Of a stretch of 64,000 nucleotides of DNA, positions 1 through 64,000 are shown one piece after another. How positions within the stretch are numbered: position 1 is the first letter of the stretch; each line of letters opens with the position of its first letter. The stretch lies in the NCBI GenBank assembly GCA_016861265.1, contig BOLA01000001.1, positions 934,150 to 998,149 on the forward strand, written 5' to 3'. The notes beneath the pieces were generated by a model. That model was not told the DNA's origin. It was given only the letters and a program-made list of their open reading frames with translations, and ran no database searches. The position numbers and the translations under genes were made by a program. The stretch comes from Patescibacteria group bacterium. GTDB lineage: Bacteria > Patescibacteriota > Dojkabacteria > J137.

Positions 1-159
1 TTGTGGGCAAAGGAAAATAATAAGCAATATATTTATCTTGGTTCCGTTATTGATAGCAAGGCCAAATATAAACTGCAATTTCAGGGTGTTGAATGGTTTA
101 ATACAGAATCCCAACTATGGAGCAATAATGTAGAGGAACTAAAATCTATAATTAATTAA
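1..159 (+). CDS. 3' end of an upstream CDS of unknown product (partial; N-terminus is outside the window)
   Basis: Open frame from window position 1 to a TAA stop at 157-159 (…WFNTESQLWSNNVEELKSIIN*). It converges on pth. Confidence 0.3.
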   Translation: MWAKENNKQYIYLGSVIDSKAKYKLQFQGVEWFNTESQLWSNNVEELKSIIN

Positions 160-700
160 AGTTCTTAATTTTACTAAATAATTCGTTGAGTTTATTTAAC
201 TCATCTTCGGTGAATCTTCCAAGAACATAATCTGATCCGTTTATATTTTTTCTTAATTCATCTGTTCTATTATCAATTCCAATTCGTAATCGCCAGAATT
301 CAGTGGTAGAAAGTTTGTTTTCAATAGATAAAATTCCATTATGAACTTTGGGACCCTTATTAAACTGTAGTTTATATTCACCTAGTTTAATATCAAGATC
401 ATCGTGAGCGATTAAAATTTGTGAGGGATTAATTTTATAGAATTGAGCAATTGCAACCACTGCATCCCCACTGGAATTCATATATGTATTGGGTTTAGCC
501 AATAACAATTTATTATTGTCTATAACAACAGTAGAAATCTCGGACTTAAACTTAGTTTCGTTTAGAAATTGAATATTCCATGAATCTAAAAACAGAAAGC
601 CTGCGTTGTGTCTAGTTTTAAAGTAGTCCTTCCCTGGATTCCCCAGACCTACTATCAATTTAATATCGTTAATGTCGAATACCTTTTCCTGATTATTCAC
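152..700 (-). CDS. pth: peptidyl-tRNA hydrolase
   Basis: 182 aa; N-terminal LIVGLGNPGKDY…TRHNAGF is the classic Pth signature. Confidence 0.9.
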   Translation of the reverse strand: MNNQEKVFDINDIKLIVGLGNPGKDYFKTRHNAGFLFLDSWNIQFLNETKFKSEISTVVIDNNKLLLAKPNTYMNSSGDAVVAIAQFYKINPSQILIAHDDLDIKLGEYKLQFNKGPKVHNGILSIENKLSTTEFWRLRIGIDNRTDELRKNINGSDYVLGRFTEDELNKLNELFSKIKNFN

Positions 701-1532
701 CTTGAAGCTTTGTAAGATTTATTAAATTTCTTAGTAGACAGGCAATTGTAATTGGTCCAATACCTCCTGGTACTGGTGTATATATTATGTTCAAATCATC
801 TTCATCTTTTATAAAATCTCCAACCACTTTGCCTTCAATTAACTTACTGGTAACATCTATTACTAATGTATTTTCACTTAACTGTGAAAATTTGTATAAA
901 TTTCCCTTTCCAGTTGCGCTTACAACTATATTGTTACTTTTTAATAGATTCTCAATGTTGTCACTGAATTCATTCGCAATTGTTACGGTACAACCTAAAG
1001 TAGATAGAATCATTGCTAATGGTTTACCTATTAAATCTGAGTTGTTAATTATTAAAACATTTGTTCCAGGTAAATCTTTGGAATAGGAGTTTTTTATGAC
1101 TTCAAGACAAGCATCTACAGTTGCTGGAAGTATTCCGTTCATTAGATCCTGTGAGTACAATCCAAAGTTAATTGCGGATAAACCGTCAACATCTTTTAAT
1201 GGATTTATTGAATTCAAGAGTCTGTGTTTGTAGGGGGCTAGTGATTCGTGTAATGGTAATTGAATTAATATTCCATTTACCGAAGAGTCGTTATTCAGAT
1301 TATTAATTTTAGTTAATACGTCTTCTATTTTGGAATTTTCCGAGAACTGAATAAGATCAGTTTTTATACCGAGCTCGATAGCCTTTTGCATTTTTAAAGA
1401 AATATACTTCTTACTGGACGAATCCGAGCCGGCATCTATTATGGCTAGTTTTACACTCTGCATTCTGCTTAGAGAATTTTTTATATCAGTGGTTATATCC
1501 TCAGCTATTTGTTTACATTCTACTTTTGTCAT
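693..1532 (-). CDS. folD: bifunctional methylenetetrahydrofolate dehydrogenase/cyclohydrolase
   Basis: 279 aa; GILIQLPL motif and Rossmann GxGxxG-like segment; 8-nt overlap with pth (operon). Confidence 0.85.
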   Translation of the reverse strand: MTKVECKQIAEDITTDIKNSLSRMQSVKLAIIDAGSDSSSKKYISLKMQKAIELGIKTDLIQFSENSKIEDVLTKINNLNNDSSVNGILIQLPLHESLAPYKHRLLNSINPLKDVDGLSAINFGLYSQDLMNGILPATVDACLEVIKNSYSKDLPGTNVLIINNSDLIGKPLAMILSTLGCTVTIANEFSDNIENLLKSNNIVVSATGKGNLYKFSQLSENTLVIDVTSKLIEGKVVGDFIKDEDDLNIIYTPVPGGIGPITIACLLRNLINLTKLQGE

Positions 1533-1619
1533 ATTTTGATTTTAACACTTGCTAGTTGTAATAGAAATCTTAACCTACAGATATGTGATTAATATTTTGC
1601 TGGAGAAGGAATTAGCTTT

Positions 1620-1647
1620 GAGCGGCGAAGTTAAAACTTCGCCGCTC
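1620..1647 (-). terminator. 11-bp stem hairpin (GAGCGGCGAAG/loop/CTTCGCCGCTC) just downstream of the 1676..2539 gene
   Basis: Perfect inverted repeat seen in sequence; no strong U-tract. Confidence 0.4.
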
Positions 1648-1675
1648 GGCACATTTGCACTAACTATCAGATCGG

Positions 1676-2539
1676 TTATTCACAACCTACAACGGTTAAA
1701 GAGGCATCTCCCGCGTTAATAGATGCATTCGTGACAAAACTTGTGACCGCCGAAGTTGTCATGTATTCAGTCCACCCTGCTTCTATACCGCGTGCAACCA
1801 TTGCAACACTTATCTCCTCAAACCACTTTCCAACTTTTGAATCAACCTGAAGTTGTGTAGAAGTTGAGAAGCTTTGTAATGAGGAAGTAAGCAAAAGTGT
1901 GCCTGCCGTATTAAAGATCGGGAGAATGTAAACATTCCCGAATGTATATATTCCCGGCAGAGTGACCGAATTAATGCGTGGACGGTTCAAGACTGTGCAA
2001 TTGGTATCGACTGCATTTGAAAATGCCTCACCGGTCATTTCACCGTTAAAGGCTTCTACGTCACTTACGCAGTCGAATACCACCATCATCTGCGGTGCAT
2101 TTACTGTATCCACAGAGAACACAAAATCGGTGTCTGCTTCAACAGTATTGACCGAAGATACTGTAAAGGTCTTTGCCACAAAATCAGCTTTGCCCCGATA
2201 CAGTGTAAAACCATAGGTTTCCGAATGTAATGTTACCTGCCCTGTTGCACCACTCAGCGAGAATGCAAGCCACTTACTCAAATATAGGTAGTAGCGAGCA
2301 GAAACTCCTTGACGAGTGGTTGTGAAGAAATTCACCTCGCAACGATTTGGGGTGGGAGTAACATCTCCTTGTGCCTGCAACACGAGCTGTTGCGAAGCAG
2401 CTACTTCTGTTGGCTGAACCTGTTGTGTAAGCGCCGAATCCAGCGTTGGCGATGGTTCGTCCTGTGCACCTACAATAACAAAGGACAACATGAGTGGCAG
2501 AATCGCCAAAAGCACCGATAGCACTACAGCTCTCTTCAT
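1676..2539 (-). CDS. secreted hypothetical protein on a GC-rich islet (~48% GC)
   Basis: 287 aa; N-terminal signal peptide ending …VIVGAQD; composition clearly above the ~30% GC background; overlapping antisense ORFs are typical of GC-rich coding DNA. Confidence 0.6.
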   Translation of the reverse strand: MKRAVVLSVLLAILPLMLSFVIVGAQDEPSPTLDSALTQQVQPTEVAASQQLVLQAQGDVTPTPNRCEVNFFTTTRQGVSARYYLYLSKWLAFSLSGATGQVTLHSETYGFTLYRGKADFVAKTFTVSSVNTVEADTDFVFSVDTVNAPQMMVVFDCVSDVEAFNGEMTGEAFSNAVDTNCTVLNRPRINSVTLPGIYTFGNVYILPIFNTAGTLLLTSSLQSFSTSTQLQVDSKVGKWFEEISVAMVARGIEAGWTEYMTTSAVTSFVTNASINAGDASLTVVGCE

Positions 2540-2576
2540 TTATATAGCTCCGTGATTTCACTGACTCTCGATAGTT

Positions 2577-2619
2577 GTAGTCAGCTGAATAACTTAATAA
2601 AAATCATTCAGCTGACTAC
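2577..2619. promoter_or_regulatory. perfect 14-bp inverted repeat GTAGTCAGCTGAAT-N15-ATTCAGCTGACTAC upstream of the islet gene (candidate operator)
   Basis: Seen directly; located 38-80 nt upstream of the minus-strand start at 2539. Confidence 0.45.
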
Positions 2620-2727
2620 ACGTGTTAATGTGCGTTATCAATTATTAGTAACAATAACTGGTTCTGGGATTATATCGCGATTGAATGATAAAGCATAGTT
2701 TAGGTGAGGATTTACCTCACCTAAAGT

Positions 2728-3909
2728 TTATTCTTGTAATATTACTTTTACTTCTATCTCTTCTGTAGCACGTAAGAGCTTAAGTGTAACTTCGTCTCCT
2801 ACTCTATAACCTTGAATTACCACATTTAATGGTCTATTCTCTGTAAGTTTCTCCCCATCTACTTCAAGTATAATGTCACCTTCCTTTAAACCAGCCTTTT
2901 GTGCAGCACTATCGGGAACAATTGCTGGATCCCCTGCTAGTGAACCTTTGACAATTAGAGCACCAGTATCCACAGTTAGATTATTACTCTTCTTTAGATC
3001 CTCATCTATCATTCTGAATCTCACACCCAGTTTAGGTCTTAAGATCTTTCCGTCAGTATTTAATCTCTGTAGTAGTTCAACAACTACATTGGATGGTATT
3101 GCAAAACCAATTCCGTTTGCATCACTTGCTACAGCAACATTCACCCCGACAACATTACCACTTAAATCCAATAACGGTCCGCCAGAGTTTCCAGAGTTAA
3201 TACTAGCATCTGTTTGAATTACATCGTAGAGTTGTTCAGCTGAACCGCCCAATCTATCGGTTGCAGTTATGTTTCTGCCAAGTCCCGAAACAATTCCTGA
3301 ACTTACTGTATTACTGAATTCACCAAGTGCATTACCTATAGCTACAACAGTTTGCCCAACTTTTATTTGGGATGAGTCCCCAAAATTTAGTGGAATTAAA
3401 TTATTAGCTTCAATTTTTAGAAATGCAATATCCAACAAAGTGTCTTTTGCAAGAACTGTAGCTGCATATTTTTGCCCATCATTTAAAACAACTGTGTACT
3501 CAGCCTTTTCTTCGTCAACTACATGTCTGTTTGTAATAATCATTCCATCTTCACTGATAATAAAACCTGTTCCTGCTGCTACTTCCTGAAGCTTATCGGC
3601 ATCTGTTGAATTGTCAGTATTGTTATCTGGTAAGCCAAAGTATCTTAGAAATGGATCTGATCTTAGATTCTCAATGTCTGATACATGTTGAGATACGACA
3701 ATACTTACAACAGAATTCGATGATTTATTTGCAACATCTATTACTGCTTCTTCTTGATTTGTAACCTGTAATTGATTAACAATGCCGCCCGTTAAGGTAT
3801 TCACGGTTGCATTCGATAATCTTGCCCCGACTATACCTCCAAATAAACCAGCACAGCATGCCAGTAGAACAGTACCGCAACTAAAAACTATAAGACCTAA
3901 TTTACGCAT
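2728..3909 (-). CDS. htrA: HtrA/DegP-family serine protease with C-terminal PDZ domain
   Basis: 393 aa; N-terminal TM/signal; trypsin-like core with GNSGGPLLD catalytic Ser motif; PDZ-like C-terminus. Confidence 0.85.
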   Translation of the reverse strand: MRKLGLIVFSCGTVLLACCAGLFGGIVGARLSNATVNTLTGGIVNQLQVTNQEEAVIDVANKSSNSVVSIVVSQHVSDIENLRSDPFLRYFGLPDNNTDNSTDADKLQEVAAGTGFIISEDGMIITNRHVVDEEKAEYTVVLNDGQKYAATVLAKDTLLDIAFLKIEANNLIPLNFGDSSQIKVGQTVVAIGNALGEFSNTVSSGIVSGLGRNITATDRLGGSAEQLYDVIQTDASINSGNSGGPLLDLSGNVVGVNVAVASDANGIGFAIPSNVVVELLQRLNTDGKILRPKLGVRFRMIDEDLKKSNNLTVDTGALIVKGSLAGDPAIVPDSAAQKAGLKEGDIILEVDGEKLTENRPLNVVIQGYRVGDEVTLKLLRATEEIEVKVILQE

Positions 3910-4006
3910 AATTAAATAGTAATATTTATAAGCAATTAAAATTCTATTCCTGTTTTATGAATTTTTTATGAAAATAAATTCTTGGCAATAACATTAGCAA
4001 ACATTA

Positions 4007-4723
4007 CTATCTTCGTTTTCCGGTTATGCTCAATACTCTTATGAATAGATTTACAAAATCCAGATAAAGTTGAAGAGCACCTATAATGGCATATCTTCCA
4101 TAACCTTGCCCACTTGCCTCTGCCTCGGCAGCCAGTCTTTTTAAAGCATTTGCATCGGAAGCAATTAATACACTGAATATAATTACCACAACATAATTTA
4201 ATATTGCATTAAGACCATTAAACAATGGCGAGTTAAGCAACAACAAAACCAAATTAACAATACTAACCAGAATTACTCCAAACAGTGCAAATAAGGCGAC
4301 TGCTTGCCATCTGCTTAAATCCTTTTTAGTTACTAATCCATATACAGCAAGCACTAAAAACATTAGCGAAGATATACCGAAGGCAACAAATAGTGAACTT
4401 ACTGTGTAATTAATTGCAATTATTCCTACGGTCAAACCACTTATTAATGAATAAACAATGAATAAAATACTTGCCAGCGCAGCATTTAAACGTCTACCAA
4501 GTGCGGATAATACAACCACTAGAATTAGCTGAACTATTAAGACTGGAAAAAATAAAACTGAAAAAAGTACTAATAGTTGTGCTGATTGAGAACTTAAAAT
4601 ATTAATAATAAATGCGATTACACCAGTTAGAAATACTCCGATAGTCATCCAGCCGAATACCTGTGCTGTAAAGGTACCATTGGCAGCTACAACAGATCTG
4701 TTATCTAAATACGAATTTTCCAT
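4007..4723 (-). CDS. Bax-inhibitor-1/YccA-family polytopic membrane protein
   Basis: 238 aa, ~7 predicted TM helices; overall resemblance to BI-1/YccA family. Confidence 0.5.
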   Translation of the reverse strand: MENSYLDNRSVVAANGTFTAQVFGWMTIGVFLTGVIAFIINILSSQSAQLLVLFSVLFFPVLIVQLILVVVLSALGRRLNAALASILFIVYSLISGLTVGIIAINYTVSSLFVAFGISSLMFLVLAVYGLVTKKDLSRWQAVALFALFGVILVSIVNLVLLLLNSPLFNGLNAILNYVVVIIFSVLIASDANALKRLAAEAEASGQGYGRYAIIGALQLYLDFVNLFIRVLSITGKRR

Positions 4724-4784
4724 TGAATTCTAATAACAAATAATTATTAATATTATACATCTACAGTACCTTAATTATGCGCAC

Positions 4785-5858
4785 TTACTTAGTCGGTTTC
4801 TCATCCTCCTGTAATGGGTGAAAGTCATGGTGCGATTTTTCAGCAAACTTATCTGAGGCATGAACATACCTAGAAGTTGTTTGTAAGGAAGAGTGACCTA
4901 ATAATCTTTGAATTGCTACGGGACTTGCGCCTTCTTCGGCAATATATGTGGCAAAGCCATGCCTAAGGCTGTGGGCAGATGTTGGAACAATTATTCCAAG
5001 CCTAGTTCTGTATTCTTTAATCTTCATTTGAATGTAATTTTGAGAAAGTCTTATTAGATAGGGATTATTGGTCGCTTTTCGTGTACCCTTGGTTGGAACG
5101 AACATTGCAGGAAACTCATCAGTTCTATCTTTCAAGTATTCTTCTAAGAATTCCTTAGCTCTATGGGTAAGGTATACGAACCTTTGTTTCTTACCTTTAC
5201 CTAGTATATAAATTCTATCGTCTACTACTCTCCCATCTTGAAATTTAATCTGTTCCCGATTCAAATTTACTACCTCAGAAATTCTCATACCTGTGGAAAA
5301 TATCAATTCCAGTATTGCCCTATTTCTTATTTTTACAATTGGATCTTCTTCAAAGTGAGTTGGGCATTCAATTAAATCTACAAGCTCATTAAATTCAGCA
5401 ACCTGCTTTTCTTTCTTCTCAGCCTTAATTAATTTTATTGCAGACGGAGCAATTGGTGATGGTTTATCGAAATCCACCAAAAAAGTTAAATAAGATCTTA
5501 ATGCTGAAAGCATTCTGTTTACACTATTATCTGATAACTGACCCTTGTACATAGCCTTTTTTACCTCCGAAATATTATTTTGTGACTCTTCAATATCGGC
5601 CTGTGTTAACTCCATATTCTCTTTGTATTTATGAAGAATGGGAATATAATTTTGTTCTCGTAGAAATCCTTTATATTCGCTAATTGTCAGCTTATCAATT
5701 TTGCTAAATGGAGTTTCAATGTAGTATAAAAATGCTGAGAAAATTTCTAGGTCTCGACCGTAGTTATCTAATGTTTCCTTTGAATAGTTATTATTCTTAA
5801 GATTAAGTAAATATTCTCTTAGAAAGTCTAATTTGTAAGGGTTAGAAATATCGGTCAT
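4785..5858 (-). CDS. tyrosine site-specific recombinase (XerC/XerD-like integrase family)
   Basis: 357 aa; C-terminal HSLRHGFATYIAEEG…LLGHSSLQTTSRYVH contains the R…HxxR…Y catalytic signature. Confidence 0.8.
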   Translation of the reverse strand: MTDISNPYKLDFLREYLLNLKNNNYSKETLDNYGRDLEIFSAFLYYIETPFSKIDKLTISEYKGFLREQNYIPILHKYKENMELTQADIEESQNNISEVKKAMYKGQLSDNSVNRMLSALRSYLTFLVDFDKPSPIAPSAIKLIKAEKKEKQVAEFNELVDLIECPTHFEEDPIVKIRNRAILELIFSTGMRISEVVNLNREQIKFQDGRVVDDRIYILGKGKKQRFVYLTHRAKEFLEEYLKDRTDEFPAMFVPTKGTRKATNNPYLIRLSQNYIQMKIKEYRTRLGIIVPTSAHSLRHGFATYIAEEGASPVAIQRLLGHSSLQTTSRYVHASDKFAEKSHHDFHPLQEDEKPTK

Positions 5859-5937
5859 GTTTATATAATACAGTACAAACTTAATATTCTAAATAGTAAG
5901 TCTTGCGTGTATTAACATTAATTGCAATAATCACCAT

Positions 5938-7485
5938 ATGAAATTACCTACAGCAATAAAAATACCCAAATTTGTAAAATTACTTATTTTAGGTCTGATA
6001 ATAGTTGGCTTTTTAAGTAGATTACTAGGAGCTTTTATAGATCCTGATATGTGGTGGCATATTAAACTAGGCGGAGATATTATAAATGGGCAGTGGGTTA
6101 ATACCTTAACATTTACTTGTACTGACTATATATGGATAAACCATTCATGGTTATCCGATGTTCTAATCTATCAGATTAATACTCTGCTGGGTTTTCAAGG
6201 GTTAGCAATTTTCTTCGCATTAATTTTTTCTGGAGGAATTCTATTCAGCTTACTTTCTTTGAAACTTGTTTTAAAGCAGTACAAAATTAAGAATTCCGTA
6301 CTGAGTACTTTACTATACATAGCCTTCTTTACTTTACTCTTAAGTTCATTTATAGCAATAAGACCGCAGGTCTTTACCTTCCTGTTCTTTAATGCCTTAA
6401 TATTTTTCTTACTTAAATTTTACTATGCAAAATCAGTAAGGTTTATTTCTTTAATTCCATTCTCGTTGTTTTTTATATTGTGGGTAAACTTGCATGGAGG
6501 ATTTGTTATAGGCATTGTATTGACTGGTATATTCATTACTGCAATATTTTTTGAATTCCTTTTTAAACTATTTAACAGGCAGCAGGAAGAAGCCAAGCTA
6601 CTCCTAAGTAAAATTAAGTATTTATTTGTATTTATAATCATTTTTCTTATATCAAGTCTTATTAATCCATTCGGATTAGATTTATGGAAGGAAATATTTA
6701 CACTTGTATTGGGCAGCAATAATGCCAACTTTATTACAGAATGGAAGTCCATAAACATTAAAGATTCTTATGGTTTATTCTATTTTATGTTATTTGTAGG
6801 AACGCTACTTCTGCAGATTGTAAATAAAAGTAGCAACCTATTAAGATTACTGATGGTTGTAGGTCTTGGATTGCTCTCACTTTATTCAATTCGTTATATC
6901 CTTCCTGTAAGCGGAATAGTCCTTCTAGTCCTGTTTATAGAAGCCAATATTCTATTCGAATGGCTTTTAAATAAAATCTTAACAAAGGATAAAGATATTT
7001 TAAGACTTTTAGCTATTCTTAAATATGTATTGGTAATTACAATTGCATTGGTTTCGGCCATGAGCGGTTATATAGGAATCGCATTCTTTACCACTTTGAA
7101 TAATACTAACGAGGCTGCGGATTTGCTCTACCCGACAAAAGCCAAGGATTTTCTAGAAGAAAATAAAGATGAATATTCAAATCTAAGATTCTACAACACT
7201 TATGTGTGGGGCGGATATCTTGAATATACCCTCCCGGATTACAAATGGATAATAGATGGAAGAATGCCTGAATGGCACTGCAAGGGTATGGTTAGAAGCA
7301 GTATTATGCTGGATTACATCGAGGTAGAAGATCTAGGCTCAAACTGGAATTTGGTCTTAGAGAAACAGAATATTAGTGGCTTGATTATAAAAACAAATAG
7401 TATTTTGTATAATGTTATTAATACAAGCAGCAACTGGAATAAAGTATACACCGATGAAACTGCAACAATATTTATTAGAAATTAA
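5938..7485 (+). CDS. polytopic membrane protein, possible GT-C-type glycosyltransferase
   Basis: 515 aa, >10 TM helices; acidic DPD in first predicted external loop; family assignment is an inference. Confidence 0.4.
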   Translation: MKLPTAIKIPKFVKLLILGLIIVGFLSRLLGAFIDPDMWWHIKLGGDIINGQWVNTLTFTCTDYIWINHSWLSDVLIYQINTLLGFQGLAIFFALIFSGGILFSLLSLKLVLKQYKIKNSVLSTLLYIAFFTLLLSSFIAIRPQVFTFLFFNALIFFLLKFYYAKSVRFISLIPFSLFFILWVNLHGGFVIGIVLTGIFITAIFFEFLFKLFNRQQEEAKLLLSKIKYLFVFIIIFLISSLINPFGLDLWKEIFTLVLGSNNANFITEWKSINIKDSYGLFYFMLFVGTLLLQIVNKSSNLLRLLMVVGLGLLSLYSIRYILPVSGIVLLVLFIEANILFEWLLNKILTKDKDILRLLAILKYVLVITIALVSAMSGYIGIAFFTTLNNTNEAADLLYPTKAKDFLEENKDEYSNLRFYNTYVWGGYLEYTLPDYKWIIDGRMPEWHCKGMVRSSIMLDYIEVEDLGSNWNLVLEKQNISGLIIKTNSILYNVINTSSNWNKVYTDETATIFIRN

Positions 7486-7495
7486 TGGAGCTCAC

Positions 7496-8839
7496 ATGTT
7501 GAACACACAGTTAAAAACAATATTAGATTTTGAATATAATAGGCAACATAATACGCTAGACTTGATTGCTTCCGAAAACTATACATCCAAAGCGGTAAGG
7601 GAAGCGGTAGGCTCGATATTTATGCACAAATACTCAGAAGGATATCCTGGAGCGCGTTATTACGAAGGTAATGAATATATTGATCAGCTTGAGATATTGG
7701 CAATAAATCTTGTTAAAAAAGTGTTTGAGTTACCACAAGATTGGGGAGCAAATGTACAGCCTCTAGCTGGTTCAAATGCAAATCTAGCTGTTTACAATGC
7801 AATTCTTAACCCTGGAGATAAAATTTTAAGTATGTATTTACCAGATGGAGGGCACTTGAGTCACGGTTGGAGCTACGGAACAAAGGAGGAAAAAGCCAAT
7901 GAGGATGTGAATTCTCCACTATATAGAGGCGGAAGCCGAAAAGTAAATATTGTATCAAAGTTCTTTAATGTTGTTCAGTATAAGACTGATCCCTCAACTT
8001 TTCTAATTGATTACGATAAACTTGAGCAGCTTGCCCTACAGGAGAAACCCAAGTTAATTATTACGGGTGGAACAGCTTATGTAAGGAATATTGATTACAA
8101 AAGGGTTGCTGAGATAGCAAAAAAGGTAGGTGCATATTACTTGGCAGACGTAGCGCATGAGGCAGGTTTAATTGCGGGCAAGGTTTTAGAAAGTCCAATC
8201 GGTATTGCTCATGCAGTTACCTTTACAACACATAAAACACTAAGAGGACCAAAGGGTGCAGTAATTTGTGCTAATCAAGGCATTATTGAGAAAATAAACA
8301 AATCTATTATGCCTGGACTTCAAGGTGGTCCACATAATGGAACGATTGCTGGTATTACGCAATGTTTATTCGAAGCAGATACCGAAGAATTTAGACAATA
8401 CTCGGCTCAAATTTTGGTTAATGCGAAAGTATTAGCTCAGGAGCTGACAGCAAATGGCTTTAATCTTATTACAGGCGGCACCGATAAGCATGCTATCTTA
8501 ATAGATTTAACAAATAAGAGTATTGGGGGAAAATTTGCCTCAATAGCCCTTAATGCAGCCGGGATAGTAACAAATATGAATACTATTCCTTACGAAACTA
8601 AATCCCCAATAAATCCTTCGGGACTTAGACTGGGCACACCATCAGTAACAACAAGAGGCTTTAAAGAAGAACAAATGAAACTAGTTGCAGAGTATATAAA
8701 TAAGGTAATTGATATAGCAAGTGAAGTAGATAATTCAAGTGTAGAGGCCTTTAGGGAATTGGTAAGTTCGAATTCACAAATAAAAGCCATTAAACAAAAG
8801 ATAATGGACTTGTGTACTCAGTTCCCATTGGGTGAATAA
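7496..8839 (+). CDS. glyA: serine hydroxymethyltransferase
   Basis: SENYTS…, THKTLRGPKG PLP-lysine motif; ATG at 7496 with upstream GGAG; the ORF track's earlier start overlaps the previous gene. Confidence 0.9.
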   Translation: MLNTQLKTILDFEYNRQHNTLDLIASENYTSKAVREAVGSIFMHKYSEGYPGARYYEGNEYIDQLEILAINLVKKVFELPQDWGANVQPLAGSNANLAVYNAILNPGDKILSMYLPDGGHLSHGWSYGTKEEKANEDVNSPLYRGGSRKVNIVSKFFNVVQYKTDPSTFLIDYDKLEQLALQEKPKLIITGGTAYVRNIDYKRVAEIAKKVGAYYLADVAHEAGLIAGKVLESPIGIAHAVTFTTHKTLRGPKGAVICANQGIIEKINKSIMPGLQGGPHNGTIAGITQCLFEADTEEFRQYSAQILVNAKVLAQELTANGFNLITGGTDKHAILIDLTNKSIGGKFASIALNAAGIVTNMNTIPYETKSPINPSGLRLGTPSVTTRGFKEEQMKLVAEYINKVIDIASEVDNSSVEAFRELVSSNSQIKAIKQKIMDLCTQFPLGE

Positions 8840-8901
8840 AGCCATTTTTAAGGCTTAAATTAAATGCTATTATATTTTGATTCTATTAGTTAATTATTTT
8901 T

Positions 8902-9609
8902 ATGAAGTTAACATCACTTTCTATAATATTGCCTTGCTACAACGAAGAAGAAAATGTAGAGAAAGTAATCAGGGCAGCTGATGCCGTTTGTCAAAAGGTG
9001 GCCGAAGATTACGAAATCCTAATTATAAACGACGGTAGTAAGGACCGAACTGAAGAAATTGCCAGTGGATTAACAGGTGAATTTCCTAAATTGGTTGTTA
9101 TAACTCAGGCGAATAAAGGATATGGGGGAGCAATTAAGAAAGGGTTTGAAAGCGCTTCAAAAGACTGGGTCTTTTTTACAGATTCAGATTTGCAATTTGA
9201 CTTGAACGAATTAGAATCTTTTATACCCTACTCCAGTGAATATAATTTTATATTTGGTTATAGAATAAAAAGAGCCGATAAATTTCATAGAATTTTAATA
9301 GCTAAAATGCTTAAGGTTTGGAATCGAATTCTACTAGGATTCCCATTGTATATTAAGGACATAGACTGTGCCTTTAAACTAATGAAAAGAGAAGACTTCT
9401 TGAGCATTTTTCCATTAGTTGTAGATGGAGGTCTTATAAACACAGAATTCATTTTGAAGATTCATAGAAAGGGTTATAAGATTAAACAAATCGGGGTTCA
9501 TCATTATCCGAGAGTTGCCGGTAATCCTACTGGATCTAACGTAGGCGTAATTATGAAAGCGGTAAGGGAGACTTTTAAACTTCGAAAAATGCTTGCTTCT
9601 CAAAAATAA
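8902..9609 (+). CDS. GT2-family polyprenol-phosphate glycosyltransferase (DPM-synthase/GtrB/CsbB-like)
   Basis: 235 aa; LSIILPCYNEE…INDGSKD…TDSD motifs of GT-A fold GT2. Confidence 0.8.
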   Translation: MKLTSLSIILPCYNEEENVEKVIRAADAVCQKVAEDYEILIINDGSKDRTEEIASGLTGEFPKLVVITQANKGYGGAIKKGFESASKDWVFFTDSDLQFDLNELESFIPYSSEYNFIFGYRIKRADKFHRILIAKMLKVWNRILLGFPLYIKDIDCAFKLMKREDFLSIFPLVVDGGLINTEFILKIHRKGYKIKQIGVHHYPRVAGNPTGSNVGVIMKAVRETFKLRKMLASQK

Positions 9610-9641
9610 TATATATTCGCTAAATATTCGATAATTGCATA

Positions 9642-9667
9642 AGTGCCTGGACAAGGCACTTTTTTGT
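9642..9667 (+). terminator. Rho-independent terminator (AGTGCCT-GGACA-AGGCACT + TTTTTT)
   Basis: Hairpin plus U-tract seen downstream of the GT2 gene. Confidence 0.7.
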
Positions 9668-9741
9668 TTGTACTGGTTGTAAAAAATAAATTGAACATGT
9701 ATAATGTAGTAGTTATATATAAATTTTAATATATACAACCT

Positions 9742-10356
9742 ATGATAAATATAATCTCAAAACTTAATATTTTTGTTGGTGTACTGTTGATAACAATAAC
9801 TCCGACATACTTCTATGTTTCGGCTCAACTGCAGCCTACTATTATTACGTCTAATTCATTGCCAGTAACTCAAACAGAAAGGGAAAGCAATATTCTAGAC
9901 GGTAATTTAGGTATTAGGGGTAATCTTGGCGGTGCTAATACGCTTAAGGCTATTAAGGTAACTGGAGATGGGCATGTAAAAATTGAATCGATCGGTATCG
10001 ATGCCAAAATTTACGAGGGTGCAGATTCCTCGGCTCTTGAGAAAGGGATTTGGAGAATGCCTGAGCATGGTACTCCAGACAATCAAGTTAGTGATCAACC
10101 TGTGGTATTGGCAGGACATAGATGGGGGCAAAATGACTTTACTTATGAGTACAGATCTAAGAACCTATTCTTAAATCTTCCTAGTTTAAGTAGAGGTGAT
10201 GTAATTGAAGTTACTTGGAATGGAGTTACTTATAAGTATGCAGTTACAGATGTTCAAAAGAACAATTATGTAGAAAAGTTGTCCGACTTGATCCTTATTA
10301 CTTGTGTTGATTACGTGTCAACAACTAGATACTTTGTATACGCTGAAAGAATCTAA
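9742..10356 (+). CDS. sortase-family transpeptidase
   Basis: 204 aa; N-terminal TM anchor; catalytic His in VVLAGHRWG, Cys in LILITCVDY (TLXTC), Arg near the C-terminus. Confidence 0.75.
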   Translation: MINIISKLNIFVGVLLITITPTYFYVSAQLQPTIITSNSLPVTQTERESNILDGNLGIRGNLGGANTLKAIKVTGDGHVKIESIGIDAKIYEGADSSALEKGIWRMPEHGTPDNQVSDQPVVLAGHRWGQNDFTYEYRSKNLFLNLPSLSRGDVIEVTWNGVTYKYAVTDVQKNNYVEKLSDLILITCVDYVSTTRYFVYAERI

Positions 10357-10421
10357 TAGATATTGACTTTTTTATATACTCAAGATATAATAAATATATA
10401 ACTTTTAATATAACTATATAT

Positions 10422-10712
10422 ATGAAGAAATTGCTAAGTGTTTTAACACTAACAGTTATAGCATTTTCAAGTGTTAGTCCTTTAGTATTAAAGGCTGATG
10501 CTGGTGCACAATCTTGTGTTCCTGGAACTGGAGTTAACGGAGTGGCTTGTACACCTTGTTACCCTGGACCTTATAACATTTGTGCACCTCATACCGGAAT
10601 CATTTTCAATGATTCAAATATTAACGAAGGAGCTGTATTTTTAAGTGCAGCAGCAGTAGTTGCTGGAGCAGCATTCGTTATTAACGGTAAGAATTTGAAG
10701 AAGAATGCTTAA
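10422..10712 (+). CDS. small Cys-rich secreted protein with C-terminal hydrophobic segment and basic tail (candidate sortase substrate lacking LPXTG)
   Basis: 96 aa; signal peptide; 6 Cys; C-terminal …NINEGAVFLSAAAVVAGAAFVINGKNLKKNA resembles a sorting-signal architecture. Confidence 0.55.
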   Translation: MKKLLSVLTLTVIAFSSVSPLVLKADAGAQSCVPGTGVNGVACTPCYPGPYNICAPHTGIIFNDSNINEGAVFLSAAAVVAGAAFVINGKNLKKNA

Positions 10713-10785
10713 TTGATTTAGTCCCCTGTTTCCCTGAATTGTTACTATAAATAAAAACATTCAGGGATCAGGAATTTTGAAGAGG

Positions 10786-10822
10786 TTTTTTGACACTGGA
10801 AAATGTTGACAATATAACGAAA
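10786..10822 (+). promoter_or_regulatory. sigma70-like promoter (TTGACA-17nt-TATAAC)
   Basis: Seen in sequence; lies in the AT-rich stretch between the Cys-rich protein gene and the GC-rich islet. Confidence 0.35.
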
Positions 10823-11125
10823 GAGGTATATACTGGATATATATTAATATTGATTGAGTGGGCTAACCCATTAATGAGTATTAATATACTCGATCTTTGA
10901 CAACTGTATTTTACAGTTGTAGAAAATTCTTAATTAATTGTATGGCGCAAGTCTGCAATCTTTAGGAAGATTCTCTCAACTATTGCTTTAATAGTCCAAG
11001 TACTCGCTATGGGTAAATAGTTAATAAGGTTAGCTGTTTACCCGTAGTGGAGTACATCCTTAAGGGTACTCGACGCGGTAGGGCATTTGCCCGACAAATC
11101 TAGTTCGACTCTATGGAGGACAGTC

Positions 11126-12220
11126 ATGTTCAACAACAATCGTACGGCTCGTATCGTGATGCTGCTGGTTCTCGTAATCGGCAGTGTCTTCACCAGTGTG
11201 ATGAGCGTCTTCGCGCAGGATGTTGCTCCGGTTTACCCGGTCAACGACCCCGCGAAGTGCGACTTCACGTTCGCGTACAACGGCAGCGGCGGCTGGAATG
11301 TCCAGCGCTACCTTCAGGACAACGGCGATGGCATCGTTCTCGTTACGACGCAAGAAGGTTGGGGGGAAGTGACTTCGGACACTCCCTTCACCGTCTTCGT
11401 CGGCACGTGGGAAGACGCTTCGCAGTCTGTCGTGAATCAGGGCGCAGGCGTTCTCGCAGTGGCTGAAGAGAACCGTTTCGCGTATCGCTTCGGCGAGGAT
11501 GCCAAGCTGGCAGTCGGTCAGGCGCTCGTTATGGTGGCAAACTGCACGCAAGGCGTGGCAGTCGATGCCCCGGCAGCGTTCCCGCCCAACGACGCGGTTT
11601 GCGATCCCACGTTCTGGCGCGAAGGTTCGGACAATCTCGGACGCAAGTTCGTTGACGGCTCTCGCTTGCTGCATTTCGCGGCGGGCGAAGTTGACGACGC
11701 GGCTGTTGGTTCGAACGTCCCGTTCCTCGTATTTCGCGGCATGATCGATGGCACGGGCAACCTCGGCTCTCCGGTTCTGGAATACAGCTACTCCCCCGAC
11801 GGCACGACCTTCAAGTACGTGATCTCGGCGGCGAATAAGCTGGCGCAGAACGAAGGACTGATGGTCGTCTGGCCCTGCCTCAGCGGCGCTGAACACGACG
11901 GGTTTATGACCCACATCACCACCGTCCCGAATGTGGACTGGTGCGGCGCTCACGTAATGGCGGCGGGTTCGACTGAAACCGTCCCTGCCAACTGCGTGGT
12001 CTCCGGCGATGTCAAGGTCAACGGCACGGCGCTGTACGACAACGTGGAAGACACGGGGTTGGTGGTTGCCATTGGTAGCAACCCGGTTGAAATCTACGCT
12101 GAGTGGGGCGCGAGCATTTGGCCCGCGGGCACTGTCCCGCAGACCGCCCACGATGCGTTGGTTCTGACCGGCTGCGCCGATGCGCTCGGTTGCCGCGTTG
12201 TTACGGTGAGTAACCAGTAG
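11126..12220 (+). CDS. secreted hypothetical protein on a ~60% GC islet
   Basis: Start ATG 11126 preceded by GGAGGACAGTC; signal peptide …SVFAQD; composition ~2x the background GC; full-length antisense ORF (11111..12241) is a GC artefact. Confidence 0.6.
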   Translation: MFNNNRTARIVMLLVLVIGSVFTSVMSVFAQDVAPVYPVNDPAKCDFTFAYNGSGGWNVQRYLQDNGDGIVLVTTQEGWGEVTSDTPFTVFVGTWEDASQSVVNQGAGVLAVAEENRFAYRFGEDAKLAVGQALVMVANCTQGVAVDAPAAFPPNDAVCDPTFWREGSDNLGRKFVDGSRLLHFAAGEVDDAAVGSNVPFLVFRGMIDGTGNLGSPVLEYSYSPDGTTFKYVISAANKLAQNEGLMVVWPCLSGAEHDGFMTHITTVPNVDWCGAHVMAAGSTETVPANCVVSGDVKVNGTALYDNVEDTGLVVAIGSNPVEIYAEWGASIWPAGTVPQTAHDALVLTGCADALGCRVVTVSNQ

Positions 12221-12264
12221 CAGCGATCCGAACCTGACCAAAGCAATAGGCGAGAAAAGAGTAA

Positions 12265-12289
12265 TCCGGACACCCTTGTGGTGTCCGGA
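12265..12289 (+). terminator. hairpin TCCGGACAC-loop-GTGTCCGGA downstream of the islet gene
   Basis: Seen in sequence. Confidence 0.4.
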
Positions 12290-12350
12290 CTCGCTTTAAG
12301 TAGATTTCTAAAAGTCTTTTTAAAGTGAGTTAAATTATTTAAAAAACACT

Positions 12351-12626
12351 ATGGAAACTATCAAGATAAGTCTTAGCGAAACAGGTCTAAGAGTAATTGC
12401 TATAGTAGCTGTTTGTGCATCCATAATAGCTTCCACAGTGCTTTTTGTTAATTCAAGAAGTGCTGATAGAAAAGCGGAAATTATTGCAGATTGTTTTAAT
12501 GTAGCTTCGTATAGAGCAACAAACTCTGAGAATAAATCAGAAGTTAATGAACCTGTACTAAGATTCTTTAAAACATGTATGGATATAAATGGTTACGGAA
12601 GTAACTACACATTCTTAAATGAATAA
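12351..12626 (+). CDS. small membrane protein, hypothetical
   Basis: 91 aa, one TM helix; followed by a strong terminator. Confidence 0.45.
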   Translation: METIKISLSETGLRVIAIVAVCASIIASTVLFVNSRSADRKAEIIADCFNVASYRATNSENKSEVNEPVLRFFKTCMDINGYGSNYTFLNE

Positions 12627-12649
12627 GAGTTGATTTTTGATCAAAGGTT

Positions 12650-12673
12650 ACCCCGCTCCAGCGGGGTTTTTTA
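12650..12673 (+). terminator. Rho-independent terminator (ACCCCGC-TCCA-GCGGGGT + TTTTTT)
   Basis: Seen in sequence. Confidence 0.75.
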
Positions 12674-12730
12674 ATAACTTCAGGTAAGTAGTAAATTTAC
12701 CTGAGCTTATTAGTCTTTGAAAGGACTCAT

Positions 12731-12829
12731 CATGAAAAAGCTCGAGAATGTAATGAGAACCTTGGCAATTGTCAGTTTGGCAGTTGTTTCTGCTGCCATT
12801 GGCATTCTATGGGTGATTGTTACACACTA
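12731..12829 (+). CDS. tiny hydrophobic peptide (32 aa) MKKLENVMRTLAIVSLAVVSAAIGILWVIVTH
   Basis: Short ORF immediately followed by a long perfect palindrome (12834..12863). Confidence 0.2.
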
Positions 12830-12876
12830 AACTTTAGGGCGGAAGCATCTTCTGCTTCCGCCCTAAAAACGCTAGA

Positions 12877-15800
12877 ATGTTAAAGATGAAAAAGAAATCA
12901 CCTTTATTCAAATTGATAAATCCTATTTGGAGTCGTAAATTTATAATTATCCTCTTTGTTCTATGGATTCTTATTTGCATAGCAAATTTTAGCCCGGACA
13001 CATTTTTAACCGGCTGGGATAATCTTCACCCTGAGTTTAACTACTCAATGAATTTAAAGAGGCTACTAACAAGTTCCTGGGCTGAGTATCAAGGTCTAGG
13101 CGCACCCGGTGCCCACTCACATGCTGCAGAAATTCCTAGAATGTTTATAGTGGGTATTTTGAACTTAATTTTTGAAACTAATCTAGTTAGGTACATTTTT
13201 ACCTTTATAACTCTGATTATTGGAGTAATAGGTATTTATTATCTGGTCAACAATATCTTCTTAAAAAGAAAAGAAAAGAAATTAAGAGAGTTTTCGGCAT
13301 TTGCAGCAGCACTTTTTTACATGCTTAATGTGGGTACTGTTCAGCACTTTCAAGCACCCTTTGAAATGTTCAATGTTCAATATGCATTACTGCCCTGGCT
13401 TATAGTACTTGCAATTAAATTTCTAGAGACAAAAAAATACAAATATTTACTATATTTTTCTGTAGTGACTTTTTTTGCTGCACCAATGGCTTATGCAGTT
13501 ATGCTATGGATTGCCTATTTTGGAGGTCTCACAATATTCTTGCTTCTAAACCTTGTATTTCAACGAAAAAAGGATTTAATAAAACCAAGTATTTTTCTTT
13601 TATCCGTCACTATTCTAGTAAATCTATTCTGGTTAGTACCAAACTTATATTTTGTATTCAATCATAGCAATTACGTACCAACTGCAAAAACGAATCTTAT
13701 TTTTTCAGAAGAAGCGTTTTTAACGAATCAGAAATATGGAAACCTGGTAGATATTTTCTTGAACAAGGGGTTCTTGTTTGACTGGCAAATTAGAAATCCA
13801 AATTACACTTTTGAACCTATTATGGGTAAATGGGATAGTCACATTGATAATCCGATTGTATTATCAATAGCCTTACTAAGCTTTGCACTTATTGTTGTGG
13901 GCATACTCTACTCAATTTATAGAAAACAGAAGTATTTAATTCCATTGATTGGTGTACTTGTATTTGCAGTTATCGTGATTATGGGTACTAATCCACCATT
14001 AGGAGGGGTTTGGGAAGTGTTAGTTGCTAAGATATCGGTGCTGCAAGAAGCAATTAGGTTCCCATTTACCAAATTCTCTATTTTATTTATATTTACTCAA
14101 ACGGCCTTTCTAGGCTTGGGTACCTATTCTGCAGCAAGATTAATTACAAAGAGAATTCACTTTCAATATGGTTCAATTTTTGCATTGCTATTTTTACTTC
14201 TAATATCTGTAGTCTATTCTCTTCCTACATTCCAAGGTAACTTTATTAATAAATCCCTTAGAATTGATATACCAAACGATTATTTTGAATTATTTGATTA
14301 TTTTAAAGATCAGAATAAGGCAGAAAGAATTGCTAACTTTCCTGTAAATACTCTTTTCGGGTGGTTTTATACCGATTGGGGGTATCAAGGATCGGGGTTT
14401 CTTTGGTATGGAATAGAACAGCCAATCTTAGATAGAGATTTTGATAGATGGTACACAACATTAGAAGATTATTACGACAGCGTAAGTCAAGCTGTATATA
14501 CAAACGATGCAAATTCATTAAAAGATGTTCTTAAAAAGTATGCAATTGATTGGATAATAATTGATGAACATGTTGTATCTTCCAGCGAAGATAACAACTA
14601 TTCTTTAAATCCTGATCTCGCATCGTCAGAAATGGCCTATAAGGAAACAAAGGCTTTGCTTGAAAAAATTCCTGGAGTCGAGCAAAAAGCGGTGTTTGGA
14701 AAAATTTATGTCTATAAAATATCGGGCCTTGATACAGATAATTCTTATGTAGATGTTCTAAATAACGATGCAGAAGGTCAGCCAATAGAAAGTAAGAATG
14801 CTTTTATCGAGGATAATTTTGGAAGAAAAAGTGAGGAAACCTACTTTGAGAAAATCTCAAACGATAATGTTAATTATATAAATAATGTATATACGCTTAG
14901 CAACGAACCAGGTAACTTACATCTTCCTCAAATTTATGATTCCGAGAAGAGTATTCCAGTAAGAATTGCAGCTCGAAAGAACAGCTCTTCCGTTAATATT
15001 AGACTAACCTATCAGATTCCTACAATATACGTAAATGACCAAAGCACTGTAAATGTAACAAAAGTAAGAAACCTTAATTTCGATATTGCAAATCAGTCTT
15101 CCAATTATTACCTAGATATTAATAATCAACAGTTACTCCTTGAGGATATAGATAATGCGTGGAAGATATACGGTTTTATGGATGTAGCATTAGATAAGGA
15201 TTTAGTAGCAAACTTATATAATATTGATGATGGAGAAAACATTACATCAAGACTAGATCTGGAAAAAGCACAAATTAATAATTGTTCTGGTTCTGCCATA
15301 GCTAAAAGCTCTTCAGTTTCTTTTGTTAATGATGTTCTTAACTTTAGAAGCACTGGTGAAAACATTTGTGTCGAATTTAAAATTAGCACCTTGAATACTG
15401 TTAATAGTTTGTATCGACTTGAGATGGAATATAAAAGTAATCAGGGAGTTATCGGGGACGCATGCATAAAATTTGACGCAGGTTGTGTTAATACAAAAGA
15501 ATTTAGGAGCGATTATCTGCCTACTTTCTGGTATAAATTTAATACTTTTGCAAAAGATGAAGACTCCAATAATTTTAGTACTGCGTTAGTATTCAATAAC
15601 TCATCTCCAGAAAATACTGCATCCATAGGTTATAGAAACGTAAAATTATATAGGTACGAATTGGATGATCAGGTGGTAATAAAGCTAGAAGATATCAAGA
15701 ACGATCTACGTTTTGCTAATACCGATATACCTATAAAACCGATAAATACCAAACTTACCTTCAAATTTATTCTACCGACTAGTAAAATTTATAATTTTGA

Positions 15801-16734
15801 TTACACTGCTCTTCAGCAAATTTTATCTTTAACGGCAAAGGATTGTAAACCATACGTAGATTCAATAGAGCTTGATAGAAGTCTTGATTCTGTAAATAGA
15901 CAAATTGATTTTAAATCTATAGATGGATTTAACTGTGATAATCTAAATTTGTACAATATTAATCTAAAGAATGGTTTCTTAATTAATATTGAAGGGGAAA
16001 ACAAGTCAGGTCCAGGATTAGTGTTAAATGTAAGCGACTTTTACTATAAGAAGGTATATTACACGAATAGACTTCCTCAGAATTCTAATTTTAGCGAATA
16101 TTTAACTATCCCTAATTTAATTGATTCCGCTTCTAATGGTTTGAATATTTTTATTAATAATCAATCAGTTGGTAACAAAGAAACTATAAACTCCATTAAG
16201 AATATAACTGTAAGCCCAATAATTTATAGTTGGCTTTCAGGCATAGAATATCAGTCTGCTCCCCTATTTAGCTCAGATAATAGCGTGATTAGTGTAGATA
16301 AACTTACTACGACAAATTACAAAATTGAGTTGAATCCATCAAGTTCTGATAGAATACTTAAATTCAATCAGAGCTACGAAGCTAACTGGCTAGCCTACGA
16401 CGATAAAGGTAATCTGCTTAATCGGCTAGGAACAGTAAATAGTAATACAGAAAAAGCGGAATGGAACAACTATTGGATTCTTCCGGCTGGAGTGTCGGGA
16501 GTCTTTATTGAATATAGAACTGAGACTTACCAATATTTAGCGTACGTGATAGTCGCATTCTTATTTGTGGTTCTTACCGTTGCATCTGCATGGCAAAGTA
16601 ATAGGTATATTATTTTTGTTACCCAAATTAAAAAAGCATACAAGAAACAAAGAAGAAAACACATGCTTTTTGTCGAAAGAAATATTGAGCCGAAACTAGA
16701 CCGATTCAAGAAGTTTAATAAGAAAGATCTCTAA
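12877..16734 (+). CDS. giant (1285 aa) membrane protein: N-terminal ~12-TM GT-C/YfhO-like domain, large extracytoplasmic domain, C-terminal TM anchor
   Basis: Uninterrupted ORF in an AT-rich genome; topology inferred from hydrophobic segments; family assignment is an inference. Confidence 0.6.
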   Translation: MLKMKKKSPLFKLINPIWSRKFIIILFVLWILICIANFSPDTFLTGWDNLHPEFNYSMNLKRLLTSSWAEYQGLGAPGAHSHAAEIPRMFIVGILNLIFETNLVRYIFTFITLIIGVIGIYYLVNNIFLKRKEKKLREFSAFAAALFYMLNVGTVQHFQAPFEMFNVQYALLPWLIVLAIKFLETKKYKYLLYFSVVTFFAAPMAYAVMLWIAYFGGLTIFLLLNLVFQRKKDLIKPSIFLLSVTILVNLFWLVPNLYFVFNHSNYVPTAKTNLIFSEEAFLTNQKYGNLVDIFLNKGFLFDWQIRNPNYTFEPIMGKWDSHIDNPIVLSIALLSFALIVVGILYSIYRKQKYLIPLIGVLVFAVIVIMGTNPPLGGVWEVLVAKISVLQEAIRFPFTKFSILFIFTQTAFLGLGTYSAARLITKRIHFQYGSIFALLFLLLISVVYSLPTFQGNFINKSLRIDIPNDYFELFDYFKDQNKAERIANFPVNTLFGWFYTDWGYQGSGFLWYGIEQPILDRDFDRWYTTLEDYYDSVSQAVYTNDANSLKDVLKKYAIDWIIIDEHVVSSSEDNNYSLNPDLASSEMAYKETKALLEKIPGVEQKAVFGKIYVYKISGLDTDNSYVDVLNNDAEGQPIESKNAFIEDNFGRKSEETYFEKISNDNVNYINNVYTLSNEPGNLHLPQIYDSEKSIPVRIAARKNSSSVNIRLTYQIPTIYVNDQSTVNVTKVRNLNFDIANQSSNYYLDINNQQLLLEDIDNAWKIYGFMDVALDKDLVANLYNIDDGENITSRLDLEKAQINNCSGSAIAKSSSVSFVNDVLNFRSTGENICVEFKISTLNTVNSLYRLEMEYKSNQGVIGDACIKFDAGCVNTKEFRSDYLPTFWYKFNTFAKDEDSNNFSTALVFNNSSPENTASIGYRNVKLYRYELDDQVVIKLEDIKNDLRFANTDIPIKPINTKLTFKFILPTSKIYNFDYTALQQILSLTAKDCKPYVDSIELDRSLDSVNRQIDFKSIDGFNCDNLNLYNINLKNGFLINIEGENKSGPGLVLNVSDFYYKKVYYTNRLPQNSNFSEYLTIPNLIDSASNGLNIFINNQSVGNKETINSIKNITVSPIIYSWLSGIEYQSAPLFSSDNSVISVDKLTTTNYKIELNPSSSDRILKFNQSYEANWLAYDDKGNLLNRLGTVNSNTEKAEWNNYWILPAGVSGVFIEYRTETYQYLAYVIVAFLFVVLTVASAWQSNRYIIFVTQIKKAYKKQRRKHMLFVERNIEPKLDRFKKFNKKDL

Positions 16735-16804
16735 ATTCTGCATTGCAAGTTCTATATATTAGATATATAATTGGTTCGGCCATTAATACTTGAGGAGGTG
16801 TTAA

Positions 16805-17011
16805 ATGGGAGCTAGTAGAAATACCAGAGAAATCGACTGGAACAAGGTCTGCCTAAAGATAGTGCGTGGCCAAATTATTAATGAGCGCAAAAGAAAAATG
16901 GTTCATTTGGCCGCATTCTTAGGTGGAATTGCTCTTGCTGCGATTATCGGTTTTCTGGCAACTGAGGGTATGAACTTTTTAAGAAATATCCTCGGTTTCA
17001 AGGGTTTTTAA
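16805..17011 (+). CDS. small membrane protein, hypothetical
   Basis: 68 aa; strong SD GAGGAGGTG; followed by a terminator hairpin. Confidence 0.35.
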   Translation: MGASRNTREIDWNKVCLKIVRGQIINERKRKMVHLAAFLGGIALAAIIGFLATEGMNFLRNILGFKGF

Positions 17012-17017
17012 CCCAAA

Positions 17018-17048
17018 ATAGGGGATGGCAAATTTTTCCATCCCCTAT
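17018..17048 (+). terminator. hairpin ATAGGGGATGG-loop-CCATCCCCTAT
   Basis: Seen in sequence. Confidence 0.55.
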
Positions 17049-17152
17049 TGCATTTCTATTGAGAATTAAATAAAAAAAATGTATAATTCAACGCTAGAAA
17101 TCGTTAAGTGCATTAAGGGAAAGGTAGATTAACGATGATGGTAGAAAGTGTC

Positions 17153-17224
17153 GGCCCTATCGTCTAACGGTTAGGACATCAGATTTTCAATCTGGTAATC
17201 GGAGTTCGATTCTCCGTGGGGTCA
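17153..17224 (+). tRNA. tRNA-Glu (anticodon UUC), no encoded CCA
   Basis: Manual fold: acceptor GGCCCTA/TGGGGTC with two G-U pairs, D-arm, anticodon stem TCAGA/TCTGG with loop TTTTCAA, T-arm CGGAG-TTCGATT-CTCCG. Confidence 0.8.
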
Positions 17225-17323
17225 TTAAAAGGGCATCTCGAAAGAGGTGCCTTTTTTATGATTATTTGCGAATTTACTATTTTGTTCATATAATACAGCA
17301 ACTTATTTTCTAAGACTAAATAT

Positions 17324-18076
17324 ATGGCAATTGAAGAAGCAGATAGACTTTTAGAGCACTATCAAAGAGCCTTCGTTGAGCTGGATCCACTTACTTACTT
17401 GGTACAACCAGCAACCTCGACTGGAATAGAAAATGCATTTCAAATTATAGAACACCCCGAAATTGATCCCAATAAGCCCACTGTTTTTATTGTAATCGGA
17501 CCATCGGGTGCGGGTAAGGACACTCTTGTGGATTACTTGGTAGAAAATGGTATGGTTCAGAAACTTACCACTGCAACGTCTAGACCAAGAAGAGTTGCAG
17601 AAAATGAACCAGAGGATTCATATGTATGGATGAGGCAAAGAGGTGATAACGAAACAGAAGATGAATATATTCAAAGTCTTATATCAGAACATGAATTGGT
17701 TGAATATGATGTTCATAATGGAAGATTATATGGTCTGCCTCGAAGCAGTATTAAAACAGATGGTAACATTCCAGCAGTAATTAGAACAGAAAACCAAGGT
17801 CTAAAGACAATAAAAAAGGAGCTAGGAGATGACTTTAATGTTATTTCAATTTTTGTAGTACCCGATTCTTTTACGACACTTGTTAATAGAATTAAAGATA
17901 GAGAAAATCTTAGATTGAGAGTTGTTAAAGCAATTAAAGAAGTTGAGGAAGCAAAAAATATTGCAAATTATGTAATTCTTAATCCAGACGAAGTAAATCA
18001 AGGGACTGCAGCAACAGCCAAGGACGCAATTAGTAGGCTAATTAGTAGAATTCTAAAGAGAGACATAGAAGCCTAA
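17324..18076 (+). CDS. gmk: guanylate kinase-family P-loop kinase with N-terminal extension
   Basis: GPSGAGKDTL P-loop and TTATSRPRR… region resembling the Gmk TTRxxR motif. Confidence 0.55.
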   Translation: MAIEEADRLLEHYQRAFVELDPLTYLVQPATSTGIENAFQIIEHPEIDPNKPTVFIVIGPSGAGKDTLVDYLVENGMVQKLTTATSRPRRVAENEPEDSYVWMRQRGDNETEDEYIQSLISEHELVEYDVHNGRLYGLPRSSIKTDGNIPAVIRTENQGLKTIKKELGDDFNVISIFVVPDSFTTLVNRIKDRENLRLRVVKAIKEVEEAKNIANYVILNPDEVNQGTAATAKDAISRLISRILKRDIEA

Positions 18077-18077
18077 A

Positions 18078-18107
18078 GAAACACCCTACGTACATGCAGG
18101 GTGTTTC
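18078..18107. terminator. bidirectional hairpin GAAACACCCT-N10-AGGGTGTTTC between convergent genes
   Basis: Seen in sequence. Confidence 0.55.
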
Positions 18108-18132
18108 TGATTAAAGCAGTGTTATTTACTTA

Positions 18133-18420
18133 CTAGTTTCTCTGATCCGAACTTCTTCCTCTCTGATTACTTTCACTATCTCTTCCACCTCTGTCGGAAG
18201 AAGATCTTTCCGATCTTTCAGAGTTTGAAGAATGGTTCTCCGACCCGCTTCTTTGATTAGAGTCGGATTCTCTATCTCTAGAAGATGCTGCACTTCGGCT
18301 TGAGCCTTCGTTTGAATCGCTTTCGCTTCCATGTGCTTTCCCACCCGCTGACTGAATCTTTCGCTTGGTTTTTTCATCCATATTAGGGGAACCTAACCCT
18401 CTTTTGCTTGTATCTGACAT
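18133..18420 (-). CDS. KGG-repeat general stress protein (YciG/Con-10-like), Ser/Arg/Asp-rich
   Basis: 95 aa; SAGGKAHGSE resembles the KGG-motif stress proteins; the alternative overlapping frame 18126..18377 is less likely. Confidence 0.5.
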   Translation of the reverse strand: MSDTSKRGLGSPNMDEKTKRKIQSAGGKAHGSESDSNEGSSRSAASSRDRESDSNQRSGSENHSSNSERSERSSSDRGGRDSESNQRGRSSDQRN

Positions 18421-18519
18421 ATTTTGTAAGATAACAAATAATATTATTAATATAATAATCCAGGTAAATAAATTTGTTATTTAGTAATGGTAAATTATCG
18501 GTAAACTAAAATGCTTGCT

Positions 18520-18552
18520 AGACAATAAAAAAGCCGAAGTTGCCTTCGGCTT
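18520..18552 (-). terminator. Rho-independent terminator for the YtxH-like gene (hairpin + U-tract on minus strand)
   Basis: AAGCCGAAG-TTGC-CTTCGGCTT followed by TTTTTTATT on the minus strand. Confidence 0.65.
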
Positions 18553-18573
18553 TAAGTTCAACAATATGTCCTT

Positions 18574-18924
18574 TTACTTATTATTAGATTCTTTTTCTAC
18601 CTCATCTATTTTCTTTTTTACTTCATTTTTTTTCGCATCTACTTTATCGTTAACTTCATTTCTAATATCTTCTGCTCTATCCATTATATTATTTGTAGTC
18701 TTTTCTATATTCTCAACAATATTGTCTTTTGCCTGCTCTACGTTTTCCTTTAACTCCATTCCTTTGGAATTTAAATCTCCGGCGGCTTGATCAATTCTCT
18801 GTTTTATTTCCTTTCGAGTCTCTTCTCCTTTTTTAGGAGCAAATAACACACCTAAGATTCCTCCAATAACAATACCCTGAAGTAATGCCATAAAACCGGT
18901 GTTGCTGTTTGTTCTGTTTTCCAT
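18574..18924 (-). CDS. YtxH-like membrane-anchored stress protein
   Basis: N-terminal GIVIGGILGVLFAPKKGEETRKE matches the YtxH GxxxGxxxG…APxxG…R signature; coiled-coil tail. Confidence 0.65.
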   Translation of the reverse strand: MENRTNSNTGFMALLQGIVIGGILGVLFAPKKGEETRKEIKQRIDQAAGDLNSKGMELKENVEQAKDNIVENIEKTTNNIMDRAEDIRNEVNDKVDAKKNEVKKKIDEVEKESNNK

Positions 18925-18946
18925 TTATAAATATTAATAAATAAAA

Positions 18947-19246
18947 TTATAAAAATTTTTTAATAACGCCAAAAACTTGTTTTCTTGCACTATTAATCAA
19001 GTAAATATTAATAGTTTTTTCCAGTATGTCCTTAAAACTAGCAATAAAGTTCTCTACAGTTACTTCCTGTTTAATATGCTCGCTTGTAGACTGAATGTTT
19101 AGGCTTACCTCATCGGCTTTTTGTTTAATATGCCTAAACATTCTTAATAGACTATATAAACCAAACATAACTCCTAGAGAAATAATTATAAAAAGAATCT
19201 TAACCACAATACCTAGTATTAAATCAATATTCTGAAGCTGTTCCAT
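18947..19246 (-). CDS. DUF948-like small membrane protein
   Basis: 99 aa, N-terminal TM helix; adjacent to YtxH as is often seen. Confidence 0.4.
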   Translation of the reverse strand: MEQLQNIDLILGIVVKILFIIISLGVMFGLYSLLRMFRHIKQKADEVSLNIQSTSEHIKQEVTVENFIASFKDILEKTINIYLINSARKQVFGVIKKFL

Positions 19247-19508
19247 ATAATTATTTAATAATTTAACTTTTTAGGAAAAGTATTTTTCCATTTCTTAATT
19301 TTCATTTTTAGCAACTCCCAACCTTCGATCTTTTTTTTAGTTTCAGTTTGATTGTTGTACTTATTTTCTTTTTTTTTAATTTCCAAAGATATGCCTTTGA
19401 ATGGTTTATTAGTCTGTCTAATAGATTTTCTAGGTTTATCCTTTCTTCTATATGACATACACGACTAATAACTAGTATGGATATTAGCGGTATTAAATAA
19501 AAGTTTTA

Positions 19509-21314
19509 TTAAAGGATTGTAAAAGTTTCGTAATTATCCAGTGGTAGTTTTATTGTGAAGGTGGAACCAACTTCTATCTTACTTTCTACACTAATGGTTC
19601 CTCGGTGTTGTTTTATTATTTCGAAGGAGATATATAGACCTAACCCAAGGCCTTCTCTTAATTCAGTATTTTCTTCTACTTGAAAGAATTTTGTAAATAT
19701 ATCTTTTAATTTACTTTTAGGAATGCCCATACCAGAGTCTTTTACAGAAACAACTGCATTTTCTTTCTCCTTACTCACAGTAACTATAATATCTCCTCCA
19801 TCGGGAGAGTATTTAATTGCATTTGTGAGTAAGTTTATGAGAACTTGTTCGAGTCTTATAGCATCACCGTGAATTTTGAGATTCTCTACTTCTTCTACCA
19901 GTCTAATATTATGACTGTCAATAAACGGACTCACTTCTTTTATAGAACTCTCAACAAGTTGATTCAAATCTAGTTCCTCCATGTGGATTCTAAGTTTTTG
20001 AGATTCTATTTTGCTCATGTCATGAAGTTCATTTACAAGGGTATTCAATTTGTCTAATTGAAAATTGATTATACTTATAAAGTCACCGTAATCTTCTTTG
20101 GATTGTGATAGTTTCTTGGTCAACAGTTGTAAGTAGCCTTTAATTACTGTCATCGGTGTTTTAAGCTCATGACTTGCAATACTTATAAACTCGTCTTTTT
20201 TCTGCTGAAGCGTTTTCTGCGGAGTTAGATCTAACATTAGGCATAGTACATGCTCATCGTTAATCATTACTCCAGAGAGGAATACAGAAACTTTGTGTCC
20301 ATCTTTATGATAGTACTCCTTTTCGAATACAGTCATATAACCCTTCTCCTTTAGTTCATCAACTTTTTGTTGATCTATTTCTTTATATTCTTTTGGAGTT
20401 ATTTCTAACCAGCTCAAACCGTTTTCAACAAATTCTTCGGGGCTATAACCAAGCATCTCAAGAAATTCATCGTTTGTTTCAATAAATTCACCTTGAAGAT
20501 CCGCAAGTGCCATACCAACAACATTGGAGTCAATTAGTCTTGAAAGTATCTCTTGGCTCTTAATTAATTCATCCTCATATTTTTTTCTGTCGGTTCTGTC
20601 CCTAACCGCTAGAACAATTTCTTCGTACTTACCTTCTTTAACAAAATTTATAGCAATCTCTGCATAAAAAACTGTCCTCCCAATAATTAATTTATGCTCA
20701 AACTTTACAGGATTATCAGCATTCACAGATGCTAGGGCTAATCTTAAGCTTTGTTGAAGATCGTAGTTATTGTTCCAAGGGTCAAGATCAAAAATACTCT
20801 TATTTACTAACTCATTAGTTTCAAGATTAAGTGAATCAGCATAGCTCCAATTTGCTTCACGAATTTTTCCGTTTCTATCAAGAATCACTACCATTGTAAA
20901 AATACTATCCATTACTCTACGCAATCTTTTGGTAGTCTTCTTAAGGTCTTCACTGGTTTTTTTTAGCTGCCTTCTATTATTAGAGAAAGCACTAACAAAT
21001 AAGGCTATTAAAAGACTACCAAATACAAAGGCGAGTATTCTACTGAAGTTTGTGTTTGAATTTAAGCCTAGGCTACCTATCGGTTCGATATATAAGTATG
21101 TAGCAAGGATTGTGGAGTATACCAATGCTACTAATCCACTGATTAATCCTCCTATAGTACTATGTATGACTATAAAAAGAGTCAATAAGGAAAAAGCTTG
21201 TAGATTAACCCTGCCATCAAGAAAGTATATTCTTACTAAAAAGAATATACTTAAAGTAATTATTGGCAGTGCATACTGTAATAAAAAAGTATTGAATCTA
21301 CGCTTTTTCCTCAT
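19509..21314 (-). CDS. sensor histidine kinase (TM + PAS domains + HisKA + HATPase_c)
   Basis: 601 aa; H-box ASHELKTPMTVIKGYLQLL; C-terminal N/G1/G2 boxes (NAIKYSPDGG, DSGMGIP, GLGLGL). Confidence 0.85.
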   Translation of the reverse strand: MRKKRRFNTFLLQYALPIITLSIFFLVRIYFLDGRVNLQAFSLLTLFIVIHSTIGGLISGLVALVYSTILATYLYIEPIGSLGLNSNTNFSRILAFVFGSLLIALFVSAFSNNRRQLKKTSEDLKKTTKRLRRVMDSIFTMVVILDRNGKIREANWSYADSLNLETNELVNKSIFDLDPWNNNYDLQQSLRLALASVNADNPVKFEHKLIIGRTVFYAEIAINFVKEGKYEEIVLAVRDRTDRKKYEDELIKSQEILSRLIDSNVVGMALADLQGEFIETNDEFLEMLGYSPEEFVENGLSWLEITPKEYKEIDQQKVDELKEKGYMTVFEKEYYHKDGHKVSVFLSGVMINDEHVLCLMLDLTPQKTLQQKKDEFISIASHELKTPMTVIKGYLQLLTKKLSQSKEDYGDFISIINFQLDKLNTLVNELHDMSKIESQKLRIHMEELDLNQLVESSIKEVSPFIDSHNIRLVEEVENLKIHGDAIRLEQVLINLLTNAIKYSPDGGDIIVTVSKEKENAVVSVKDSGMGIPKSKLKDIFTKFFQVEENTELREGLGLGLYISFEIIKQHRGTISVESKIEVGSTFTIKLPLDNYETFTIL

Positions 21315-21355
21315 TTTTATTCATATCTATTCTATATTCCGGATTATATCAGGCT

Positions 21356-21598
21356 TTAGGCTGTTTTAAATACTTTTGCTATTGCTAGTAATACTACTGC
21401 ACCAACAAACGAAATTAATATTGAACCGACTAGTCCCGAGCTTTCAAGACCTAATAGACCGAATAAAAGTCCACCAATTAATCCACCTACTAAACCTACT
21501 ATAGTGTCCCCCACTAAACCAAACCCTCTGCCTTTTACAAATAATCCCGCTAACCAACCAGCAATCAACCCTACTATTAAGGATACTAATAAACTCAT
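21356..21598 (-). CDS. GlsB/YeaQ/YmgE-family transglycosylase-associated membrane protein
   Basis: 80 aa, Gly-rich TM repeats LIVGLIAGWLAG…IVGLVGGLIGG. Confidence 0.7.
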   Translation of the reverse strand: MSLLVSLIVGLIAGWLAGLFVKGRGFGLVGDTIVGLVGGLIGGLLFGLLGLESSGLVGSILISFVGAVVLLAIAKVFKTA

Positions 21599-21725
21599 AG
21601 TATGTAATTAATAAATTATTAATCGAAGTATAGAAATATTTTGTAAATTAGGAAGTTTGTTTTTGTAAAGATATTGTAAATTAGGTGACATTTGGGTTAT
21701 TTAAACTTTTAATTTATAATTTAGT

Positions 21726-21953
21726 ATGGAAGAAACAAAAACTGTAAAAAGAAAGGATCTTCACAGCCTTAAATCGAGTATTGCAGCAGCATTTGGTTAC
21801 ATTCAACTTGCGCAAAAACAAGCAGATAAGTTAGACCAGGATGAAGCTCAAAAGGTTCAAGAAATGCTTACAAAAGCAATGCAAGTCTTAGAGAGTCTGG
21901 ATGATCAAGTAAGAAAATTGGAAGGAATAAACGAGCCGCTAATGGATATTTAA
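21726..21953 (+). CDS. small helical protein, hypothetical (possible Spo0E-like regulator)
   Basis: 75 aa; sits between the HK and RR genes; weak resemblance to Spo0E-family motif (…LESLDDQV…). Confidence 0.3.
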   Translation: MEETKTVKRKDLHSLKSSIAAAFGYIQLAQKQADKLDQDEAQKVQEMLTKAMQVLESLDDQVRKLEGINEPLMDI

Positions 21954-22639
21954 TCTTCTCCGTAGTCCATTAATCTATAGCCGTATCCTCTAATAGATCT
22001 TATGCAGTCGCCTTTTTCATCATGGAGCTTTTTTCGAAGCTTTCCAATGTGAACATCTACAACTCGGGTATCGACATCGGAAGAATAACCCCACACCGAG
22101 AACAGTATTTTGTCTCTTGTGCATACTCTAAATTTATTAATCATCAAGTAGTGCAGTAGTTCAAATTCTTTAGATGTAAGTTCGACCTTTTTTCCGCCTT
22201 TTCTTACTTCCATAGTCTCTGAATTTATTACCACATCCCTGCTTCTTAATTCCGAGGAGGTAGACTTACCTAAAAGGTTTCTAATTTTTGAATGAATTCT
22301 TGCAATGAGTTCCTCAGAGTTGAAAGGCTTGGTAATGTAGTCATCGGCGCCCGCCTTAAGGCTTGCGATAAGTGATTCCGAAGATTTATCTCCTGTAAGT
22401 ATTATTATCGGAACGTCAGCAAAAGATTTTCTAATGCTTTCTGTAATAGTTTTTCCATGGAGATCTTCAAGCATTAAGTCTACCAATACTAGATTTGGTT
22501 TATTGGCAATAATATATTTTAATCCTTCGATACCAGATGTAAATGTATGCGTATCAGCCTCTAGAGAATTAGTAATTAAGTCCTTAAGAAAATTAAGTAA
22601 TTCAACATTGTCTTCAATTATTACTATTTTGGGTATCAT
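21950..22639 (-). CDS. OmpR/PhoB-family response regulator (REC + winged-helix)
   Basis: Start at MIPKIVIIEDN; D in LVDLML; C-terminal winged helix …VDVHIGKLRKKL. Confidence 0.85.
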   Translation of the reverse strand: MIPKIVIIEDNVELLNFLKDLITNSLEADTHTFTSGIEGLKYIIANKPNLVLVDLMLEDLHGKTITESIRKSFADVPIIILTGDKSSESLIASLKAGADDYITKPFNSEELIARIHSKIRNLLGKSTSSELRSRDVVINSETMEVRKGGKKVELTSKEFELLHYLMINKFRVCTRDKILFSVWGYSSDVDTRVVDVHIGKLRKKLHDEKGDCIRSIRGYGYRLMDYGED

Positions 22640-22982
22640 ATAAATATGTAGTAACTTTTGTCTTAAAAATATCAATATCAAAAGGTTTTTTTAAATAGTC
22701 TGTAACCTTAAGCTTTTCTTTTACCTCAGACAAGTTTGTAATAGCTGACATAAGAATAATGGGTAAATTGGGAAGAGTAGACTGAATTTCTTGAATTACA
22801 TCATCTGCTTTTACTTTCTTAAGCCAATAGTCAATTACTAATAAATCCACATTGTTATTCTTTACAATATTTCTAAGACTAATATCGTCTGAGCATTTTA
22901 TAATACGCACATCTAACTCACTCAATATTAATTCAATTAATTGCAATAGATTTTTATCGTCTTCACACACTACAACCGTCAT
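22614..22982 (-). CDS. single-domain (CheY-like) response regulator
   Basis: 122 aa REC domain: DD in VVCEDD, phospho-acceptor D in LLVIDYWL, conserved K in LKKPF. Confidence 0.75.
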   Translation of the reverse strand: MTVVVCEDDKNLLQLIELILSELDVRIIKCSDDISLRNIVKNNNVDLLVIDYWLKKVKADDVIQEIQSTLPNLPIILMSAITNLSEVKEKLKVTDYLKKPFDIDIFKTKVTTYLYDTQNSNN

Positions 22983-23113
22983 AAATGTAGTCTCATATTA
23001 TTTTAAATGTAAGAACAATATATTATTTTTGTAATAATTATATAGTACAAATGTAAATATATTGTAAATTTAGACAAAAGAAGTTGGGGTCTTATAAGCA
23101 GACCCCCATAATT

Positions 23114-23758
23114 TTATTTCAAATCTACCCCACCAAATACTGCACTTCCTGATATTTCAATAACGTTCTCTGAATCGGTGTTTGTTCTTCTATTATCGCT
23201 TAACCCACCCATCATTCCAAATATATTATTAATCAGTTTTACATTGTCTGGAAGTAATATTTCAAGTCCCGCAAATATCAAATCAACTTCAATTTTTACA
23301 TTACCTTTAATTTCCGCATCTCTTAAATCAAGTTTAACTCCTCCAAAAGTCGCGTGAATTTTCGCACCGGTGAACTCTCCTTTTACATTTTTTTCGTCAC
23401 CCCAGAACAATACATTTGAAGTAATGAATCCATGTTCCGTTGAAGAACTTAGTCTATCTCTTTTGCCTAGTAGAACACTTATACCTGCAAAGATTATAAA
23501 CAATGGCCATAAATTCCAGACAGAGAATGGTAATACATTTAGTGCGTCTAGCTGTAAAAAAATTCCTACAGTCAGCATAAACAATCCCGGAATTATGTTA
23601 ATTGGATTTTTAATTACTAGGTAGATTCCTAAAAACACAACAATTAATGGCCAGATTTTTGCTAGACCATAGCCAATCCCAAACTGATTTAAGAGTAGCA
23701 CAAATCCCATAAGTACTATTAAGCCTCCCCAAAAGAATCTTGAACCTGAATTATTCAT
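23114..23758 (-). CDS. LiaF-like membrane protein (N-terminal TM domain + C-terminal toastrack/DUF4097-like)
   Basis: 214 aa; TM helices then a repetitive beta-rich C-terminus (GGVKLDLRDAEIKGNVKIEVD…). Confidence 0.5.
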   Translation of the reverse strand: MNNSGSRFFWGGLIVLMGFVLLLNQFGIGYGLAKIWPLIVVFLGIYLVIKNPINIIPGLFMLTVGIFLQLDALNVLPFSVWNLWPLFIIFAGISVLLGKRDRLSSSTEHGFITSNVLFWGDEKNVKGEFTGAKIHATFGGVKLDLRDAEIKGNVKIEVDLIFAGLEILLPDNVKLINNIFGMMGGLSDNRRTNTDSENVIEISGSAVFGGVDLK

Positions 23759-23778
23759 AAATAAAATTTAATATATAA

Positions 23779-24144
23779 TTATTTTGATTTAATATCCTCA
23801 AAAATAGGTATATTCCTTTCTAGTTCATGTTTTAAGTCCTGATTGCTAGTATTTAAATACGCCGCAAATAAAAGTACGAAAACAAAAAATAATGAACTAA
23901 AAACTCCTAATAAGGAAGACGCTATTGAGTTTTTTCCGAAAATTACCTGAAATCCTCCAATGATAATAAAGATCGGCCATATTCTAAAAAAAATAATAAA
24001 GATTGTGCCCCACGCACCCCACGGGATAATGCCCATTGTATTGGCTAAAAAGAAGAGTCCCAAGGTGATTAATGTTAGTGCACTGGTTAATCTATGCACG
24101 ATATTATCTCCTGGATACCCGAGATTACCATTTGTATGGCTCAT
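23779..24144 (-). CDS. small polytopic membrane protein (LiaF/PspC transmembrane-domain-like)
   Basis: 121 aa, 3-4 TM segments. Confidence 0.4.
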   Translation of the reverse strand: MSHTNGNLGYPGDNIVHRLTSALTLITLGLFFLANTMGIIPWGAWGTIFIIFFRIWPIFIIIGGFQVIFGKNSIASSLLGVFSSLFFVFVLLFAAYLNTSNQDLKHELERNIPIFEDIKSK

Positions 24145-24208
24145 ATAAAAACGTAATATCTAGTAAATTGATTATTGTTCCAAATCGAACTAAAGTCAAT
24201 GCCAGCAA

Positions 24209-24838
24209 TTACAGTACTCTAAAACCTTTACTTACTATATATCTATAGGCTCTTGCCCTAATTTTGACGTCCTTTATATCTTTAATGGAAGTAACGCCAA
24301 ATTTTTTTACAAGCAAGTTCTCAACTGTAGCCGTATCTTCTGGATAATACTCATTTAACAGTCTTTTTACAATAACACTGTTTACTCCTTTCGCAATTAA
24401 TTCGGAATTAATTCGTGCTTTACCATACTTGCCTTGCGCTACTCTATTTTGAATCCACCAGGCAGCAAATGTTGTATCGTTTATATTATTTTTATCTAAT
24501 TTATCCGCAATATATTTATACAAATCCTCTTTATTTATATTTGCATTAAACGAGGTAGATTTACGATTTGATATTATTTTGTTAATTTTTTCCTTAACCT
24601 CACTAAAAGACCTTGGTCTTGATAAAGCCCAGGATAAAATTTTTCTCGAAATTAAATTATAGGAGTCTATATCTTTTAACTTTTTAAGGTAGGCATTATC
24701 AATTTCTTTTCCTACAAAAAGTAATTCTTGGGTAATTGTATTTTTGTCTAACGCAACTGTAAATTCACCATCTATGAATACATTTACTCTTTCCTTGTCT
24801 TTTATTGCTTGGCTTAATCCCGTAATTTTCATAACCAC
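24209..24838 (-). CDS. recX: RecX-family regulatory protein
   Basis: 209 aa; ALSRPRSFSEVKEKI and FAAWWIQNR…GK..I..EL..KGV match RecX three-helix repeat signatures. Confidence 0.6.
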   Translation of the reverse strand: MVMKITGLSQAIKDKERVNVFIDGEFTVALDKNTITQELLFVGKEIDNAYLKKLKDIDSYNLISRKILSWALSRPRSFSEVKEKINKIISNRKSTSFNANINKEDLYKYIADKLDKNNINDTTFAAWWIQNRVAQGKYGKARINSELIAKGVNSVIVKRLLNEYYPEDTATVENLLVKKFGVTSIKDIKDVKIRARAYRYIVSKGFRVL

Positions 24839-24944
24839 AGAACTTTTTATTGTTCTTTATATAATAAATTCATAATATGATTATATAATGGGTAAGTGAA
24901 ACTATGGTAAAGTTCAATGATTAATATTTTTTTACAAAGTTATA

Positions 24945-25886
24945 ATGTCTCAAATTCCAATAACACTAGTCACAGGATTTTTAGGTGCAGGTAAAACAAG
25001 TCTTATAAATTATATAATCAAGGAAAATAAATATTTAAAGCTTGGAGTAATTTTAAATGAGTTCGGTGATGTTGCACTAGAAAGTAATTTCTTGAAATCC
25101 AATGAAGAAGAGGTAATTGAAATTCCAAATGGTTGCATGTGTTGTGTTGCAAAAAAGGATTTTGTTGGTGCATTAGATAAAGTCATGGAGTTTCAGCCAG
25201 ACACAGATTATATTGTTATAGAAGCATCCGGAATATCTGATCCTTTACAGATTCTTCTTACTTTTTATTCACCACTATTAAGAGAAAGATTTAAACTAGA
25301 TTCTATTTTGTGTGTTGTAGATGCTGTTAACTATGATTACACAATGGATAACTACGACATAGCAAGTGAACAAATTGCAACCAGTGATTTAATACTCTTA
25401 TCAAAAACAAATGGTATTGAACCACAGACCATTAAAAGAATTGAATCTGCAATTTTGGGATTAAATTCTAAGGCCAAAATCTTAAAAATTGATCAAAATT
25501 TAGATTTAAGTTTAATAATGGATACTTCTAAATTCGATTATGAGACCCACGAATCTGCAGGAAATTCTATGGAAGAACCAGAACATATACACGAAAATAT
25601 TAATGATCTTATCTTTAAATCCTCTCAGCCCTTAGATTACCAGAAGCTGACTGAACTTTATAAAAGTTTAGATAGAAACATAATTAGATCAAAGGGTTTT
25701 ATAAACTTTAAGAATTCCCCGAATCAGGATAAAAAATACTTAATGCAGTATGTAGGTAACAGAGTTGAGCTCACTTTTGAAGATTGGAAATCTACAGATA
25801 CAAAGCAAACAGTACTTCTATTCGTAGGTAAAGAATTTGACAGAGAAAAACTTTTGTCGGATTTGAATAATTGTATTGCAAATTAA
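24945..25886 (+). CDS. CobW/YjiA/ZigA-family (COG0523) G3E GTPase metallochaperone
   Basis: GFLGAGKTSL P-loop, GCMCC metal-binding motif, C-terminal CobW_C-like domain. Confidence 0.8.
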   Translation: MSQIPITLVTGFLGAGKTSLINYIIKENKYLKLGVILNEFGDVALESNFLKSNEEEVIEIPNGCMCCVAKKDFVGALDKVMEFQPDTDYIVIEASGISDPLQILLTFYSPLLRERFKLDSILCVVDAVNYDYTMDNYDIASEQIATSDLILLSKTNGIEPQTIKRIESAILGLNSKAKILKIDQNLDLSLIMDTSKFDYETHESAGNSMEEPEHIHENINDLIFKSSQPLDYQKLTELYKSLDRNIIRSKGFINFKNSPNQDKKYLMQYVGNRVELTFEDWKSTDTKQTVLLFVGKEFDREKLLSDLNNCIAN

Positions 25887-25920
25887 GAATTTGTTAGTCA
25901 TTGGGATACTATAGGCTATT

Positions 25921-26934
25921 TTGGTATACGAGTTGTATAATAGAATAATGCTATTGGAATTTACACAAAAAGGAATCTACTGTGAGAAGGGTAATTTTTA
26001 TATTGATCCATCAGCTGCTGTTGATTACGCACTGGTAACTCATGCACATTCGGACCATGCGCGAAGAGGTTCCAAAAACTATCTTGCTCATAAGCACACT
26101 GCTCCAGTTTTAAAATTAAGACTTGGGAAACGCTCTGTAATTCAAGAAGTTGAGTATGGTCAGGAGATTAATATAAAAGGCATCAAAGTTACTTTTTACC
26201 CATCGGGCCATGTAATTGGCTCTGCGCAAATAAAAGTTGACGATGGAAACGAAGTCTGGGTAGTTGCAGGTGATTATAAATTAGAATCTGACAATATTAC
26301 TCAACAGTTTGAACATATAAAATGTACACATTTTGTAACGGAATCAACATTTGCCAAACCTAATTTTTCATGGAAGGCACAAACTGAGATATTCACAGAA
26401 ATGAATGATTGGTGGGCTAGAAATAGTTCAAAAGGAGTCACTAGTGTAATGTCTGCTTATTCTTTGGGTAAATCTCAAAGAATATTAAAAAACATAGATA
26501 GTTCAATTGGTAAAATTGTTGTTCATGATTCAATAGACGAAACAAACGATATTTTTAGAAAACTAGGTTTTAATTTACCCAAAACGTACTTATTCAGCGA
26601 AGTAAGCAGGCAAGATCTAAAGAATGCACTGGTAATAACTCCTTCATTTAGCAATTTAAATAAATTTGAAGACAAACTTGAAGGCTATGTAATGGCCAAC
26701 GCATCGGGGTGGATGCAAGTACCATGGTACGTTTCAAAATCTTTAGATAAGGGTTTTGTTATATCGGACCATGCAGATTGGAATGGTTTAATAAAAGCAG
26801 TAAAAGAAACACAGGCTCAAAATATATTTGTTGTGCATGGTTTTACAACTTACTTTGCAAAACACTTAAATACTCTTGGTCTAAATGCCATGTCTATAAC
26901 AGATAAAAAACTAGATCAGCTTGCACTTTTATAG
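25921..26934 (+). CDS. MBL-fold beta-CASP hydrolase, likely ligase-associated DNA-damage-response exonuclease
   Basis: THAHSDHARRG metallo-beta-lactamase motif near the N-terminus, ~335 aa size and the neighbouring PdeM gene. Confidence 0.55.
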   Translation: MVYELYNRIMLLEFTQKGIYCEKGNFYIDPSAAVDYALVTHAHSDHARRGSKNYLAHKHTAPVLKLRLGKRSVIQEVEYGQEINIKGIKVTFYPSGHVIGSAQIKVDDGNEVWVVAGDYKLESDNITQQFEHIKCTHFVTESTFAKPNFSWKAQTEIFTEMNDWWARNSSKGVTSVMSAYSLGKSQRILKNIDSSIGKIVVHDSIDETNDIFRKLGFNLPKTYLFSEVSRQDLKNALVITPSFSNLNKFEDKLEGYVMANASGWMQVPWYVSKSLDKGFVISDHADWNGLIKAVKETQAQNIFVVHGFTTYFAKHLNTLGLNAMSITDKKLDQLALL

Positions 26935-27016
26935 TAATACTTTTGGCACACTTGCATTTTCTAAAGTTTGGGTAGAATATAAAATTATTCCATCAATAGT
27001 TTATAAGGAGTCTAAG

Positions 27017-27319
27017 ATGACTACCTTTGGTGCTGTAGAATATAAGGGTGATCCTTGGAAAGAAGGTTCTTCACCTTTTGTTAATGCAGCAACACAGGTT
27101 CAAATAACTGAGCAGACTGATCATGCGCTCTATCTGCTCTACTGGAATCTAGACATAGGTGGAACCCCTATCCCACAAGATGTTAAGGATCTTGCTCTAG
27201 TGGAATGGGAAAGAAGATATCCATTTAGATGCTCACAGACAGATAGCTGTGAGTGGTGGGCAGGATGGATGAATGATGTTGTGAACCGCAGGTACGGTGT
27301 TTATACTAAGTCTGCATAG
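27017..27319 (+). CDS. small hypothetical protein (islet gene A), paralogous to gene B
   Basis: Start MTTFGAVEYKG with SD AAGGAG; shared motif EWERRYPF vs gene B EEWRKRYPEG; ~45% GC; own terminator (27329..27353). Confidence 0.5.
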   Translation: MTTFGAVEYKGDPWKEGSSPFVNAATQVQITEQTDHALYLLYWNLDIGGTPIPQDVKDLALVEWERRYPFRCSQTDSCEWWAGWMNDVVNRRYGVYTKSA

Positions 27320-27424
27320 TAGCTACAGAAGCGGAAGACAGAGTCTTCCGCTTAAATTACTGCAATTAATTTCGGAATTCCAACAATTTTTGTTAACATT
27401 ACTTACTTTACCTGAGGAGGTAAT

Positions 27425-27694
27425 ATGTTTCCCTTAATCACTGTCGTAGGCAGGGAAGGCAGTCAAGGTGCAGTGCTGAATGACTTTAGAACTAGAGTCC
27501 CCATTGCACAACAAAATAACTTCGGTCTTTTCGCAATTATGTTTAGCTGCGAAATTGACGGAGTTGCCGTTACATGCGAAGTTCAAAGGGCTGCAGCTGA
27601 GGAATGGAGAAAACGCTACCCAGAAGGTGTATCGAAGGATGCAAAGTCGTGGGAATTTTCTTCAGACCAAAAAGCTAATGAACTGTTGGATTAA
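27425..27694 (+). CDS. small hypothetical protein (islet gene B)
   Basis: 89 aa; SD GAGGAGG; own terminator (27704..27727). Confidence 0.5.
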   Translation: MFPLITVVGREGSQGAVLNDFRTRVPIAQQNNFGLFAIMFSCEIDGVAVTCEVQRAAAEEWRKRYPEGVSKDAKSWEFSSDQKANELLD

Positions 27695-27773
27695 GCATGT
27701 TTTAAAGAGGGCTTCCTCGCCCTCTTTAAGTATATTCTCATGATATAATTATATAGTACTGTGTGGAGGTGAT

Positions 27774-28103
27774 ATGAAGGCCTATCATCCAGATGCAGAA
27801 TTTCCCGTAATAGGGAACTGGCAACAGGCAACTACTCAAGAGTTGCTTGATGCATTGAATCATTCCAGACCGTTCGTAATCGAGGGCGTACTAGAGGACT
27901 TCGATGGAGAGAACACTGGACACGAAACATTCTGGGCTTATAGGAGTGAGGGTTCGAATAAAATCGAGTACATCGAAAGTGCCAGCATTGCTTTTGATCA
28001 GGCGATGATGTCTCCTTACGAGTCGACTCGATACGACTTCGAGAACTACTTCGGTTATGTTACGGAGGAAGGTGTACTTTTTCTCTACTACATAACAGCA
28101 TAA
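27774..28103 (+). CDS. small acidic hypothetical protein (islet gene C)
   Basis: 109 aa; SD GGAGGTG; own terminator (28109..28134). Confidence 0.5.
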   Translation: MKAYHPDAEFPVIGNWQQATTQELLDALNHSRPFVIEGVLEDFDGENTGHETFWAYRSEGSNKIEYIESASIAFDQAMMSPYESTRYDFENYFGYVTEEGVLFLYYITA

Positions 28104-28155
28104 ACAAACCCGAGACATTGCGAAATGTCTCGGGGTAAGTTAATTAGAATGATAA

Positions 28156-28782
28156 AATATATTCAATATTGGTTATTTAGGTTGTATTAATCTTCAAATT
28201 AAGGATCACAATTTTACACTTAGTTCAAATAGAACAATTTTTTGGGAGAATAAGTCAGCCCTATTACTATCAGATATTCATGTAGGTGGTCGAACAGCAA
28301 TTCAAACTGATATCTTAATTTCAAATTTTAAAAAGGCCTTGCAAGAGTTCGAATTTAATAAGTTGATAATTTTAGGAGATTTATTCGATGCATCAGCCAA
28401 TATAAAAGAAAAACAGATTTTTTCAGACTTTCTTAAGACACTTGATACAAATATTGTTTTAGTTCTAGGTAATCATGACAGGCTTTCAGAAGAAGAATAT
28501 AAAGGGTATGGAATAAAAACGGTTAAAGATAGTTTAAAAATGGACATGTTTTACTTGACCCATAAGCCTACAGACTCTAATAATATTAATATTCATGGAC
28601 ACATTCACCCTGGCTACTACAAAAGAAGTCTCTTAGTTAGAAATAAATTGCCTTGCTTTGTAATTGAAGATAATTCAATTTGTTTACCAGCCTTCGGTGG
28701 CGCTACAGGAAAGAATTCTTTTGTCCCGCTTACTCAAAGAAAAGTTTATGTAATTAAGAATAATTCAGTTAAGCTCTTGTAG
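28156..28782 (+). CDS. pdeM: ligase-associated DNA-damage-response endonuclease PdeM (calcineurin-like metallophosphoesterase); start codon unresolved
   Basis: LLLSDIHVGG…ILGDLFDA…VLGNHDR…HGHIHPG phosphoesterase motifs. The frame is open from 28156 but has no ATG/GTG/TTG before the TTG at 28339, which lies after motif I. Confidence 0.6.
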   Translation, partial: NIFNIGYLGCINLQIKDHNFTLSSNRTIFWENKSALLLSDIHVGGRTAIQTDILISNFKKALQEFEFNKLIILGDLFDASANIKEKQIFSDFLKTLDTNIVLVLGNHDRLSEEEYKGYGIKTVKDSLKMDMFYLTHKPTDSNNINIHGHIHPGYYKRSLLVRNKLPCFVIEDNSICLPAFGGATGKNSFVPLTQRKVYVIKNNSVKLL

Positions 28783-29487
28783 TTCAGGATTGTATACCTG
28801 AAGACTATTGAATAAAAGCTCTTCAATAATTTTTGCATTTGCTATATTTAGAGTCCTGATCCCATATGCTTTTTTTAGGCTAGAATCCTTTAAGTCAACG
28901 CTTATTAGGAATCTAAAAAACTTATTAAAGTAGTTACCATCCCACAAATATATTGATAATAGTTCAGCAATGTCTACAATCATAGGATTTTTTGAGTGTT
29001 CAATTGAATCATGGAAACTGCCGTACAACGTATAAAACCTTTTATCTAAATTAAATTGAGTTTCTGCTGTATTTAATAATGATTTAAAACTATTTAAATT
29101 CTTAGTTAACAACTCGTGATAAATGCAAACACATATCTGTTGAAGCAATCTATATTGTTTTAATGTATTATTGTCAAAACTGTTAAAGTCGAATAATTCT
29201 CTATCTATTGTTTTCAGGCTATCGTCTGCTATACCCCAATTAATTTTGTATATTGAACGATTGTTTTCGGTATTAATTGTTAGATTCGATCTATCAGATT
29301 CACTATTTGTATTTATCTCTATTCTCTTTTGTCGTAACAATACAACTATAAACTTGTTTACTATAGGTCTGTCCTTTCTAAGCTGAGAGAAAAGATCATC
29401 TTTAAGGCTTTCTAGTTCCTTATTTATAATTTCGTTTAATGAAATAACCATATTTATACAATATGAAGAAAGAATGTTTGACTCCAC
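28765..29487 (-). CDS. hypothetical protein
   Basis: 240 aa ORF; possible later start at MVISLNE (29451) to avoid overlap with the next gene. Confidence 0.4.
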   Translation of the reverse strand: MESNILSSYCINMVISLNEIINKELESLKDDLFSQLRKDRPIVNKFIVVLLRQKRIEINTNSESDRSNLTINTENNRSIYKINWGIADDSLKTIDRELFDFNSFDNNTLKQYRLLQQICVCIYHELLTKNLNSFKSLLNTAETQFNLDKRFYTLYGSFHDSIEHSKNPMIVDIAELLSIYLWDGNYFNKFFRFLISVDLKDSSLKKAYGIRTLNIANAKIIEELLFNSLQVYNPELQELN

Positions 29488-31283
29488 AGCCAGTTGACTG
29501 TATTCCCATCCCTAGAATATGTATACATATTCCACATATACGTAAACCAGTAACCTCCCATTACTGCAGTATTACCATTTGCAGTTTTAAACCAAACTTT
29601 CTTAACTCTTTTCGAAGGGTCTCTCTCTAATTCAATTTTTGTAACCGCCTCACCAAGATCATTCTGCATATTTCTTGTATAGTTACTAAACTCTTGTCCA
29701 TATGGTCCAAATGAAGAAGGATTATTGATAACAAAGTCTATCATTTCATTCACTTGATGCATCGTGTAGTTTGATGTTTTATAGCTCCAATTCTTATTTC
29801 TGCCACCAGGTAGTGGTACAGCGAACGCAGAGTCATTAACAGACTGTAGATATGGATAATAAGCCCCAGTTCCATCGTATTCTTGGAACATGGTATCCGA
29901 ATTTGCAGTACCCCAACCTTGGTTGTTATCAGCTGAATATAGTGAATTGATTATTTTCTCACTATGAATACTATTAGAGTGTTTAATTACAATACCTCTT
30001 GTTTCCAAAGCTGCCCATGAGGAGTAATTGGAACCATTATATACCTGGCATGATGCCGTAGAACATATGTTTGGATTATAGAGTGCATAAGTTCTGTAAG
30101 CAATTACCTGTGCTTTAATAGCTTCTTCTGGCCAACAATCCCATAGCAAATTTGGATTATCAATGACATATTTATTTGGATTTTCAGAAACTTGTTGTGT
30201 TGAGCCACAGGCTCTTCCGGGTACTTCTCCTTGACCCGCAACATATTCTTCTATATTTCGTGGTCCATATCCGCTAACATTTACTGTTCTATTTTCATAA
30301 CCACCTTCTAGGTATACACCATTATAATAGAACGCTAGTATTTGAGACGCAGACATCCCAGTTTGTGCTGCACCAAACGCACCCCATTGACTTAAGCCTA
30401 CTTGATGTCCTTGACTATTTATATCATCACCAAACCCACAAAAATATATAGAATTATTTAAATTGTTATCGTCATATATTCCGCATCCCCCAACGCTTTG
30501 TCCACCACCACCTGTTTGTTGTGCAATCTCAGCTTGTCTTCTTAACGCCTCGCTCTGTGCTGCACTTAATTCATTTATCGTCCTGTTTATAGCAGAGATT
30601 TCACCTTCCAATTCCCCAATCTGATTCCCCCCAGAGGCTATAACATAATTATAATATGCAATTGCTTCTTCAATCTGCTGTTTCTTTGCTTCTAGTTCGT
30701 TCTTCTTGTTTTCAAGACTACCCACTGCCGATTCACTGGCATTAATTTGATTGTTTAAGTCTTCAATTTGTGTTCCAACCTCTTTAATGCCATCATCGCT
30801 ATATCCTAATATTTTAGATGCTAGAAACGTTCCCATGTTATTCATTCTAGGATCGTCCAAATTAGCAGATGAAACAAAACTATCTTTTTTTATTCTCCAT
30901 TGCTGGTAAGCTGAATCGAGCGCCCCTTGTTGTTCAACAATCAGTTTTTGCTTAATAGACTCTTTTAAATCATTTTCCTGTTTTAATAGCTCAAGTTGCT
31001 TCTTATTTAATTCCAATTCCTTTACATTAGCTTCGAGTTCAGCCTGAAGTTTTGGTAGTCCTTCTTCGGCATTCGCTAGGTTTGCCTGACTATTTTCAAT
31101 TTCCGTTTGAAGGTTCGAAATATCATTTTTAGTAGCCTCCAGTTGGGCTTTCTGATCGTCAATCTCCTTTTGTATTTCTGCCGCTGTTTGTGCTTGAGGC
31201 GTGATATTAATGAAGGGCGTAAAACCTACAGCTGCAATTAAGAGAATTATAAGAAGTTTTTTAAGTGTAAATTTAATAGTCAT
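29454..31283 (-). CDS. secreted coiled-coil protein with C-terminal SpoIID/LytB-like domain (peptidoglycan remodelling)
   Basis: Start MTIKFTLKKLLIILL (signal); ~250 aa heptad-rich coiled coil; C-terminal GHQVGLSQWGAFGAAQTGMSASQILAFYYNG matches SpoIID/LytB. Confidence 0.6.
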   Translation of the reverse strand: MTIKFTLKKLLIILLIAAVGFTPFINITPQAQTAAEIQKEIDDQKAQLEATKNDISNLQTEIENSQANLANAEEGLPKLQAELEANVKELELNKKQLELLKQENDLKESIKQKLIVEQQGALDSAYQQWRIKKDSFVSSANLDDPRMNNMGTFLASKILGYSDDGIKEVGTQIEDLNNQINASESAVGSLENKKNELEAKKQQIEEAIAYYNYVIASGGNQIGELEGEISAINRTINELSAAQSEALRRQAEIAQQTGGGGQSVGGCGIYDDNNLNNSIYFCGFGDDINSQGHQVGLSQWGAFGAAQTGMSASQILAFYYNGVYLEGGYENRTVNVSGYGPRNIEEYVAGQGEVPGRACGSTQQVSENPNKYVIDNPNLLWDCWPEEAIKAQVIAYRTYALYNPNICSTASCQVYNGSNYSSWAALETRGIVIKHSNSIHSEKIINSLYSADNNQGWGTANSDTMFQEYDGTGAYYPYLQSVNDSAFAVPLPGGRNKNWSYKTSNYTMHQVNEMIDFVINNPSSFGPYGQEFSNYTRNMQNDLGEAVTKIELERDPSKRVKKVWFKTANGNTAVMGGYWFTYMWNMYTYSRDGNTVNWLWSQTFFLHIV

Positions 31284-31372
31284 AGTGCTGCTAACAGTAT
31301 AAAGACTATAGAATGGTTTGGCAAATTGCGGAGGAATAGGGCGAAGTTTTACTTCGCCCCTCACTTGGTTGA

Positions 31373-31693
31373 CTATTGTTCAAGGGTGAGTAACACCTCG
31401 TTTAGAAACTGTTCGTCAACTTGTGATTTATGTTGGATGTCCAGACCACTTAATTCAAACGAGAAATCAGCTCTCATCTGATTTAAACGATCCTTAATCC
31501 AGTATAAACCGCTAAACAGGTTAAGTCTTTGCGCGATCAAAATGTCACCGTTGCACTCTTCATAAAGCTTGCTTGCGGTCGCATAAAATGCTGCTGCCAA
31601 GCCTTTCTTTGAAAGTGCAAGTACACGCTGATCTTCGCATTTCAATTGTACCCCTGTTAAAAGTACAATTTCGGCATCTTCTACGGCAATCAT
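31373..31693 (-). CDS. hypothetical protein
   Basis: 106 aa ORF, GC slightly above background. Confidence 0.35.
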   Translation of the reverse strand: MIAVEDAEIVLLTGVQLKCEDQRVLALSKKGLAAAFYATASKLYEECNGDILIAQRLNLFSGLYWIKDRLNQMRADFSFELSGLDIQHKSQVDEQFLNEVLLTLEQ

Positions 31694-31769
31694 GACTGAC
31701 TCCTAATATGCTTTGGACTGGGTATTGTAGCTTTAAATAGTTTAAAAGTCGATAGAACTACTTTGTATA

Positions 31770-32885
31770 CTAGATCTTTATATTAGCGTATTCCTTTTCA
31801 GCATCATTCCAAAATTCATCAAAAGTTCTATACTTATCCATTAGATTTTCGAAAATAAAGGATCTGTACTCTTTCTTGCCCGGCCAATGTTCTGTGGTTG
31901 GGTATTGAATAGATATAATATCTTTACATCTATTTAAATTCTTTAAGTTGCATATTTCTCCGGTATATATTTTTAACTCAGGAATATTTTTTGCTAGCTG
32001 CATTATAAAGTCTATTCTTTTTTTATTCATAGGGTATTTATTAAAGTGACTTGGTTCTAAAACCAATATTCTTTGTGCGTTTTTTGTTGAATGCCAATTC
32101 GGCTTAAGATTCCAAATACTGTAAAGCAGTACCGGAACCTGTGGGTCAACTTCATTAATTTGGGATTGGGGCAAAGTAGTTATAAATTCAAAATCTTTAA
32201 ATGCTTCTTGTAAATGTCTTGGAATGCTCATCCGTTTTATTTCGGATATGGGTTTGTCAATAAACGAATTAATCTGATTCTGCTGATGGTATTTATTTAC
32301 AATGTCTTGATTAAAATAGTACTTATTATTGTTAAAGGTACCGGCCACTGTTTGCCAGCTTAGAATATTAATTGCGATGTCTCCGTCAAGACTATTATAG
32401 TAGAGCCATTTGCTAGGGAGCTTCCAATGTGTTTTAGCAATATTGCATACTAGAGATGCCAGCCATAATCTGGCTTGGTTATGCATATGTCCTATTGAAT
32501 ATAAATTCCTTAGCTCTAAATCTAATGCATCTATTCCTGTTTGAGCATCAACTATACATTTGAGAAGTTTTCTATTAACCACTCCATCTTGCTCACAGTC
32601 AATGTCTTCTTCAATAATATTTTTAAAGTTAAACCATACCATGTGTAGATATTCTCTCCATGCAAGTTCAAATATAAAGGTAAAAGCCTCCCTTTTGTTG
32701 TATCTGCTTAGAACTGTATGTGCAACATCTCTGGTTGACACGACACCATGGGTTAGGTAAGGGGATATTAAAGTTGTGTTACCATTCAGATAATTTCGGG
32801 TTTTGCTGTAATCAACGGGATTTATTCTTAACAATCTACTTTGTATAGCTTTAAAATCTGTAGGAAACAAAGTGGATTTATCCAT
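31770..32885 (-). CDS. photolyase/cryptochrome-family FAD-binding-domain protein (lacks N-terminal alpha/beta domain)
   Basis: GNTTLISPYLTHGVVSTRDV (photolyase TxLSPYLxFGxxSxR motif) and ELAWREY; 371 aa begins directly in the FAD-binding region. Confidence 0.6.
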   Translation of the reverse strand: MDKSTLFPTDFKAIQSRLLRINPVDYSKTRNYLNGNTTLISPYLTHGVVSTRDVAHTVLSRYNKREAFTFIFELAWREYLHMVWFNFKNIIEEDIDCEQDGVVNRKLLKCIVDAQTGIDALDLELRNLYSIGHMHNQARLWLASLVCNIAKTHWKLPSKWLYYNSLDGDIAINILSWQTVAGTFNNNKYYFNQDIVNKYHQQNQINSFIDKPISEIKRMSIPRHLQEAFKDFEFITTLPQSQINEVDPQVPVLLYSIWNLKPNWHSTKNAQRILVLEPSHFNKYPMNKKRIDFIMQLAKNIPELKIYTGEICNLKNLNRCKDIISIQYPTTEHWPGKKEYRSFIFENLMDKYRTFDEFWNDAEKEYANIKI

Positions 32886-33009
32886 TTATTTAAAATCTGA
32901 AAATTTTGATACAGTTTTAAATATACCCTATTTTTATTAAATTTGTGAAAGTTTTTTGACACTGAATGAGTGGCCTTGGTCATTTCCCAAGGCCACTCAT
33001 TGTTAACGG

Positions 33010-33693
33010 TTATCTTTTTTTGAATAAATAATAAACAGTCAAGAATACTGAAGAAACAAAAAAAGCGAAGAAGAATTGTTCAAACGGAATTGAACCTAAA
33101 TAAAAACCCGTTACTGCATTCTTTGTATGAGTTATAAATGGACTCCCGGTTAATATTAATGCAACAACAATAAATGTTATTAACGAAAAAATTGAATATA
33201 TATAAAAATTCTTTGTTAAGAAAACATTCTTTACCTTAAAGAAGCTTATAGCAATCATTAATATTGTCATTAACAAAAATATATTGCTTGTAAGTGCATG
33301 TGCTGAAAATATTAGTGCTAGTGCAGCATATGTAAATGCAAATAGATAAAAGAATGTATTATCAAGTGCAATCCTTTTTTCGGTGAACTTGATATTAATT
33401 AATTCATATAATGCAATTGATGCAAAAGGGGCTGCAAATAAAAATAAACAGAGTTCCATTGGAATATTACCTAACATTAAACCTGTTGTGAACTTAGTGT
33501 TTAGTTGTAAGTCTCCTCTGGATACTAACAGCGATACTAATAGCGTTATTAAAGTTCCCACTACTGAATAGGTCTTTACATAATTGAGTAGAATTCTTTG
33601 TACACTTGGAATTTTAAAATAAAGATTAGCCGCAAACGGGGCTATTAACAAAACAATGCTTAACAGAAGAAAGTAATATTGCTGTGGTTGCAT
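33010..33693 (-). CDS. polytopic membrane protein, hypothetical
   Basis: 227 aa, 6-7 TM helices. Confidence 0.4.
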   Translation of the reverse strand: MQPQQYYFLLLSIVLLIAPFAANLYFKIPSVQRILLNYVKTYSVVGTLITLLVSLLVSRGDLQLNTKFTTGLMLGNIPMELCLFLFAAPFASIALYELINIKFTEKRIALDNTFFYLFAFTYAALALIFSAHALTSNIFLLMTILMIAISFFKVKNVFLTKNFYIYSIFSLITFIVVALILTGSPFITHTKNAVTGFYLGSIPFEQFFFAFFVSSVFLTVYYLFKKR

Positions 33694-33861
33694 AAAACTA
33701 ATAACTAAAATAAATATTTATAAAGTGTAACACTACTCTATTTTTAATTTATAGATATGAATTTTAGGTTAATTCTTTATTTTTAATATAGGAATAATAT
33801 TATAGGTTAGTTATATAGAAATCACATACTACAGGTTTCAAGCCTTGAATTAGTAATCTTG

Positions 33862-34656
33862 TTACAGTGGAAGATCTTTTAATATTTGTTTAAAATTTGG
33901 AAATATCTTGGGTGTTATGCTTTTGTATTCTTGATATTCCAAACTTTCCTTTCTTCTATTTTCTACAAGATTAATTCCGGTAAACTTGAGTAAGAAAAGA
34001 GTAATTACTATTGGTGAAATTATTCCTATATACCAATATCTAGAAGGAATTATTAATATTAGAATGGAAGACCACATAATAATTTCACCTAAATAATTGG
34101 GGTGTCTGGTATATTTCCATAACCCTTTTTTCATTACTTTTTCACTATCTGGTGTAGTTTGTTTAAACTTGTACAACTGCAAATCTGCAATGGATTCTAC
34201 TAAAAATCCAACTAACCATAAAACTGCAGCTATGTAATTTAAGGTAGTAATTGATTCACTTTTAAAGTTAACTGTTGCAATAATTGCTGCAGAGTTTACG
34301 ACAACTAATATTATGGCTTGGATAACGAATACACCTAAATAGCTTCGGTTAAGCCATTTGGTTCCAAATTTATTTTTTAATTTCTCATATCTAAAATCTT
34401 CTTTGTTATAGTTTCTTATTACTAGGTAGGTAGCTAACCGAATGCCCCAGAATAGAAGCATTAGTAAAATTAAATTTTGAACAATGCCTCCGCTTTTGTT
34501 AATTAGATAGGAAATGAAATAAACCACAAAAAAGCCTGTTGACCAGGCTACATCTGCCAGCCATAGTTTCTTTAATTTTGTAGTTATAAACCAAAAGACA
34601 GTAAAATAAACTATACTTGTAAGCAACGCAATTGTGAATGAAGCCAAGTATTGCAT
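33862..34656 (-). CDS. DUF1295-family membrane protein (steroid-5-alpha-reductase/ICMT-like fold)
   Basis: 264 aa; TRHPNYLGE signature. Confidence 0.65.
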   Translation of the reverse strand: MQYLASFTIALLTSIVYFTVFWFITTKLKKLWLADVAWSTGFFVVYFISYLINKSGGIVQNLILLMLLFWGIRLATYLVIRNYNKEDFRYEKLKNKFGTKWLNRSYLGVFVIQAIILVVVNSAAIIATVNFKSESITTLNYIAAVLWLVGFLVESIADLQLYKFKQTTPDSEKVMKKGLWKYTRHPNYLGEIIMWSSILILIIPSRYWYIGIISPIVITLFLLKFTGINLVENRRKESLEYQEYKSITPKIFPNFKQILKDLPL

Positions 34657-34658
34657 GT

Positions 34659-35333
34659 TTAGGCTAAGCCTTGCTGAGCTTTATCAAAAATAAATCCCGG
34701 TACTATCTCTTCCTCATACTCATCTATTCCTTTTCTTTCGAGTACCTTTAAATTCATGTCTGTTGTTGGACAAACTAATCTTCCGCCATTTACTTTTAAT
34801 TGCATTTTTAAACTGTCTGGAATTGTGTCTAAGGCAAATGCAACATGAATTCCGTCGAATGGTGCTTTTTGAGGTAAACCAGTGACTCCATCTCTGTATA
34901 AGAAGTCAATATTCTTAATATCAGGGTATTTTTTTGCGTTCATAGAAGCTTGTTCCCAAATCCATTGGACTCGTTCCATTGTATAAACATGACCTTCTTC
35001 CCCGGCAATGAATGCCAAAAGCATTGCAGAATAGCCTGTACCGGTCCCAATATCTAAGTATCTTCCACCAAATTCAGGCTTTAAAACTGCAATCATTTGA
35101 GCAATTACGGTAGGTTTATTTAGAACTTGGCTATAGCCAATGTCCAATTCGACATCGTTATATGCTTGCTCTTTTAGTGTATCAGGTAAAAAGTCTTTTC
35201 TATCTATTCTATTTAACGCATTTACAATCAATGGATCGGTAACTATTGGATTTCTTGCCATAGTTAATACCTTAATTAAATATTCTTTTGTCCATTTAAA
35301 GACTGCTCCTGCGTCAAAAGTTTTAATTTTCAT
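34659..35333 (-). CDS. pcm: protein-L-isoaspartate O-methyltransferase
   Basis: LDIGTGTGYSAMLLA SAM-binding motif, …GGRLVCP post-II motif; 224 aa. Confidence 0.75.
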   Translation of the reverse strand: MKIKTFDAGAVFKWTKEYLIKVLTMARNPIVTDPLIVNALNRIDRKDFLPDTLKEQAYNDVELDIGYSQVLNKPTVIAQMIAVLKPEFGGRYLDIGTGTGYSAMLLAFIAGEEGHVYTMERVQWIWEQASMNAKKYPDIKNIDFLYRDGVTGLPQKAPFDGIHVAFALDTIPDSLKMQLKVNGGRLVCPTTDMNLKVLERKGIDEYEEEIVPGFIFDKAQQGLA

Positions 35334-35451
35334 AATATAGGAATAAACTTAATAATTATTTATAGCATACTACAAAGTTTATAAAAATTAATAGATGGTA
35401 TAATGGAAATTGCAAATTTTGCGTAACAACAGTATTTTTAGAATTAAACTA

Positions 35452-36801
35452 ATGGCACATAAACTTGACTATAAAAAGGTCATTCTACCTAATGGATTAA
35501 CATGTATTCTTTACAGAAGAGCCGAGGTTCACTCAGTTGATATATCGGTTGATGTGGAAGTCGGAGCTCTAGACGAGACAAACGAAATAAATGGAGTTTC
35601 TCATTTGGTTGAACATCTACCCTTCGATGGTACTGCAGATATGTCCTCTTGGGAAAAAGTAGATGAATTTAACAATAGTATTTCGGGTAGTTCTAACGCC
35701 TATACATCCTCGTCAGAAACCAGCTATTATGGTCATTATCCGTATCAATATTTTGAAGAAGCTCTATTCTATCTATCTCAACTAGTATTTCACCCTTTAC
35801 ACAAAGAAGAAGATATAGATAAAGAAAGGGACATTATTATTGATGAACTAAAAACAAGAGCAGACTCTGTTGATTTTAAAATCTATAGAAATATTATAGA
35901 TAATAGGTATTTACAAACAAATACACCTTATAGCTTCGATGTAATTGGTACCGAAGATAATGTAAAGAGATTTAAAAGAGAGGAAATATTAAAGCATCAT
36001 AGAAAATACTATATTCCAGAAAACATTAAAGTATTTATCGTTGGTAACTTTGAGTACGATCAAGCCGAAAAGCTTCTGAAGAAGTACTTTTACAATAATC
36101 TAAAAAGTATTAGTTTTGATTCAAAATCAAAAAGAGAGTTTCAGTATACATATCCTGAATATTCTAAATTCAAGATTTCTACTGTCCAGAAGCAGGACCT
36201 AGATCAGTATTACCTAACCTTTACTTTCCCAAGACCTGAATTCAAAAAAACAAAACAGGCGCATAGAATTAAACTTCCTTTTCTGTCTGCCCTAACCGCA
36301 TCCGGGCAATATCAGCAAAGCATTTTATGGAAACGACTTCGAGAAGAATTAGGGATTGTATATGGTGTTTCAGCATATGGCTGGGATTATTTTAATAGAG
36401 CCTTTGCAATTGTAGAAACGTCTTTTCAACCTCAGTATTTAGAACAGGTTTTAACCGAAATCTACAACGGCATAAACAAAATCAAAACTAAAGAAATAAG
36501 TGATTCAGTATTTAAGACTCGACAAAAAAGAATAGTTGACACAGAATTAATGATTTACGATAGTCCAAGCAATGTATTAAATTGGATTATGGATCAAGAA
36601 AACGAATATGAATACCATAAAGAATTTATGAATCCTTCTGAGTTTATAGAGCAAATTAAGAGAATGGAATTTGACGAGGTTATAGATATAGCAAACGAAG
36701 TTTATGATTGGAACAATGTAAATATTGGAGTTGTTACCAAGGAGGATGCGAATCAAGTTCAACAACAAGTAGAAAGTATATGGAAGAAGATAACAGCATA
36801 A
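35452..36801 (+). CDS. M16 (pitrilysin/insulinase) family zinc peptidase
   Basis: HLVEHLPF (HxxEH) zinc motif; ATG at 35452 preferred over the TTG at 35410. Confidence 0.75.
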   Translation: MAHKLDYKKVILPNGLTCILYRRAEVHSVDISVDVEVGALDETNEINGVSHLVEHLPFDGTADMSSWEKVDEFNNSISGSSNAYTSSSETSYYGHYPYQYFEEALFYLSQLVFHPLHKEEDIDKERDIIIDELKTRADSVDFKIYRNIIDNRYLQTNTPYSFDVIGTEDNVKRFKREEILKHHRKYYIPENIKVFIVGNFEYDQAEKLLKKYFYNNLKSISFDSKSKREFQYTYPEYSKFKISTVQKQDLDQYYLTFTFPRPEFKKTKQAHRIKLPFLSALTASGQYQQSILWKRLREELGIVYGVSAYGWDYFNRAFAIVETSFQPQYLEQVLTEIYNGINKIKTKEISDSVFKTRQKRIVDTELMIYDSPSNVLNWIMDQENEYEYHKEFMNPSEFIEQIKRMEFDEVIDIANEVYDWNNVNIGVVTKEDANQVQQQVESIWKKITA

Positions 36802-37058
36802 AAAAACGAAAAGATGGAAAACCTTGGATAAGTCTAGATCCAAAAATCAAGATGAGTGATTTAACAATTACTTATCCTGAACTTATAGAGCCGCTTACCT
36901 ACGACTACGGTCTGCACTGTGTAAACTGCATGATTGCTGAATTCGATACATTGGAAGAAGGGGCAGTAATTCACGGAATCGAAGGTGAGGATTTTACTGA
37001 TATGATTAAGGATTTAGAAGATATAATTAATAATCCTGATGAGCAAGAATTAGATTAA
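36780..37058 (+). CDS. DUF1858-domain small protein
   Basis: ITYPELIEPLTYDYGLHCVNCMIAEFDTLEEGAVIHGI matches the DUF1858 signature; start choice (36780 vs 36852) uncertain. Confidence 0.55.
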   Translation: MEEDNSIKKRKDGKPWISLDPKIKMSDLTITYPELIEPLTYDYGLHCVNCMIAEFDTLEEGAVIHGIEGEDFTDMIKDLEDIINNPDEQELD

Positions 37059-37430
37059 TCATTGTTCTGTCTCCATAACTTGGGATTCACTTCTTCTTAT
37101 CATCGACAAGTATGTAGTCTTAAGTCCTTCCGCTTCTTTGTCTCCTTGTTCCATTCGAACATTGTAACTATTTACAATCTGAATAGTTAAGTAATTGCTA
37201 CTAAGTATCTCGTCTTCAGGGAATTCGGCCCGAATCCTTTCGCATAATAAAGGAGCAGCGAGTGGGAACTCAATTACAACAGAATCAATAAATTTCTTCA
37301 CGTCGTCTTTGGATTTTTTTCTTGCCTTTACCTCAATCAGTAGTGCTTCAAGCTCTCGCTCTACTGTAACTATTTGACTGTCAATTTGGTGTCTTGCTTG
37401 TTTACCAGATTCAATTAGTATTGTTGTCAT
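37059..37430 (-). CDS. hypothetical protein
   Basis: 123 aa ORF immediately downstream of miaA (20-nt overlap). Confidence 0.4.
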   Translation of the reverse strand: MTTILIESGKQARHQIDSQIVTVERELEALLIEVKARKKSKDDVKKFIDSVVIEFPLAAPLLCERIRAEFPEDEILSSNYLTIQIVNSYNVRMEQGDKEAEGLKTTYLSMIRRSESQVMETEQ

Positions 37431-38328
37431 AAAATTTGTTTACAATTTCTTCCGCTTGTTTTGCGCTTTCAATTTTTATTAAGTTATATCCTCGACCCTT
37501 TCCTTCGAACCATGTTCTTTGTCTTTTGGCGTATTGTCGGTGAGAAATTTTAACAAGTTCAATACATTCCTGTAAACTAATGTCTTCATTTAGCATGTCA
37601 ATAACTTCTTTGTATCCGGTACCAGTCAGTGCTACGGAATCCTTTTTAAAACCTAAATTCAATACTGTCTTAACTTCTTCTACTAATCCTTCCTTAAACA
37701 TTTGCTCTACTCTGTCGCTAATTTTTTCAATTAGTTCTTCCCAGTTATTTTTGGGATATAAAAATACATAATCATAATGATTATCGCTAGTTTCTACTTT
37801 TGGTTTAGCCGATAACTTCTCAATTAATCTGACTATTCTTTGAGGATTTGATTTATCACTGGAATTTAAGTTTTCATAATTTTCGGGATGCTTGTTCTTT
37901 AATATTTCTTGAAGATCAGCCAGACTCTTAGTCTCTAGCTCCTTCCGTAATTCCAAATCTTGGGCTCCGCTTAGTTGGTAATTTTTTATGATTGAGTCAA
38001 TGTAAAGTCCTGTACCCCCAACAATAATTGGTAACTTCTCTTTCTCGATTATTGAATCAATTAGTTTTATAGCTGCATCTTTAAACTCAAACACACTAAA
38101 TCTTTTATCCGGATTTAGAAAACTAATCAGGTGAATGGGAATATTCTTTATATAGTATTGATTATCTTTTAATTCGATATCGCCTTTGTTTGTACCAATA
38201 TTCAAGTACTTATAAACTTGCCTAGAATCAGCATTAATTAACTCCCCATTAAATTTTTGAGCAAGATTAACTGCTAAATTTGTTTTACCGGAAGCCGTTG
38301 GTCCGCCTATAAATACTATCTTTTTCAT
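37411..38328 (-). CDS. miaA: tRNA dimethylallyltransferase
   Basis: IVFIGGPTASGKTNLAVNLA…ELINADSRQVYKYLNIGTNK. Confidence 0.9.
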   Translation of the reverse strand: MKKIVFIGGPTASGKTNLAVNLAQKFNGELINADSRQVYKYLNIGTNKGDIELKDNQYYIKNIPIHLISFLNPDKRFSVFEFKDAAIKLIDSIIEKEKLPIIVGGTGLYIDSIIKNYQLSGAQDLELRKELETKSLADLQEILKNKHPENYENLNSSDKSNPQRIVRLIEKLSAKPKVETSDNHYDYVFLYPKNNWEELIEKISDRVEQMFKEGLVEEVKTVLNLGFKKDSVALTGTGYKEVIDMLNEDISLQECIELVKISHRQYAKRQRTWFEGKGRGYNLIKIESAKQAEEIVNKFYDNNTN

Positions 38329-38376
38329 ATAAGTTTAATTATACTAAATTGAGTCATTATTTATTCAGTTATTATT

Positions 38377-39738
38377 ATGTTCGGCCAATTTGAAGTCTTT
38401 ATAGAGATCCTTTTAACAATTCTATTTGGAGCAATTCTAGGACTCGAAACCGAAACTAGAGAGATTGAACAAAAGGGTAAAATTAAGGCAACTAGAAACG
38501 AACGGGAAAGAATTGGTGGCGTAAGAACCTATACAGTAATTTCTTTATTTGGCGGAATTGCAGGACTATTTTTTTCGCTTCAGGAATACACTTTGGTCTA
38601 TATTCTCTTTATTGCAATAATCGGACTAATTCTATCTGCTTACGTATTAAATGTTCAGATTAAACATGCATTTGGGCTAACTACCGAAATTGCTGTATTA
38701 ATAGCCTTTATACTTGGTTTTCTTACGACTTCAAGATTAGTTGAAATTTGGGTTGTACTAGTAATTTTAGTTATGCTTGCGTTCTTTTTATCCCAGAAAC
38801 GTGGAATCGGATTATTAATAAATAAAATTCAGCACAAGGAAGTTATAGACGTGGTTAAGTTCTCGCTAGTTGCATTAGTTATTTTGCCAATTTTACCGAA
38901 TACAAGTATAAAAATAATTGATATAGCAAGACTTGCGGAACTCACAGTTGAAAACCAGCAAGTGGGCAATATCACTTTACTTAATCCATTTAATACATGG
39001 CTAATAGTAGTGCTGGTTTCAGGAATTAATTTATTTGGGTATTTTCTTTCCAGAATAGTTGGAACAAAAAGAGGTCTATTACTAACGGCTGCAATAAGCG
39101 GATTTATTTCCTCTACCTCGGCCATAATTTCTTTTGCTGCAAAATCAAAGACAAAAGAGAATAAAAATAACGCACTTTCATTTGCTGGGGCTGCAATGAT
39201 TTCAAACTCTTTTAGTTTCTTTACAATTTCCTTGTTAATGTTTGTAAATTCAAAACAGTTTTTTATAAAGGGTATTTGGCCATTCGTCATAATGTTTGTA
39301 GTAGGTATTATTATAGGTTTAGTATTCCTATACAGAAATAAAGGCGGTCCAAAAAATAGTTTTGAAATTAAATATGAACCATTTTCGGTATTTCCTGCAA
39401 TAAAATTTGTCTTAATAATTGTTGGACTAACTTTACTAATTCAGTTTCTTCAATTATTTCAGGTAAATCAAATATTGGTTTTAGGTATAACGGCCTTATC
39501 TGGTTTCACTGGAATGGATGCTGCAACAATAGCCTTCTCAAATTTATCAAAAGATGGGCTTATCACAGTTGAAATTGGAATAATATCTTTAATACTTGCA
39601 AACGCTATTAATTTTCTTGCAAAAATTCTTTATTCGTTAATAGGTGGGAGCAAACAATTCTTTAGAAAAGTTACACTGGGATTGGGGCTGTCTGCTATAA
39701 TCGGCTTACTGGGCTTACTTTTAATGAATTTGTTTTGA
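38377..39738 (+). CDS. MgtC-family N-terminal domain + DUF4010-like polytopic membrane protein
   Basis: N-terminal LFGAILGLETETRE resembles the MgtC GxxxGLERE motif; ~12 TM helices. Confidence 0.5.
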   Translation: MFGQFEVFIEILLTILFGAILGLETETREIEQKGKIKATRNERERIGGVRTYTVISLFGGIAGLFFSLQEYTLVYILFIAIIGLILSAYVLNVQIKHAFGLTTEIAVLIAFILGFLTTSRLVEIWVVLVILVMLAFFLSQKRGIGLLINKIQHKEVIDVVKFSLVALVILPILPNTSIKIIDIARLAELTVENQQVGNITLLNPFNTWLIVVLVSGINLFGYFLSRIVGTKRGLLLTAAISGFISSTSAIISFAAKSKTKENKNNALSFAGAAMISNSFSFFTISLLMFVNSKQFFIKGIWPFVIMFVVGIIIGLVFLYRNKGGPKNSFEIKYEPFSVFPAIKFVLIIVGLTLLIQFLQLFQVNQILVLGITALSGFTGMDAATIAFSNLSKDGLITVEIGIISLILANAINFLAKILYSLIGGSKQFFRKVTLGLGLSAIIGLLGLLLMNLF

Positions 39739-40043
39739 AGCATTTTATAAAGAATAACCAAACATTTATTTGTGATTACTGCAATAAATTAGTTCCTCAG
39801 CACCCTACATCGAGTCGTGACCATTGTTGCTTTTGCTTATATAGCAAGCACGTTGATGTTAATCCCGGTGACAGACAGAACGGTTGCAAGGGTTTATTAA
39901 TGCCGATTGGAATAAGAACTGCTAATGGTAAGACTCAAATTGTCTATAATTGTACAAAATGTTCGGAAAGAGTTTTTAATATTACTGCTGAAGACGACAA
40001 TAAACCTGCTCTACAAGAATTATATTCAAAAGTTTGGAATTAG
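39735..40043 (+). CDS. RNHCP-domain-like Cys-rich small protein
   Basis: CDYC…SSRDHCCFCLYSKH…CTKC: zinc-ribbon pattern with an RDHCC variant of RNHCP. Confidence 0.45.
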   Translation: MKHFIKNNQTFICDYCNKLVPQHPTSSRDHCCFCLYSKHVDVNPGDRQNGCKGLLMPIGIRTANGKTQIVYNCTKCSERVFNITAEDDNKPALQELYSKVWN

Positions 40044-40798
40044 TTTAAAAATTTTAGTCTTCTAATACCGTTATCTTGAACATCTCTTTTGTATCCTTCA
40101 AGTGTTTGGCATATTCCACCTTCATCTACTTCCATCCATTGTTGATCTTCGAGTGGTTTATTTATATCTATTATCTTTATTATTCCTGTTTTAACACCAT
40201 TTAGATTTGAATAATGAGGTGTTGAGTGTGTATATTCAATTTCTTCAACATTGCCATTTTCATTTCGAGTTACCTTACTTACCAACATAATATGGTGTCC
40301 ATTTAGTTTTATAGACTTACTCCTAATTAAATCCATTACTCTTACTTCATTTAAATCTACTTCAAAACAGTTATCTGCATTGGTAATGGTTCCTGCACCC
40401 AATTGCTCCACAGGCCTAAGCATATATCTTATTTTAGAATTAAATCCGGAATCGGATATCTTAAGGTATTTCCAAATGTGTCTGTTAAATCTAGATTTTG
40501 TATATGCATCCAAAATATGAACAATAAATCCAGAACAATCTATTCCAAGTCCTCTGCCGGTTAGAAATTCTTTAATTTGATTCTGATTCATTTGTTCAAA
40601 GTGAACGCCTTTTAATTTTTCCCATATTCTTGCTTCCATAACTATTTCTTCTGGTGTGCCCTTACCTACCATGGCTCTTAGATCTTTCCTTCTTTTATCA
40701 TTTATAAAGTATGGAGTTACAACTTCACATGTACCCAATCTTAGGTGGGTGTAGTCCGTGATCTTCTGTTTTATTATTGGGTCTAATTCTTCTGTCAT
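40040..40798 (-). CDS. NlpC/P60 (C40)-like papain-fold cysteine hydrolase, cytoplasmic
   Basis: GLGIDCSGFIVHIL (catalytic Cys context) and downstream NGHHIM His; no signal peptide. Confidence 0.5.
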   Translation of the reverse strand: MTEELDPIIKQKITDYTHLRLGTCEVVTPYFINDKRRKDLRAMVGKGTPEEIVMEARIWEKLKGVHFEQMNQNQIKEFLTGRGLGIDCSGFIVHILDAYTKSRFNRHIWKYLKISDSGFNSKIRYMLRPVEQLGAGTITNADNCFEVDLNEVRVMDLIRSKSIKLNGHHIMLVSKVTRNENGNVEEIEYTHSTPHYSNLNGVKTGIIKIIDINKPLEDQQWMEVDEGGICQTLEGYKRDVQDNGIRRLKFLN

Positions 40799-42225
40799 TT
40801 TATTATGTTTTCTATTGAACTAAAGGCTTCTATAATCCATGGACTAAGGCCGGCAGAACTTACTACTCTATTATTGAACTGCATTCTTGCCACTTCATCT
40901 GTTCTGTTTCTTATACTGTTGTATGCCTGAAACAATAATATTAAACCACCGGTGTTCGGTTCAATATCTGCTAAATTATAACCGTCATTTTGCCAGACCA
41001 AAGGTTTATCACCTTCTTCGTCAATTAATATTACACCATCTTTTAGCTGCAACGAATTCCAATCTATCGCGGCATTATCGCTTTGTAATCTATACACTCC
41101 GGACTTTAGAGCATGATTAATTCTAAAATTGTCGTACTTGGCTCTTAAAAACACCTGAGCACCCTCAAGTGGCATTATTTGTTGAGGAGGATCCTCCTCA
41201 ATTTGAATATTCAAAAATTCTGCTAAATTAATTAGTGCTAGTGGTGTTAGCCCCGCCTTTAATTCTAATCTTGTCTGTAGCGAAATATTTGCTGTTTGTC
41301 TTGCGTTTATTTCTATTAGTATAGGATTTAAATTATTCTCTAGAATTAAATCGATTCCGAATAACCCCCTAAAACCATCATTTTGCATTAGTTCGCCTAC
41401 ATATCTAACTAAGTTAAATATTTGTGACTTAATTTCCGGCTGCAATTCATTGGCGAAAGAAAAATCATTGCCTACTGTGCTACCGGCACCATCTGTCAAT
41501 TCAGGAACCCCAGTAATTTGGTACTGTAGTCCGGCTACAAATATGCCTCTTCTTGTAACACATCCGTTTATTGTATAAGGTGTTCCTTTTATTACTCTCG
41601 AAAGTTTGACTATGTTGCCTGCTAAAGCCTTTTGTGTTTTTACCCATTCGCCTTCGTTTTTAATAAAGAAAGTTCCTAAGCCAGTGTGTGCTCGATCTAG
41701 CTGTACTACAAACTCTGCGCCTAATTCATCATTTAAATCATGATATGAATAATCAGATATATTACCTACTATTGTCTGTGGTATTGGAATCTTATTTTCT
41801 AATAGAAATTTATATTGACTTAATTTATCTTCGAATTTTCTGTTTAAGTTAACATCGTTATTTAATATTGTTCCTTTTAGGTTTACTAGTTTAATTGCTG
41901 AAGGATTATTAAACTGAAAAAACTGTCCATAAAATTCTTGTTCGTGGGTAACGTTTTTTAACCAATTAATTAGGTTTGGGCTACTTAGCAATTCAAGGGT
42001 CGAAGTAATTTTTGAATCTTTGTTAACAAACTGTTCACAAAATACATCGGTTTTTTTGCTCAAACATCTAGTTAGGTAATTATCATCGGCACATGCAACA
42101 TGGTAGTTGGTAAGAAGACTTTCTAAGCCTGTTGATCTTTCAGAATCCTTACAAAAATATACTAAAGGTTTTTCCTTTAGCTTTAAATTTACTTGATTTA
42201 ATAAATTCTGAGTAAGTTGATTCAT
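40795..42225 (-). CDS. ATP-grasp-fold ligase
   Basis: 476 aa; GLFGIDLILENNLNPILIEINAR matches the ATP-grasp C-terminal Mg/ATP site; 4-nt overlap with the C40 gene. Confidence 0.6.
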   Translation of the reverse strand: MNQLTQNLLNQVNLKLKEKPLVYFCKDSERSTGLESLLTNYHVACADDNYLTRCLSKKTDVFCEQFVNKDSKITSTLELLSSPNLINWLKNVTHEQEFYGQFFQFNNPSAIKLVNLKGTILNNDVNLNRKFEDKLSQYKFLLENKIPIPQTIVGNISDYSYHDLNDELGAEFVVQLDRAHTGLGTFFIKNEGEWVKTQKALAGNIVKLSRVIKGTPYTINGCVTRRGIFVAGLQYQITGVPELTDGAGSTVGNDFSFANELQPEIKSQIFNLVRYVGELMQNDGFRGLFGIDLILENNLNPILIEINARQTANISLQTRLELKAGLTPLALINLAEFLNIQIEEDPPQQIMPLEGAQVFLRAKYDNFRINHALKSGVYRLQSDNAAIDWNSLQLKDGVILIDEEGDKPLVWQNDGYNLADIEPNTGGLILLFQAYNSIRNRTDEVARMQFNNRVVSSAGLSPWIIEAFSSIENIIK

Positions 42226-42257
42226 TTATTTATTATAGTTTATACCAAAAGCAATTT

Positions 42258-42806
42258 CTATTTTACGTAGTAAATATAATATTTCCCAAAGATTCTATCT
42301 GGCGTCAGTTTTGTGAATTTGAATGTATTTGTTACAACAACACTGCCTTTCTTCATTTCGGAAAATAGTTTGTTTGATACGCTATCCATATGTTCCGGGA
42401 AAATATACAGGTAAGCAAAATCGTATTTAGAAAAGTCATGATTTCTAAAGTCTTTATTAAATATCTTCGCCCTATTACGTAATCCTTTTAGTGTAATTAC
42501 TGATCTGCTGTATAGTGTTAAAAAAGGGTTGAATTCAATTCCATCCGCATTAAAACCCTGTTTTGCTGCCCAGCGTACAATTCTGCCATCTCCTGATCCT
42601 ATATCAATAAAGTTAATGTTTCCGGTAATATTAAGTTCCTTTAGTAAGTCGTTTAGAGGTTTCGTTTTTGAAGGATAGAACGGTGTTTGATTTATCCAAG
42701 ACCATATTAAATAAAATCCAAAAATAATAAGTATTCCTTCACACAAAAATACTGCGATTAACCCAATTTCCATTTTAGTTCTATAAAATTTAAGTTCCCG
42801 AAGCAA
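42258..42806 (-). CDS. class I SAM-dependent methyltransferase with N-terminal TM helix
   Basis: IDIGSGDGRIV motif I. Confidence 0.6.
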   Translation of the reverse strand: MLRELKFYRTKMEIGLIAVFLCEGILIIFGFYLIWSWINQTPFYPSKTKPLNDLLKELNITGNINFIDIGSGDGRIVRWAAKQGFNADGIEFNPFLTLYSRSVITLKGLRNRAKIFNKDFRNHDFSKYDFAYLYIFPEHMDSVSNKLFSEMKKGSVVVTNTFKFTKLTPDRIFGKYYIYYVK

Positions 42807-43875
42807 TCAAAATTACCCTATCTAATTTAACATTTTGTTTCGATAATCTTAAGTATGCAGCTACCGAAAGTAAAGAAGTATAGGACAATTCAATATTAAT
42901 CTTGTTTTTTATAAACTGTTTGGCTTCATCTAGCTCCTGATCAGTAACAGCTACCGCACCTCCGTTTGTTTCTTTAATTACCTTTAAAATTTGAGGAGCT
43001 CTTAGTGCGGTTTTATCAATAATTGCATCGGCTTTTGATTCTTGTTCGTGAACATCAATGTTTAAGAGTGATACTATGGGATATGTAGCCGTCGTTTGTA
43101 CAGCGTACATTCTAGGTAACTGCCAGTCGTGATCTAATTTTAAATGCAAACCCTGTACTAAACCTACAAAAGCAGTTCCCGAAGAAACTGGAGCGAAAAT
43201 TCCAATTTGTCTGTCGGGTAGAATATACTTTTTTAATTCAAACCCTAAAGACCAGTAACCCTTTACAATTGATTCGTCTATGGAAGATCTTAAATTAACG
43301 CAGTTAAATTTTGCTGCTATTTCTACACTTTCCTTTCTAGAATTTTCACTTATATACAAAATGTTATTAGTACCGTTAATTAATTCCTTTATTTTCTGGA
43401 GTTTGTACTCATTCACATTTTTAGAAACAGCAACATGCAACTTAAAATCCGGAATTTGCTTTAGGTAAGTTAAAAAACTTATAGCTGCATTCCCCGATGT
43501 AGCAATTACAGCTTCTTTAATATTCTTTTCTAATAGCTCTGTAACCTTGAATGCAGTTCCTCTGTCCTTCCAGGAGCCTGTAGGGTTTAGGTCTTCTCTC
43601 TTTAGAATGATTTCTGTTGTACCGTTATTAAATTTTACTTCTTGAGTGTTGCCTTCGTTGAGTGAAATTAAATTCGATGTTAGCACTAAATTTTTAATCT
43701 CTTTAAAATCCCAAATCACAGAATTATTACAGTTTTGTAAATATGATAAAATGAATTCAATGTAATTATTATATCGTAACTTATGAATATTGCGAGTTTG
43801 TTTAAGAAAAAGAATACCCAACCAACCGATGAAACAAAGAGTTTGGAAACTCCATCTGAAGCAAATAGCATTCAT
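42790..43875 (-). CDS. fold-type II PLP-dependent enzyme (threonine synthase/cysteine synthase-like)
   Basis: LNEGNT…KREDLNPTGSWKDRG (PLP-lysine), ATSGNAA. Confidence 0.65.
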   Translation of the reverse strand: MNAICFRWSFQTLCFIGWLGILFLKQTRNIHKLRYNNYIEFILSYLQNCNNSVIWDFKEIKNLVLTSNLISLNEGNTQEVKFNNGTTEIILKREDLNPTGSWKDRGTAFKVTELLEKNIKEAVIATSGNAAISFLTYLKQIPDFKLHVAVSKNVNEYKLQKIKELINGTNNILYISENSRKESVEIAAKFNCVNLRSSIDESIVKGYWSLGFELKKYILPDRQIGIFAPVSSGTAFVGLVQGLHLKLDHDWQLPRMYAVQTTATYPIVSLLNIDVHEQESKADAIIDKTALRAPQILKVIKETNGGAVAVTDQELDEAKQFIKNKINIELSYTSLLSVAAYLRLSKQNVKLDRVILIASGT

Positions 43876-44190
43876 AATGTTAATGAACCTGCGACTTCAA
43901 ACAATACCGTTCAAAATAACGATACAACGTTAGGTAGTGCAAAACCTGCAAACTGGATTGAAATTTCGGATGATGGTGAATTTATCTGCAGTGAATGTGG
44001 TAATAAATCTGCTCCAGAAACAAATACAGAAAATGGAACTGTTACAGCCGATCTTCAAAGCGTTAAAAAAGATTTAGAACAATACCCTACTAAAATTATC
44101 TACGGAATTTGTCCGGTGTGCGGAATGGAATTCACCTTTAAGCATAGTGAAGGAAAGTTATTCCTTGAACCAAGCGAAATGATGAAGTAA
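43783..44190 (+). CDS. zinc-ribbon (CxxC…CxxC) small protein with N/T-rich linker
   Basis: 135 aa; CSECG…CPVCG; start overlaps the divergent PLP gene, so the true start is uncertain. Confidence 0.4.
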   Translation: MNIASLFKKKNTQPTDETKSLETPSEANSIHNVNEPATSNNTVQNNDTTLGSAKPANWIEISDDGEFICSECGNKSAPETNTENGTVTADLQSVKKDLEQYPTKIIYGICPVCGMEFTFKHSEGKLFLEPSEMMK

Positions 44191-44251
44191 CCCCCATCTA
44201 GATAACTGATGTTATAATTTGGCGTCCAAAATTCATTGAAAGGAATTTGCA

Positions 44252-44440
44252 ATGGACAATAGATTGCACGTACTTACCCAGAAGCAACTCGAAGAATTTG
44301 GTACATTGTGTGTTGCGGCAGCCGGATTTGGATTAGAATCCACAGCCCTTAAACAACAATGGGAAGCCTCTGAAAAAGAGGCTAAAGAGGCTTTTGAGTC
44401 AGTACGCCACATTTACGTAAAGTCGGTAGAAAAAATTTAA
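44252..44440 (+). CDS. small hypothetical protein on a GC-rich islet next to tRNA-Gly
   Basis: 62 aa; ~50% GC; followed by hairpin 44459..44482. Confidence 0.4.
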   Translation: MDNRLHVLTQKQLEEFGTLCVAAAGFGLESTALKQQWEASEKEAKEAFESVRHIYVKSVEKI

Positions 44441-44458
44441 AATCTACTGCTTTGCTCG

Positions 44459-44482
44459 AAGGCGGTCGTTCGACCGCCTTCT
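44459..44482 (+). terminator. GC-rich hairpin GAAGGCGGT-CGTTCG-ACCGCCTTC
   Basis: Seen in sequence. Confidence 0.5.
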
Positions 44483-44710
44483 GAAATTCTATTATTCTAT
44501 AACGCTAATCGGGTTAAATCACAGTTTATAATTCCCAAAAAAGCAATTGAACGATATAATATTAATGGCTCTGTAGGGTATACAAAAAACTCTAACAATT
44601 CAAATTTTTAGGTCCAACGATTCTTCTAATCCGTGGGTTAGATGTAAGTTGGCAATAGTGGTAACCGAGAGGTTTCCTTACATACTCTACAGGCCGTGTT
44701 TCTCTTTCAG

Positions 44711-44783
44711 GCGGATGTAGTTCAATTGGTAGAATGTTTCCTTCCCAAGGAAAAGGTCGCGAGTTCGAGCCCCGTCATCCGCT
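44711..44783 (+). tRNA. tRNA-Gly (anticodon CCC)
   Basis: Manual fold: acceptor GCGGATG/CATCCGC perfect, D-arm GTTC/GAAT, anticodon stem TTTCC/GGAAA with loop TTCCCAA, T-loop TTCGAGC (one T-stem mismatch). Confidence 0.7.
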
Positions 44784-44810
44784 TTATATATTCTTTTTTT
44801 CAAAAGCCAG

Positions 44811-45107
44811 TTACATTAGGTTAACCTTAATTTTCAACAAAACCTTAACAGTATCTCCTTTATCCAAAAATTCTGCTTCTCTAACCGTCTTTTTTATAGG
44901 TACAAGATACTGTTCATCTTTGGGGAATATAGCGGTAGTAAATTCAGTGTCTTCTATTGTTACCGTAACAGGAATGGTTCCCCAGCCATAGGTAACAAGA
45001 TGAGAAATTGATTTTATGTCCTTACTCTGCTCTTTAGGAACTGCTACAAAGTAGAATGGTGCGGGGCCACGCCAGTAAATTATGGTTCCTGAGAATTCAA
45101 TATTCAT
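44811..45107 (-). CDS. DUF1905-family small protein
   Basis: 98 aa; …WRGPAPFYFVAVP… matches DUF1905. Confidence 0.5.
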   Translation of the reverse strand: MNIEFSGTIIYWRGPAPFYFVAVPKEQSKDIKSISHLVTYGWGTIPVTVTIEDTEFTTAIFPKDEQYLVPIKKTVREAEFLDKGDTVKVLLKIKVNLM

Positions 45108-45284
45108 ACATTAAATTATTTATATTTAATTATTATAGTTCTTATTGTGTAATATTATTTACTGTAAAGTTTACTTAAATTAACAATATATTATTATTAC
45201 ATAGTAATCTATTTACATATTCAAATTAACTGGTATAATCATTGTTGGTTTTAATTAACCAGTCCGTTGCTTGCAGGAACATCG

Positions 45285-45455
45285 ATGTAAGGTAAAAAAT
45301 CTTACACCGGTGTTTCTGAGGCATGTCCCTGATGAGCTAGAGTTGACACCTCCTTAGGTCGCACGACCCCAAATGGATGTGTCTTAGGGACACCGGACCT
45401 TGTAGAGAGATCGCACTTGTTGCGGTCTCTCGAACCACTTTATGTCCATGATAAA
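45285..45455 (+). ncRNA. candidate structured RNA / cis-regulatory leader (multi-hairpin, ~50% GC) upstream of CDS 45461
   Basis: Nested helices seen: TGTAAG/CTTACA; TGTCCCT…AGGGACA enclosing GACACCTCC/GGATGTGTC and GGTC-GCAC-GACC; 11-bp hairpin GAGAGATCGCA-CTTGT-TGCGGTCTCTC at 45405..45431. No match to a known family could be established. Confidence 0.3.
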
Positions 45456-45460
45456 AAGAG

Positions 45461-46723
45461 ATGTCACTTGAACTAAGACAAGAGGATATTCAAACTCAGA
45501 ATTTATCACTTCCATCGGAACCTTCAGCCTTTCACGCCATTAATGGTGTCGCAATACGCTTATTAAGAGAAAAGTATCAATTTTTAATTCAGGAGTTAGT
45601 AACTATCTTATTGGATCAAAATGATTTAAGAAGTTACGATGCACTTGCACAGGAGCTTATACCTCAGGAATACGATCAGAATTCTGTGGTTGCTAAGAAA
45701 ATAATACACCTGGCTGCTCAAACAGCCGCTCAACAATATAACGAATCTGCAGAGGAACCGACTATAGATTTATACGCAAGATCGTGCAGGGTAAAGTCCT
45801 TTACGAATATAAATCGACGAAGTGGTCACACCATGCTTGAGGCATTAGGTAGAAAGCCATTTTCACTTGAGGAGATTGGTTTTATTCTAAACCTTATAGC
45901 CAATCCAGATTTTCAATGGCACACTGGCAGTCATGCTGGTCAACCAGATTGGTGCAAGATTACAATTGCGTTTAATAATAAGTTTGCTGATCAAAGAACA
46001 GCGAAGTCGTTATCTGATCAGATTAAGACAATGCGTTATAACGGTGATTCAAGGTTACAAACTGCACAGGAACTCGAACTTGAAGAACAAGAAGAAGAAT
46101 CCTCAATTTTTTATATAGACAGGTTTCTTCAAAAGGTAATTATTGAAAAGGAGCTTTACGAAAGATTTGCAAATCAAATTGCATTTATTCTTAACGATTT
46201 ATCAGATTACAGAAGCTATCATGAAATTGTGAGAGACTTAATGCCAGAAGAATATTCCTATGGTTATAATGCAGCAAATCAGCTGATATCTATGATTGTA
46301 GACCTTATAAGATTTGACTCCTCAATTGATTTTAATGATGATTTGTTTCAACAACGAAAAATAGTTATAAATGTTCATAGAAAGCGACTTCTAGATCAGG
46401 CAGGCGCTATGCTCGAAAGACAAGGCATAATTAGATTTTCCGAAGCTGAGTTTAGAAGATTCATGGAATTAAGAAGGCTTTGTGTTCGAGAAGACGGTCC
46501 TCAAGTTGGTAGAACCGATTATATACAAGTAGCTAGGCAGCTTAATATGGAATTCCATAACGGTGACGAAGTAAGGACTGCAGAAAAGCTTTCCGGACTT
46601 GTGAGAGCCTATAGGCAAAATTTTAAGAAAAAACCCTACATGTACCCAAATATAGACGATTTCAATATTCCTGTAGAAGAAATAGTAAATGCTTACTACT
46701 TGCCCCAAGTAACTGAACAATAG
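45461..46723 (+). CDS. hypothetical protein with internal tandem duplication
   Basis: 420 aa; two ~65-aa repeats (…LVTILLDQNDLRSYDALAQELIPQEYDQN… / …IAFILNDLSDYRSYHEIVRDLMPEEYSYG…). Confidence 0.5.
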   Translation: MSLELRQEDIQTQNLSLPSEPSAFHAINGVAIRLLREKYQFLIQELVTILLDQNDLRSYDALAQELIPQEYDQNSVVAKKIIHLAAQTAAQQYNESAEEPTIDLYARSCRVKSFTNINRRSGHTMLEALGRKPFSLEEIGFILNLIANPDFQWHTGSHAGQPDWCKITIAFNNKFADQRTAKSLSDQIKTMRYNGDSRLQTAQELELEEQEEESSIFYIDRFLQKVIIEKELYERFANQIAFILNDLSDYRSYHEIVRDLMPEEYSYGYNAANQLISMIVDLIRFDSSIDFNDDLFQQRKIVINVHRKRLLDQAGAMLERQGIIRFSEAEFRRFMELRRLCVREDGPQVGRTDYIQVARQLNMEFHNGDEVRTAEKLSGLVRAYRQNFKKKPYMYPNIDDFNIPVEEIVNAYYLPQVTEQ

Positions 46724-46813
46724 AAGCCTTATAGTAAAAATATCCACAAAGTTTTTGATAATTATCCACTGTTTAACTATAATGAATTATCAATTAGTTA
46801 TTAACAAATAAAT

Positions 46814-47245
46814 ATGTTTGGCGATATTAATAGAGTTACATTAATGGGAAACGTTGTTAGGGACCCAGATTTAAGATATACACCTAATGGAGCTGCTGTG
46901 TTAAGTTTCAGCATTGCAACAAATAGAAGATACAAGAAAGGTGAGGAATGGACCGATGAAGTTTCTTATCATAATATTGTTGTATGGAATAATGCTGAAA
47001 GCCTTTCCCAGAGAATCAAAAAAGGTACAAGAGTTTATGTCGAAGGTAGAATTCAAACAAGAAGCTGGGACGATAAAGACGGTAAGAAAAATTATAAGAC
47101 CGAAATAAACTCAGAAAGAGTAATTCTAATCTCAAGATTTGAAGGAGATAATTCTTCCGGAAACGAAGGTTCACCTTCTGGTAATGTGCAATCGGACTCA
47201 AATGAGGAAGATCAAGCAATCGATCCTAACGATTTGCCTTTTTAA
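46814..47245 (+). CDS. ssb: single-stranded DNA-binding protein
   Basis: OB-fold N-terminus (RVTLMGNVVRDPDLRYTPNG…), Gly/Ser-rich linker, acidic C-terminal tail …DPNDLPF. Confidence 0.85.
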   Translation: MFGDINRVTLMGNVVRDPDLRYTPNGAAVLSFSIATNRRYKKGEEWTDEVSYHNIVVWNNAESLSQRIKKGTRVYVEGRIQTRSWDDKDGKKNYKTEINSERVILISRFEGDNSSGNEGSPSGNVQSDSNEEDQAIDPNDLPF

Positions 47246-47265
47246 ATAAATTTAAATAATACAGA

Positions 47266-48267
47266 ATGAAGAAAGACTACTTTAAAGTAGTTAAGAATTT
47301 TGTACTATCTAATAAAATTAGTGTCTTCTTCACACTTATTTTTACTCTGCAATTCTTGTTCGCAGGCAGGATTTGGTTTTGGAGTGTATTTTCAGTAATA
47401 CCTCCAATTTTTTTTACAGTTTTATACTTAACTTGGCTGTTATGGATTACTGTAAAGAAAAACTTTTATGGACTTTCTTTATTACTGTTGTGCTTGCCGT
47501 TTGCCATTTATTCATCCGATGTTACTATAAAACACTTTACCGACCAGCCAAGCCAAGACTCAACTACAGTTAAGGTGTTTAATTGGAATACCGAGTTCTG
47601 GGAATTCAACGAGAAGGCAAAGTTTTTCCAATTTTTAGTTGAGCAGCAAGCAGATGTTTACCATTTACAGGAGCATATTTTACTCAATAAAAACGGCTAC
47701 TTTATTGAACTAGACGATCAAGAAGAACTTAAATCTATATTTAAGGGTTATACGATTGTAAAGAAAACAGAATTCTTGACTATAACAAAATTACCTGTAG
47801 TTAAATCTTACTTAGAAGAAGAATCCTATTACTTAAGGGTAGATGTGCAAGTAGGAAAGAATGTTTTGAGCTTATATAATGTACACATGCCTGTTCATAT
47901 TAATACTGCAATACTACCTGATGTCTATAAATTTGCCGTAGATCTTAAACATAGATTTGATTTTAGAAATCAGGAATTTAATAAACTTATAAAAGATATA
48001 AAATCAAATACTAATGTTTTTTATATATCAGGAGATTTTAATACAACAAGATCTATGGGCAAAATCCATGAAATTCTTGATTTAGGCAAGGATGCTGCCT
48101 ATGCTGGAGATAACTTTTTTAATGCAACTTGGTCTGTAAACGATATAAGAGTTTGGAGAATAGACTTTAATATAGTCCATAATGGTTTAAAAGTACTTCA
48201 TTACAAGGAATTGAATCCGGGGAGTCTATCTGACCATTGGGCGCAATTAGTTACAATTCAACTCTAA
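47266..48267 (+). CDS. endonuclease/exonuclease/phosphatase (EEP)-family protein with N-terminal TM helices
   Basis: VFNWNTEFW…, C-terminal SDHWAQLV (EEP SDH motif). Confidence 0.65.
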   Translation: MKKDYFKVVKNFVLSNKISVFFTLIFTLQFLFAGRIWFWSVFSVIPPIFFTVLYLTWLLWITVKKNFYGLSLLLLCLPFAIYSSDVTIKHFTDQPSQDSTTVKVFNWNTEFWEFNEKAKFFQFLVEQQADVYHLQEHILLNKNGYFIELDDQEELKSIFKGYTIVKKTEFLTITKLPVVKSYLEEESYYLRVDVQVGKNVLSLYNVHMPVHINTAILPDVYKFAVDLKHRFDFRNQEFNKLIKDIKSNTNVFYISGDFNTTRSMGKIHEILDLGKDAAYAGDNFFNATWSVNDIRVWRIDFNIVHNGLKVLHYKELNPGSLSDHWAQLVTIQL

Positions 48268-48779
48268 AAGCTGAATAATACAATTCCCACAGAAACCGAA
48301 ACATTTAAACTAGACATCTTACCGAACATTGGAATTTCAACTCCCATGTCACAATTTTCCAGGGTTGATTTCTTCATTCCAAATACTTCGCTTCCGGCTA
48401 TAAATGCAACCTTATTCTTGCCTATAAGTGCTTTATTAAGATTGGCTAAGGTAACAGATGTATCTGTTAATTCAATAGCGCATACATAGAATCCTTTTTT
48501 CTTAAGCTTTTGTATTACTGTTCCGGTATTGTCTGTATATTCCCACTCAAGACTTGTTTCTTTGTTTCTAGATACTTGTCTCATTTCTTTTCCAAATGGT
48601 GGAGTCTTGGTTATTCCTGTTAAGAAAAGCTTTCTTACTCCTGCAGCTTCGGCAGTTCTAAAAATACTGGCTACGTTTCTTGCATATTCAATATTCTCTA
48701 GAACTACAACAATCTCCTTCGATCGTTTAGGAAATTCCTTGTACTTCTTCTTTACTTCTTTTTTATTTAGCTGTCTCAT
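48264..48779 (-). CDS. SpoU/TrmH-family RNA 2'-O-methyltransferase
   Basis: SPOUT C-terminal motifs IAGSEVFGM…VEIPMFGKMSSLNVSVSVGIVLF. Confidence 0.7.
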   Translation of the reverse strand: MRQLNKKEVKKKYKEFPKRSKEIVVVLENIEYARNVASIFRTAEAAGVRKLFLTGITKTPPFGKEMRQVSRNKETSLEWEYTDNTGTVIQKLKKKGFYVCAIELTDTSVTLANLNKALIGKNKVAFIAGSEVFGMKKSTLENCDMGVEIPMFGKMSSLNVSVSVGIVLFSF

Positions 48780-48840
48780 AGAATTAAAAAACCTCTCCTA
48801 CATAACTGTAGAAGAGGTCTAAAATCAAATTTAATTGATA

Positions 48841-49251
48841 TTATTCACCTTGATTAAAGTCGTTGTTATCGTACTCTCTTCTTGGTCTAAAGTCTCTTCT
48901 TGGACCTCTGTTGTATCCACCTCTTGAATCTCTAGGTCGATCTTCTTTTGGTCTAGCTTCATTTACTACAAGATTTCTTGGTCCTCTTCCGTCATCTGCG
49001 TCGAATTCCATTTCATTCATTGCTTCAATTACTTTGTCTGCAACAGTATCTTCAGAAATTGTTACAATAGCGAATCTAGCATTTCCTCTTTCGTCAACTT
49101 TGAAAAAGTTGTCTTCGATTCTTGCTTCTACTTCTTGTCCTTCTTCCTTTAATGCGTTAACTGCTGTCTCGATTTGAGCGTTAATTACGCTTTCTAGAGC
49201 TTCTCTTTTAGTGCCCCAAGGTAAGTTACCTACATATAGCTTCTTAGCCAT
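48841..49251 (-). CDS. RRM-domain RNA-binding protein with Arg/Gly/Asp-rich tail
   Basis: Start MAKKLYVGNLPW (RNP2-like); C-terminal RGG/RD-rich low complexity; upstream in-frame Met at 49368 would add an implausible hydrophobic leader. Confidence 0.6.
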   Translation of the reverse strand: MAKKLYVGNLPWGTKREALESVINAQIETAVNALKEEGQEVEARIEDNFFKVDERGNARFAIVTISEDTVADKVIEAMNEMEFDADDGRGPRNLVVNEARPKEDRPRDSRGGYNRGPRRDFRPRREYDNNDFNQGE

Positions 49252-49438
49252 ATAAATATATAAAAAAATATAAAATACTATTACCTTCCTGCCTCTCTTA
49301 CCTATCGGAATCGAGCATGCAATAAAGCAACTAACAATAATAACATATATATACAAGTAAATATACAATATTGGCTTGTTGAACTCCCTGGGTGTGTTTT
49401 ATATAATCCTATTGCAACCACCATTAAGGAGATTTCGT

Positions 49439-49543
49439 ATGAAAAAGCCCAAGAAGGTTACACGCAGGAAGACACGTCTTAAGGAGAAGGGTAAACAAAA
49501 ACCGACAGCAAAACATGGGCAGAATGTGTGTAACGGGCATTAA
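49439..49543 (+). CDS. highly basic micropeptide (34 aa) MKKPKKVTRRKTRLKEKGKQKPTAKHGQNVCNGH
   Basis: SD AAGGAGA 7 nt upstream; followed by hairpin GCGGGTTATG…CATAACCCGC (49567..49590); no family assigned. Confidence 0.25.
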   Translation: MKKPKKVTRRKTRLKEKGKQKPTAKHGQNVCNGH

Positions 49544-49623
49544 ATAGTAGTATTGGTGGTATTATGCGGGTTATGTTTACATAACCCGCATAATCAACTA
49601 CAGATTAAGACTAGATTGTTTAG

Positions 49624-50490
49624 TTACTCTGATAAAAAGCGAATAACTTCTTCAACTATATTTTGTCCAAAGCCTGCAAAATCGTGTTCGGCATTTTTTA
49701 ATACAATTGTTTTTATTCTAGGTGAATTTTTAAGTTCCTTTTCTAACACCTGCATCGCCATGTATGGATCCATACATGGTACGATTCCATCGTCTTGTGT
49801 TCCGGTAAAAGCCAGTACTGGCAGGTTTATATTATTTACTGCTTCAAAACCTAATTCCGGCATTAAAAAGTTAAATATTGCATCCTTTGCATTTTCTCCA
49901 AAAAAGGAAATATAAGTTTTTGCGGAAAGAAGCGTTTCTCCCCATAGTTGATCACTGAGTAGCTGATCCGATTTTCCTAACTCTACTAGCTTTTGTGCTT
50001 CTGCTAATAATTTTTTGTGCCTTTCAATTTCTTCGGGATAATTTACTAATCCCACCATATCCGATGGGCTTAGGAAAATAAGACCATTTATGTCGGTACT
50101 ATTAGTTTGGCTAATATAGTAAGCAACCTTTGAAGGGCCTAAACTATGAGATTGTAACCAAATATTCTTAAAACCCATTGATTTTGCGGTATCTATCCAC
50201 CCCTGAATATCAAATACGCAGTCTTCAAAAGTCTCGTATGCATTTCCAAGGTTAACACTACTTCCATTCTTGTCGAATTGGGTAACACTATGAGTACCTC
50301 TATGTTCAACAGCTAGAAAGGACCATCCATTTTTAGGATAGTATTCATGCATAAAGGGATAAAATGAATTGAAATATATATCCCCACTCATGCCGTGAAT
50401 GTGTAGAATTAGGTTCTCCTTATTAGCAGCTCTACTTAATAAACCTGTATAAGTAATTCCATCGGTTGATTTACCTTTTATTATTTCCAT
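49624..50490 (-). CDS. alpha/beta-hydrolase fold protein
   Basis: 288 aa; nucleophile elbow QSHSLGP (GxSxG variant). Confidence 0.65.
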   Translation of the reverse strand: MEIIKGKSTDGITYTGLLSRAANKENLILHIHGMSGDIYFNSFYPFMHEYYPKNGWSFLAVEHRGTHSVTQFDKNGSSVNLGNAYETFEDCVFDIQGWIDTAKSMGFKNIWLQSHSLGPSKVAYYISQTNSTDINGLIFLSPSDMVGLVNYPEEIERHKKLLAEAQKLVELGKSDQLLSDQLWGETLLSAKTYISFFGENAKDAIFNFLMPELGFEAVNNINLPVLAFTGTQDDGIVPCMDPYMAMQVLEKELKNSPRIKTIVLKNAEHDFAGFGQNIVEEVIRFLSE

Positions 50491-50492
50491 AT

Positions 50493-51401
50493 TTAAAAAC
50501 TTAAATCTAAGTTATTTAAAGTAAAATCCAGACCTTTAATCGCTACAGATCTGGTAGCGATTTGCTGAGCATGTACTATGGACTTCTGTAGATCCTTAGT
50601 GTTTAGAATCTCGGAAATAAATACAGCCTTAAAAATATCTCCTGCACCCACCGAATCAACAGCTTGAACGGGAGTTGTTTGAAAGTATATGGGGTCTTTA
50701 GCACCTTTTTCTAATACTGCGCAGCCATCAATATCTAATGTAAGTATTATTGTCCCATTACAGAATTTCCTGAATAAGGTAAGTACCCTAAAGGCATCTT
50801 CAACACTCCTAATTTGTTCATTAAATAGAGCCTCGGCTTCTTCCCTGTTAGGCGAAATATATTCAACATCTTTTAGCTTACTCAATTCCACAGTCTTTTG
50901 GGGGTTAGGAAAGTCCAAGAACAATTGTACATTCTTTTTTCTACAGATTTCTACAAGTTTATATAAACAGTCAACAGGTAAGTGAGTTGCACCGTAAATC
51001 ATTTGATAGTTACTCAAACTACCTTCTAAGTCCTGTATATCTTGCGTTGTTACCTTGCTGTTGGCTCCAAAGAATATATTTACGGCACTTCTTTCTCTTT
51101 CATCTGTTATTACGGATATTTGACCGGTTTTAGTATCCTCACTTTGGGAAATTAGATCGATATTTATATTATATCTTTTTAAGTCAGATAAGATTTTTAG
51201 GTAAAGATCGTCGGTTCCTGCCTTTGCAAAAAAGTCTACACTATTGTTTAATCGACTCATTACCCTTGCCGAATTTATAGTTTTACTGCCTGTAAAGGTA
51301 TGTACTTCGCTTGCGACACTAAATTCGTTTTCTACGGGAATAGTTTGTACCAAAAAATCATTTTCAAGGTATATGTCTCCGACTACAAGTAATTTTGCCA
51401 T
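50493..51401 (-). CDS. PfkB/ribokinase-family carbohydrate kinase
   Basis: C-terminal DSVGAGDIF motif; N-terminal GG-like region. Confidence 0.75.
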   Translation of the reverse strand: MAKLLVVGDIYLENDFLVQTIPVENEFSVASEVHTFTGSKTINSARVMSRLNNSVDFFAKAGTDDLYLKILSDLKRYNINIDLISQSEDTKTGQISVITDERERSAVNIFFGANSKVTTQDIQDLEGSLSNYQMIYGATHLPVDCLYKLVEICRKKNVQLFLDFPNPQKTVELSKLKDVEYISPNREEAEALFNEQIRSVEDAFRVLTLFRKFCNGTIILTLDIDGCAVLEKGAKDPIYFQTTPVQAVDSVGAGDIFKAVFISEILNTKDLQKSIVHAQQIATRSVAIKGLDFTLNNLDLSF

Positions 51402-51415
51402 AGGTTTTTATGTAA

Positions 51416-52159
51416 CTAATTGCCTAGATTATAACCAGCATCGATTAATATATTTTGGCCGGTAATATTAATATTTGTAGCAAGTAGTAAAGCGACATTG
51501 GCAATTTCTTGGGGTTCTATTAATTTTTTTGTAGGAATCTGTTCAAGTGCCTGGTCTAATTCATCTTTTGGAGCCTTTAGCCAATAGCCTGCATTTACTG
51601 CACCTGGTGAAATTGCGTTAGAGCTTCCGTAAGGACTTAGTAGTTTTGCTTGTCCCTGAGTAATATTTACTATTGCTGCTTTTGCTGCTGAGTAAGCAGG
51701 CGAGTCAAATTGTCCCGACACACTGTATCTGGTTGCAATATTAATAATGGTTCCTTTTTTGTTGCTGGTAAAATGTCTTAATGCGTATTTAGATACGCCT
51801 AATACATTCAAGGTATTTAGTTCAAATGTCTTTAACCAAGACTCATATTCCCCATTCCAGTCATCGCCATCTATATATCCTCCAGCGTTATTAACGAGAA
51901 TATCTAAATTCCCAAGTTCTTCTATTACTGTTGATATAACCCTATCGCAATCCTGTTCGTTTGTAAGATCACCTGATAATGTAATTGCTTTTACATTAAA
52001 TTTTAAAGTTTCTGATAAAACATTTTGGGCGCCTTGGTAATCAGAATGGTAATGGATTGCTACATTAGCTCCTTCGGAGGCTAGTTTAAGGGCAATTGCT
52101 TTACCAATTCCTTTTGAGGCTCCGGTTATTAGTGCAGTTTTTCCTTCTAATTTTTTCAT
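51416..52159 (-). CDS. SDR-family oxidoreductase (3-oxoacyl-ACP reductase-like)
   Basis: TGASKGIGKAIA cofactor motif, NNAG, YSAAKAA catalytic motif. Confidence 0.85.
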   Translation of the reverse strand: MKKLEGKTALITGASKGIGKAIALKLASEGANVAIHYHSDYQGAQNVLSETLKFNVKAITLSGDLTNEQDCDRVISTVIEELGNLDILVNNAGGYIDGDDWNGEYESWLKTFELNTLNVLGVSKYALRHFTSNKKGTIINIATRYSVSGQFDSPAYSAAKAAIVNITQGQAKLLSPYGSSNAISPGAVNAGYWLKAPKDELDQALEQIPTKKLIEPQEIANVALLLATNINITGQNILIDAGYNLGN

Positions 52160-52710
52160 TATATTAACCCTTGGAATTTTAGTAACACCGAAAGCAAGTC
52201 TACTTTAGCAGGTGTATTGTTCTGCAATTTTTCGATTAGTTCGGATTTATCCAGCCATTCACCGTTAGAGTAGTCATTATTATTGTATTTTATTTCGGTA
52301 TCAATATTAAGCTTATATACTTCCATAAAGGATTTTATCTGATCGATTATAGGATTTAACTTGCCTAAAAATACTAGATTTTCGACTTCTGTATTTATAT
52401 TTACTTCTTTTTTGAGACCGCCTAGTAAGGCCTGTTGATAGGTTTCTCCTGAATGTACATATCCGCCGCAGCTAAAATCCAGGCAATTAGGCCAAAATTT
52501 TTGATGTTCGGAACGAGTTGGAGTCCAGATTTTATTATTTTTGTTAATCAGAAAGCAGTTTACAGTTCTTACATACATGTTTTTCTGTCTTAACTCATCT
52601 TCGTTTAAGGTATTTCTATCTATTTGAATACCTGTGGCGTTATCGTTCCCGTCAACTATATCTAGGGTTGGTTTTAGTCGTTTATCACTAACTCTGTAAG
52701 ACAAGATCAT
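52159..52710 (-). CDS. Nudix-fold hydrolase with degenerate Nudix box (IDI-like)
   Basis: GGYVHSGETYQQALLGGLKKEV: Gx5Ex7 present but REuxEE not canonical. Confidence 0.45.
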   Translation of the reverse strand: MILSYRVSDKRLKPTLDIVDGNDNATGIQIDRNTLNEDELRQKNMYVRTVNCFLINKNNKIWTPTRSEHQKFWPNCLDFSCGGYVHSGETYQQALLGGLKKEVNINTEVENLVFLGKLNPIIDQIKSFMEVYKLNIDTEIKYNNNDYSNGEWLDKSELIEKLQNNTPAKVDLLSVLLKFQGLI

Positions 52711-52838
52711 AGGTAACTGTAAATGTCACTATTATAGCAGTAAAAAAGAAAAAGAGAAGATTAATTGGTTATATACCCACTCTTCTCTTTTTCTTATGTG
52801 TGAATGTAATACTACAGACTATTACTAACAATCTATTG

Positions 52839-53459
52839 TTAGAAACCAAGGCTCTCTTTTACAATAATAACTGTTGTTCGGTCTGGCATGAATTCCTTTT
52901 CCATAATAAGCCATTTGTTAAGACTGCTGCCGGCTTGTTCCCCGTATTCAGACTTCATTCTTTTGTCTTCTAATGGAAAAACATACTCCTTAATTCTTTT
53001 AAAGGCAGCATCTAAATCTTTTACTATTTTAGTTGCACTTACAACAACAACAACTTTTTCTGCTGCAAATGGTAGTGTTCCTATTCTGCTACCAGTTGCA
53101 TCTACAGCAATTAATTGTCCGTTTTCAGTTACGGCGTTTACACTGCTTACAAAATATTCAACTGCAATCGACTTTCGTCTTAAGTCTGCTCTCTTTTGTG
53201 CATCGTCTTCCGCCACAATTTGTTTACCAACATAGTTATATTTAGAAGTATCACCTTTTAGCAAATCCATAAAACCAATTTGTTTTAGACTTGTAGATGA
53301 CCCAGTGTTTACATCTTTACCTTCAGGAATTAGTTCTAAAAGCTTTTCTAATGCCTGTTCTTTATTATCTACAATAAAAGTCTTCATGTTATGGGCATTA
53401 AGATTTTCTGCAGTCTTGTTTATTACTTCATCAGTAGGGATTGTTGTCCATTCGTTCAT
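52839..53459 (-). CDS. LUD-domain (LutC/DUF162-like) protein
   Basis: 206 aa with overall LUD-domain pattern (…VNTGSSTSL…, …SATKIV…). Confidence 0.5.
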   Translation of the reverse strand: MNEWTTIPTDEVINKTAENLNAHNMKTFIVDNKEQALEKLLELIPEGKDVNTGSSTSLKQIGFMDLLKGDTSKYNYVGKQIVAEDDAQKRADLRRKSIAVEYFVSSVNAVTENGQLIAVDATGSRIGTLPFAAEKVVVVVSATKIVKDLDAAFKRIKEYVFPLEDKRMKSEYGEQAGSSLNKWLIMEKEFMPDRTTVIIVKESLGF

Positions 53460-53593
53460 ATTAATTATTTAATAAGTATTATAAGCAATTAATTGCGCAT
53501 ATTATTTGCTTTTTTAATATTTGAATTCTATAATTCATTGTGTAAGTTTGTAAAGTACGCACTTTTTAATTATATAGTGTTAAAAAAGATACT

Positions 53594-53923
53594 ATGGCGA
53601 AGGAATGTGAGAGTAAAAATCCTGTGAATGTAACTCTTAAGGTTATTGGAGGTAAGTGGAAACCATTATTAATGTGGCTAATTGCTCAAGAAACAATGCG
53701 TTTTAATGAGCTTCAAAAATCTATGCCTGGAGTAACTCAAAAAATGCTTACTCAGCAGTTACGGGAACTAGAGTCAGATGGATTAGTTCAAAGAACTGTT
53801 TATCCGGTTGTACCACCTAAGGTTGAATATTCCTTAACAGAATACGGAAAAACACTTGAGCCCGTATTAAAAGCTATGGCAACGTGGGGTAATTCACACA
53901 AGTCTCGTTTAAACGCTGAATAA
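53594..53923 (+). CDS. HxlR-family winged-helix transcriptional regulator
   Basis: CPVNVTLKVIGGKWKPLLMW…RFNELQKSMPGVTQKMLTQQLRELESDGLVQRTVYP. Confidence 0.85.
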   Translation: MAKECESKNPVNVTLKVIGGKWKPLLMWLIAQETMRFNELQKSMPGVTQKMLTQQLRELESDGLVQRTVYPVVPPKVEYSLTEYGKTLEPVLKAMATWGNSHKSRLNAE

Positions 53924-54156
53924 TTAACACTATATTGATTATATACATCGAATAATATACGTGTTATAATTTAAGGTTACTTTTCTTCTAGCCTATTTTA
54001 GGTTTTGTAGTGACTGATAAAAGAAGGAAGGTTAAAGTTTTGATTCTAATATCAGTGTAAACAAAATTTAATAGGGTTTTAATGGGATTTCCCCCTGCCT
54101 ATATTATATTTACAATAGTCTAGATTCAGACGTGTATAATTTTTTATTCTATTATT

Positions 54157-55656
54157 TTGAATAATAAGAGAAATTTTAAGAGATCCAGATTCGATAGAAC
54201 ATATAAGGACTCTTCTGCTCCTAGAAACTCGAGCAGTAACAAAAGAGATTCAACAAATTATTTAGGAGATGTAACTTACTCATCTTCACGAAGAGCTAAG
54301 CCTGCTTTTGATAAAAAGAGCCGAGGTTCTGATTCCAGGCCTTATAGAGGAGGAACTTCAAGTTATGCTGTAAACAGATCAGAAAATACTCAAAAGGAGA
54401 GTTTTAACTCTAATCCTTCGAGAATTGATAGATCTTTAAACAGAGATAGATACCCTAGATCTAACGGTAGATTCGGTGAATCGAGAGGAAGATTTGGAGG
54501 TAACAGACCTGTAAGACCATACGGAAGAGGTAGAATGGATAATAAGAACTTAGATGAGATTATTAGATTTATTAAGTCTTCAGTAAACAAGCCAAAAGCT
54601 ATAGAAGTTAAAGAGGAAGAAAAATTTGTAGGTGAAATTCAAGATGTAGTTACAGAGAAAGCTTTATTAAAGAACTTATTAAATAAGGGCTTTACAAAGA
54701 CTACACCTATTCAAGCAAAGGCTATTCCTGTAATTAGAGAAGGAAAAGATATTCTAGGTTTAGCAAATACTGGAACTGGTAAAACAGCAGCATACTTAAT
54801 TCCATTAATAGAAGAAACTCTTAAAAAGAGAACTAAGACTCTAATTTTGGTTCCAACAAGAGAATTAGCTATTCAGATTAAGAATGAAATTTATCTATTT
54901 ACAAAGGATATGCCAATAAGATCAGAGATTATTATTGGTGGAGCCGACATGTATAGGCAAATTCAAAATCTAAGAAGAAATCCTGACTTTGTTGTAGGTA
55001 CACCAGGTAGAATTAAGGACCAGAAGCAAAGAGGCAACATTGTAATAAGTAATTACGACAATATTGTTTTAGATGAAGCAGATAGAATGCTTGATATGGG
55101 TTTTATTACAGAAATTAAAGATTTACTAAAAGAAAGAAAGGCAGATGTTCAAAGTTTATTCTTTAGTGCAACTATGGATAAAAAGGTTGCTCTATTAATT
55201 AATGAATTCTGTAAAGCATATTCTACAATTGAAATTAGCCAACAGAAAGTTACTGATTTAATTGATCAGAAGATTGTTACTTTTAAAGATGACGAAGCAA
55301 AAATGGAGAAAGTTGAAGAACTTTTAGGTAATTTTGACAAGTCAATTATCTTTGTAAATACAAAACATAGAGCTGATAAGTTAATGAAACATTTAAACGA
55401 AAAAGGCTTTAGAACAGACGCTTTACACGGAGATAAAAGTCAGAATTTAAGACAGAGAATCATGAGAAATTATAAAGACAATAGATTTGACCACCTAATT
55501 GCAACAGATGTTGCAGCAAGAGGAATAGATGTAAAAGATGTTTCTCACGTTTTGAATTACGATGTCCCAGCTACTGTAGAAGATTATATTCACAGAGTAG
55601 GTAGAACCGGAAGAGCCGGAAAAGTCGGAATAGCAGTAACGCTAATTAGAGAATAA
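54157..55656 (+). CDS. DEAD-box ATP-dependent RNA helicase with ~125-aa N-terminal Arg/Ser/Gly-rich extension
   Basis: Q-motif GFTKTTPIQ, motif I ANTGTGKT, DEAD (LDEADRML), SAT, HRVGRTGRAG. No ATG before 54535; the open frame from the TTG at 54157 is far longer than expected by chance in AT-rich DNA. Confidence 0.8.
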   Translation: MNNKRNFKRSRFDRTYKDSSAPRNSSSNKRDSTNYLGDVTYSSSRRAKPAFDKKSRGSDSRPYRGGTSSYAVNRSENTQKESFNSNPSRIDRSLNRDRYPRSNGRFGESRGRFGGNRPVRPYGRGRMDNKNLDEIIRFIKSSVNKPKAIEVKEEEKFVGEIQDVVTEKALLKNLLNKGFTKTTPIQAKAIPVIREGKDILGLANTGTGKTAAYLIPLIEETLKKRTKTLILVPTRELAIQIKNEIYLFTKDMPIRSEIIIGGADMYRQIQNLRRNPDFVVGTPGRIKDQKQRGNIVISNYDNIVLDEADRMLDMGFITEIKDLLKERKADVQSLFFSATMDKKVALLINEFCKAYSTIEISQQKVTDLIDQKIVTFKDDEAKMEKVEELLGNFDKSIIFVNTKHRADKLMKHLNEKGFRTDALHGDKSQNLRQRIMRNYKDNRFDHLIATDVAARGIDVKDVSHVLNYDVPATVEDYIHRVGRTGRAGKVGIAVTLIRE

Positions 55657-55660
55657 ATTA

Positions 55661-55686
55661 AAACCCGCGAAAGCGGGTTTTTTTGT
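55661..55686 (+). terminator. Rho-independent terminator AACCCGC-GAAA-GCGGGTT + TTTTTTG
   Basis: Seen in sequence. Confidence 0.8.
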
Positions 55687-55730
55687 GCCTGTTATAATTA
55701 GTTAAGCCAAGTTAAGGAGGAATAGAACAA

Positions 55731-56141
55731 ATGAGTCTGCTGACAGTTAATTACAGCGGTTCTGCTATGGCTCAAGCGCTTCCCAAGCCAGTGGGTCATG
55801 GCAATCCTCGGATAATGCTTTCCGAGTTTGGTAGTGAGGTGGAAACCGAGCTGATCAAGGCGCTGGGAAATCAGACCATTCTTCCTGTGGGCATTATAGG
55901 TACTAGTGGCGCACAGCCGTTTGGTGTAAATGCCCGCAATCGTGGAAGTGTTGAATTGCTTTTGGAACTGATTTCCCCTGTGGAGCTAGATTCCGAGGGT
56001 GTTCATGAACTTGCCGTTATCATGAGGCGTGCTGTATTGGACCTATTCAATACGCCACGTTATCAGGGCGGCAGTTATGAGCAGCTCGAGGTTCTGTCTA
56101 TGGTGGTTGTTCACAGGGGTGTATTAGTTTCTAAAGGCTGA
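55731..56141 (+). CDS. hypothetical protein on a GC-rich islet (~50% GC)
   Basis: 136 aa; extended -10 TGTTATAAT and SD AAGGAGG upstream; hairpin GCGGGAACTGC-AAGC-AGTTCCCGC at 56157..56182. Confidence 0.45.
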   Translation: MSLLTVNYSGSAMAQALPKPVGHGNPRIMLSEFGSEVETELIKALGNQTILPVGIIGTSGAQPFGVNARNRGSVELLLELISPVELDSEGVHELAVIMRRAVLDLFNTPRYQGGSYEQLEVLSMVVVHRGVLVSKG

Positions 56142-56182
56142 CAACCAACGAGCTTGGTGCGGGAACTGCAAGCAGTTCCCGC

Positions 56183-56700
56183 ATAAGTAACTACATATAG
56201 TTTTAATTGATTCCTGAAATTGTTTTTGTTGAAATTTGTATAGAAAGTTCGTGGAGTACTTTCTGTCAGGTGCATGGGTAATGCACTTTGAAATTCGGCT
56301 ACCGGCCTTATTCGACATAAGTACTCCATAGGTATAAAGCTGTATCTTCCCCTCTTCGGAGGAAAGGCAAATCAATTAAGGCATCAGGGGGCTTTCCCTT
56401 ACATCCAGATTCGCCGAGCGCAGACTCTTTTGCTTTATACATCAGCATAGTGACCGAAGTCATTCTATGCAAGGCAGCATCGGGCTTACACAAAGTATTC
56501 ACCCAGTAAGAGGCTTTGTCCTGCCTTCTTCCGGTAAGTTGTGTATGAGGTGTATTGTTAGCCACACATTTATCTCAAGCGCCGCACAATGCTCCGTTTT
56601 AAAGTTGCTCCCCAAACCTGTGGGGACCGTACTCTAGTCCTTATCTCCAGAATTTAATCATTGGAGCCCTTAAAGGGGTCTGCAACTTCGCGACTAAAGT
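56183..56700. other. ~520-nt GC-enriched non-coding region with multiple hairpins (candidate large structured RNA or decayed gene)
   Basis: Only short overlapping ORFs on the minus strand; UUCG-capped stem CCTCTTCGGAGG and other local helices; no family identified. Confidence 0.25.
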
Positions 56701-56902
56701 AGACGATTAAGATATTAACATATACTTTTAATATTCCAAACATAAATTCTATAATATTTATAGACCATGAAAGTTTCTTAAAAATGCAAACTATGTATTA
56801 AAAAATATGAGCCGGTATGTAAGTTAATTGTAAATTCTAGGTCAAATATATAACCCTCGTCTCAATTAAATAGTAGAATAAATTATTATTACATTTTTTA
56901 AT

Positions 56903-57412
56903 ATGAATAAAATTAAAAACATATTACTTAGTGCGGGAATTATTGCATTTACCGGGCTATTCTTTACGTTAAATATTAGTGCCCAATCAAGTGCAAGTGA
57001 ACAAATTCAACAGGCTCGTTGTAGTCGAATTACTGCAAGAATTGATGCTCAAATAGAATCATATAATTTAACTAAAGATAAGTACATTAATATTTATACG
57101 AGTGTGGGTGATGCCGTAAGTATTAGATTAGACAATCTAGAAAACAAAGGAGTTGATGTTGCACTATTAAGAACAGATCTGCAGGCGTTAAGTAGTTTAA
57201 ACGCAGAACTGGGAAGTTCATACGATCAATTTATAGCGGAATTAACTAAAGCTAAAGAATTTGGTTGCGGTACAAGTGAGAGTGAATTTACCCAACAATT
57301 GCAATTAGCAAGGCAACAGCTTTTAGTTGTAAAGCAAAAGGCACTTGATGTTAAAGAATATATATTCAATACTCTAAGACCGGATCTTAAGAATTTAAAA
57401 ACTACTATTTAA
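56903..57412 (+). CDS. secreted hypothetical protein
   Basis: 169 aa; signal peptide MNKIKNILLSAGIIAFTGLFFTLNISAQ. Confidence 0.5.
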   Translation: MNKIKNILLSAGIIAFTGLFFTLNISAQSSASEQIQQARCSRITARIDAQIESYNLTKDKYINIYTSVGDAVSIRLDNLENKGVDVALLRTDLQALSSLNAELGSSYDQFIAELTKAKEFGCGTSESEFTQQLQLARQQLLVVKQKALDVKEYIFNTLRPDLKNLKTTI

Positions 57413-57421
57413 ATTAATAAT

Positions 57422-57727
57422 ATGAATAAAAATAATTTACTAATAATTGTTGTAGGTGTTTTATTAATAATAGTTGTGGCAGCAGGTGCAATTTTATTAA
57501 ATAGACAAAATACAGTTATCAATAACTCAACAGATAACAATAATACTGCTCAGTTACAGACAACTACTCCAGATCCAGATATTTCAAATGATCCTGAAAA
57601 AATAAGAGGTAAATTCGAAAGTGAGATTAATTTTGAAGTAGATTCTGCTGTATCAAATATTGATTACTTGCTTACACAGGTTAATCCTGATTCAGATTTC
57701 TCAGATTTAGAAAATATTGATTATTGA
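57422..57727 (+). CDS. membrane-anchored hypothetical protein
   Basis: 101 aa; N-terminal TM; Asn/Thr/Asp-rich tail. Confidence 0.45.
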   Translation: MNKNNLLIIVVGVLLIIVVAAGAILLNRQNTVINNSTDNNNTAQLQTTTPDPDISNDPEKIRGKFESEINFEVDSAVSNIDYLLTQVNPDSDFSDLENIDY

Positions 57728-58386
57728 TAGTGAGATAAATATTCTATTACATCATCAAAGCTATTAGCAATAAAATCAGCTTTATCGCATACACTTTTTC
57801 GACATACGTTTTCGGTAAATGCTACAAATCTATGTGCAGCCCCTTGTTCTTTTATTTGGTAATCGGTAAATCCATCTCCCACAATTATTATTTCTCCGAA
57901 TAAGTTTAGGTTATTAACAACTTTAACCTTTCCCAGCTCCTGGGCAAGCAGGTTTTCTTCTACAATTCCTGCACATGTTCTATTTTGGTCAAACACGAAT
58001 TCATTTGCGTAAATATTGTGAGAGTTTAGTTTAAATTGCTCTAATGCCGGAATAATAAAATCCTTAAATCCCCCACTAATAATTATCACTTGATTAGATA
58101 TCTCTTCAAAATACTTTATGTTTTTGATAAAGGATTCTGTAAAATTCTGCTTTAAGACTTCTACAAGTTGCATTAATTCGTCTCTATTGAATTTTAGAAG
58201 TTCCATTCTCATTTTTAATGATTCGGGAAATGTTATTTGTCCCTGCATCCCTAGCTCGGTAATTGCCTTAATTTTTTGAGAAGTTTCGGAAGAGTTATTT
58301 CGAACGTCTACAATCCTAGCCAGTTCATCTAAGGCTTCCAATTTATTAATTGTAGAATCAAAATCTATAATTATGTAAGGAGTCAT
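57721..58386 (-). CDS. HAD-superfamily phosphatase (phosphoserine phosphatase SerB-like)
   Basis: Start MTPYIIIDFDSTI (HAD motif I DxD), C-terminal …IVGDGFTDY… (motif IV). Confidence 0.7.
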   Translation of the reverse strand: MTPYIIIDFDSTINKLEALDELARIVDVRNNSSETSQKIKAITELGMQGQITFPESLKMRMELLKFNRDELMQLVEVLKQNFTESFIKNIKYFEEISNQVIIISGGFKDFIIPALEQFKLNSHNIYANEFVFDQNRTCAGIVEENLLAQELGKVKVVNNLNLFGEIIIVGDGFTDYQIKEQGAAHRFVAFTENVCRKSVCDKADFIANSFDDVIEYLSHYQ

Positions 58387-58495
58387 TAGTATTGATAAAA
58401 ACAACTCTTTCAGAATACCATATACTTTTAGAGTTATACAATAGATATATATTGTTGTGATATAATCATTCCATCGCACATTAAGGAGGTTCTAA

Positions 58496-58927
58496 ATGCC
58501 AGTAGTAAGTGGTTTGTGGGATCAAGGACGAGTGTTCGCAGCACTCACTTGTAATCCCGAAGAGCAGCATACACAAGCCGAGGCACTAATGCTTGAGTTG
58601 TTTGAGGCAGCGCAAGCTGTTCTAGTCAAGCAACTTGAGGTTGTGCCGACGGGTATTGTGTTCTTCTGCGAGAAGCAGCCGATGCTCACCATAAATTCGT
58701 TCCCGCTGGAATTCGCCATTCGCAGCACTAAAAGCAAGGAATGGGGAAACAGGGATGATCAGCAAGAGATTATCCGAAAAGTCCTCAAGCGAATGCGGAA
58801 GGTGCTTAGGGCGTGGACTGAAGCCAAAAGGGCTAACTTTAGCGGTTGGCAGATTGGCATGGAGCTCAGCTTTATCGAGCTGTTCGCTACCAGCGAGGCG
58901 GTGGAAGAAGAAGCTGCTACGGAATAA
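58496..58927 (+). CDS. hypothetical protein on a GC-rich islet (~52% GC)
   Basis: 143 aa; upstream TGTGATATAAT extended -10 and SD AAGGAGG. Confidence 0.45.
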   Translation: MPVVSGLWDQGRVFAALTCNPEEQHTQAEALMLELFEAAQAVLVKQLEVVPTGIVFFCEKQPMLTINSFPLEFAIRSTKSKEWGNRDDQQEIIRKVLKRMRKVLRAWTEAKRANFSGWQIGMELSFIELFATSEAVEEEAATE

Positions 58928-58971
58928 CCGTGCGACCGAGGGGAGCGGAAAGCAAACGTTCCTCTCCAAAT

Positions 58972-59475
58972 TTATGCTTCTAGAGTTTCTTCTAGCATGT
59001 AGCTGCCTAAATTCATTTGTATCGAATAGTTATTAAGAACTTCGAGTGCTGTAAAATATGGCTGTGAATAATCGATTCCATTGCGTCTGCTGTCTTTTAT
59101 AAGAAATTGAAAGAATATTCTAGATAGTTGGTACATTGATTGTTGTGTTACTACAATCCTGTATTCCTCCGCTTTAAGATCGTCACTTGTGTAATAGGGG
59201 CCATTATAGTTAGGAATTTCTGCGTAAATATTGTTTTCTTCTATGCATTCTAATAGAAATCGAATGTGTTCCATAATTTCTGCAATTAAATCAATTGCCC
59301 TACTCTGAGGATTAGATTCGGAAAATTGTGTATTTAAGTGGTTTGGTCCAAAGATACCGGCAACAATTCCTATTAATTCGGCTTCCATTCTTACAATTGT
59401 AGCAGTGTTTAATGAATATTCCGGCGATGAAGGGGTACGTTTAAACCCAAGAAGATTGAGTACACTCATTAGCAA
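58972..59475 (-). CDS. hypothetical protein
   Basis: 167 aa ORF. Confidence 0.4.
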   Translation of the reverse strand: MLMSVLNLLGFKRTPSSPEYSLNTATIVRMEAELIGIVAGIFGPNHLNTQFSESNPQSRAIDLIAEIMEHIRFLLECIEENNIYAEIPNYNGPYYTSDDLKAEEYRIVVTQQSMYQLSRIFFQFLIKDSRRNGIDYSQPYFTALEVLNNYSIQMNLGSYMLEETLEA

Positions 59476-59539
59476 AATTTAACAAACAGGTTCAAAGGCA
59501 CTGTAGCAGAATATGTTTTGTTATGGAACCCTAAAAATA

Positions 59540-60145
59540 TTACTGACTAATGGGAAGATTGGTGGTAGTCAGGTATTTGTGTAGCTGTTCTTCTAAGTTC
59601 CAGAGTGCTTTTCGTGGTGATTCAATATCGTATAAGTAATAATATTCATAATCTACAATATCTATTATTGTGCTGATTAAATCTGTAAATTCATAAACAA
59701 CAATTTTGGTATAGTTATTACTAAAAGAAATTGTATTTACTAACTCAATAAGATAATGTTCACTCATTCCATCTTTTAAATATTCTTTTATAAGAAAATT
59801 TAATGTTTGTGTATATTCTTGTTTGAATGTATTCTGATTTTCAAATCTCATATTTTTGATTTCTTGATAAAGAAATTTTGTAGATCTTTCTTGTGTTGGC
59901 TCGACTTTTATATTTTCTAAGTAAGGCCAAATTTTTAATCTAATTTCTTCTATTTTTTTATAATCATGGTTATTAACCACGCTGGATTGTGTTAATAGTT
60001 CAAGAATATTCTTTAAATTCTTATCTGCAATATTTTGATTTAAATGACCATGAGCAATAGTAATAATATCGGATCTGCTTAGCTGTCCAATATAATATTT
60101 TTTTAGGTTTTGTTGAATTTCTTTAGTATTCTTCATCATTTTCAC
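59540..60145 (-). CDS. hypothetical protein
   Basis: 201 aa ORF. Confidence 0.4.
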   Translation of the reverse strand: MKMMKNTKEIQQNLKKYYIGQLSRSDIITIAHGHLNQNIADKNLKNILELLTQSSVVNNHDYKKIEEIRLKIWPYLENIKVEPTQERSTKFLYQEIKNMRFENQNTFKQEYTQTLNFLIKEYLKDGMSEHYLIELVNTISFSNNYTKIVVYEFTDLISTIIDIVDYEYYYLYDIESPRKALWNLEEQLHKYLTTTNLPISQ

Positions 60146-60437
60146 CGTGAATATATGTTGGAATACTTAAAGTTTGGGAAAATTCTTTTAACAATTCTAA
60201 AATATATGTGTCGTAGTGGGTAATAACCAAGTTTTGGGAATATATTAGCTTAATTGAAACTTCTTTCCTCTTTGCAATCAATACCCCACCTTTTATTACT
60301 TGGCTATTAGTTGAATCTAAATAATTAGTTTCTTTCAAGATTTTAAAGTCTTTCTGACGAAAGAAATTTTCAAATTCTTCAGGTGATAATTGGTTATCCT
60401 CAAACTCTGGTTTTAAAAAGATTAAGTATTTGTCCAT
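60123..60437 (-). CDS. hypothetical protein
   Basis: 104 aa ORF overlapping the downstream gene by 23 nt (operon). Confidence 0.4.
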   Translation of the reverse strand: MDKYLIFLKPEFEDNQLSPEEFENFFRQKDFKILKETNYLDSTNSQVIKGGVLIAKRKEVSIKLIYSQNLVITHYDTYILELLKEFSQTLSIPTYIHGENDEEY

Positions 60438-60493
60438 AACTGATTATATTACAGATATTAGTTGCGAAGGAGTTTCTCCGCAACTAATTTTGG

Positions 60494-60763
60494 CTATTGA
60501 CCGGTCAGGCGGGTGAAAAGATCCCCGTATTCCGCAGGGTTGGGTTCGTTGGTGGACTTTTCGGTGGACGAAGTTGCAGGGCGATCAGTGAGTTCGCCAC
60601 TTGCCCTAGCATCCTCACGTGCCTGATGCCACGCTTCCGAAACTTCCTTCCCGGATGAGTTTGTCCCCTTCATTGCATCGACTTTGTCGTACTTATTACC
60701 GGGGACATATCCTGCATCACGCAGTACCTTTTCGTCCGAATCTTTACCTTTCGGGTCTGCCAT
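60494..60763 (-). CDS. small hydrophilic hypothetical protein on a GC-rich islet (~52% GC)
   Basis: 89 aa; SD GGAGGTG on the minus strand; composition contrasts with flanks. Confidence 0.45.
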   Translation of the reverse strand: MADPKGKDSDEKVLRDAGYVPGNKYDKVDAMKGTNSSGKEVSEAWHQAREDARASGELTDRPATSSTEKSTNEPNPAEYGDLFTRLTGQ

Positions 60764-60906
60764 CTTGCACCTCCGTGCAACTTTTAAGAACCTCCTAGCA
60801 TTGGCATAGGATTAGTAGGAGTTTATCTTCTTAAAGTATTACAGGCATTGTAATGGGATACAAAAACCTAAGGATATTTTTTAATAATTGGGTAGTGGTG
60901 TCCATT

Positions 60907-61587
60907 TCATTGAGTGAAATACAATAAGATCTTTTGCATTGCACCAATACAATCCTCAATAGGTATAGGGACTCTTGTATTCTTCTTATTATGAACGTAA
61001 ATACTTCCAATAGAAATTTTAAAATCATTTAGTTCGTCTTTTGTTAAAATTTTATTTTCTATAATTCGATCTTTTAATTGATTTTCATTTTCTAGGCCTA
61101 GTTCCATTTGCAATGCTTCCCAAGATAGTCTTAGCCATATTGCTATTGTCCTGGGATTCTTTTCTGAAGTTTCGTTATGCTGAAGTGCTGTGTTAAAACA
61201 CGTAAGCGATTGAACATGGGTAAGTTCATTAGTACTATTTATTTTTATAGGAGCTGCACCACTTATACTAAATCCTATGTCTATTGCTGCTTTTCCAGTG
61301 ATTGTTTTTCTATTTAAATCCTCCCAAACATACGTATTATTATATATGTATGTTGAACTAACCCTTGCTTTAAGCGTATTTGTAAATGCGATAGACTCTG
61401 TTATTCTTCGAGAGTAGTCTAATGCTTCACCAAGATTGAAATTTGTATTATCAAATACGCATTCAACTTCAATTTGATTCTTAGTAATTTGCTTTACACA
61501 CACAACTATCCCATTATGTATATATCGATTAGGAACAGATTTAATTAATCCATATTTGAAAGTAATTGTAGAAGTTGTCTTTTTCAT
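60907..61587 (-). CDS. hypothetical protein (last gene of the candidate defence operon)
   Basis: 226 aa ORF; 15-nt gap to the upstream Nudix gene. Confidence 0.45.
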   Translation of the reverse strand: MKKTTSTITFKYGLIKSVPNRYIHNGIVVCVKQITKNQIEVECVFDNTNFNLGEALDYSRRITESIAFTNTLKARVSSTYIYNNTYVWEDLNRKTITGKAAIDIGFSISGAAPIKINSTNELTHVQSLTCFNTALQHNETSEKNPRTIAIWLRLSWEALQMELGLENENQLKDRIIENKILTKDELNDFKISIGSIYVHNKKNTRVPIPIEDCIGAMQKILLYFTQ

Positions 61588-61602
61588 TACTGGGAGATAT
61601 TT

Positions 61603-62088
61603 TTATATATTACTTATAATACTCTTGACCTCCTCGGCTCCATCTGTTTTTAACCAGGATATTACATTAAAAAATTCTTCCATTGTAAAGAAGTTGACGT
61701 ACTTAATTTTATCGTCTTCTTTTTCGGTATCTCTTTCGTGAGGAGCTAAATTGTATTCGCTACTATTCTTATTTAGTTTTAGTAAAAATCTTAATTGAAG
61801 GTAAGTTTGATTATCTTCAATTACAGTATAGTAACCTACAAATTGAATATCTTTTATGTCTGATTCTGTTAATTCAATTCCTGTTTCTTCGTACATTTCT
61901 CGAATTATTGTTTGATTAATACTCTCCCCTTTTTCTGGATGACCACCTGGTTGATGATACTTTTGATTACCTTTAGCTACTAATACATACTTGTTGTCTA
62001 AAGATAAAGCCCAGATGTATACTTGGCGGATTTCTACGTTTAGTTGAAGGTCTAATATGTTGTGGGAGATGGTGTAGGTTGAGGACAT
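61603..62088 (-). CDS. Nudix hydrolase (canonical Nudix box)
   Basis: GGHPEKGESINQTIIREMYEETGIEL = Gx5Ex7REUxEExGU. Confidence 0.8.
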   Translation of the reverse strand: MSSTYTISHNILDLQLNVEIRQVYIWALSLDNKYVLVAKGNQKYHQPGGHPEKGESINQTIIREMYEETGIELTESDIKDIQFVGYYTVIEDNQTYLQLRFLLKLNKNSSEYNLAPHERDTEKEDDKIKYVNFFTMEEFFNVISWLKTDGAEEVKSIISNI

Positions 62089-62099
62089 TTAAGCTTTAA

Positions 62100-62513
62100 T
62101 TAAAAAAAGTTAGTTGAAGTTATTACAGTTACATTGTAATCCTTAAAAGTAGTATTCAGAAATATTGTCAAATTCCTATCATCTGATATTACCACAATAG
62201 GATCGATACCTAAGCTTAACTGCTCATTATTAATAAGAGTTTTTACTAATGCTAGAAGCGAAACATCTCCAAGTCCACGTTGTTTAGACAAAGAGAAGTG
62301 TGGATATGTATTTAGAAAAAATTTAAAACTCTCAAGATAGTTTTTAAGATCAAAATCCTCCTTTGAGGTCGCGTCAATGAAATTCGAACTCAAATTCATT
62401 AATGCTTTTACTTCAAATTCTTCTCTAACCTCTGGAGTTATAAAGCAATCTTCAGAGTAATTAATTTTATTACTTTCTAAATATATTAAACCAGTATTAT
62501 CTATTATTGTCAT
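62100..62513 (-). CDS. hypothetical protein, possibly PIN-like nuclease
   Basis: 137 aa; N-terminal MTIIDNTGLIYL resembles the PIN first-strand acidic motif; more acidic residues later (…ISDDRNL…); weak. Confidence 0.3.
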   Translation of the reverse strand: MTIIDNTGLIYLESNKINYSEDCFITPEVREEFEVKALMNLSSNFIDATSKEDFDLKNYLESFKFFLNTYPHFSLSKQRGLGDVSLLALVKTLINNEQLSLGIDPIVVISDDRNLTIFLNTTFKDYNVTVITSTNFF

Positions 62514-63709
62514 AAGTTATTACTGCTTATATACTCTTTAAAGCCTTTTTTATTTATTCGACCAAACAGTAGGTATTGAGCTTGAATATTACTGAGTGAT
62601 TTATTCTTAAGAGCATCATTAATACCTTCAACTGTTTTACTTCCATTAAATTTTCTAATCGAATAGTTAATTGGTTGGGACCGACCGTTTTGGGGAGTAA
62701 GTATTTTGGCAATCTCTGGTTGCAGATTTAAAAATTCTTCTTGAGTTATTACTCCCCTTTTTCTTAGAATCACTATTACAGCAGTGGCTGTTAATTTATA
62801 AGACTTTGCTAATTCATCTCTTATGTCTTTAGTTATAGAAATTCCAATAAATTTATTTGTAATCTCTATTGGTAAAAGAAATTCACCTACTATATCATGT
62901 ATGAAGTTTTCTTCCTTTGTTGAGGATAATGCTTCAGCTGTTAAATCTCTTTTGATTAAGTAGTCATAACTGTCTAAGCCTATTAATACTAATAGATAGA
63001 TAAGTGTATAAATTTGCCTACCTTCTCGTTCGTTAGGATTTAATTCACTAGGTAAAAAAATAAAAGGTATAATTTCATCTTTTAATACAAACCCACTAGT
63101 ATTTCTATAAATTTCTTTACAGCTATTTATAATAGGTAAGATTTTATTGTTATCAAAAACTCCTTGGCATACATTGATGTTTTTATTTTCGATTAATCTT
63201 ATTAAGTAATATAAGGCATTCTTCTTATTTAGGCGCTTAAATTCACTTGTCGAAAATTCAAAATATTTTTTTATTTCATCAGCTGCTTTTAGCTCAGTTT
63301 TATTTTTAAGTAAACCTATAAACCTATTTTTGAGTTCATCTGAGTTTTCTGATAGAAAGTTTTGACAACGTATTAACCTATCTATAATTCTTTTTGAAGT
63401 TATTTCTCCTTCGCCAAGTCTCTTTGAAAAAAAAGTTGGTGTTAGTTTAACCTTTCTTAATTCTTCTATTCTCAATAATTCCTTTTCAAGTAAAGAAGGT
63501 GTTAATAAAAAATAATACCATGGAATTAATATTTTATTACATTCATTTATTAAATCATTATAATCGATTCTATTTTCTTGCAATGCACTTGCCAAAATGG
63601 GTCTTTGCTCTAAATTTTCTTCCGGATATAGATTTAATATTTTATGAAAAACATCTAGATCAATATTCGTAGCTTTAGTTCGTTTTACTTGTAACTCAAT
63701 TGTACTCAT
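62510..63709 (-). CDS. hypothetical 399-aa protein, translationally coupled to the DUF2075 gene
   Basis: 14-nt overlap upstream, 4-nt overlap downstream; no motif recognised. Confidence 0.45.
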   Translation of the reverse strand: MSTIELQVKRTKATNIDLDVFHKILNLYPEENLEQRPILASALQENRIDYNDLINECNKILIPWYYFLLTPSLLEKELLRIEELRKVKLTPTFFSKRLGEGEITSKRIIDRLIRCQNFLSENSDELKNRFIGLLKNKTELKAADEIKKYFEFSTSEFKRLNKKNALYYLIRLIENKNINVCQGVFDNNKILPIINSCKEIYRNTSGFVLKDEIIPFIFLPSELNPNEREGRQIYTLIYLLVLIGLDSYDYLIKRDLTAEALSSTKEENFIHDIVGEFLLPIEITNKFIGISITKDIRDELAKSYKLTATAVIVILRKRGVITQEEFLNLQPEIAKILTPQNGRSQPINYSIRKFNGSKTVEGINDALKNKSLSNIQAQYLLFGRINKKGFKEYISSNNL

Positions 63710-64000
63710 TGAAATATATATAACAACCTTTCACCCCTCTAGTCATAAGCGTCCTATAGGTGTTTTTTATAATTGCATCTGCCTTTTGTTTTGCAAGTTC
63801 AGGATTTTCTTTTAACAATTTTTTATAACCTTTAATTGAAGCATCCATTTTTGACCTTTTAATAGGGTCTGTAATGACTTCTCCATTTTCTATTCTTAGA
63901 TCAGGTCCAATAATTACTCCTATATAATCTAATTCAAGCCCTTGGCAAGTATGTATACAACCTACTTCGTTAACTGATGTAGGGTACACGCTCCACAGTC
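63696..64000 (-). CDS. C-terminal part of a DUF2075-like (Schlafen-group-3-like helicase-domain) protein; N-terminus is beyond the window
   Basis: …IHTCQGLELDYIGVIIGPDLR… resembles the DUF2075 C-terminal region; the frame is open to the window edge. Confidence 0.45.
   Translation of the reverse strand, partial: LWSVYPTSVNEVGCIHTCQGLELDYIGVIIGPDLRIENGEVITDPIKRSKMDASIKGYKKLLKENPELAKQKADAIIKNTYRTLMTRGVKGCYIYFNEYN

Follow-up and report, generated by a model that had tools for sequence, protein, structure and literature searches.

A stretch of 64,000 nucleotides from the small, AT-rich chromosome of a Dojkabacteria member (Patescibacteriota), probably of wastewater origin, is referred to here as the window; it has a GC content of 34.3% and is interrupted by short segments of higher GC, which we call islets. 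These raise the question of whether the islets are genes or artefacts and, if they are genes, whether they came from one mobile source, came from several sources, or are native to the host.

Composition, anatomy and coding capacity of the islets

The GC-rich segments are as follows (SD, Shine-Dalgarno site).

1676-2539, minus strand: i1, 287-aa secreted protein, signal peptide (...VGAQD) and C-terminal Cys; GC 45.7%, GC3 0.41, hairpin dG -23 kcal/mol
11126-12220, plus strand: i2, 364-aa secreted protein; GC 60.8%, GC3 0.75, SD GGAGG, hairpin at 12250-12294, dG -23.6 kcal/mol
16805-17011, plus strand: 68-aa small membrane protein; GC 40.6%, GC3 0.41, TATAAT at -39, SD GAGGAGG, hairpin dG -18 kcal/mol
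27017-27319, plus strand: i3a, 100-aa protein, paralogue of i3b; GC 44%, SD AAGGAG, hairpin
27425-27694, plus strand: i3b, 89-aa protein; GC 44%, SD GAGGAGG, hairpin
27774-28103, plus strand: i3c, 109-aa protein; GC 45%, GC3 0.48, promoter TGATATAAT, SD GGAGG, hairpin
31373-31693, minus strand: 106-aa ORF; GC 41%, GC3 0.39, TACAAT at -36, SD AGGAGT, hairpin
44252-44440, plus strand: i4, 62-aa ORF; GC 41.8%, promoter TGTTATAAT, AAAGGAA, hairpin dG -18 kcal/mol
49439-49543, plus strand: ORF for a 34-aa basic peptide; GC 43.8%, TATAAT at -37, SD AAGGAG, hairpin dG -23 kcal/mol
55731-56141, plus strand: i5, 136-aa protein; GC 49.4%, promoter TGTTATAAT, SD AAGGAGG, hairpin dG -23 kcal/mol
56183-56700, no strand assigned: segment without a convincing ORF; GC 43.2%
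58496-58927, plus strand: i6, 143-aa protein; GC 50.7%, GC3 0.56, promoter TGATATAAT, SD AAGGAGG, hairpin
60494-60763, minus strand: i7, 89-aa acidic protein, probably disordered; GC 53.3%, SD GGAGG, hairpin

The initial annotation had placed these segments at 45-60% GC with a small ORF in almost all of them. The segments are real, but their GC content spans 41-61% (42.8% for 27017-28103 taken whole), and the coordinates match ORFs everywhere except at 56183-56700. The SD-led, GC-richer ORF at 31373-31693 was absent from its list. The GC elevation begins and ends at ORF boundaries. The median GC3 of 86 mechanically selected ORFs is 0.27 (MAD 0.03), and that of the 47 confident background genes has a mean of 0.25 (sd 0.04), whereas the ten SD-led islet ORFs range from 0.34 to 0.75 with no overlap (Mann-Whitney U=470 of 470, p=4e-7, n=10 vs 47). 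Four-fold-site GC across the islets ranges from 0.20 to 0.74.

An SD is present at none of the 47 confident background starts and at all ten SD-led islet starts, 4-10 nt before the start codon. As the initial annotation had proposed, these sites are strong: an exact GGAGG precedes i2, the 68-aa ORF, i3b, i3c, i5, i6 and i7, and AAGGAG or AGGAGT precedes i3a, the 34-aa ORF and the ORF at 31373-31693; the sites of i1 (CGGAGC) and i4 (AAAGGAA) are weak. This dichotomy is the sharpest feature of the islets and had been overlooked. The pairing of a GC-rich ORF with an SD also occurs in relatives L004, L006, L008, L009 and L012; the 34-aa ORF is conserved with its SD in L006, the ORF at 31373-31693 is found with its SD in L009, and a further GC-rich, SD-led ORF of 71 aa is found only in L012. 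Core-gene leaders are short, G-depleted, unstructured, A/U-rich and without an SD. The islet initiation regions (-25 to +35) have a mean folding energy of -10.2 kcal/mol, compared with -4.65 kcal/mol for core genes (p=5e-6). Because these GC-richer regions fold about twice as stably, an SD may be needed, or may once have served as an entry ticket, for expression. The GC-rich, SD-led genes are a recognisable class of about a dozen.

The earlier statement that almost all islets carry TGnTATAAT is overstated, since only four copies precede islet ORFs (i3c, i4, i5 and i6), and the ten copies in the window are not significantly more than the 6.8 expected. The remaining islet promoters have plain TATAAT, TAGAAT or TACAAT, or, for i2, TTGACA-N17-TAGAAA. 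A GC-rich hairpin does follow the stop codon in 12 of 12 cases (dG -15 to -24 kcal/mol, at most 30 nt away); most of these hairpins are missing a U tract. The moron-like anatomy also holds, in that every islet has a promoter, SD, ORF and hairpin of its own and forms an autonomous unit of foreign-looking composition among unrelated genes. Each would be a monocistronic module with a putative sigma-70-type -10 box 30-45 nt before the start codon, a predicted leader of 25-35 nt with a strong SD, a GC-richer ORF and a GC-rich hairpin. The promoters are of the host type, which suggests that whole modules were not imported unchanged.

RNA genes often account for GC-rich patches of AT-rich genomes, and the islets could be structured non-coding RNAs misread as ORFs, or else assembly chimeras or contamination. 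The i2 gene has an antisense ORF along its full length, and the segment at 56183-56700 folds well on the minus strand (z = -3.6, with none of 100 shuffles reaching this stability; z = -1.6 for the plus strand). However, the same islet junctions, identical or near-identical, are found in at least eight independent assemblies and also in a 1.114-Mb NCBI contig, which excludes the chimeras that the initial annotation had considered, and a search of the window against Rfam yields only two tRNAs. The reading frame of i2 is preserved in its orthologues, whose proteins are 56-58% identical. Substitutions fall preferentially on third codon positions (first/second/third: i3a versus L009, 6/4/17; i3b, 4/0/11), and synonymous changes exceed non-synonymous ones (i3b, 12 vs 3; i5 versus L008, 22 vs 4), which shows that i3a-c, i5 and i6 are translated genes. 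An artefact is therefore hardly credible as a general explanation and is largely refuted for the ORF islets. The exception is 56183-56700, which is 98% identical in two strains (neighbouring genes, 91-96%) and has no Rfam match at E<=10 above noise; it is a candidate for a structured RNA of the minus strand, or else for a remnant in decay.

The i1 and i2 loci

An orthologue of i1 in L012 (72% identity by global alignment, 74% by tblastn; GC 45%) and a very diverged counterpart in L004 (26-27%; GC 44%) both lie between HtrA and FolD. The GC4 of i1 is 0.36 in the window and 0.37 in L012, although 4-fold sites are saturated. For i2, GC4 is 0.69-0.75, near 0.72, in three lineages, and 4-fold sites are near saturation (identity between lineages 0.41-0.46 vs 0.30-0.33 expected) or, in the flanking genes, fully saturated. 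A simple "foreign, not yet ameliorated" origin thus fails for i2. Three features lie upstream of i2.

10422-10712, plus strand: 96-aa sortase-substrate-like surface peptide, directly 3' of the sortase gene (9742-10356)
10897-10925, plus strand: i2 promoter; TTGACA (10897-10902), 17-nt spacer, TAGAAA (10920-10925)
10932-11125, plus strand: structured 5' leader of i2, ~190 nt (RNAalifold)

The gene for the 96-aa peptide is ultra-conserved, synonymous sites included, and is the 5' anchor of the locus. The promoter is invariant in five sequences from three lineages, and its spacer holds a near-perfect palindrome, CAACTGTAtTTTACAGTTG (10901-10919), which is unique within the window (0.09 expected) and is a candidate operator. 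The leader is single copy, has no Rfam match, and is 93-100% identical between the window and L004, while its flanks are ~70% identical. RNAalifold gives 55 pairs, 13 with compensatory changes, and in the predicted fold the invariant AUUCUCUCAACU (10970-10981) pairs with the SD GGAGG (11115-11119). The UUCUCU element is thus predicted to mask the SD, so i2 translation is probably switched by some signal.

What lies behind this leader differs between genomes. In L012 the i2 site holds an unrelated 463-aa secreted protein (56% GC). In L016, which is from the same sample as contig L011 of the L012 lineage, it holds an i2-family gene, and the first ~50 nt of the upstream sequence are identical to L012. 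The i2 alleles are equidistant (0.55-0.58), ignoring the species tree, whereas housekeeping proteins give the tree ((window, L012), L004). Judged from these sequences, the highly conserved promoter and structured leader are followed by a coding part that behaves like an exchangeable cassette and would be joined to the leader at its first codons (ATG TTC AA).

The departure of the i2 alleles from the species tree, together with other clear signs of recombination around i2, could also mean that GC-biased gene conversion at recombination hot spots raised GC locally. Strain L002 matches the window exactly outside 8400-11400, where it carries an import of 8% divergence, and an 800-bp block is near-identical across deeply diverged lineages. 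However, GC rises and falls at the ORF boundaries, it reaches only ~38% (GC4 0.05) in the leader and the 96-aa gene, which do recombine, and i5 and i6 are drifting toward AT. Bacterial effects of such conversion, as described by Lassalle et al. in 2015, are reportedly far smaller than a GC3 shift from 0.25 to 0.75. We consider gene conversion highly improbable.

Origin and age of the islet genes

The initial annotation had suggested acquisition from one source, such as a phage or plasmid. Two results argue against a single source: in an all-against-all comparison the islet proteins are mutually unrelated, except for i3a and i3b, and their GC3 spans 0.34-0.75. The promoter-ORF-terminator anatomy does fit the classical layout of phage morons, and the area at 55.7-63.7 kb is rich in ORFans and adjoins restriction-modification genes in relatives. 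However, nine islet proteins have no tblastn match in 50,697 phage and 72,556 plasmid records and nothing in PHROGs, PADLOC finds nothing for ten, and five of six IMG/VR scans are empty. In the sixth, i7 matches an ORF adjoining a portal gene (34 aa, 50% identical) on a contig of ~49% GC; this match is weak, as its seed was an exact 8-mer and the collection is very large. The flanking genes are housekeeping genes (FolD, HtrA, SHMT, a DEAD-box helicase, tRNAs), and the only integrase-family gene in the window (4785-5858) is a conserved, syntenic Xer-like gene. It is therefore highly improbable that a single mobile source supplied the islets, be it as morons or as remnants of a prophage or plasmid. 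Pfam and NCBIfam searches of the islet proteins are empty, and neither 5.8 billion proteins nor a representative set of 1.84 billion yielded a donor for any islet.

Ancient host genes with biased amino-acid content had been expected to be syntenic and of equal composition in relatives. The i1 and i2 loci do show both synteny and high GC in three lineages between which synonymous sites are saturated, in a distant-lineage comparison that excludes the i3, i5, i6 and i7 loci, but biased amino-acid content alone is insufficient there because synonymous sites are also GC-rich. The i6 and i7 loci differ: among the 5.8 billion proteins, all homologues of i6 are at least 91% identical to it, and i7 is missing in strain L008. 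Strain L006 has lost the 3' half of i5 and its hairpin (55939-56177). Polarised changes in i5 and i6 (39 only) are 24 GC>AT versus 15 AT>GC, which implies an equilibrium GC of 0.39 compared with the current 0.51. In i3a-c, 4-fold GC is background-like and amino-acid make-up is GC-type. The islets represent accessory genes that are specific to the lineage and differ in age.

These results bear on the possibility that the islets are not foreign but a dedicated native class, old residents held by selection at a separate compositional equilibrium. Candidate reasons would be mRNA stability or structure, or a translational regulon tied to anti-SD availability. The GC4 values held by i2 and i1 across synonymously saturated lineages argue for this, as do the complete separation by SD status and GC3, and the SD kept at the i2 locus in all lineages behind a covarying leader predicted to mask it. 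The C-terminal ~95 aa of i2, the only part of any islet with outside relatives, belong to an uncharacterised extracellular domain family, often in tandem, and a homologue of this domain is likewise a GC island (62-64%, GC3 0.75-0.78) in an unrelated, SD-poor genome of ~45% GC. SD-poor lineages with a specially regulated rare SD gene have a precedent in Bacteroidia rpsU (PMC7797042, PMC9976891). Against a native class are the restriction of i6 to one species-level clade, the strain variability of i7, the net drift of i5 and i6 toward AT, the background-like 4-fold sites of i3a-c and the non-homologous genes at the i2 site of related lineages; moreover, members have no common sequence family, and no common regulatory motif was found. 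A native class is possible but doubtful.

We favour, at a probability of about 0.5, several independent acquisitions that gave rise to monocistronic modules dependent on an SD, two old loci having maintained their GC. The islets would have been acquired horizontally at different times from higher-GC, SD-using sources, with neither a single donor nor a detectable phage or plasmid involved. The presumed young members (i5, i6 and i7) would be restricted to a single species-level clade, differ among strains and be drifting toward AT; the older i3a-c would retain a GC-type amino-acid make-up with largely AT-type synonymous sites; and two old loci, i1 and i2, would encode fast-evolving secreted proteins with elevated GC kept in three lineages.

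Comparison with known systems

Phage morons, described by Juhala and Hendrix in 2000, are reportedly autonomous promoter-gene-terminator units in lambdoid phages. Like them, the islets are compact, self-contained, accessory transcription units of deviating composition, some present or absent between close relatives. Unlike them, the islets are part of a cellular chromosome, where housekeeping genes rather than a prophage surround them, have no phage homology, and include two loci conserved across deeply diverged lineages. The model attributed to Lawrence and Ochman is said to describe horizontally acquired genomic islets that ameliorate. The islets resemble these in that their GC and codon use are atypical, they consist of ORFans, they vary between strains, and they form a gradient from young (high GC3, AT-drifting) to old (only positions 1 and 2 GC-rich). 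They differ in being single genes with host-type promoters, with no donor or mobility gene found, and in that i1 and i2 do not ameliorate despite saturated synonymous divergence.

Bacteroidia have SD-poor genomes, a sequestered anti-SD and rpsU autoregulation (PMC7797042, PMC9976891, PMC13000453), and only 48% of the 16S rRNAs of Parcubacteria were found to carry an anti-SD motif (PMC9297842). As in Bacteroidia, core genes here have no SD and an A-rich, G-poor upstream region, and a small minority of genes has a strong SD; here, however, GC-rich ORFans take the place of rpsU as the genes with an SD, and the window contains no 16S rRNA.

Cis-regulatory leaders that sequester the SD include riboswitch expression platforms and ROSE/fourU RNA thermometers. 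Like these, the i2 leader has helices that are conserved and covary, and its anti-SD element would, by prediction, pair with GGAGG, but it fits no Rfam family and precedes non-homologous cassettes in different lineages. As at variable surface-protein cassette loci, the promoter, leader and first codons of i2 are conserved, and the secreted-protein genes downstream are divergent or non-homologous, with alleles off the species tree. Unlike at such loci, no silent cassette archive, invertase or repeat system is seen at i2, and exchange appears to take place between genomes rather than within one.

Composition, anatomy and translation of the islets

A 150-bp GC scan of the window, which is 34.3% GC overall, reproduces the large GC excursions at the positions given in the initial annotation. 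These segments have a GC content of 40.6 to 60.8%, and ORFs match all of them except 56183-56700. The remaining GC bumps (e.g., 3101-3293 and 4826-5006) lie within ordinary genes, and two more are tRNA-Glu and tRNA-Gly. A tRNA-Gly(CCC) gene, which reads GGG, is retained in this genome of 1.1 Mb and 34% GC; it stands at 44710-44784, 270 nt downstream of islet i4. Few GGG codons are to be expected in core genes.

GC-richer islets of the window. SD-led, preceded by a Shine-Dalgarno (SD) sequence. Substitutions are given by codon position (first/second/third), counted against strains 5 to 10% diverged from the window.
1676-2539 (-): i1
11126-12220 (+): i2, SD-led
16805-17011: 68-aa ORF, SD-led
27017-27319 (+): i3a, SD-led; substitutions 6/4/17
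27425-27694 (+): i3b, SD-led; substitutions 4/0/11
27774-28103 (+): i3c, SD-led; substitutions 6/2/11
31373-31693 (-): 106-aa ORF, SD-led
44252-44440 (+): i4
49439-49543: 34-aa ORF, SD-led
55731-56141 (+): i5, SD-led; substitutions 4/0/24 (22 synonymous versus 4 nonsynonymous)
56183-56700: GC-rich segment without a convincing ORF
58496-58927 (+): i6, SD-led; substitutions 3/5/18
60494-60763 (-): i7, SD-led

The composition and codon use of the islets are atypical for the host, with a third-codon-position GC (GC3) of 0.34 to 0.75 compared with 0.25 ± 0.04 in 47 confident background genes. Because substitutions concentrate at third codon positions, i3a to i3c, i5 and i6 are translated genes. Exact islet proteins are present in the NCBI contig of 1,114,243 bp and in many independent Logan/ENA assemblies. 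Assembly chimerism was rejected as an explanation, since the same islet junctions are matched at 89 to 100% by contigs from at least 8 other runs.

The islets have the parts that make a phage moron an autonomous unit, namely, a promoter, an ORF and a terminator of their own. The GC-rich hairpin described in the initial annotation follows within 30 nt of the stop codon in all 12 islet ORFs (-15 to -24 kcal/mol), and a -10-like box lies about 30 to 45 nt 5' of the start in 9 of the 12. The statement that almost all of them carry TGnTATAAT was too strong, because the window has no excess of this motif (10 copies versus 6.8 expected) and only four copies precede islets. The i1 and i2 proteins have signal peptides, ending ...AQD/E, while the other islet proteins are cytoplasmic-looking or are small membrane or basic peptides.

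The strong SD sequences attributed to the islets are also present: GGAGG, AAGGAG or AGGAGT stands 4 to 10 nt before the start codon of ten GC-rich ORFs. What had been missed is their placement. None of the 47 confident core gene starts in the 64-kb window has an SD, and positions -12 to -1 of these starts are A/T rich, with G in 0 to 4 of 47 per position. GC3 divides the SD-led ORFs from the core genes without overlap (U = 470 of 470, p = 4e-7; Fisher p = 2e-11), and the pairing of GC-rich ORF with SD is seen again in relatives. GGAGG as such is not overrepresented (51 copies versus 48 expected in the window); it is its placement that is distinctive. The initiation region is also more stably folded in islets (-10.2 kcal/mol) than in core genes (-4.65 kcal/mol; p = 5e-6). 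The -10 boxes of core genes are often merely 7 to 35 nt from the ATG (e.g., for the genes at 2728-3909, 4007-4723 and 54157-55656), which suggests that core leaders are very short or absent.

The GC-rich segment at 56183-56700 is 98% conserved between strains, above its neighboring genes. The fold of its minus strand is more stable than that of any of 100 shuffles (z = -3.6) and has several UUCG/GNRA-type hairpins. The segment may represent a new structured RNA or the remnant of a decayed gene. At gathering threshold Rfam detects two tRNAs only, and by E value it gives nothing credible in 55600-56900 or 10250-11200. The 95-aa ORF at 18133-18420 (-) is highly charged and Ser/Arg/Glu rich, is 44% GC, and has neither an SD nor a Pfam match; its N terminus, RGLGSPNMDEKTKRKIQSAGGKA, resembles KGG-type stress-protein repeats.

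Relatedness, origin and age of the islets

The initial annotation proposed repeated acquisition from one source. This is not supported, as all-against-all BLASTP links only i3a and i3b, which rejects a single protein family, and the set is mixed in sequence, composition and age. No islet protein has a Pfam, NCBIfam, PHROGs or PADLOC match. A phage or plasmid source, which had also been suggested, is not borne out: tblastn against phage (50,697 records) and plasmid sequences (72,556 records) found no match, and five of six IMG/VR scans were empty. The sixth, with i7, returned a 34-aa match (50% identity) to an ORF adjacent to a portal gene; this short match, seeded on an exact 8-mer, is insufficient for a claim of phage origin. 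For i3a to i3c, i4, i5 and i7, the searches comprised the domain libraries and phage/plasmid tblastn, with IMG/VR for i3c, i5 and i7. A search of 5.8 billion proteins with i6 returned nothing under 91% identity. The islets are not flanked by transposase or integrase genes or by repeats. For i1, i2 and i6, the protein collections gave homologues of the same lineage only, apart from the i2 C-terminal domain, so that a plausible donor is lacking.

Homologues of i1 and i2 are confined to sister lineages, except for the C-terminal domain of i2. This domain, the final ~95 aa, is an undescribed, often tandem extracellular domain found in 234 representative proteins, for which there is no Pfam model. 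A scan of a genome collection found one distant locus with this domain, and the window's own species was not among the matches. A homologue in an unrelated contig of ~45% GC is likewise an island, of 62% GC. Proteins with three tandem copies are encoded at 7320-8933 of contig L005 and 1021-2400 of contig L018, as islands of 62 to 64% GC (GC3, 0.75 to 0.78) in contigs of ~45 to 50% GC whose remaining genes likewise lack SD sites. AlphaFold models of i2 (pLDDT 56) and i1 (pLDDT 28) are too poor for fold searches. Sequence matches in the PDB do not rise above noise; the strongest were beta-gamma-crystallin, matched weakly by i2 residues 43-91 (E = 0.037), and, for i5, designed helical repeats.

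The comparison with sister genomes that had been proposed gave a divided answer. Islets i1, i2 and i3a to i3c are kept in all relatives seen, except that the i2 site of contig L012 holds a nonhomologous gene. In contrast, i7 is missing from contig L008, in which positions 9116-10755, with cytidylate kinase and GTP cyclohydrolase II genes, replace the whole segment 60460-61621 (i7 and a 226-aa ORF). Because of this replacement, and because type I restriction-modification, AAA ATPase and SLFN/AlbA genes adjoin the segment in relatives, the right end of the window is a variable, ORFan-rich region. A deletion in strain L006 has removed the 3' half of i5. Contig L012 has an extra GC-rich unit between FolD and the i1 orthologue, a 71-aa membrane-peptide ORF (10990-11205, minus strand) with GGAG upstream; it is absent from L004 and from the window, which has a 143-bp spacer there, and represents an independent case in which an islet was gained or lost. 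Elsewhere, contig L009 carries an additional gene for a 217-aa VTT-domain (DedA-like) protein (7490-8150), inserted at window 25889-25923, where the window has none. The gene for a SpoIID-domain protein at 29454-31364 (-) is 75% nucleotide identical to L009 with 63 gap columns, compared with 88 to 97% for its neighbors, and is another fast-evolving gene, with a probably surface-exposed product.

Polarized changes in i5 and i6 are 24 GC>AT versus 15 AT>GC, a small sample, with an implied equilibrium GC of 0.39 versus the current 0.51; these two genes thus appear to be ameliorating toward host composition. The 4-fold sites of i3a to i3c are near background in GC while amino acid usage remains of the GC type, which is consistent with amelioration.

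The i1 and i2 loci across lineages

The distant lineages L004 and L011/L012 cover only 1-12.6 kb of the window. Housekeeping proteins there give the tree ((window, L012), L004), with identities of 70 to 92% to L012 and 52 to 90% to L004, and in both comparisons the 4-fold sites of the flanking genes have reached saturation, their identity being close to that predicted from composition. Gene order is kept (FolD, i1, HtrA, BaxI, Xer...SHMT, GT2, sortase, 96-aa ORF, i2). Islet i1 agrees with the species tree and is fast evolving (72% identity to L012 and 26% to L004); its GC is 44 to 46% in all three lineages, and its GC at 4-fold sites (GC4) is 0.36 in the window and 0.37 in L012. Members of the i2 family are 56 to 58% identical in all three pairwise comparisons, against the species tree, with a GC of about 60% and a GC4 of 0.69 to 0.75 everywhere, versus 0.05 to 0.32 in the flanks. 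The i2 site of L012 holds an SD-led gene for a 463-aa secreted protein (56% GC; GC3, 0.64). Contig L016, which shares its sample of origin with L011, a contig of the L012 lineage, has an i2-family gene at this site; over the first ~50 nt upstream it matches L012 exactly.

The region just upstream, 10300-11100, takes in the last part of the sortase gene, a 96-aa ORF and ~400 nt preceding i2. It is 93 to 100% identical to L004, compared with ~70% for the flanks and about 56 to 71% for the i2 coding region; in L012 and L016, too, its conservation is strong. Its features are as follows.

10422-10712 (+): 96-aa ORF directly after the sortase gene (L004 9299-9589; L012 1813-2166)
within 10897-11125 (+): i2 promoter TTGACA-N17-TAGAAA, with the unique operator-like palindrome CAACTGTAtTTTACAGTTG in the spacer

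For the ~190-nt i2 leader, RNAalifold predicts 55 pairs, 13 with compensatory changes, from five sequences of about three lineages; these changes include GGC/GUC to AUC/GAU around a GCAA loop. In one predicted helix, an invariant UUCUCU pairs with the SD, GGAGGA. The first codons, ATG TTC AA, are invariant at this site, even in the unrelated L012 gene. At E ≤ 10, Rfam matches to the leader stay within noise, which places it in no described RNA family; we consider it a candidate new cis-regulatory RNA. An operator shared among islets was rejected, as the palindrome and the anti-SD box occur only at i2.

Based on its signal peptide, APHTG motif, hydrophobic stretch and KNLKKNA tail, the 96-aa protein, which has a Cys-rich core, looks like a sortase substrate. 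Its gene is 93 to 100% nucleotide identical across lineages (4-fold identity 0.86 to 1.00 versus 0.45 expected) where other genes are synonymously saturated, which indicates either nucleotide-level constraint or recent exchange between lineages. An exact look-up of the protein, for more cassette variants, returned the same species-level clade only, and JGI metagenome scans with this protein and with the i2 alignment were both empty. Strain L002, otherwise 100% identical to the window over 12.5 kb, has a block of ~8% divergence at 8400-11400, which is a clear homologous-recombination import from SHMT through the 5' end of i2 and shows active recombination around i2. Taken together, the promoter, palindrome, predicted SD-masking leader, exchangeable GC-rich secreted cassettes, sortase and surface peptide make this locus a candidate host-interaction or antigenic-variation system of an uncultivated episymbiont.

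Simple un-ameliorated transfer fails for i1 and i2, because their synonymous GC has outlasted saturation with no shift toward the host, contradicting the routine dating of atypical GC as recent transfer. Either selection or a biased process keeps the GC high, or cassettes have been replaced repeatedly from an unsampled GC-rich pool. The non-tree-like i2 alleles and the L012/L016 polymorphism favor replacement, while the absent donor and the functional-looking leader, predicted to mask the SD, favor maintenance. We regard it as rather unlikely that the islets are a native gene class with GC kept under selection; gBGC, a phage source and artefact jointly share the remaining weight.

Origin and expression of the islets

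Our main reading, to which we give a probability of roughly 0.5, is that the islets are accessory modules of multiple origins. Because they differ in sequence, composition and age, they fit the view that genes of higher GC, each with an SD, were acquired several times independently. The SD would let a structured, GC-richer mRNA be translated where host mRNAs use unstructured, A/U-rich starts.

A more speculative proposal, which we think improbable, is that there are two initiation regimes: an SD-less, AT-rich core and a compositionally insulated, SD-gated GC-rich set with actively maintained GC, which would be the host-interaction regulon of an episymbiont rather than debris of horizontal transfer. 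Active maintenance, at synonymous sites too, would account for an i2 GC4 that stays near 0.72 in three lineages with saturated synonymous sites. Gating might be through the predicted SD-masking leader at i2 and possibly through ribosome heterogeneity or anti-SD accessibility. If the dichotomy is genome-wide, it shows an expression route for foreign or specialized genes in a bacterium without SD pairing of its own, and it bears on whether CPR/Parcubacteria keep the anti-SD for a small set of accessory genes. The anti-SD motif was not detected in part of this group and was found in just 48% of Parcubacteria 16S rRNAs (PMC9297842). The 1.1-Mb genome size, the sortase and SpoIID genes and the origin from wastewater samples suggest that the organism is a member of the Patescibacteria. 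The 64-kb window contains no 16S rRNA or rpsU gene.

Compared with known systems, the moron-like organization put forward in the initial annotation stands as to anatomy (promoter, SD, ORF and hairpin) and fails as to context, which is chromosomal, and as to a phage link, of which none was detected. A phage moron sits among conserved phage genes inside a phage or prophage, whereas the islets adjoin housekeeping genes (FolD, HtrA, SHMT, sortase, DEAD-box helicase and tRNAs). The Bacteroidia are an SD-poor lineage with a sequestered anti-SD (PMC7797042, PMC9976891), and the likeness to their SD-blind translation is that, in the window and in relatives, core starts lack SD sequences and are A rich upstream. 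The difference is that in the Bacteroidia-type system the anti-SD is sequestered by bS21/bS18/bS6 and the SD-bearing gene is rpsU, whereas here the SD-bearing genes are ORFans.

Follow-up and report, generated by a model that had tools for sequence, protein, structure and literature searches.

The DNA analysed here (the window, 64 kb in length) is part of a 1.11-Mb genome and carries, at 1676..2539, the coding sequence (CDS) of an orphan secreted protein of 287 aa; this and all other features described below lie on the minus strand. Neighbours at the locus are htrA, a Bax-inhibitor family gene, xerC/D, folD and pth. The comparison covers five lineages for which flanking sequence exists, namely the window itself, L002, L006, L032 and L033. 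The gene lies directly upstream of folD in all five, htrA is found upstream of it in every lineage whose contig reaches that far, and the housekeeping neighbours are 62-92% identical. Since the same syntenic slot is occupied in five lineages next to neighbours of this similarity, the gene is a resident and not newly imported. The GC content of the CDS is 45.7%, compared with 34.3% for the whole window, and the gene deviates from the 54 other ORFs of the window (mean GC 33.2%, sd 2.9; mean GC3 0.261, sd 0.033) with a z of 4.3 for GC and, at a GC3 of 0.410, with a z of 4.5. The original prediction of a gene rich in GC relative to its flanks thus holds, although its figure of about 48% was too high. 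Orthologous CDSs in the five lineages are elevated throughout (GC 43.5-52.9%). Ribosomal-protein genes, sought among the scanned ORFs of the window with regard to translational selection and high GC3, were not found. Of the marks of recent transfer, the atypical composition is present, whereas the gene is not patchily distributed among its relatives and no homolog in a donor lineage was detected among ~15 billion proteins or in viral contigs. The gene had been taken for part of a foreign expression unit, a view contradicted by the five-lineage synteny, by the lack of homologs outside the clade and by a leader that, unlike the CDS, is host-like with 34% GC. As judged by synteny, the gene is a long-standing resident of the Saccharibacteria (TM7) clade and no fresh import, and its GC excess, to go by the orthologs, is old and maintained. 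The unit at this locus is old and vertically inherited.

A Sec signal peptide is predicted for residues 1-25 (2465..2539), read from the sequence alone and not by a signal-peptide predictor, with cleavage predicted after VGA and before QDE (...VIVGA/QDEPS). As originally noted, the 11126 gene (11126-12220) likewise encodes a hydrophobic N-terminus followed by AQD (...SVFA/QDVAP), and A25 and Q26 are invariant throughout the target protein family. Four cysteines are also invariant, two disulfides are likely, and the protein is probably beta-rich or all-beta. Its family comprises six sequence clusters among ~15 billion proteins, a set in which no homologs outside the clade were detected, and when the protein database was searched again with a profile, no members were added. 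Homology searches on the protein hence returned orthologs within the clade, but no match to Pfam, NCBIfam or PDB-sequence profiles, and no homolog was present in the viral protein collection or the viral contigs scanned. Comparison with the 11126 protein gave no detectable similarity (E = 0.3), and similarity to an extra secreted protein of L033 is confined to the signal peptide.

The CDS is preceded by a leader of ~125 nt, in which a -10 box, a hairpin (P1), a linker, a second hairpin (P2), a tail, a third motif (motif 3), a Shine-Dalgarno (SD) sequence and the ATG follow one another from 5' to 3'. The candidate -10 box TATAAT (2669..2674) lacks a good -35 element and is present in five of five lineages; ATATAAT is invariant in alignments A1 and A5, and L033 is off-register in A7. 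A two-hexamer scan at this position gave no full sigma-70 match. Further upstream, the terminator hairpin of the htrA-like gene (2699..2725), kept as a hairpin with a stem sequence that differs per lineage, forms the 5' limit of the unit; read-through from htrA into the gene is possible. With a conserved -10 box of its own, a long leader, an SD sequence and a 3' hairpin, the locus is self-contained, as had been proposed. P1 (CAGUUAUUG-UUAC-UAAUAAUUG, 2639..2660) folds in each lineage, every time from a different stem sequence (RNAalifold, 28-36 paired with 41-49). Because P1 begins 8 nt past the -10 box, the probable 5' end of the transcript lies here; with transcription from the TATAAT box, P1 would probably be located at the extreme 5' end of the mRNA.

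The single-stranded linker AACGCACAUUAA (2625..2636) is invariant in four lineages, and so is the single-stranded tail ACUAUCGAG (2567..2575; alignments A1, A5 and A7) between P2 and motif 3, identical in four of five. Tail and motif 3 (sense AGUCAGUGA, AGUCAG; 2558..2566) together are identical at 17 of 18 positions in L002, L006 and L032, compared with a CDS nucleotide identity of 56-65%. The SD sequence GGAG (2548..2551) is situated 8 nt before the ATG and is kept in the window, L009, L002 and L006, with AGAG in L001 and purine-rich AGGA and GGGAG in L032 and L033, respectively. Other readings of the leader were rejected. A leader peptide within the hairpin, which the window would encode as ATG ATT TTT ... 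TGA, is not preserved in either L002 or L006; a promoter over the repeat (TTGATA-N17-TAGTCA, or else -10-like words in the loop) is not conserved, and its spacing is broken by an insertion in L032; a leaderless start from TATATAA by the ATG is not conserved, and an SD sequence exists.

P2 (2576..2620), delimited by RNA folding and covariation, corresponds to the perfect inverted repeat of the original prediction. GTAGTCAGCTGAAT-N15-ATTCAGCTGACTAC was located exactly at 2577..2619, and the repeat is perfect even over 15 bp (2576-2590 / 2606-2620). A repeat search extended the arms to 20 nt (2576-2595 / 2601-2620) with 90% DNA complementarity and 5 nt between them, so that pairing enters the 15-nt stretch previously regarded as a spacer and yields a helix of 20 bp with a loop of 4-5 nt. 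On the sense RNA, the 5' arm comprises 2620..2601, the loop 2600..2596 and the 3' arm 2595..2576, the 20 bp of the window consisting of 15 perfect outer pairs and 5 inner pairs including G·U. The leader has a minimum free energy of -38.1 kcal/mol (z = -5.5). Approximately eight perfect hairpins of 13-16 bp exist in the window, several of them directly past ORF ends; what makes P2 stand out, on the alignments at hand, is its place between a conserved -10 box and a start codon and its conservation in five lineages. No Rfam 15 family matched the leader; the sole hits, all sub-threshold, were of microRNA-precursor models to the bare hairpin, none scoring above 23.5 bits where the thresholds are 53-99 bits.

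All five gene-carrying lineages have the repeat, which is hence conserved, and it goes with a gene of deviant composition. The combination that was to refute the original prediction, a unique and non-conserved palindrome beside a gene of ordinary composition, thus does not apply. Linker, P2 arms and tail (the latter with the exception of L033) are 67-94% identical, compared with 0-40% for the P2 loop and 52-65% for the CDS at the nucleotide level. Across the lineages, 96.6% of 118 alignment cells at P2 are paired, and helix length is 18-20 bp in each. Five pairs are altered on both sides, a covariation score reached by 0 of 500 shuffles, with the counts from five independent lineages being small and the shuffles ignoring relatedness. 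The double changes comprise A:U to U:A in L032, G:C to C:G and G:C to A:U in L033, and A:U to C:G in L006; inner pair 85:97 occurs with four pair types. Slid registers give only 20-49% pairing. The inner five pairs (columns 84-88 with 94-98) remain paired despite substitutions, G84·U98 is invariant, and the outer 12 bp are nearly invariant. The TCAGCTGA cores within the arms are invariant in four lineages and changed to TTAGCTAA and TTAGCTGA in L033, the most distant lineage, where the stem stays intact via compensatory changes and U·G pairs. Cells that deviate from Watson-Crick pairing are 13 G·U and 0 A·C on the mRNA strand, and pairing amounts to 96.6% on the sense strand versus 85.6% on the antisense strand. 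Pairing thus appears to be kept by compensatory and wobble changes, as expected for a cis-acting 5' UTR RNA, and the tolerance of G·U on the sense strand only points to strand specificity. Our preferred reading is that the palindrome is probably the stem of a 20-bp RNA hairpin in a conserved mRNA leader, which would act post-transcriptionally and not as a DNA operator.

An operator bound by a dimeric regulator is what the repeat had been taken for. In this explanation, which we consider unlikely, a dimeric or tetrameric factor would occupy two TCAGCTGA palindromes 27 bp apart and a third half-site (AGTCAG), and would block elongation or initiation of the single gene. Each P2 arm indeed contains the 8-bp palindrome TCAGCTGA, which occurs five times in the window where 0.87 occurrences are expected, two of the five being the P2 arms themselves, and the proximal arm of L006 is a perfect 16-bp palindrome, GTAGTCAGCTGACTAC. 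Both these arm-internal palindromes and the near-invariance of the outer arms count against the RNA model, because a hairpin stem needs neither, whereas a dimeric DNA binder would need the former and a sequence-specific protein the latter. The centre-to-centre distance of the cores is moreover constant in all lineages (27 bp), motif 3 is equally readable as a third half-site, and the three AGTCAG-type motifs change together in L032 and L033, which could reflect a co-evolving regulator specificity. A spacing of 27 bp, however, corresponds to ~2.6 helical turns, so that the two sites would face opposite sides of the DNA, and in L033 the cores are altered while complementarity is kept. The supposed spacer is base-paired and co-varying, and each asymmetry of the repeat is a G·T on the sense strand (13 versus 0). 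The position of the repeat also argues against this explanation: TATAAT lies 49 nt upstream of it, the centre of the repeat is located ~65 nt downstream of this sole conserved -10 box and its span ~45-90 nt downstream, with no room for a promoter before the SD sequence. A 13-nt insertion between linker and P2 in L032 shifts the distance from promoter to repeat; there is accordingly no fixed promoter-to-site spacing. The distance from P2 to motif 3 is constant across lineages.

Neither a regulator nor a regulon was found to accompany the repeat. Among the adjacent genes there is no regulator, the repeat occurs only once in the 64-kb window, and a covariance model run over 141 kb of related loci identified no further copy. 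The paired-palindrome pattern gave 22 matches in 185,579 genomes, one of which is of a related species: 21 in unrelated phyla, taken to be chance, and the orthologous Saccharibacteria locus. A viral search returned a single, unrelated match, and two scans of JGI metagenomes for a regulon or more homologs were empty. The regulon that copies of the palindrome had been expected to define therefore reduces to a single copy in the window, the related loci and the related genome. Half-sites conserved in every lineage, overlap with a promoter, a cognate regulator gene nearby or a regulon in the sequences scanned, and an unconstrained spacer, by which an operator would be recognized, are all missing here. 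Collectively, this counter-evidence makes an RNA hairpin a better fit than a protein-DNA site.

Within the RNA reading, motif 3 is a copy of the 5' arm sequence, complementary to and co-varying with the 3' arm of P2. The helix between 3' arm and motif 3 (A7 columns 104-110 with 123-129) is paired in 100% of cells with two double changes, a result that 16 of 500 shuffles equalled, and the double changes fall on the two arm positions that also co-vary in P2. Without the 5' arm, pairing of the 3' arm with motif 3 is the minimum-energy fold in five of five lineages. Folds of both conformations revealed no convincing sequestration of the SD sequence; its sequestration by motif 3 was rejected, as RNAalifold predicts a weak 5-bp helix with one compensatory pair that fails in L032 and L033.

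Downstream of the gene, a GC-rich stem-loop is present past the stop codon in five of five lineages, with another stem sequence in L032 and L033. In the window this 3' hairpin (1620..1647) was identified by repeat search as a perfect, GC-rich stem with a 2-nt loop and without a U tail (arms 1620-1632 / 1635-1647); a hairpin had been predicted at this place, yet its stem measures 13 bp instead of 11 bp. By its place, it is the terminator or a 3' stabiliser of the gene. Next to it lies the 3' UTR box AAUGUGC (1649..1655; invariant AATGTGCC in alignment A2), to which the linker sequence GCACAUU (2633..2627) is complementary. The duplex between linker and 3' UTR has -12.6 kcal/mol in the window, reached by 3 of 1000 shuffles; values of 3-5 of 1000 apply to the window, L002, L006 and L032, and the duplex is weak in L033 (87 of 1000). 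Its extensions differ between lineages: the window pairs over 7+3 bp, L002 and L006 over 9 bp, and L032, drawing on its own insertion, over 7+10 bp. When the whole leader of the window is compared with the 3' UTR, the longest exact complementary 7-mer is not significant (133 of 300). The pattern over lineages suggests a conserved, significant leader:3' UTR complementarity of the kind found in the hbs mRNA. The flanks of the second GC-rich gene of the window also contain 10-nt inverted boxes.

If the preferred RNA hairpin is formed, P1 and P2 would protect the mRNA at its 5' end. At 20 bp, the P2 helix would suit a double-strand-specific RNase, for example RNase III, whose substrates are nearly continuous dsRNA of ~20 bp; the 18-20 bp found in every lineage agree with this. 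A motif scan of the 64-kb window for the RNase III signature (rnc) was negative, and a gene of RNase J type is located ~9 kb away in the same organism. After cleavage or opening of P2, its 3' arm could pair with motif 3 instead, and a small new hairpin would arise immediately before the SD sequence. The linker, by pairing with the 3' UTR box beside the terminator hairpin, could tie the two mRNA ends together. The net effect, whose direction we infer, would be a control of mRNA lifetime, processing and translation for one gene alone.

P2 might alternatively be a terminator-type hairpin, either an attenuator that halts the majority of transcripts ahead of the gene or the terminator of a ~95-nt small RNA (P1-linker-P2), the linker of which would base-pair with the 3' UTR of the mRNA of the gene; we regard this as distinctly improbable. 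No U tract follows the stem and P2 is not called by a terminator scan, but the apparent terminators of this genome, among them the hairpin at 2699-2725 and the 3' hairpin, are likewise long perfect stems without U tails, in the style of P2, and the complementarity between linker and 3' UTR box is seed-like. An attenuator would be difficult to reconcile with the lack of an upstream anti-terminator partner for the 5' arm, the sole alternative helix being downstream of P2, where it could not prevent termination. The invariant tail and motif 3 and their fixed distance to the SD sequence imply RNA functions beyond P2, and a constitutive terminator before a gene under purifying selection is unparsimonious. 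A mobile cassette, in which inverted ends (GCACATTAA ... TTAATGTGC) would enclose an inserted GC-rich CDS and the palindrome would be a recombination hairpin, is very improbable: it would account for a GC-rich CDS behind a host-like leader, for the inverted 7-9 nt boxes on both sides of the CDS and the 10-nt boxes of the second GC-rich gene, and for a tyrosine recombinase gene two genes away, but the locus is the same in five of five lineages, the boxes show no evident target-site duplication and are conserved with lineage-specific extensions where relic ends would decay, no homolog occurs in the viral collection or another genomic context, and the recombinase gene, of XerC/D type, is itself conserved and in synteny (86-99% identity).

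A wider proposal, which we put forward as quite unlikely, is that Saccharibacteria carry a small class of fast-evolving, GC-enriched genes for secreted proteins set in an ultra-conserved "UTR frame", in which the 5' leader pairs with the 3' UTR. At least two members of such a class would be contained in the window, 1676-2539 and 11126-12220. Such a frame, if it exists, could close the mRNA into a loop that resists nucleases, and the P2 helix with its co-varying third motif would constitute a processing-dependent switch. Alleles might further be replaced by recombination anchored in the conserved flanks, in which case biased gene conversion would account for the steady GC excess of the coding part. 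A separate question, raised by the age of the unit, is why a few genes of a genome with 34% GC keep 44-61% GC over long times. Gene regulation in Saccharibacteria and other ultra-small episymbionts is barely explored, and Rfam has no entry for the locus; the element precedes a lineage-specific, fast-diverging secreted-protein gene, a type expected at the host-cell interface. The locus also tempts mis-annotation, as a perfect palindrome before a GC-rich gene is readily read as an operator on a foreign islet.

Operators of the LacI, TetR and Arc/MetJ type share with the present element a perfect inverted repeat, internal palindromic cores and a single downstream gene. Unlike these, the repeat lies downstream of the -10 box and lacks a cognate regulator or regulon, its spacer is complementary and co-varying, its asymmetries are G·T on one strand only, and the most distant lineage has a different core sequence. 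RNase III cleaves helices in the leaders of phage T7 (R1.1), lambda N, and E. coli adhE and rnc. P2 resembles them in about two turns (20 bp) of nearly uninterrupted dsRNA in the 5' UTR and in that the fragment downstream of a cut might refold, with the 3' arm pairing with motif 3; it differs in that Rfam gives no match to rncO or similar families and that cleavage here is a prediction. The 5' UTR stabiliser of E. coli ompA, an exported-protein gene, consists of two hairpins, with hp1 at the 5' end. The present leader is similar in its length of ~130 nt, in the combination of a 5'-end hairpin with a second one, and in its presumed role against 5'-end-dependent decay, whereas phylum and RNases are different, homology is absent, known Hfq or sRNA sites are lacking, and hp2 is much shorter and less perfect than P2. 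In the B. subtilis hbs mRNA, a 14-bp interaction between 5' and 3' UTR modulates cleavage by RNase Y (PMC5737220; Braun, Durand and Condon 2017). Cleavage by RNase Y/J has been shown for hbs, whereas the present leader is known from its sequence; neither sequence nor Rfam relates the two, and both the perfect 20-bp helix and the three-way co-varying motif are absent from hbs. The hbs product is a nucleoid protein, in contrast to the secreted orphan protein described here. What both have in common is the pairing of leader and 3' UTR, in organisms that each possess an RNase J-type enzyme.

The target gene (1676..2539, minus strand; 287 aa) encodes an orphan secreted protein whose hydrophobic N-terminus, as read from the sequence, ends in VIVGA/QDEPS. 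Its GC content of 45.7% and GC3 of 0.410 stand out from the window (34.3% GC) and from the 54 other ORFs (mean GC 33.2%, sd 2.9; mean GC3 0.261, sd 0.033), with z-scores of 4.3 and 4.5, respectively; the compositional anomaly is thus real, although the previously given figure of ~48% was slightly high. The upstream htrA-like gene, whose product carries Trypsin_2 and PDZ domains, has its own terminator-like hairpin (2699-2725), which sets the target gene apart as a unit of its own, in agreement with the self-contained unit of the original prediction. The hairpin proposed downstream is likewise present (1620-1632 / 1635-1647), with a stem of 13 rather than 11 bp.

The target protein has no match among Pfam, NCBIfam or PDB sequences. 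Homology search of 5.8 billion clusters retrieved four relatives and a profile search of 1.84 billion representatives two further, more distant ones, with no new members from a broader profile search. In each of the five lineages for which flanking DNA is available (the window and the related loci L002, L006, L032 and L033, the latter being the most distant), the gene lies directly upstream of folD and pth, and the htrA-like gene precedes it wherever the contig reaches, the L032 contig stopping before that point. L033 harbors one additional gene between the two (4837-5745, 44% GC), encoding a 302-aa secreted, Cys-containing protein without detectable homology to the target except for the signal peptide and preceded by its own TATAAT box, then a 7-bp hairpin. 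The target protein diverges faster than the products of neighboring genes, with identities of 67% versus 72-92% in L002, 43% versus 70-74% in L032, and 34% versus 62-86% in L033. A GC excess is common to all orthologs (43.5-45.5% in four lineages, 52.9% in L032), compared with 30-38% for folD and htrA of the same lineages. Because locus and GC excess are shared in this way, sequence comparison indicates that the unit is old and vertically inherited in the clade, its GC excess being maintained; a recent foreign origin is not borne out. L002 (~6900-7330) and L004 also contain a GC-rich insert of ~400 bp between the target terminator and folD, absent from the window lineage. No gene is called in it and Rfam gives no match even with the cut-off relaxed to E <= 1; it might represent a remnant gene or a non-coding RNA not yet described.

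Further GC-rich loci occur in the window. The second secreted-protein gene (11126-12220, plus strand; region 10713-12330) is far more extreme, with 60.8% GC and a GC3 of 0.745 (z = 14.5). Its product is also an orphan, with relatives on only a handful of metagenome contigs, where the gene is syntenic, downstream of a sortase gene (9742-10356) and an adjoining gene for a 96-aa Cys-rich protein with signal peptide and C-terminal hydrophobic tail (10422-10712). The latter protein is unusually strongly conserved in the related contig L038 (99% identity versus 79% for the sortase). Approximately 400 nt upstream of 11126-12220 are near-identical in L038, against a protein identity of only 57%; a 10-nt leader box (10980-10989) complementary to the 3' UTR (12240-12249) is kept there, and the region has no Rfam match. 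Three more GC-rich patches (55731-56141, 58496-58927, 60494-60763) each contain an ORF without Pfam family or signal peptide, the first two at 49% and 51% GC with GC3 up to 0.56 and the third within a segment of ~48% GC. Part of the value of the locus lies in the lasting GC excess that a few orphan genes of the genome display.

Alignment from the htrA terminator to the target start codon revealed a leader conserved far beyond the coding sequence. A candidate -10 box, TATAAT (2669-2674), is present in all five lineages; no convincing -35 accompanies it, and a two-hexamer scan does not call this promoter. In every lineage a small hairpin, P1 (2639-2660 in the window), folds 6-9 nt past TATAAT with differing stem sequences and, assuming the expected transcription start, would lie at the extreme 5' end of the RNA. 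P1 is connected to the palindrome, termed P2, by the invariant linker AACGCACAUUAA (2625-2636). Linker, P2 arms and, excluding L033, the tail behind P2 are 67-94% identical to the window, compared with 52-65% for the coding sequence and 0-40% for the 5-nt centre of the palindrome.

The inverted repeat GTAGTCAGCTGAAT-N15-ATTCAGCTGACTAC was confirmed at exactly 2577..2619. It is perfect across 15 bp (2576-2590 / 2606-2620) and extends to 20-nt arms with 5 nt between, so that, in the predicted sense-RNA fold with a 20-bp stem and 5-nt loop, most of the supposed 15-nt spacer is base-paired; the whole leader reaches a minimum free energy of -38.1 kcal/mol (z = -5.5). The stem is kept in all five lineages, with 96.6% of 118 alignment cells paired and five pairs altered on both sides: A:U to U:A in L032, G:C to C:G and G:C to A:U in L033, A:U to C:G in L006, and one inner pair showing four pair types. 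None of 500 shuffles equalled this covariation score, and sliding the register lowers pairing to 20-49%. Non-Watson-Crick cells comprise 13 G·U on the mRNA strand, one of them invariant, and no A·C, and antisense pairing is therefore only 85.6%. These features fit a transcribed hairpin, since a protein-DNA site needs no complementary spacer, no G·T confined to one strand and no compensated half-site changes.

The original prediction of an operator for a dimeric regulator nevertheless has points in its favor: the outer stem is close to invariant, an 8-bp palindrome, TCAGCTGA, lies within each arm, giving two centres at a constant spacing of 27 bp, and a further repeat, motif 3, could serve as a third half-site. 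In L033, however, TTAGCTAA and TTAGCTGA replace these cores and the helix is still intact. The palindrome is also badly placed for an operator: its centre falls ~65 nt past the -10 box and only 24 nt lie between it and the SD; a 13-nt insertion between linker and P2 in L032 means that promoter-to-repeat spacing is not conserved, and no regulator gene adjoins the target. Elsewhere in the window, a response-regulator receiver ORF (22614-22982) overlaps a 243-aa ORF (21950-22681) and adjoins a gene (23114-23758) for a LiaF-like membrane protein; the arrangement might reflect a two-component regulator that has been split or frameshifted, and nothing was found to connect this region (21950-23758) with the palindrome.

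Nor did searches point to a regulon. The 14-mer arm has no good match elsewhere in the window, the next best having two mismatches inside a coding ORF, and scanning 141 kb of related DNA with a covariance model built from linker, P2 and motif 3 recovered no locus but the orthologous one. Among 185,579 species genomes, the sole related match to the paired-core pattern was the orthologous Saccharibacteria locus, 21 matches in unrelated phyla being taken to be chance; a viral match was unrelated, JGI metagenome scans were empty, and Rfam holds no family for the element. The palindrome is probably neither an operator nor part of a regulon nor recently foreign: we consider a DNA operator unlikely and function as RNA likely. 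On comparative grounds, the leader is shown to hold a conserved, single-copy, strand-specific hairpin system.

Motif 3, AGUCAG (2561-2566), twelve nt downstream of P2, repeats its 5' arm and complements its 3' arm. Where stem positions 4 and 5 are altered (L032 and L033), motif 3 is altered to match (UGUCAG / ACUCAGC). All cells of the helix that the 3' arm forms with motif 3 are paired (100%), two pairs having changed on both sides, and 16/500 shuffles do as well; without the 5' arm, this helix is the minimum-energy fold in 5/5 lineages. As P2 is much more stable and transcribed first, cutting or unwinding it would be a prerequisite for the alternative.

Behind the target stop codon, each of the five lineages carries a GC-rich stem-loop, whose stem sequence differs in L032 and L033. 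The stem-loop has no U tail, similar to other terminator-like hairpins in the window; the three hairpins with flanks read (2699-2725, 1620-1647, 12833-12867) have no U tract, and intrinsic terminators of this organism may therefore be tail-less. Long hairpins of 15-16 bp with at most one mismatch recur in the window, several directly past ORF ends (for example 12833-12867, 17017-17049, 32965-33001 and 49561-49594). That P2 itself is a U-less terminator or attenuator, or terminates a small RNA, seems improbable, and a cassette or terminal-inverted-repeat relic very remote.

Directly 5' of the target's terminator hairpin, a conserved 3' UTR box, AAUGUGC (1649-1655), is complementary to the linker GCACAUU(AA). 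In the window the predicted duplex comprises 7+3 bp; L002 and L006 each have 9 bp, and L032 reaches 7+10 bp by drawing on its own insertion; 3-5 of 1000 shuffled 3' UTRs matched it in each of these, compared with 87/1000 in L033, where it is weak. For the window alone, the longest exact complement between whole leader and 3' UTR is a 7-mer and not significant (133/300).

Taking P2 as a hairpin acting in RNA, the unit would be transcribed from the TATAAT box, and P1 at the 5' end together with the linker/3' UTR clamp may shield both mRNA ends. As two-turn double-stranded RNA, P2 could determine stability or processing and is a candidate site for an RNase III-type enzyme. Once P2 is processed or unwound, its 3' arm would refold with motif 3, placing a new small hairpin directly upstream of the SD on the mature mRNA. 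This specific scheme is tentative. The same organism carries an RNase J-type gene ~9 kb away. The leader is an undescribed example of structured mRNA leaders, of value as regulatory knowledge is scarce for Saccharibacteria. [quoted passage not shown]

Follow-up and report, generated by a model that had tools for sequence, protein, structure and literature searches.

The window analysed here, a stretch of 64,000 nucleotides from an uncultured, ultra-small CPR (Patescibacteria) bacterium of the Dojkabacteria, carries a sortase gene (9742-10356, +) followed, after a gap of 65 nt, by a small ORF on the same strand (10422-10712, +). Both ORFs are genuine genes and they probably form a dedicated sortase-substrate pair, in which the sortase would cleave the small protein and anchor its mature part to the cell wall. 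The C-terminal tail of the small protein has a near-classical motif, APHTG, which points to a variant of a well-known sortase system and not to a new recognition code. The original prediction, in which the motif was read as NINEG, is corrected on this point. The features of the locus are the following.

9742-10356, + strand: sortase gene, 204 aa, of an unclassified CPR clade (Pfam PF04203, E 3.3e-16)
9742-9828, + strand: membrane anchor at the N-terminus of the sortase, about residues 1-29 (seen in the hydropathy windows of residues 1-30 and as an AF2 helix at residues 2-29)
9970-10353, + strand: catalytic domain of the sortase, residues 77-204 (Pfam match at residues 79-203)
10117-10119, 10303-10305 and 10327-10329, + strand: codons of the catalytic His126, Cys188 and Arg196, respectively, read from the DNA
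10363-10391, + strand: promoter-like site TTGACT-17-TATAAT between the two genes, within the 65-nt spacer and some 30 nt ahead of the small gene; it matches 11 of the 12 consensus positions, but is weak evidence in an AT-rich stretch (7 such sites for 6.6 expected)
10422-10712, + strand: small sortase-partner gene, 96-aa precursor (ORF; 8 close homologues; 38 family clusters by HMM)
10422-10502, + strand: predicted Sec signal peptide, residues 1-27, ending ...LKADA|G at a putative cleavage site (hydrophobic residues 3-25; AF2 helix at residues 2-18)
10503-10595, + strand: predicted mature cargo, residues 28-58, about 31 aa, with Cys32, Cys43, Cys46 and Cys54 and the core C-x-PGTG...C-x-P-C-x-PGPY-x-I-C
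10584-10598, + strand: APHTG (A55-P56-H57-T58-G59), LPXTG-like sortase motif, positions P4-P1', with a predicted scissile bond T58|G59
10599-10631, + strand: spacer GIIFNDSNINEG, residues 60-70, in which "II" is conserved and the remainder, including NINEG (10617-10631), is variable
10632-10682, + strand: hydrophobic transmembrane segment, residues 71-87 (hydropathy; Gly82 is invariant in three alignments)
10683-10709, + strand: basic cytoplasmic tail NGKNLKKNA, with a conserved N-G-x-x-L-K signature at the end of the helix

The sortase is intact. It matches Pfam PF04203 with 59.6 bits (cutoff 26.6) over residues 79-203, and TIGR01076 with 45.6 bits (cutoff 39.35). The triad seen in the original prediction (His, the Cys of LITC, and Arg) is confirmed by this match and by an alignment of 14 homologues, in which His126 (LAGHR; AHRWG), Cys188 (LILITC, a signature of the TLxTC type) and Arg196 are invariant down to 36% identity; HRWG and KNLFLN emerge from the same alignment as signatures of the clade. 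The pLDDT of the catalytic domain in the AF2 model is mostly 60-92 per 10-residue block (51 in one block), and the top 50 Foldseek matches of this model are all sortases, with SrtC enzymes on top (best E 5.7e-11), in agreement with the eight-stranded beta-barrel of the sortase fold.

Judged by profile scores, the clade falls outside every curated class. The sortase reaches no class-specific NCBIfam cutoff: the best score is that of the class C model NF033745 (45.5 bits for a cutoff of 160), then come SrtD (36.9; cutoff 140), the class D model (33.4; cutoff 165) and class E (17.2; cutoff 160), and the class A and class B NCBIfam models give no match at E <= 0.1. Both by sequence profile (E 3e-7) and by fold (24-31% identity), class C pilin sortases come closest to it among the solved structures. 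In class C sortases, a lid with a DP[W/F/Y] motif covers the active site, and the C-terminus anchors the enzyme in the membrane. None of the strings DPW, DPF and DPY occurs in the 204-aa sequence, and there is no C-terminal anchor, the protein ending 8 residues past Arg196 with its sole hydrophobic segment at the N-terminus.

The small protein was first described as a secreted protein of 96 aa behind the sortase, with six cysteines and a C-terminus built like a sorting signal. Its place 65 nt after the sortase gene, its signal-peptide-like N-terminal segment and its C-terminal helix (residues 71-87) with the basic tail all agree with this description, except that the cysteines number four (32, 43, 46 and 54). 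The small residues at -3 and -1 of the predicted signal-peptide site are conserved (ADA; [VN]xA|Q in relatives). A lipoprotein was considered and rejected: the match to LP_plasma (E 0.014, 15.8 bits) is below the cutoff of 24, and a lipobox is lacking. Before the first Cys, the window protein has G-A-Q-S, and the relatives, with conserved AxA-type sites, have varied contexts that do not form a lipobox.

The predicted cargo is only about 12-31 aa long in most family members. In the family alignments, C32, G35, T36, C43, Y51, I53 and C54 are invariant or nearly so. AF2 places a small beta region in the cargo (pLDDT about 70), in a model of overall pTM 0.28 and pLDDT 68, and residues 56-68 are of low confidence and flexible. 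A hydrophobic 17-mer and a tail of net positive charge (+1 to +6) are present in 36 of 36 relatives, with 9-16 aa (median 11) between motif and helix. The end of the helix is itself conserved: N88 is found in 19 of 21 sequences, G89 in 18, L92 in 16 and K93 in 18.

APHTG lies directly after the last Cys, 11 residues upstream of the helix and of NINEG. Among 36 non-identical relatives, Pro occupies P3 in 30, Thr occupies P1 in 32 and Gly occupies P1' in 27; 10 kinds of residue are seen at P2, and at P4 there is in most cases a V, A, I or P and never a Leu. The column entropy is 0.82 bits for P, 0.45 for T and 0.86 for G, and 2.62 for the middle position. VPDTG, VPETG and IPDTG are seen most often, and the family consensus is [V/I/A]-P-x-T-G. 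With Pro, Thr and Gly kept, the middle position free and these three forms dominant, the conservation pattern matches that of LPXTG. The literal L-P-x-T-G is absent, the window protein having A-P-H-T-G, a variant which falls within the published range of sorting signals: those of the pneumococcal pilins include VPDTG, IPQTG and YPRTG (PMC5640630), and those of S. agalactiae include IPXTG and FPXTG (PMC8225981). The string.P.TG occurs once in the 15,567 residues of the long ORFs of the window, so that the chance of meeting it in a given 25-aa stretch is about 0.001. The conservation extends around the motif, to YGIC before it, II after it and NGK at the end of the helix.

The string NINEG is indeed present at residues 66-70 (10617-10631), but its five columns are among the most variable of the family (entropy 2.6-3.3 bits) and read FTSAQ, VNTAV, VSDAM, ISTEV and others elsewhere. 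It is an unconserved part of the spacer, and the APHTG upstream of it had been overlooked when the protein was said to have a non-LPXTG, possibly uncharacterised, recognition motif. The alignment of C-termini across relatives, suggested at the time as the way to derive the motif, did yield one, [V/I/A]-P-x-T-G, and left NINEG in variable columns.

Ten of the 36 relatives depart from xPxT[G/A/S/D]. Leu is at P1 in four (VPDLG, VPVLG twice, and VPYLG), and Pro is missing at P3 in six (VQETG, IRRTG, GINTG, CANTG, CAPTS, and PGPTG, in which the Pro stands one position off). Of the 26 conforming sequences, four carry an Asp at P1', an unusual residue in a sortase signal, and the partners of the Collierbacteria type have V-D-T-G without Pro. 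The VPxLG subgroup appears to consist of close relatives, to judge from the strong similarity of the partner proteins, so that a sortase substitution common to them would not be separable from common descent.

The partner family is tiny and unannotated. An exhaustive HMM search of 1.84 billion representatives returned 38 real clusters; P0048, a match of 1735 aa, was discarded as a spurious low-complexity repeat protein which does not belong to the family. Scans of the window protein and 25 family members against Pfam and NCBIfam gave no significant family match, and none of the LPXTG-anchor HMMs of Pfam and NCBIfam was matched by the 25 members at E <= 1, the related EF0750_LPXTG being the only one to respond, in two members (E 0.019).

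The pairing of the sortase with a small secreted protein, already noticed in the original prediction, is a conserved trait. With the sortase as the starting point, 35 loci were retrieved from species-representative genomes. Exactly one partner is encoded downstream, on the same strand, in 13 of 13 loci of the Dojkabacteria type and in 11 of the 21 evaluable loci of the Collierbacteria type (partners have HMM E-values <= 2e-5, everything else >= 0.5). Starting from the small protein, the sortase is immediately upstream in seven of seven evaluable cases (P0006, P0007, P0008, P0057, P0062, P0072 and P0080). Homologues that are never linked to a sortase had been named as the observation that would speak against the pairing; this is not what is found, because all evaluable homologues of the small protein are sortase-linked. 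The two genes stay together despite different flanking genes (L005, L006, L048 and L049), and also in L009, where a HicAB cassette is inserted between them. Within the 4-10 kb sampled around each locus, there is apparently one enzyme for one partner. The larger partners, of 309 and 317 aa, retain only the C-terminal signal, which is the behaviour expected of a sorting domain.

Within the 64-kb window, the C-terminal sorting signal is found in a single ORF, which adjoins the only sortase among the ORFs scanned (regex and HMM); neither search returned a further sorting-signal protein. The GC-rich ORF of 377 aa located downstream was rejected as a second substrate, as it has no C-terminal sorting signal. 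For a neighbour of 1285 aa, neither the families nor the PDB gave anything significant (an AftD-like match comes first, at E 0.45).

In the proposed mechanism, the 96-aa precursor would be exported by the Sec pathway and lose its signal peptide after Ala27, while the C-terminal helix and the tail NGKNLKKNA would retain it in the membrane. The membrane-anchored sortase would then recognize A55-P-H-T-G59 in the flexible linker, 11 residues above the membrane. Cys188 would attack the T58-G59 bond and form a thioacyl intermediate with the cargo of about 31 aa, which would be passed to an amine acceptor, most likely a peptidoglycan precursor, and the fragment G59-A96 would stay behind in the membrane. 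Having four cysteines, the cargo is possibly disulfide-bonded. Some features of the sequences fit this mechanism less well. The spacer of 9-16 aa is longer than in textbook signals, and a cargo of 12-31 aa would be very small for a wall-anchored surface protein. Moreover, the motif is matched in conservation by Y51, I53, C54, I60, N88 and G89, which lie beyond the pentapeptide, so the whole segment could be conserved for a reason other than cleavage.

It is conceivable, though unlikely, that the small protein stays in the membrane for good, as an uncleaved type I protein which works with the sortase as an accessory, regulator or pseudo-substrate and whose likeness to xPxTG is structural. The conservation beyond the pentapeptide (Y51, I53 and C54; I60 and I61; G82, N88, G89 and K93) and the relatives which lack the Pro or the Thr are consistent with this idea; so is the absence of the DP[W/F/Y] lid from the sortase, which makes a trans-acting pseudo-substrate conceivable. 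However, the hydrophobic-Pro-free-Thr-Gly pattern, located between the folded part and the helix, is what a sorting signal looks like, the motif sits unpacked in a flexible linker of low confidence in the AF2 model, and the 309- and 317-aa relatives share the C-terminal module alone, as sorting domains do.

A class-C-like sortase could also polymerise the small protein into a pilus-like fibre, through a Lys side chain or head-to-tail through the N-terminus. The closest solved relatives of the sortase are indeed pilin-polymerising class C enzymes, [V/I]PxTG motifs are typical of pilins, and the predicted mature N-terminus of the window protein is a Gly. Such a fibre is nevertheless quite improbable, and the suggestion of a small pilin or adhesin made in the original prediction finds no support: the mature peptide of about 31 aa (residues 28-58) has no Lys, the family has no conserved Lys column, and there is no pilin fold in a cargo of 12-31 aa. 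The sortase, for its part, lacks the lid and the C-terminal anchor of class C, and its score of 45.5 on the class C model stays below the cutoff of 160. The N-terminal residue varies as well: Gly is predicted in the window clade only, and the relatives mostly have Gln, else Asp, Glu or Ser. Head-to-tail ligation or cyclisation via an N-terminal Gly was rejected for this reason.

There is a slight chance that the sortase, instead of displaying a protein, processes a mini-peptide (about 12-31 aa, with ...Y-G-I-C-x-P-x-T at its end), which would become a small covalent tag on the wall or on another molecule, or a cyclic product. The candidate nucleophiles for the latter would be, by analogy with AgrB/AIP thiolactones, the Cys located four residues upstream, or else the N-terminus. 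If so, a natural sortase would for the first time be seen to serve in peptide maturation, in a role specific to CPR.

That the sortase matures a diffusible peptide, set free by hydrolysis or closed into a ring by an internal or N-terminal nucleophile and serving as a signal or an antimicrobial, is very improbable. The cargo of most members is only 12-31 aa, and the small gene has an apparently strong promoter-like site of its own. In most Dojkabacteria-type members, a Cys lies exactly four residues before the scissile Thr (C-x-P-x-T), a spacing which recalls the thiolactone ring of the staphylococcal AIP. This ring has five residues and is made by the cysteine protease AgrB. On the other hand, L007, L020, L025, P0076 and the Collierbacteria type have another distance between Cys and Thr, and two members lack Cys altogether. 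Nearly all members have an even number of Cys, a hint of disulfides with no thiol left free. Sortases are not known to act as natural cyclases. Exporter, receptor and immunity genes were not seen near the pair.

Finally, that NINEG or its column is a new sortase motif replacing LPXTG is hardly credible: NINEG stands directly before the hydrophobic helix, the 8 closest homologues all have INEGA and a Collierbacteria-type VDTGA falls near this position in one alignment, but the alignments contradict this idea, as the columns are highly variable beyond the closest clade and APHTG is conserved family-wide.

The predicted sortase-substrate pair can be compared with known systems. It resembles those of sortase A and LPXTG proteins in its triad, its fold, the tripartite logic of the signal and the conservation pattern of P4-P1'. 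It differs from them in that P4 is Ala, Val or Ile and not Leu, the spacer is of 9-16 aa, additional flanks are conserved (YGIC, II, NGK), and no LPXTG-anchor HMM is matched. Whereas one sortase A has many substrates, the pairing appears to be one-to-one here, in the 4-10 kb sampled per locus. Class C and pilin systems, for example SrtC-1/2/3 of S. pneumoniae with RrgB (IPQTG) and RrgC (VPDTG), or SrtC-1 of A. oris (PDB 2xwg), are the nearest by profile and fold, share the [V/I]-P-x-T-G type of motif and have adjacent enzyme and substrate genes. Unlike class C enzymes, the present sortase has neither the DP[W/F/Y] lid nor the C-terminal anchor, and its score on the class C HMM is 45.5 (cutoff 160); unlike pilins, its partner has no pilin domains and no Lys nucleophile, and a cargo of about 31 aa versus several hundred. 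The class D enzyme SrtD with the LPxTATN proteins (NF058671) is similar in that a specialised sortase adjoins a single substrate with a variant motif, and there is a weak HMM similarity (E 2.7e-9). The SrtD score is however 36.9 (cutoff 140), the CPR lineage, the motif and the substrate family differ, and the substrate is here a mini-protein. Other dedicated pairs are YhcS-YhcR of B. subtilis and the "marine proteobacterial sortase" with its target.

The presumed lifestyle of CPR bacteria is attachment to other microbes. Meheust et al. (2019) described the sortase family as CPR-enriched and "near ubiquitous in Microgenomates", and as encoded by more than half of CPR (PMC6744442). The present locus agrees with that report in the broad sense that CPR genomes encode sortases; they do so along with an MdbA/VKOR-like disulfide machinery, which could oxidise secreted substrates that contain Cys. 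The passages of that article which deal with sortases leave substrates, motif and gene pairing unnamed. Similarly, in the literature searched, CPR genomes are said to encode sortases, and no substrate, sorting motif or gene pairing of a CPR sortase is named.

The locus thus offers a concrete, predicted enzyme-substrate pair in CPR, with a motif, [V/I/A]PxTG after YGIC, a sortase clade marked by HRWG and KNLFLN, and a profile that finds the partners. If the cargo is really of 12-31 aa, it would be unusually small for a natural sortase, and would raise the question of the role of such a covalent decoration on the CPR wall. Peptides from the part of the small protein with the predicted target APHTG are YNICAPHTGIIFND and YNICAPHTGIIFNDSNINEGA.

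The sortase and the small protein encoded next to it, in a window of about 33% GC, have the following features.

Genes and protein features of the sortase-partner pair
9742-10356, + strand: sortase gene, 204 aa
Sortase residues 1-29: N-terminal hydrophobic anchor
Sortase His126 (in LAGHR), Cys188 (in LILITC) and Arg196: catalytic residues
10422-10712, + strand: small-protein gene, 96 aa
10584-10598: pentapeptide A55-P-H-T-G59 of the small protein
Small-protein residues 71-87: hydrophobic segment
Small-protein C-terminal tail: NGKNLKKNA

In profile searches, the sortase matches Pfam PF04203 over residues 79-203 (E 3.3e-16) and scores above the cutoff of TIGR01076. Alignment of 14 homologues, with identities down to 36%, shows no change at the three catalytic residues or in the clade signatures HRWG and KNLFLN. 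None of the class-specific NCBIfam models comes near its cutoff (class C, 45.5 versus 160; class D, 33.4 versus 165; SrtD, 36.9 versus 140; class E, 17.2 versus 160). Among solved structures, those of class C pilin sortases come closest, whether judged by profile (Ebp SrtC, E 3e-7) or by fold, where A. oris SrtC-1 (2xwg) gives E 5.7e-11 with 24-31% identity across some 137 residues. However, the class C pilin enzymes have a DP[W/F/Y] lid motif and a C-terminal anchor, both absent here, and their system uses a substrate lysine, whereas the predicted mature part of the small protein (residues 28-58) has none. The protein appears to work like a sortase, yet it lies outside every described sortase class.

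The small-protein gene starts 65 nt after the sortase gene. The N-terminus of its product resembles a signal peptide (...LKADA, followed by GAQ), and the protein has four cysteines (32, 43, 46 and 54), not the six that the original prediction counted. The AF2 model, made from 25 sequences, shows a small beta region (residues 31-55, pLDDT ~70), a flexible, low-confidence stretch that includes the motif (residues 56-68) and a helix (residues 69-95). The cargo predicted to remain without the signal peptide and the sorting signal is about 31 aa long, and only 12-14 aa in three other members of the family (P0027, P0074 and the partner at L024).

The recognition motif had been placed at NINEG (residues 66-70). 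The eight closest homologues conserve nearly all residues, INEGA included, and cannot tell candidate motifs apart; divergent partners were therefore collected from the genes 3' of sortases 36-46% identical to that of the window, from a sortase profile run over species-representative genomes, and from an exhaustive HMM search of the partner profile against 1.84 billion representative proteins (39 clusters, one of them a spurious repeat protein). When 21 down-weighted sequences are compared, few columns of the protein vary as much as those of NINEG (entropies of 2.6-3.3 bits), which argues against this motif. Entropy is low instead at P56 (0.82 bits), T58 (0.45) and G59 (0.86), with 2.62 bits at position 57; just upstream, it is 0 at Y51, 0.28 at I53 and 0.55 at C54. 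The five residues after the last cysteine were tallied in 36 non-identical Dojkabacteria-type partners, the predicted scissile bond being between P1 and P1'.

Pentapeptide residues in 36 Dojkabacteria-type partners
P4: V13, A7, I5, P5
P3: Pro in 30/36
P2: ten different residues
P1: Thr in 32/36, Leu in 4/36
P1': Gly in 27/36, remainder D, S or A

The usual pentapeptides are VPDTG, VPETG, IPDTG, PPKTG and APxTG. The pattern appears to be that of LPXTG with a smaller P4 residue. Pneumococcal pilins have comparable sorting signals (VPDTG in RrgC, IPQTG in RrgB, YPRTG in RrgA; PMC5640630), and S. agalactiae has the forms IPXTG and FPXTG (PMC8225981). By chance,.P.TG is found once per 15,567 residues in the long ORFs of the window. 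After the motif come two conserved isoleucines and a spacer that varies (9-16 aa from the motif glycine to the helix, median 11, in the Dojkabacteria-type partners), then a 17-residue helix with an invariant glycine and a conserved N-G at its end, and a net-positive tail with L-K.

The sortase-profile scan yielded 35 loci, each in a different species-level genome, in which an HMM of the C-terminal module separates partners (E <= 2e-5) from every other ORF (E >= 0.5) with a clean gap. Exactly one partner lies downstream on the sortase strand in 13/13 Dojkabacteria-type loci, at most 175 nt away in 11 of them. The same holds for 11 of the 21 Collierbacteria-type loci that could be evaluated, where the partner is 0-3.4 kb away. 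Conversely, in 7/7 evaluable look-ups made from the small protein, the gene immediately upstream encodes a sortase. The 64-kb window contains no second signal-bearing ORF and no canonical LPXTG protein.

The pair is kept despite differing neighbours: two relatives (L005 and L006) have a HEPN/MNT toxin-antitoxin pair in place of the upstream glycosyltransferase, two others (L048 and L049) have yet other flanks, and in L009 a HicAB cassette separates the two genes. These toxin-antitoxin cassettes (HicAB, L009 5920-6418; HEPN/nucleotidyltransferase upstream, L005 5929-6632 and L006 1007-1710) leave the strand and order of sortase and partner unchanged.

Among public contigs, the nearest belong to CPR (Patescibacteria) genomes assembled from metagenomes; some bear the label Candidatus Dojkabacteria and a few the generic "uncultured Saccharibacteria". 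Remoter members of the sortase clade come from Collierbacteria (Microgenomates). In two lineages the partner is longer (309 and 317 aa), contains several Cys-rich modules and shares only the C-terminal signal with the small protein, as expected of a sorting domain. In these expanded partners (L010 5694-6623, L012 5665-6618), the module C-x-x-C-T-P...D-x-C...C-P-x-G-T-S...G-C is repeated several times, and in P0066 (129 aa) the core is duplicated. A modular cargo is thus combined with a fixed C-terminal signal. Collierbacteria-type partners (76-180 aa, many with a Pro/Thr-rich linker) end with ICTPVYGxAxTCxEHxVVDTGA, a hydrophobic segment and VKAKTLKK. Their motif retains T-G, with Val in place of Pro and a spacer of only ~4 residues, which supports T-G as the core common to both types and shows that P3 can change within the family.

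From the genes, motifs and linkage, which exist, we infer every later step of the mechanism. The small protein would be exported by Sec, lose its signal peptide and be retained by its helix and basic tail; Cys188 would then attack the T58-G59 bond, and the cargo of ~31 aa, whose four cysteines may be disulfide-bonded, would pass to an amine, for which lipid II or peptidoglycan is the most probable carrier. According to PMC6744442, CPR genomes are enriched in MdbA/VKOR-type disulfide machinery, which in Actinomyces acts on sortase substrates. The window also has a SpoIID-domain gene, as would fit a peptidoglycan wall.

The tiny cargo, the conservation beyond the pentapeptide (the preceding YGIC, the following II and the N-G at the end of the helix equal the motif in conservation) and the deviant motifs of some members (Leu at P1 or Asp at P1') leave room for other outcomes: the partner may stay uncleaved, it may be polymerised, or the sortase may mature and cyclise a peptide. 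Cyclisation is favoured by the cysteine that most Dojkabacteria-type members have exactly four residues ahead of the scissile threonine, a spacing that resembles the geometry of AIP thiolactones; against it, this spacing differs in several members, the number of cysteines is even in nearly all, and two have none.

The proposed system follows classical sortase chemistry and signal logic, and its novelty lies in the enzyme clade, the mini-substrate family and the extended signal. Sortases are common in CPR (PMC6744442, PMC7143001 and PMC4736985), and the literature searched describes no CPR sortase substrate family, motif or pairing. No specific curated model for the clade or the partner family exists in Pfam or NCBIfam.

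The pair sits among envelope-glycosylation-type genes (window 5938-7485, 8902-9609, 12351-12626 and 12877-16734), which recur near it in L001, L006, L007 and L009. They encode a GT2 glycosyltransferase that resembles polyprenyl-phosphate sugar transferases, a membrane protein of 91 aa in which the motif NEP[IV]L...C is conserved, and polytopic membrane proteins of 515 and 1285 aa that match no family (best PDB match AftD-like, E 0.45, not significant). An SHMT gene follows that of the 515-aa protein, and a tyrosine recombinase of the Phage_integrase family (4785-5858, - strand) lies upstream of the gene for the 515-aa protein. The recombinase gene keeps its synteny in several relatives (L001, L005, L010 and L012) and so is probably a chromosomal Xer-type gene, not a mobile-element integrase.

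Directly downstream of the pair lies a GC-rich segment of 1.3 kb (window 10994-12281, ~60% GC), preceded by a structured leader (about 10806-10995) and bracketed by an inverted repeat of 19-24 nt.

Features of the GC-rich segment and its leader
10806-10834: promoter-like TTGACA-17-TATACT
about 10840-10888: 21-bp hairpin
about 10897-10923: 9-bp hairpin
11087-12220, + strand: GC-rich ORF, 377-aa secreted protein
10971-10989 and 12240-12258: inverted-repeat arms, window
6492-6515 / 8086-8109: arms, L001
8848-8866 / 10575-10593: arms, L005
about 5197-5215 / 6793-6812: arms, L013

The ORF has a GC of 0.60 and a GC3 of 0.74 (neighbour genes, GC3 0.19-0.29; genome, ~33% GC), and its signal-peptide-bearing product has no family match. 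Close relatives have non-homologous, GC-elevated secreted-protein genes in the same slot, with conserved flanks; BLASTP finds no similarity between their products and the 377-aa protein, and DNA homology with L013 ends at 10993 and restarts at 12282. The segment looks like a hypervariable replacement cassette.

L013 and L001 conserve the leader elements, and the three sequences show five compensatory pairs. The leader has no significant Rfam match; in the range searched, weak sub-threshold matches occur only downstream of it, at 12401-12672. The left arm of the inverted repeat lies ~100 nt 5' of the GC-rich gene start and the right arm at or just past the stop. The arms co-vary, their sequences differing by strain with complementarity kept, and compensatory changes are also present in a GC hairpin 3' of the repeat (about 12266-12290). 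The repeat could serve for 5'-3' pairing of the mRNA or form the terminal repeats of the cassette.
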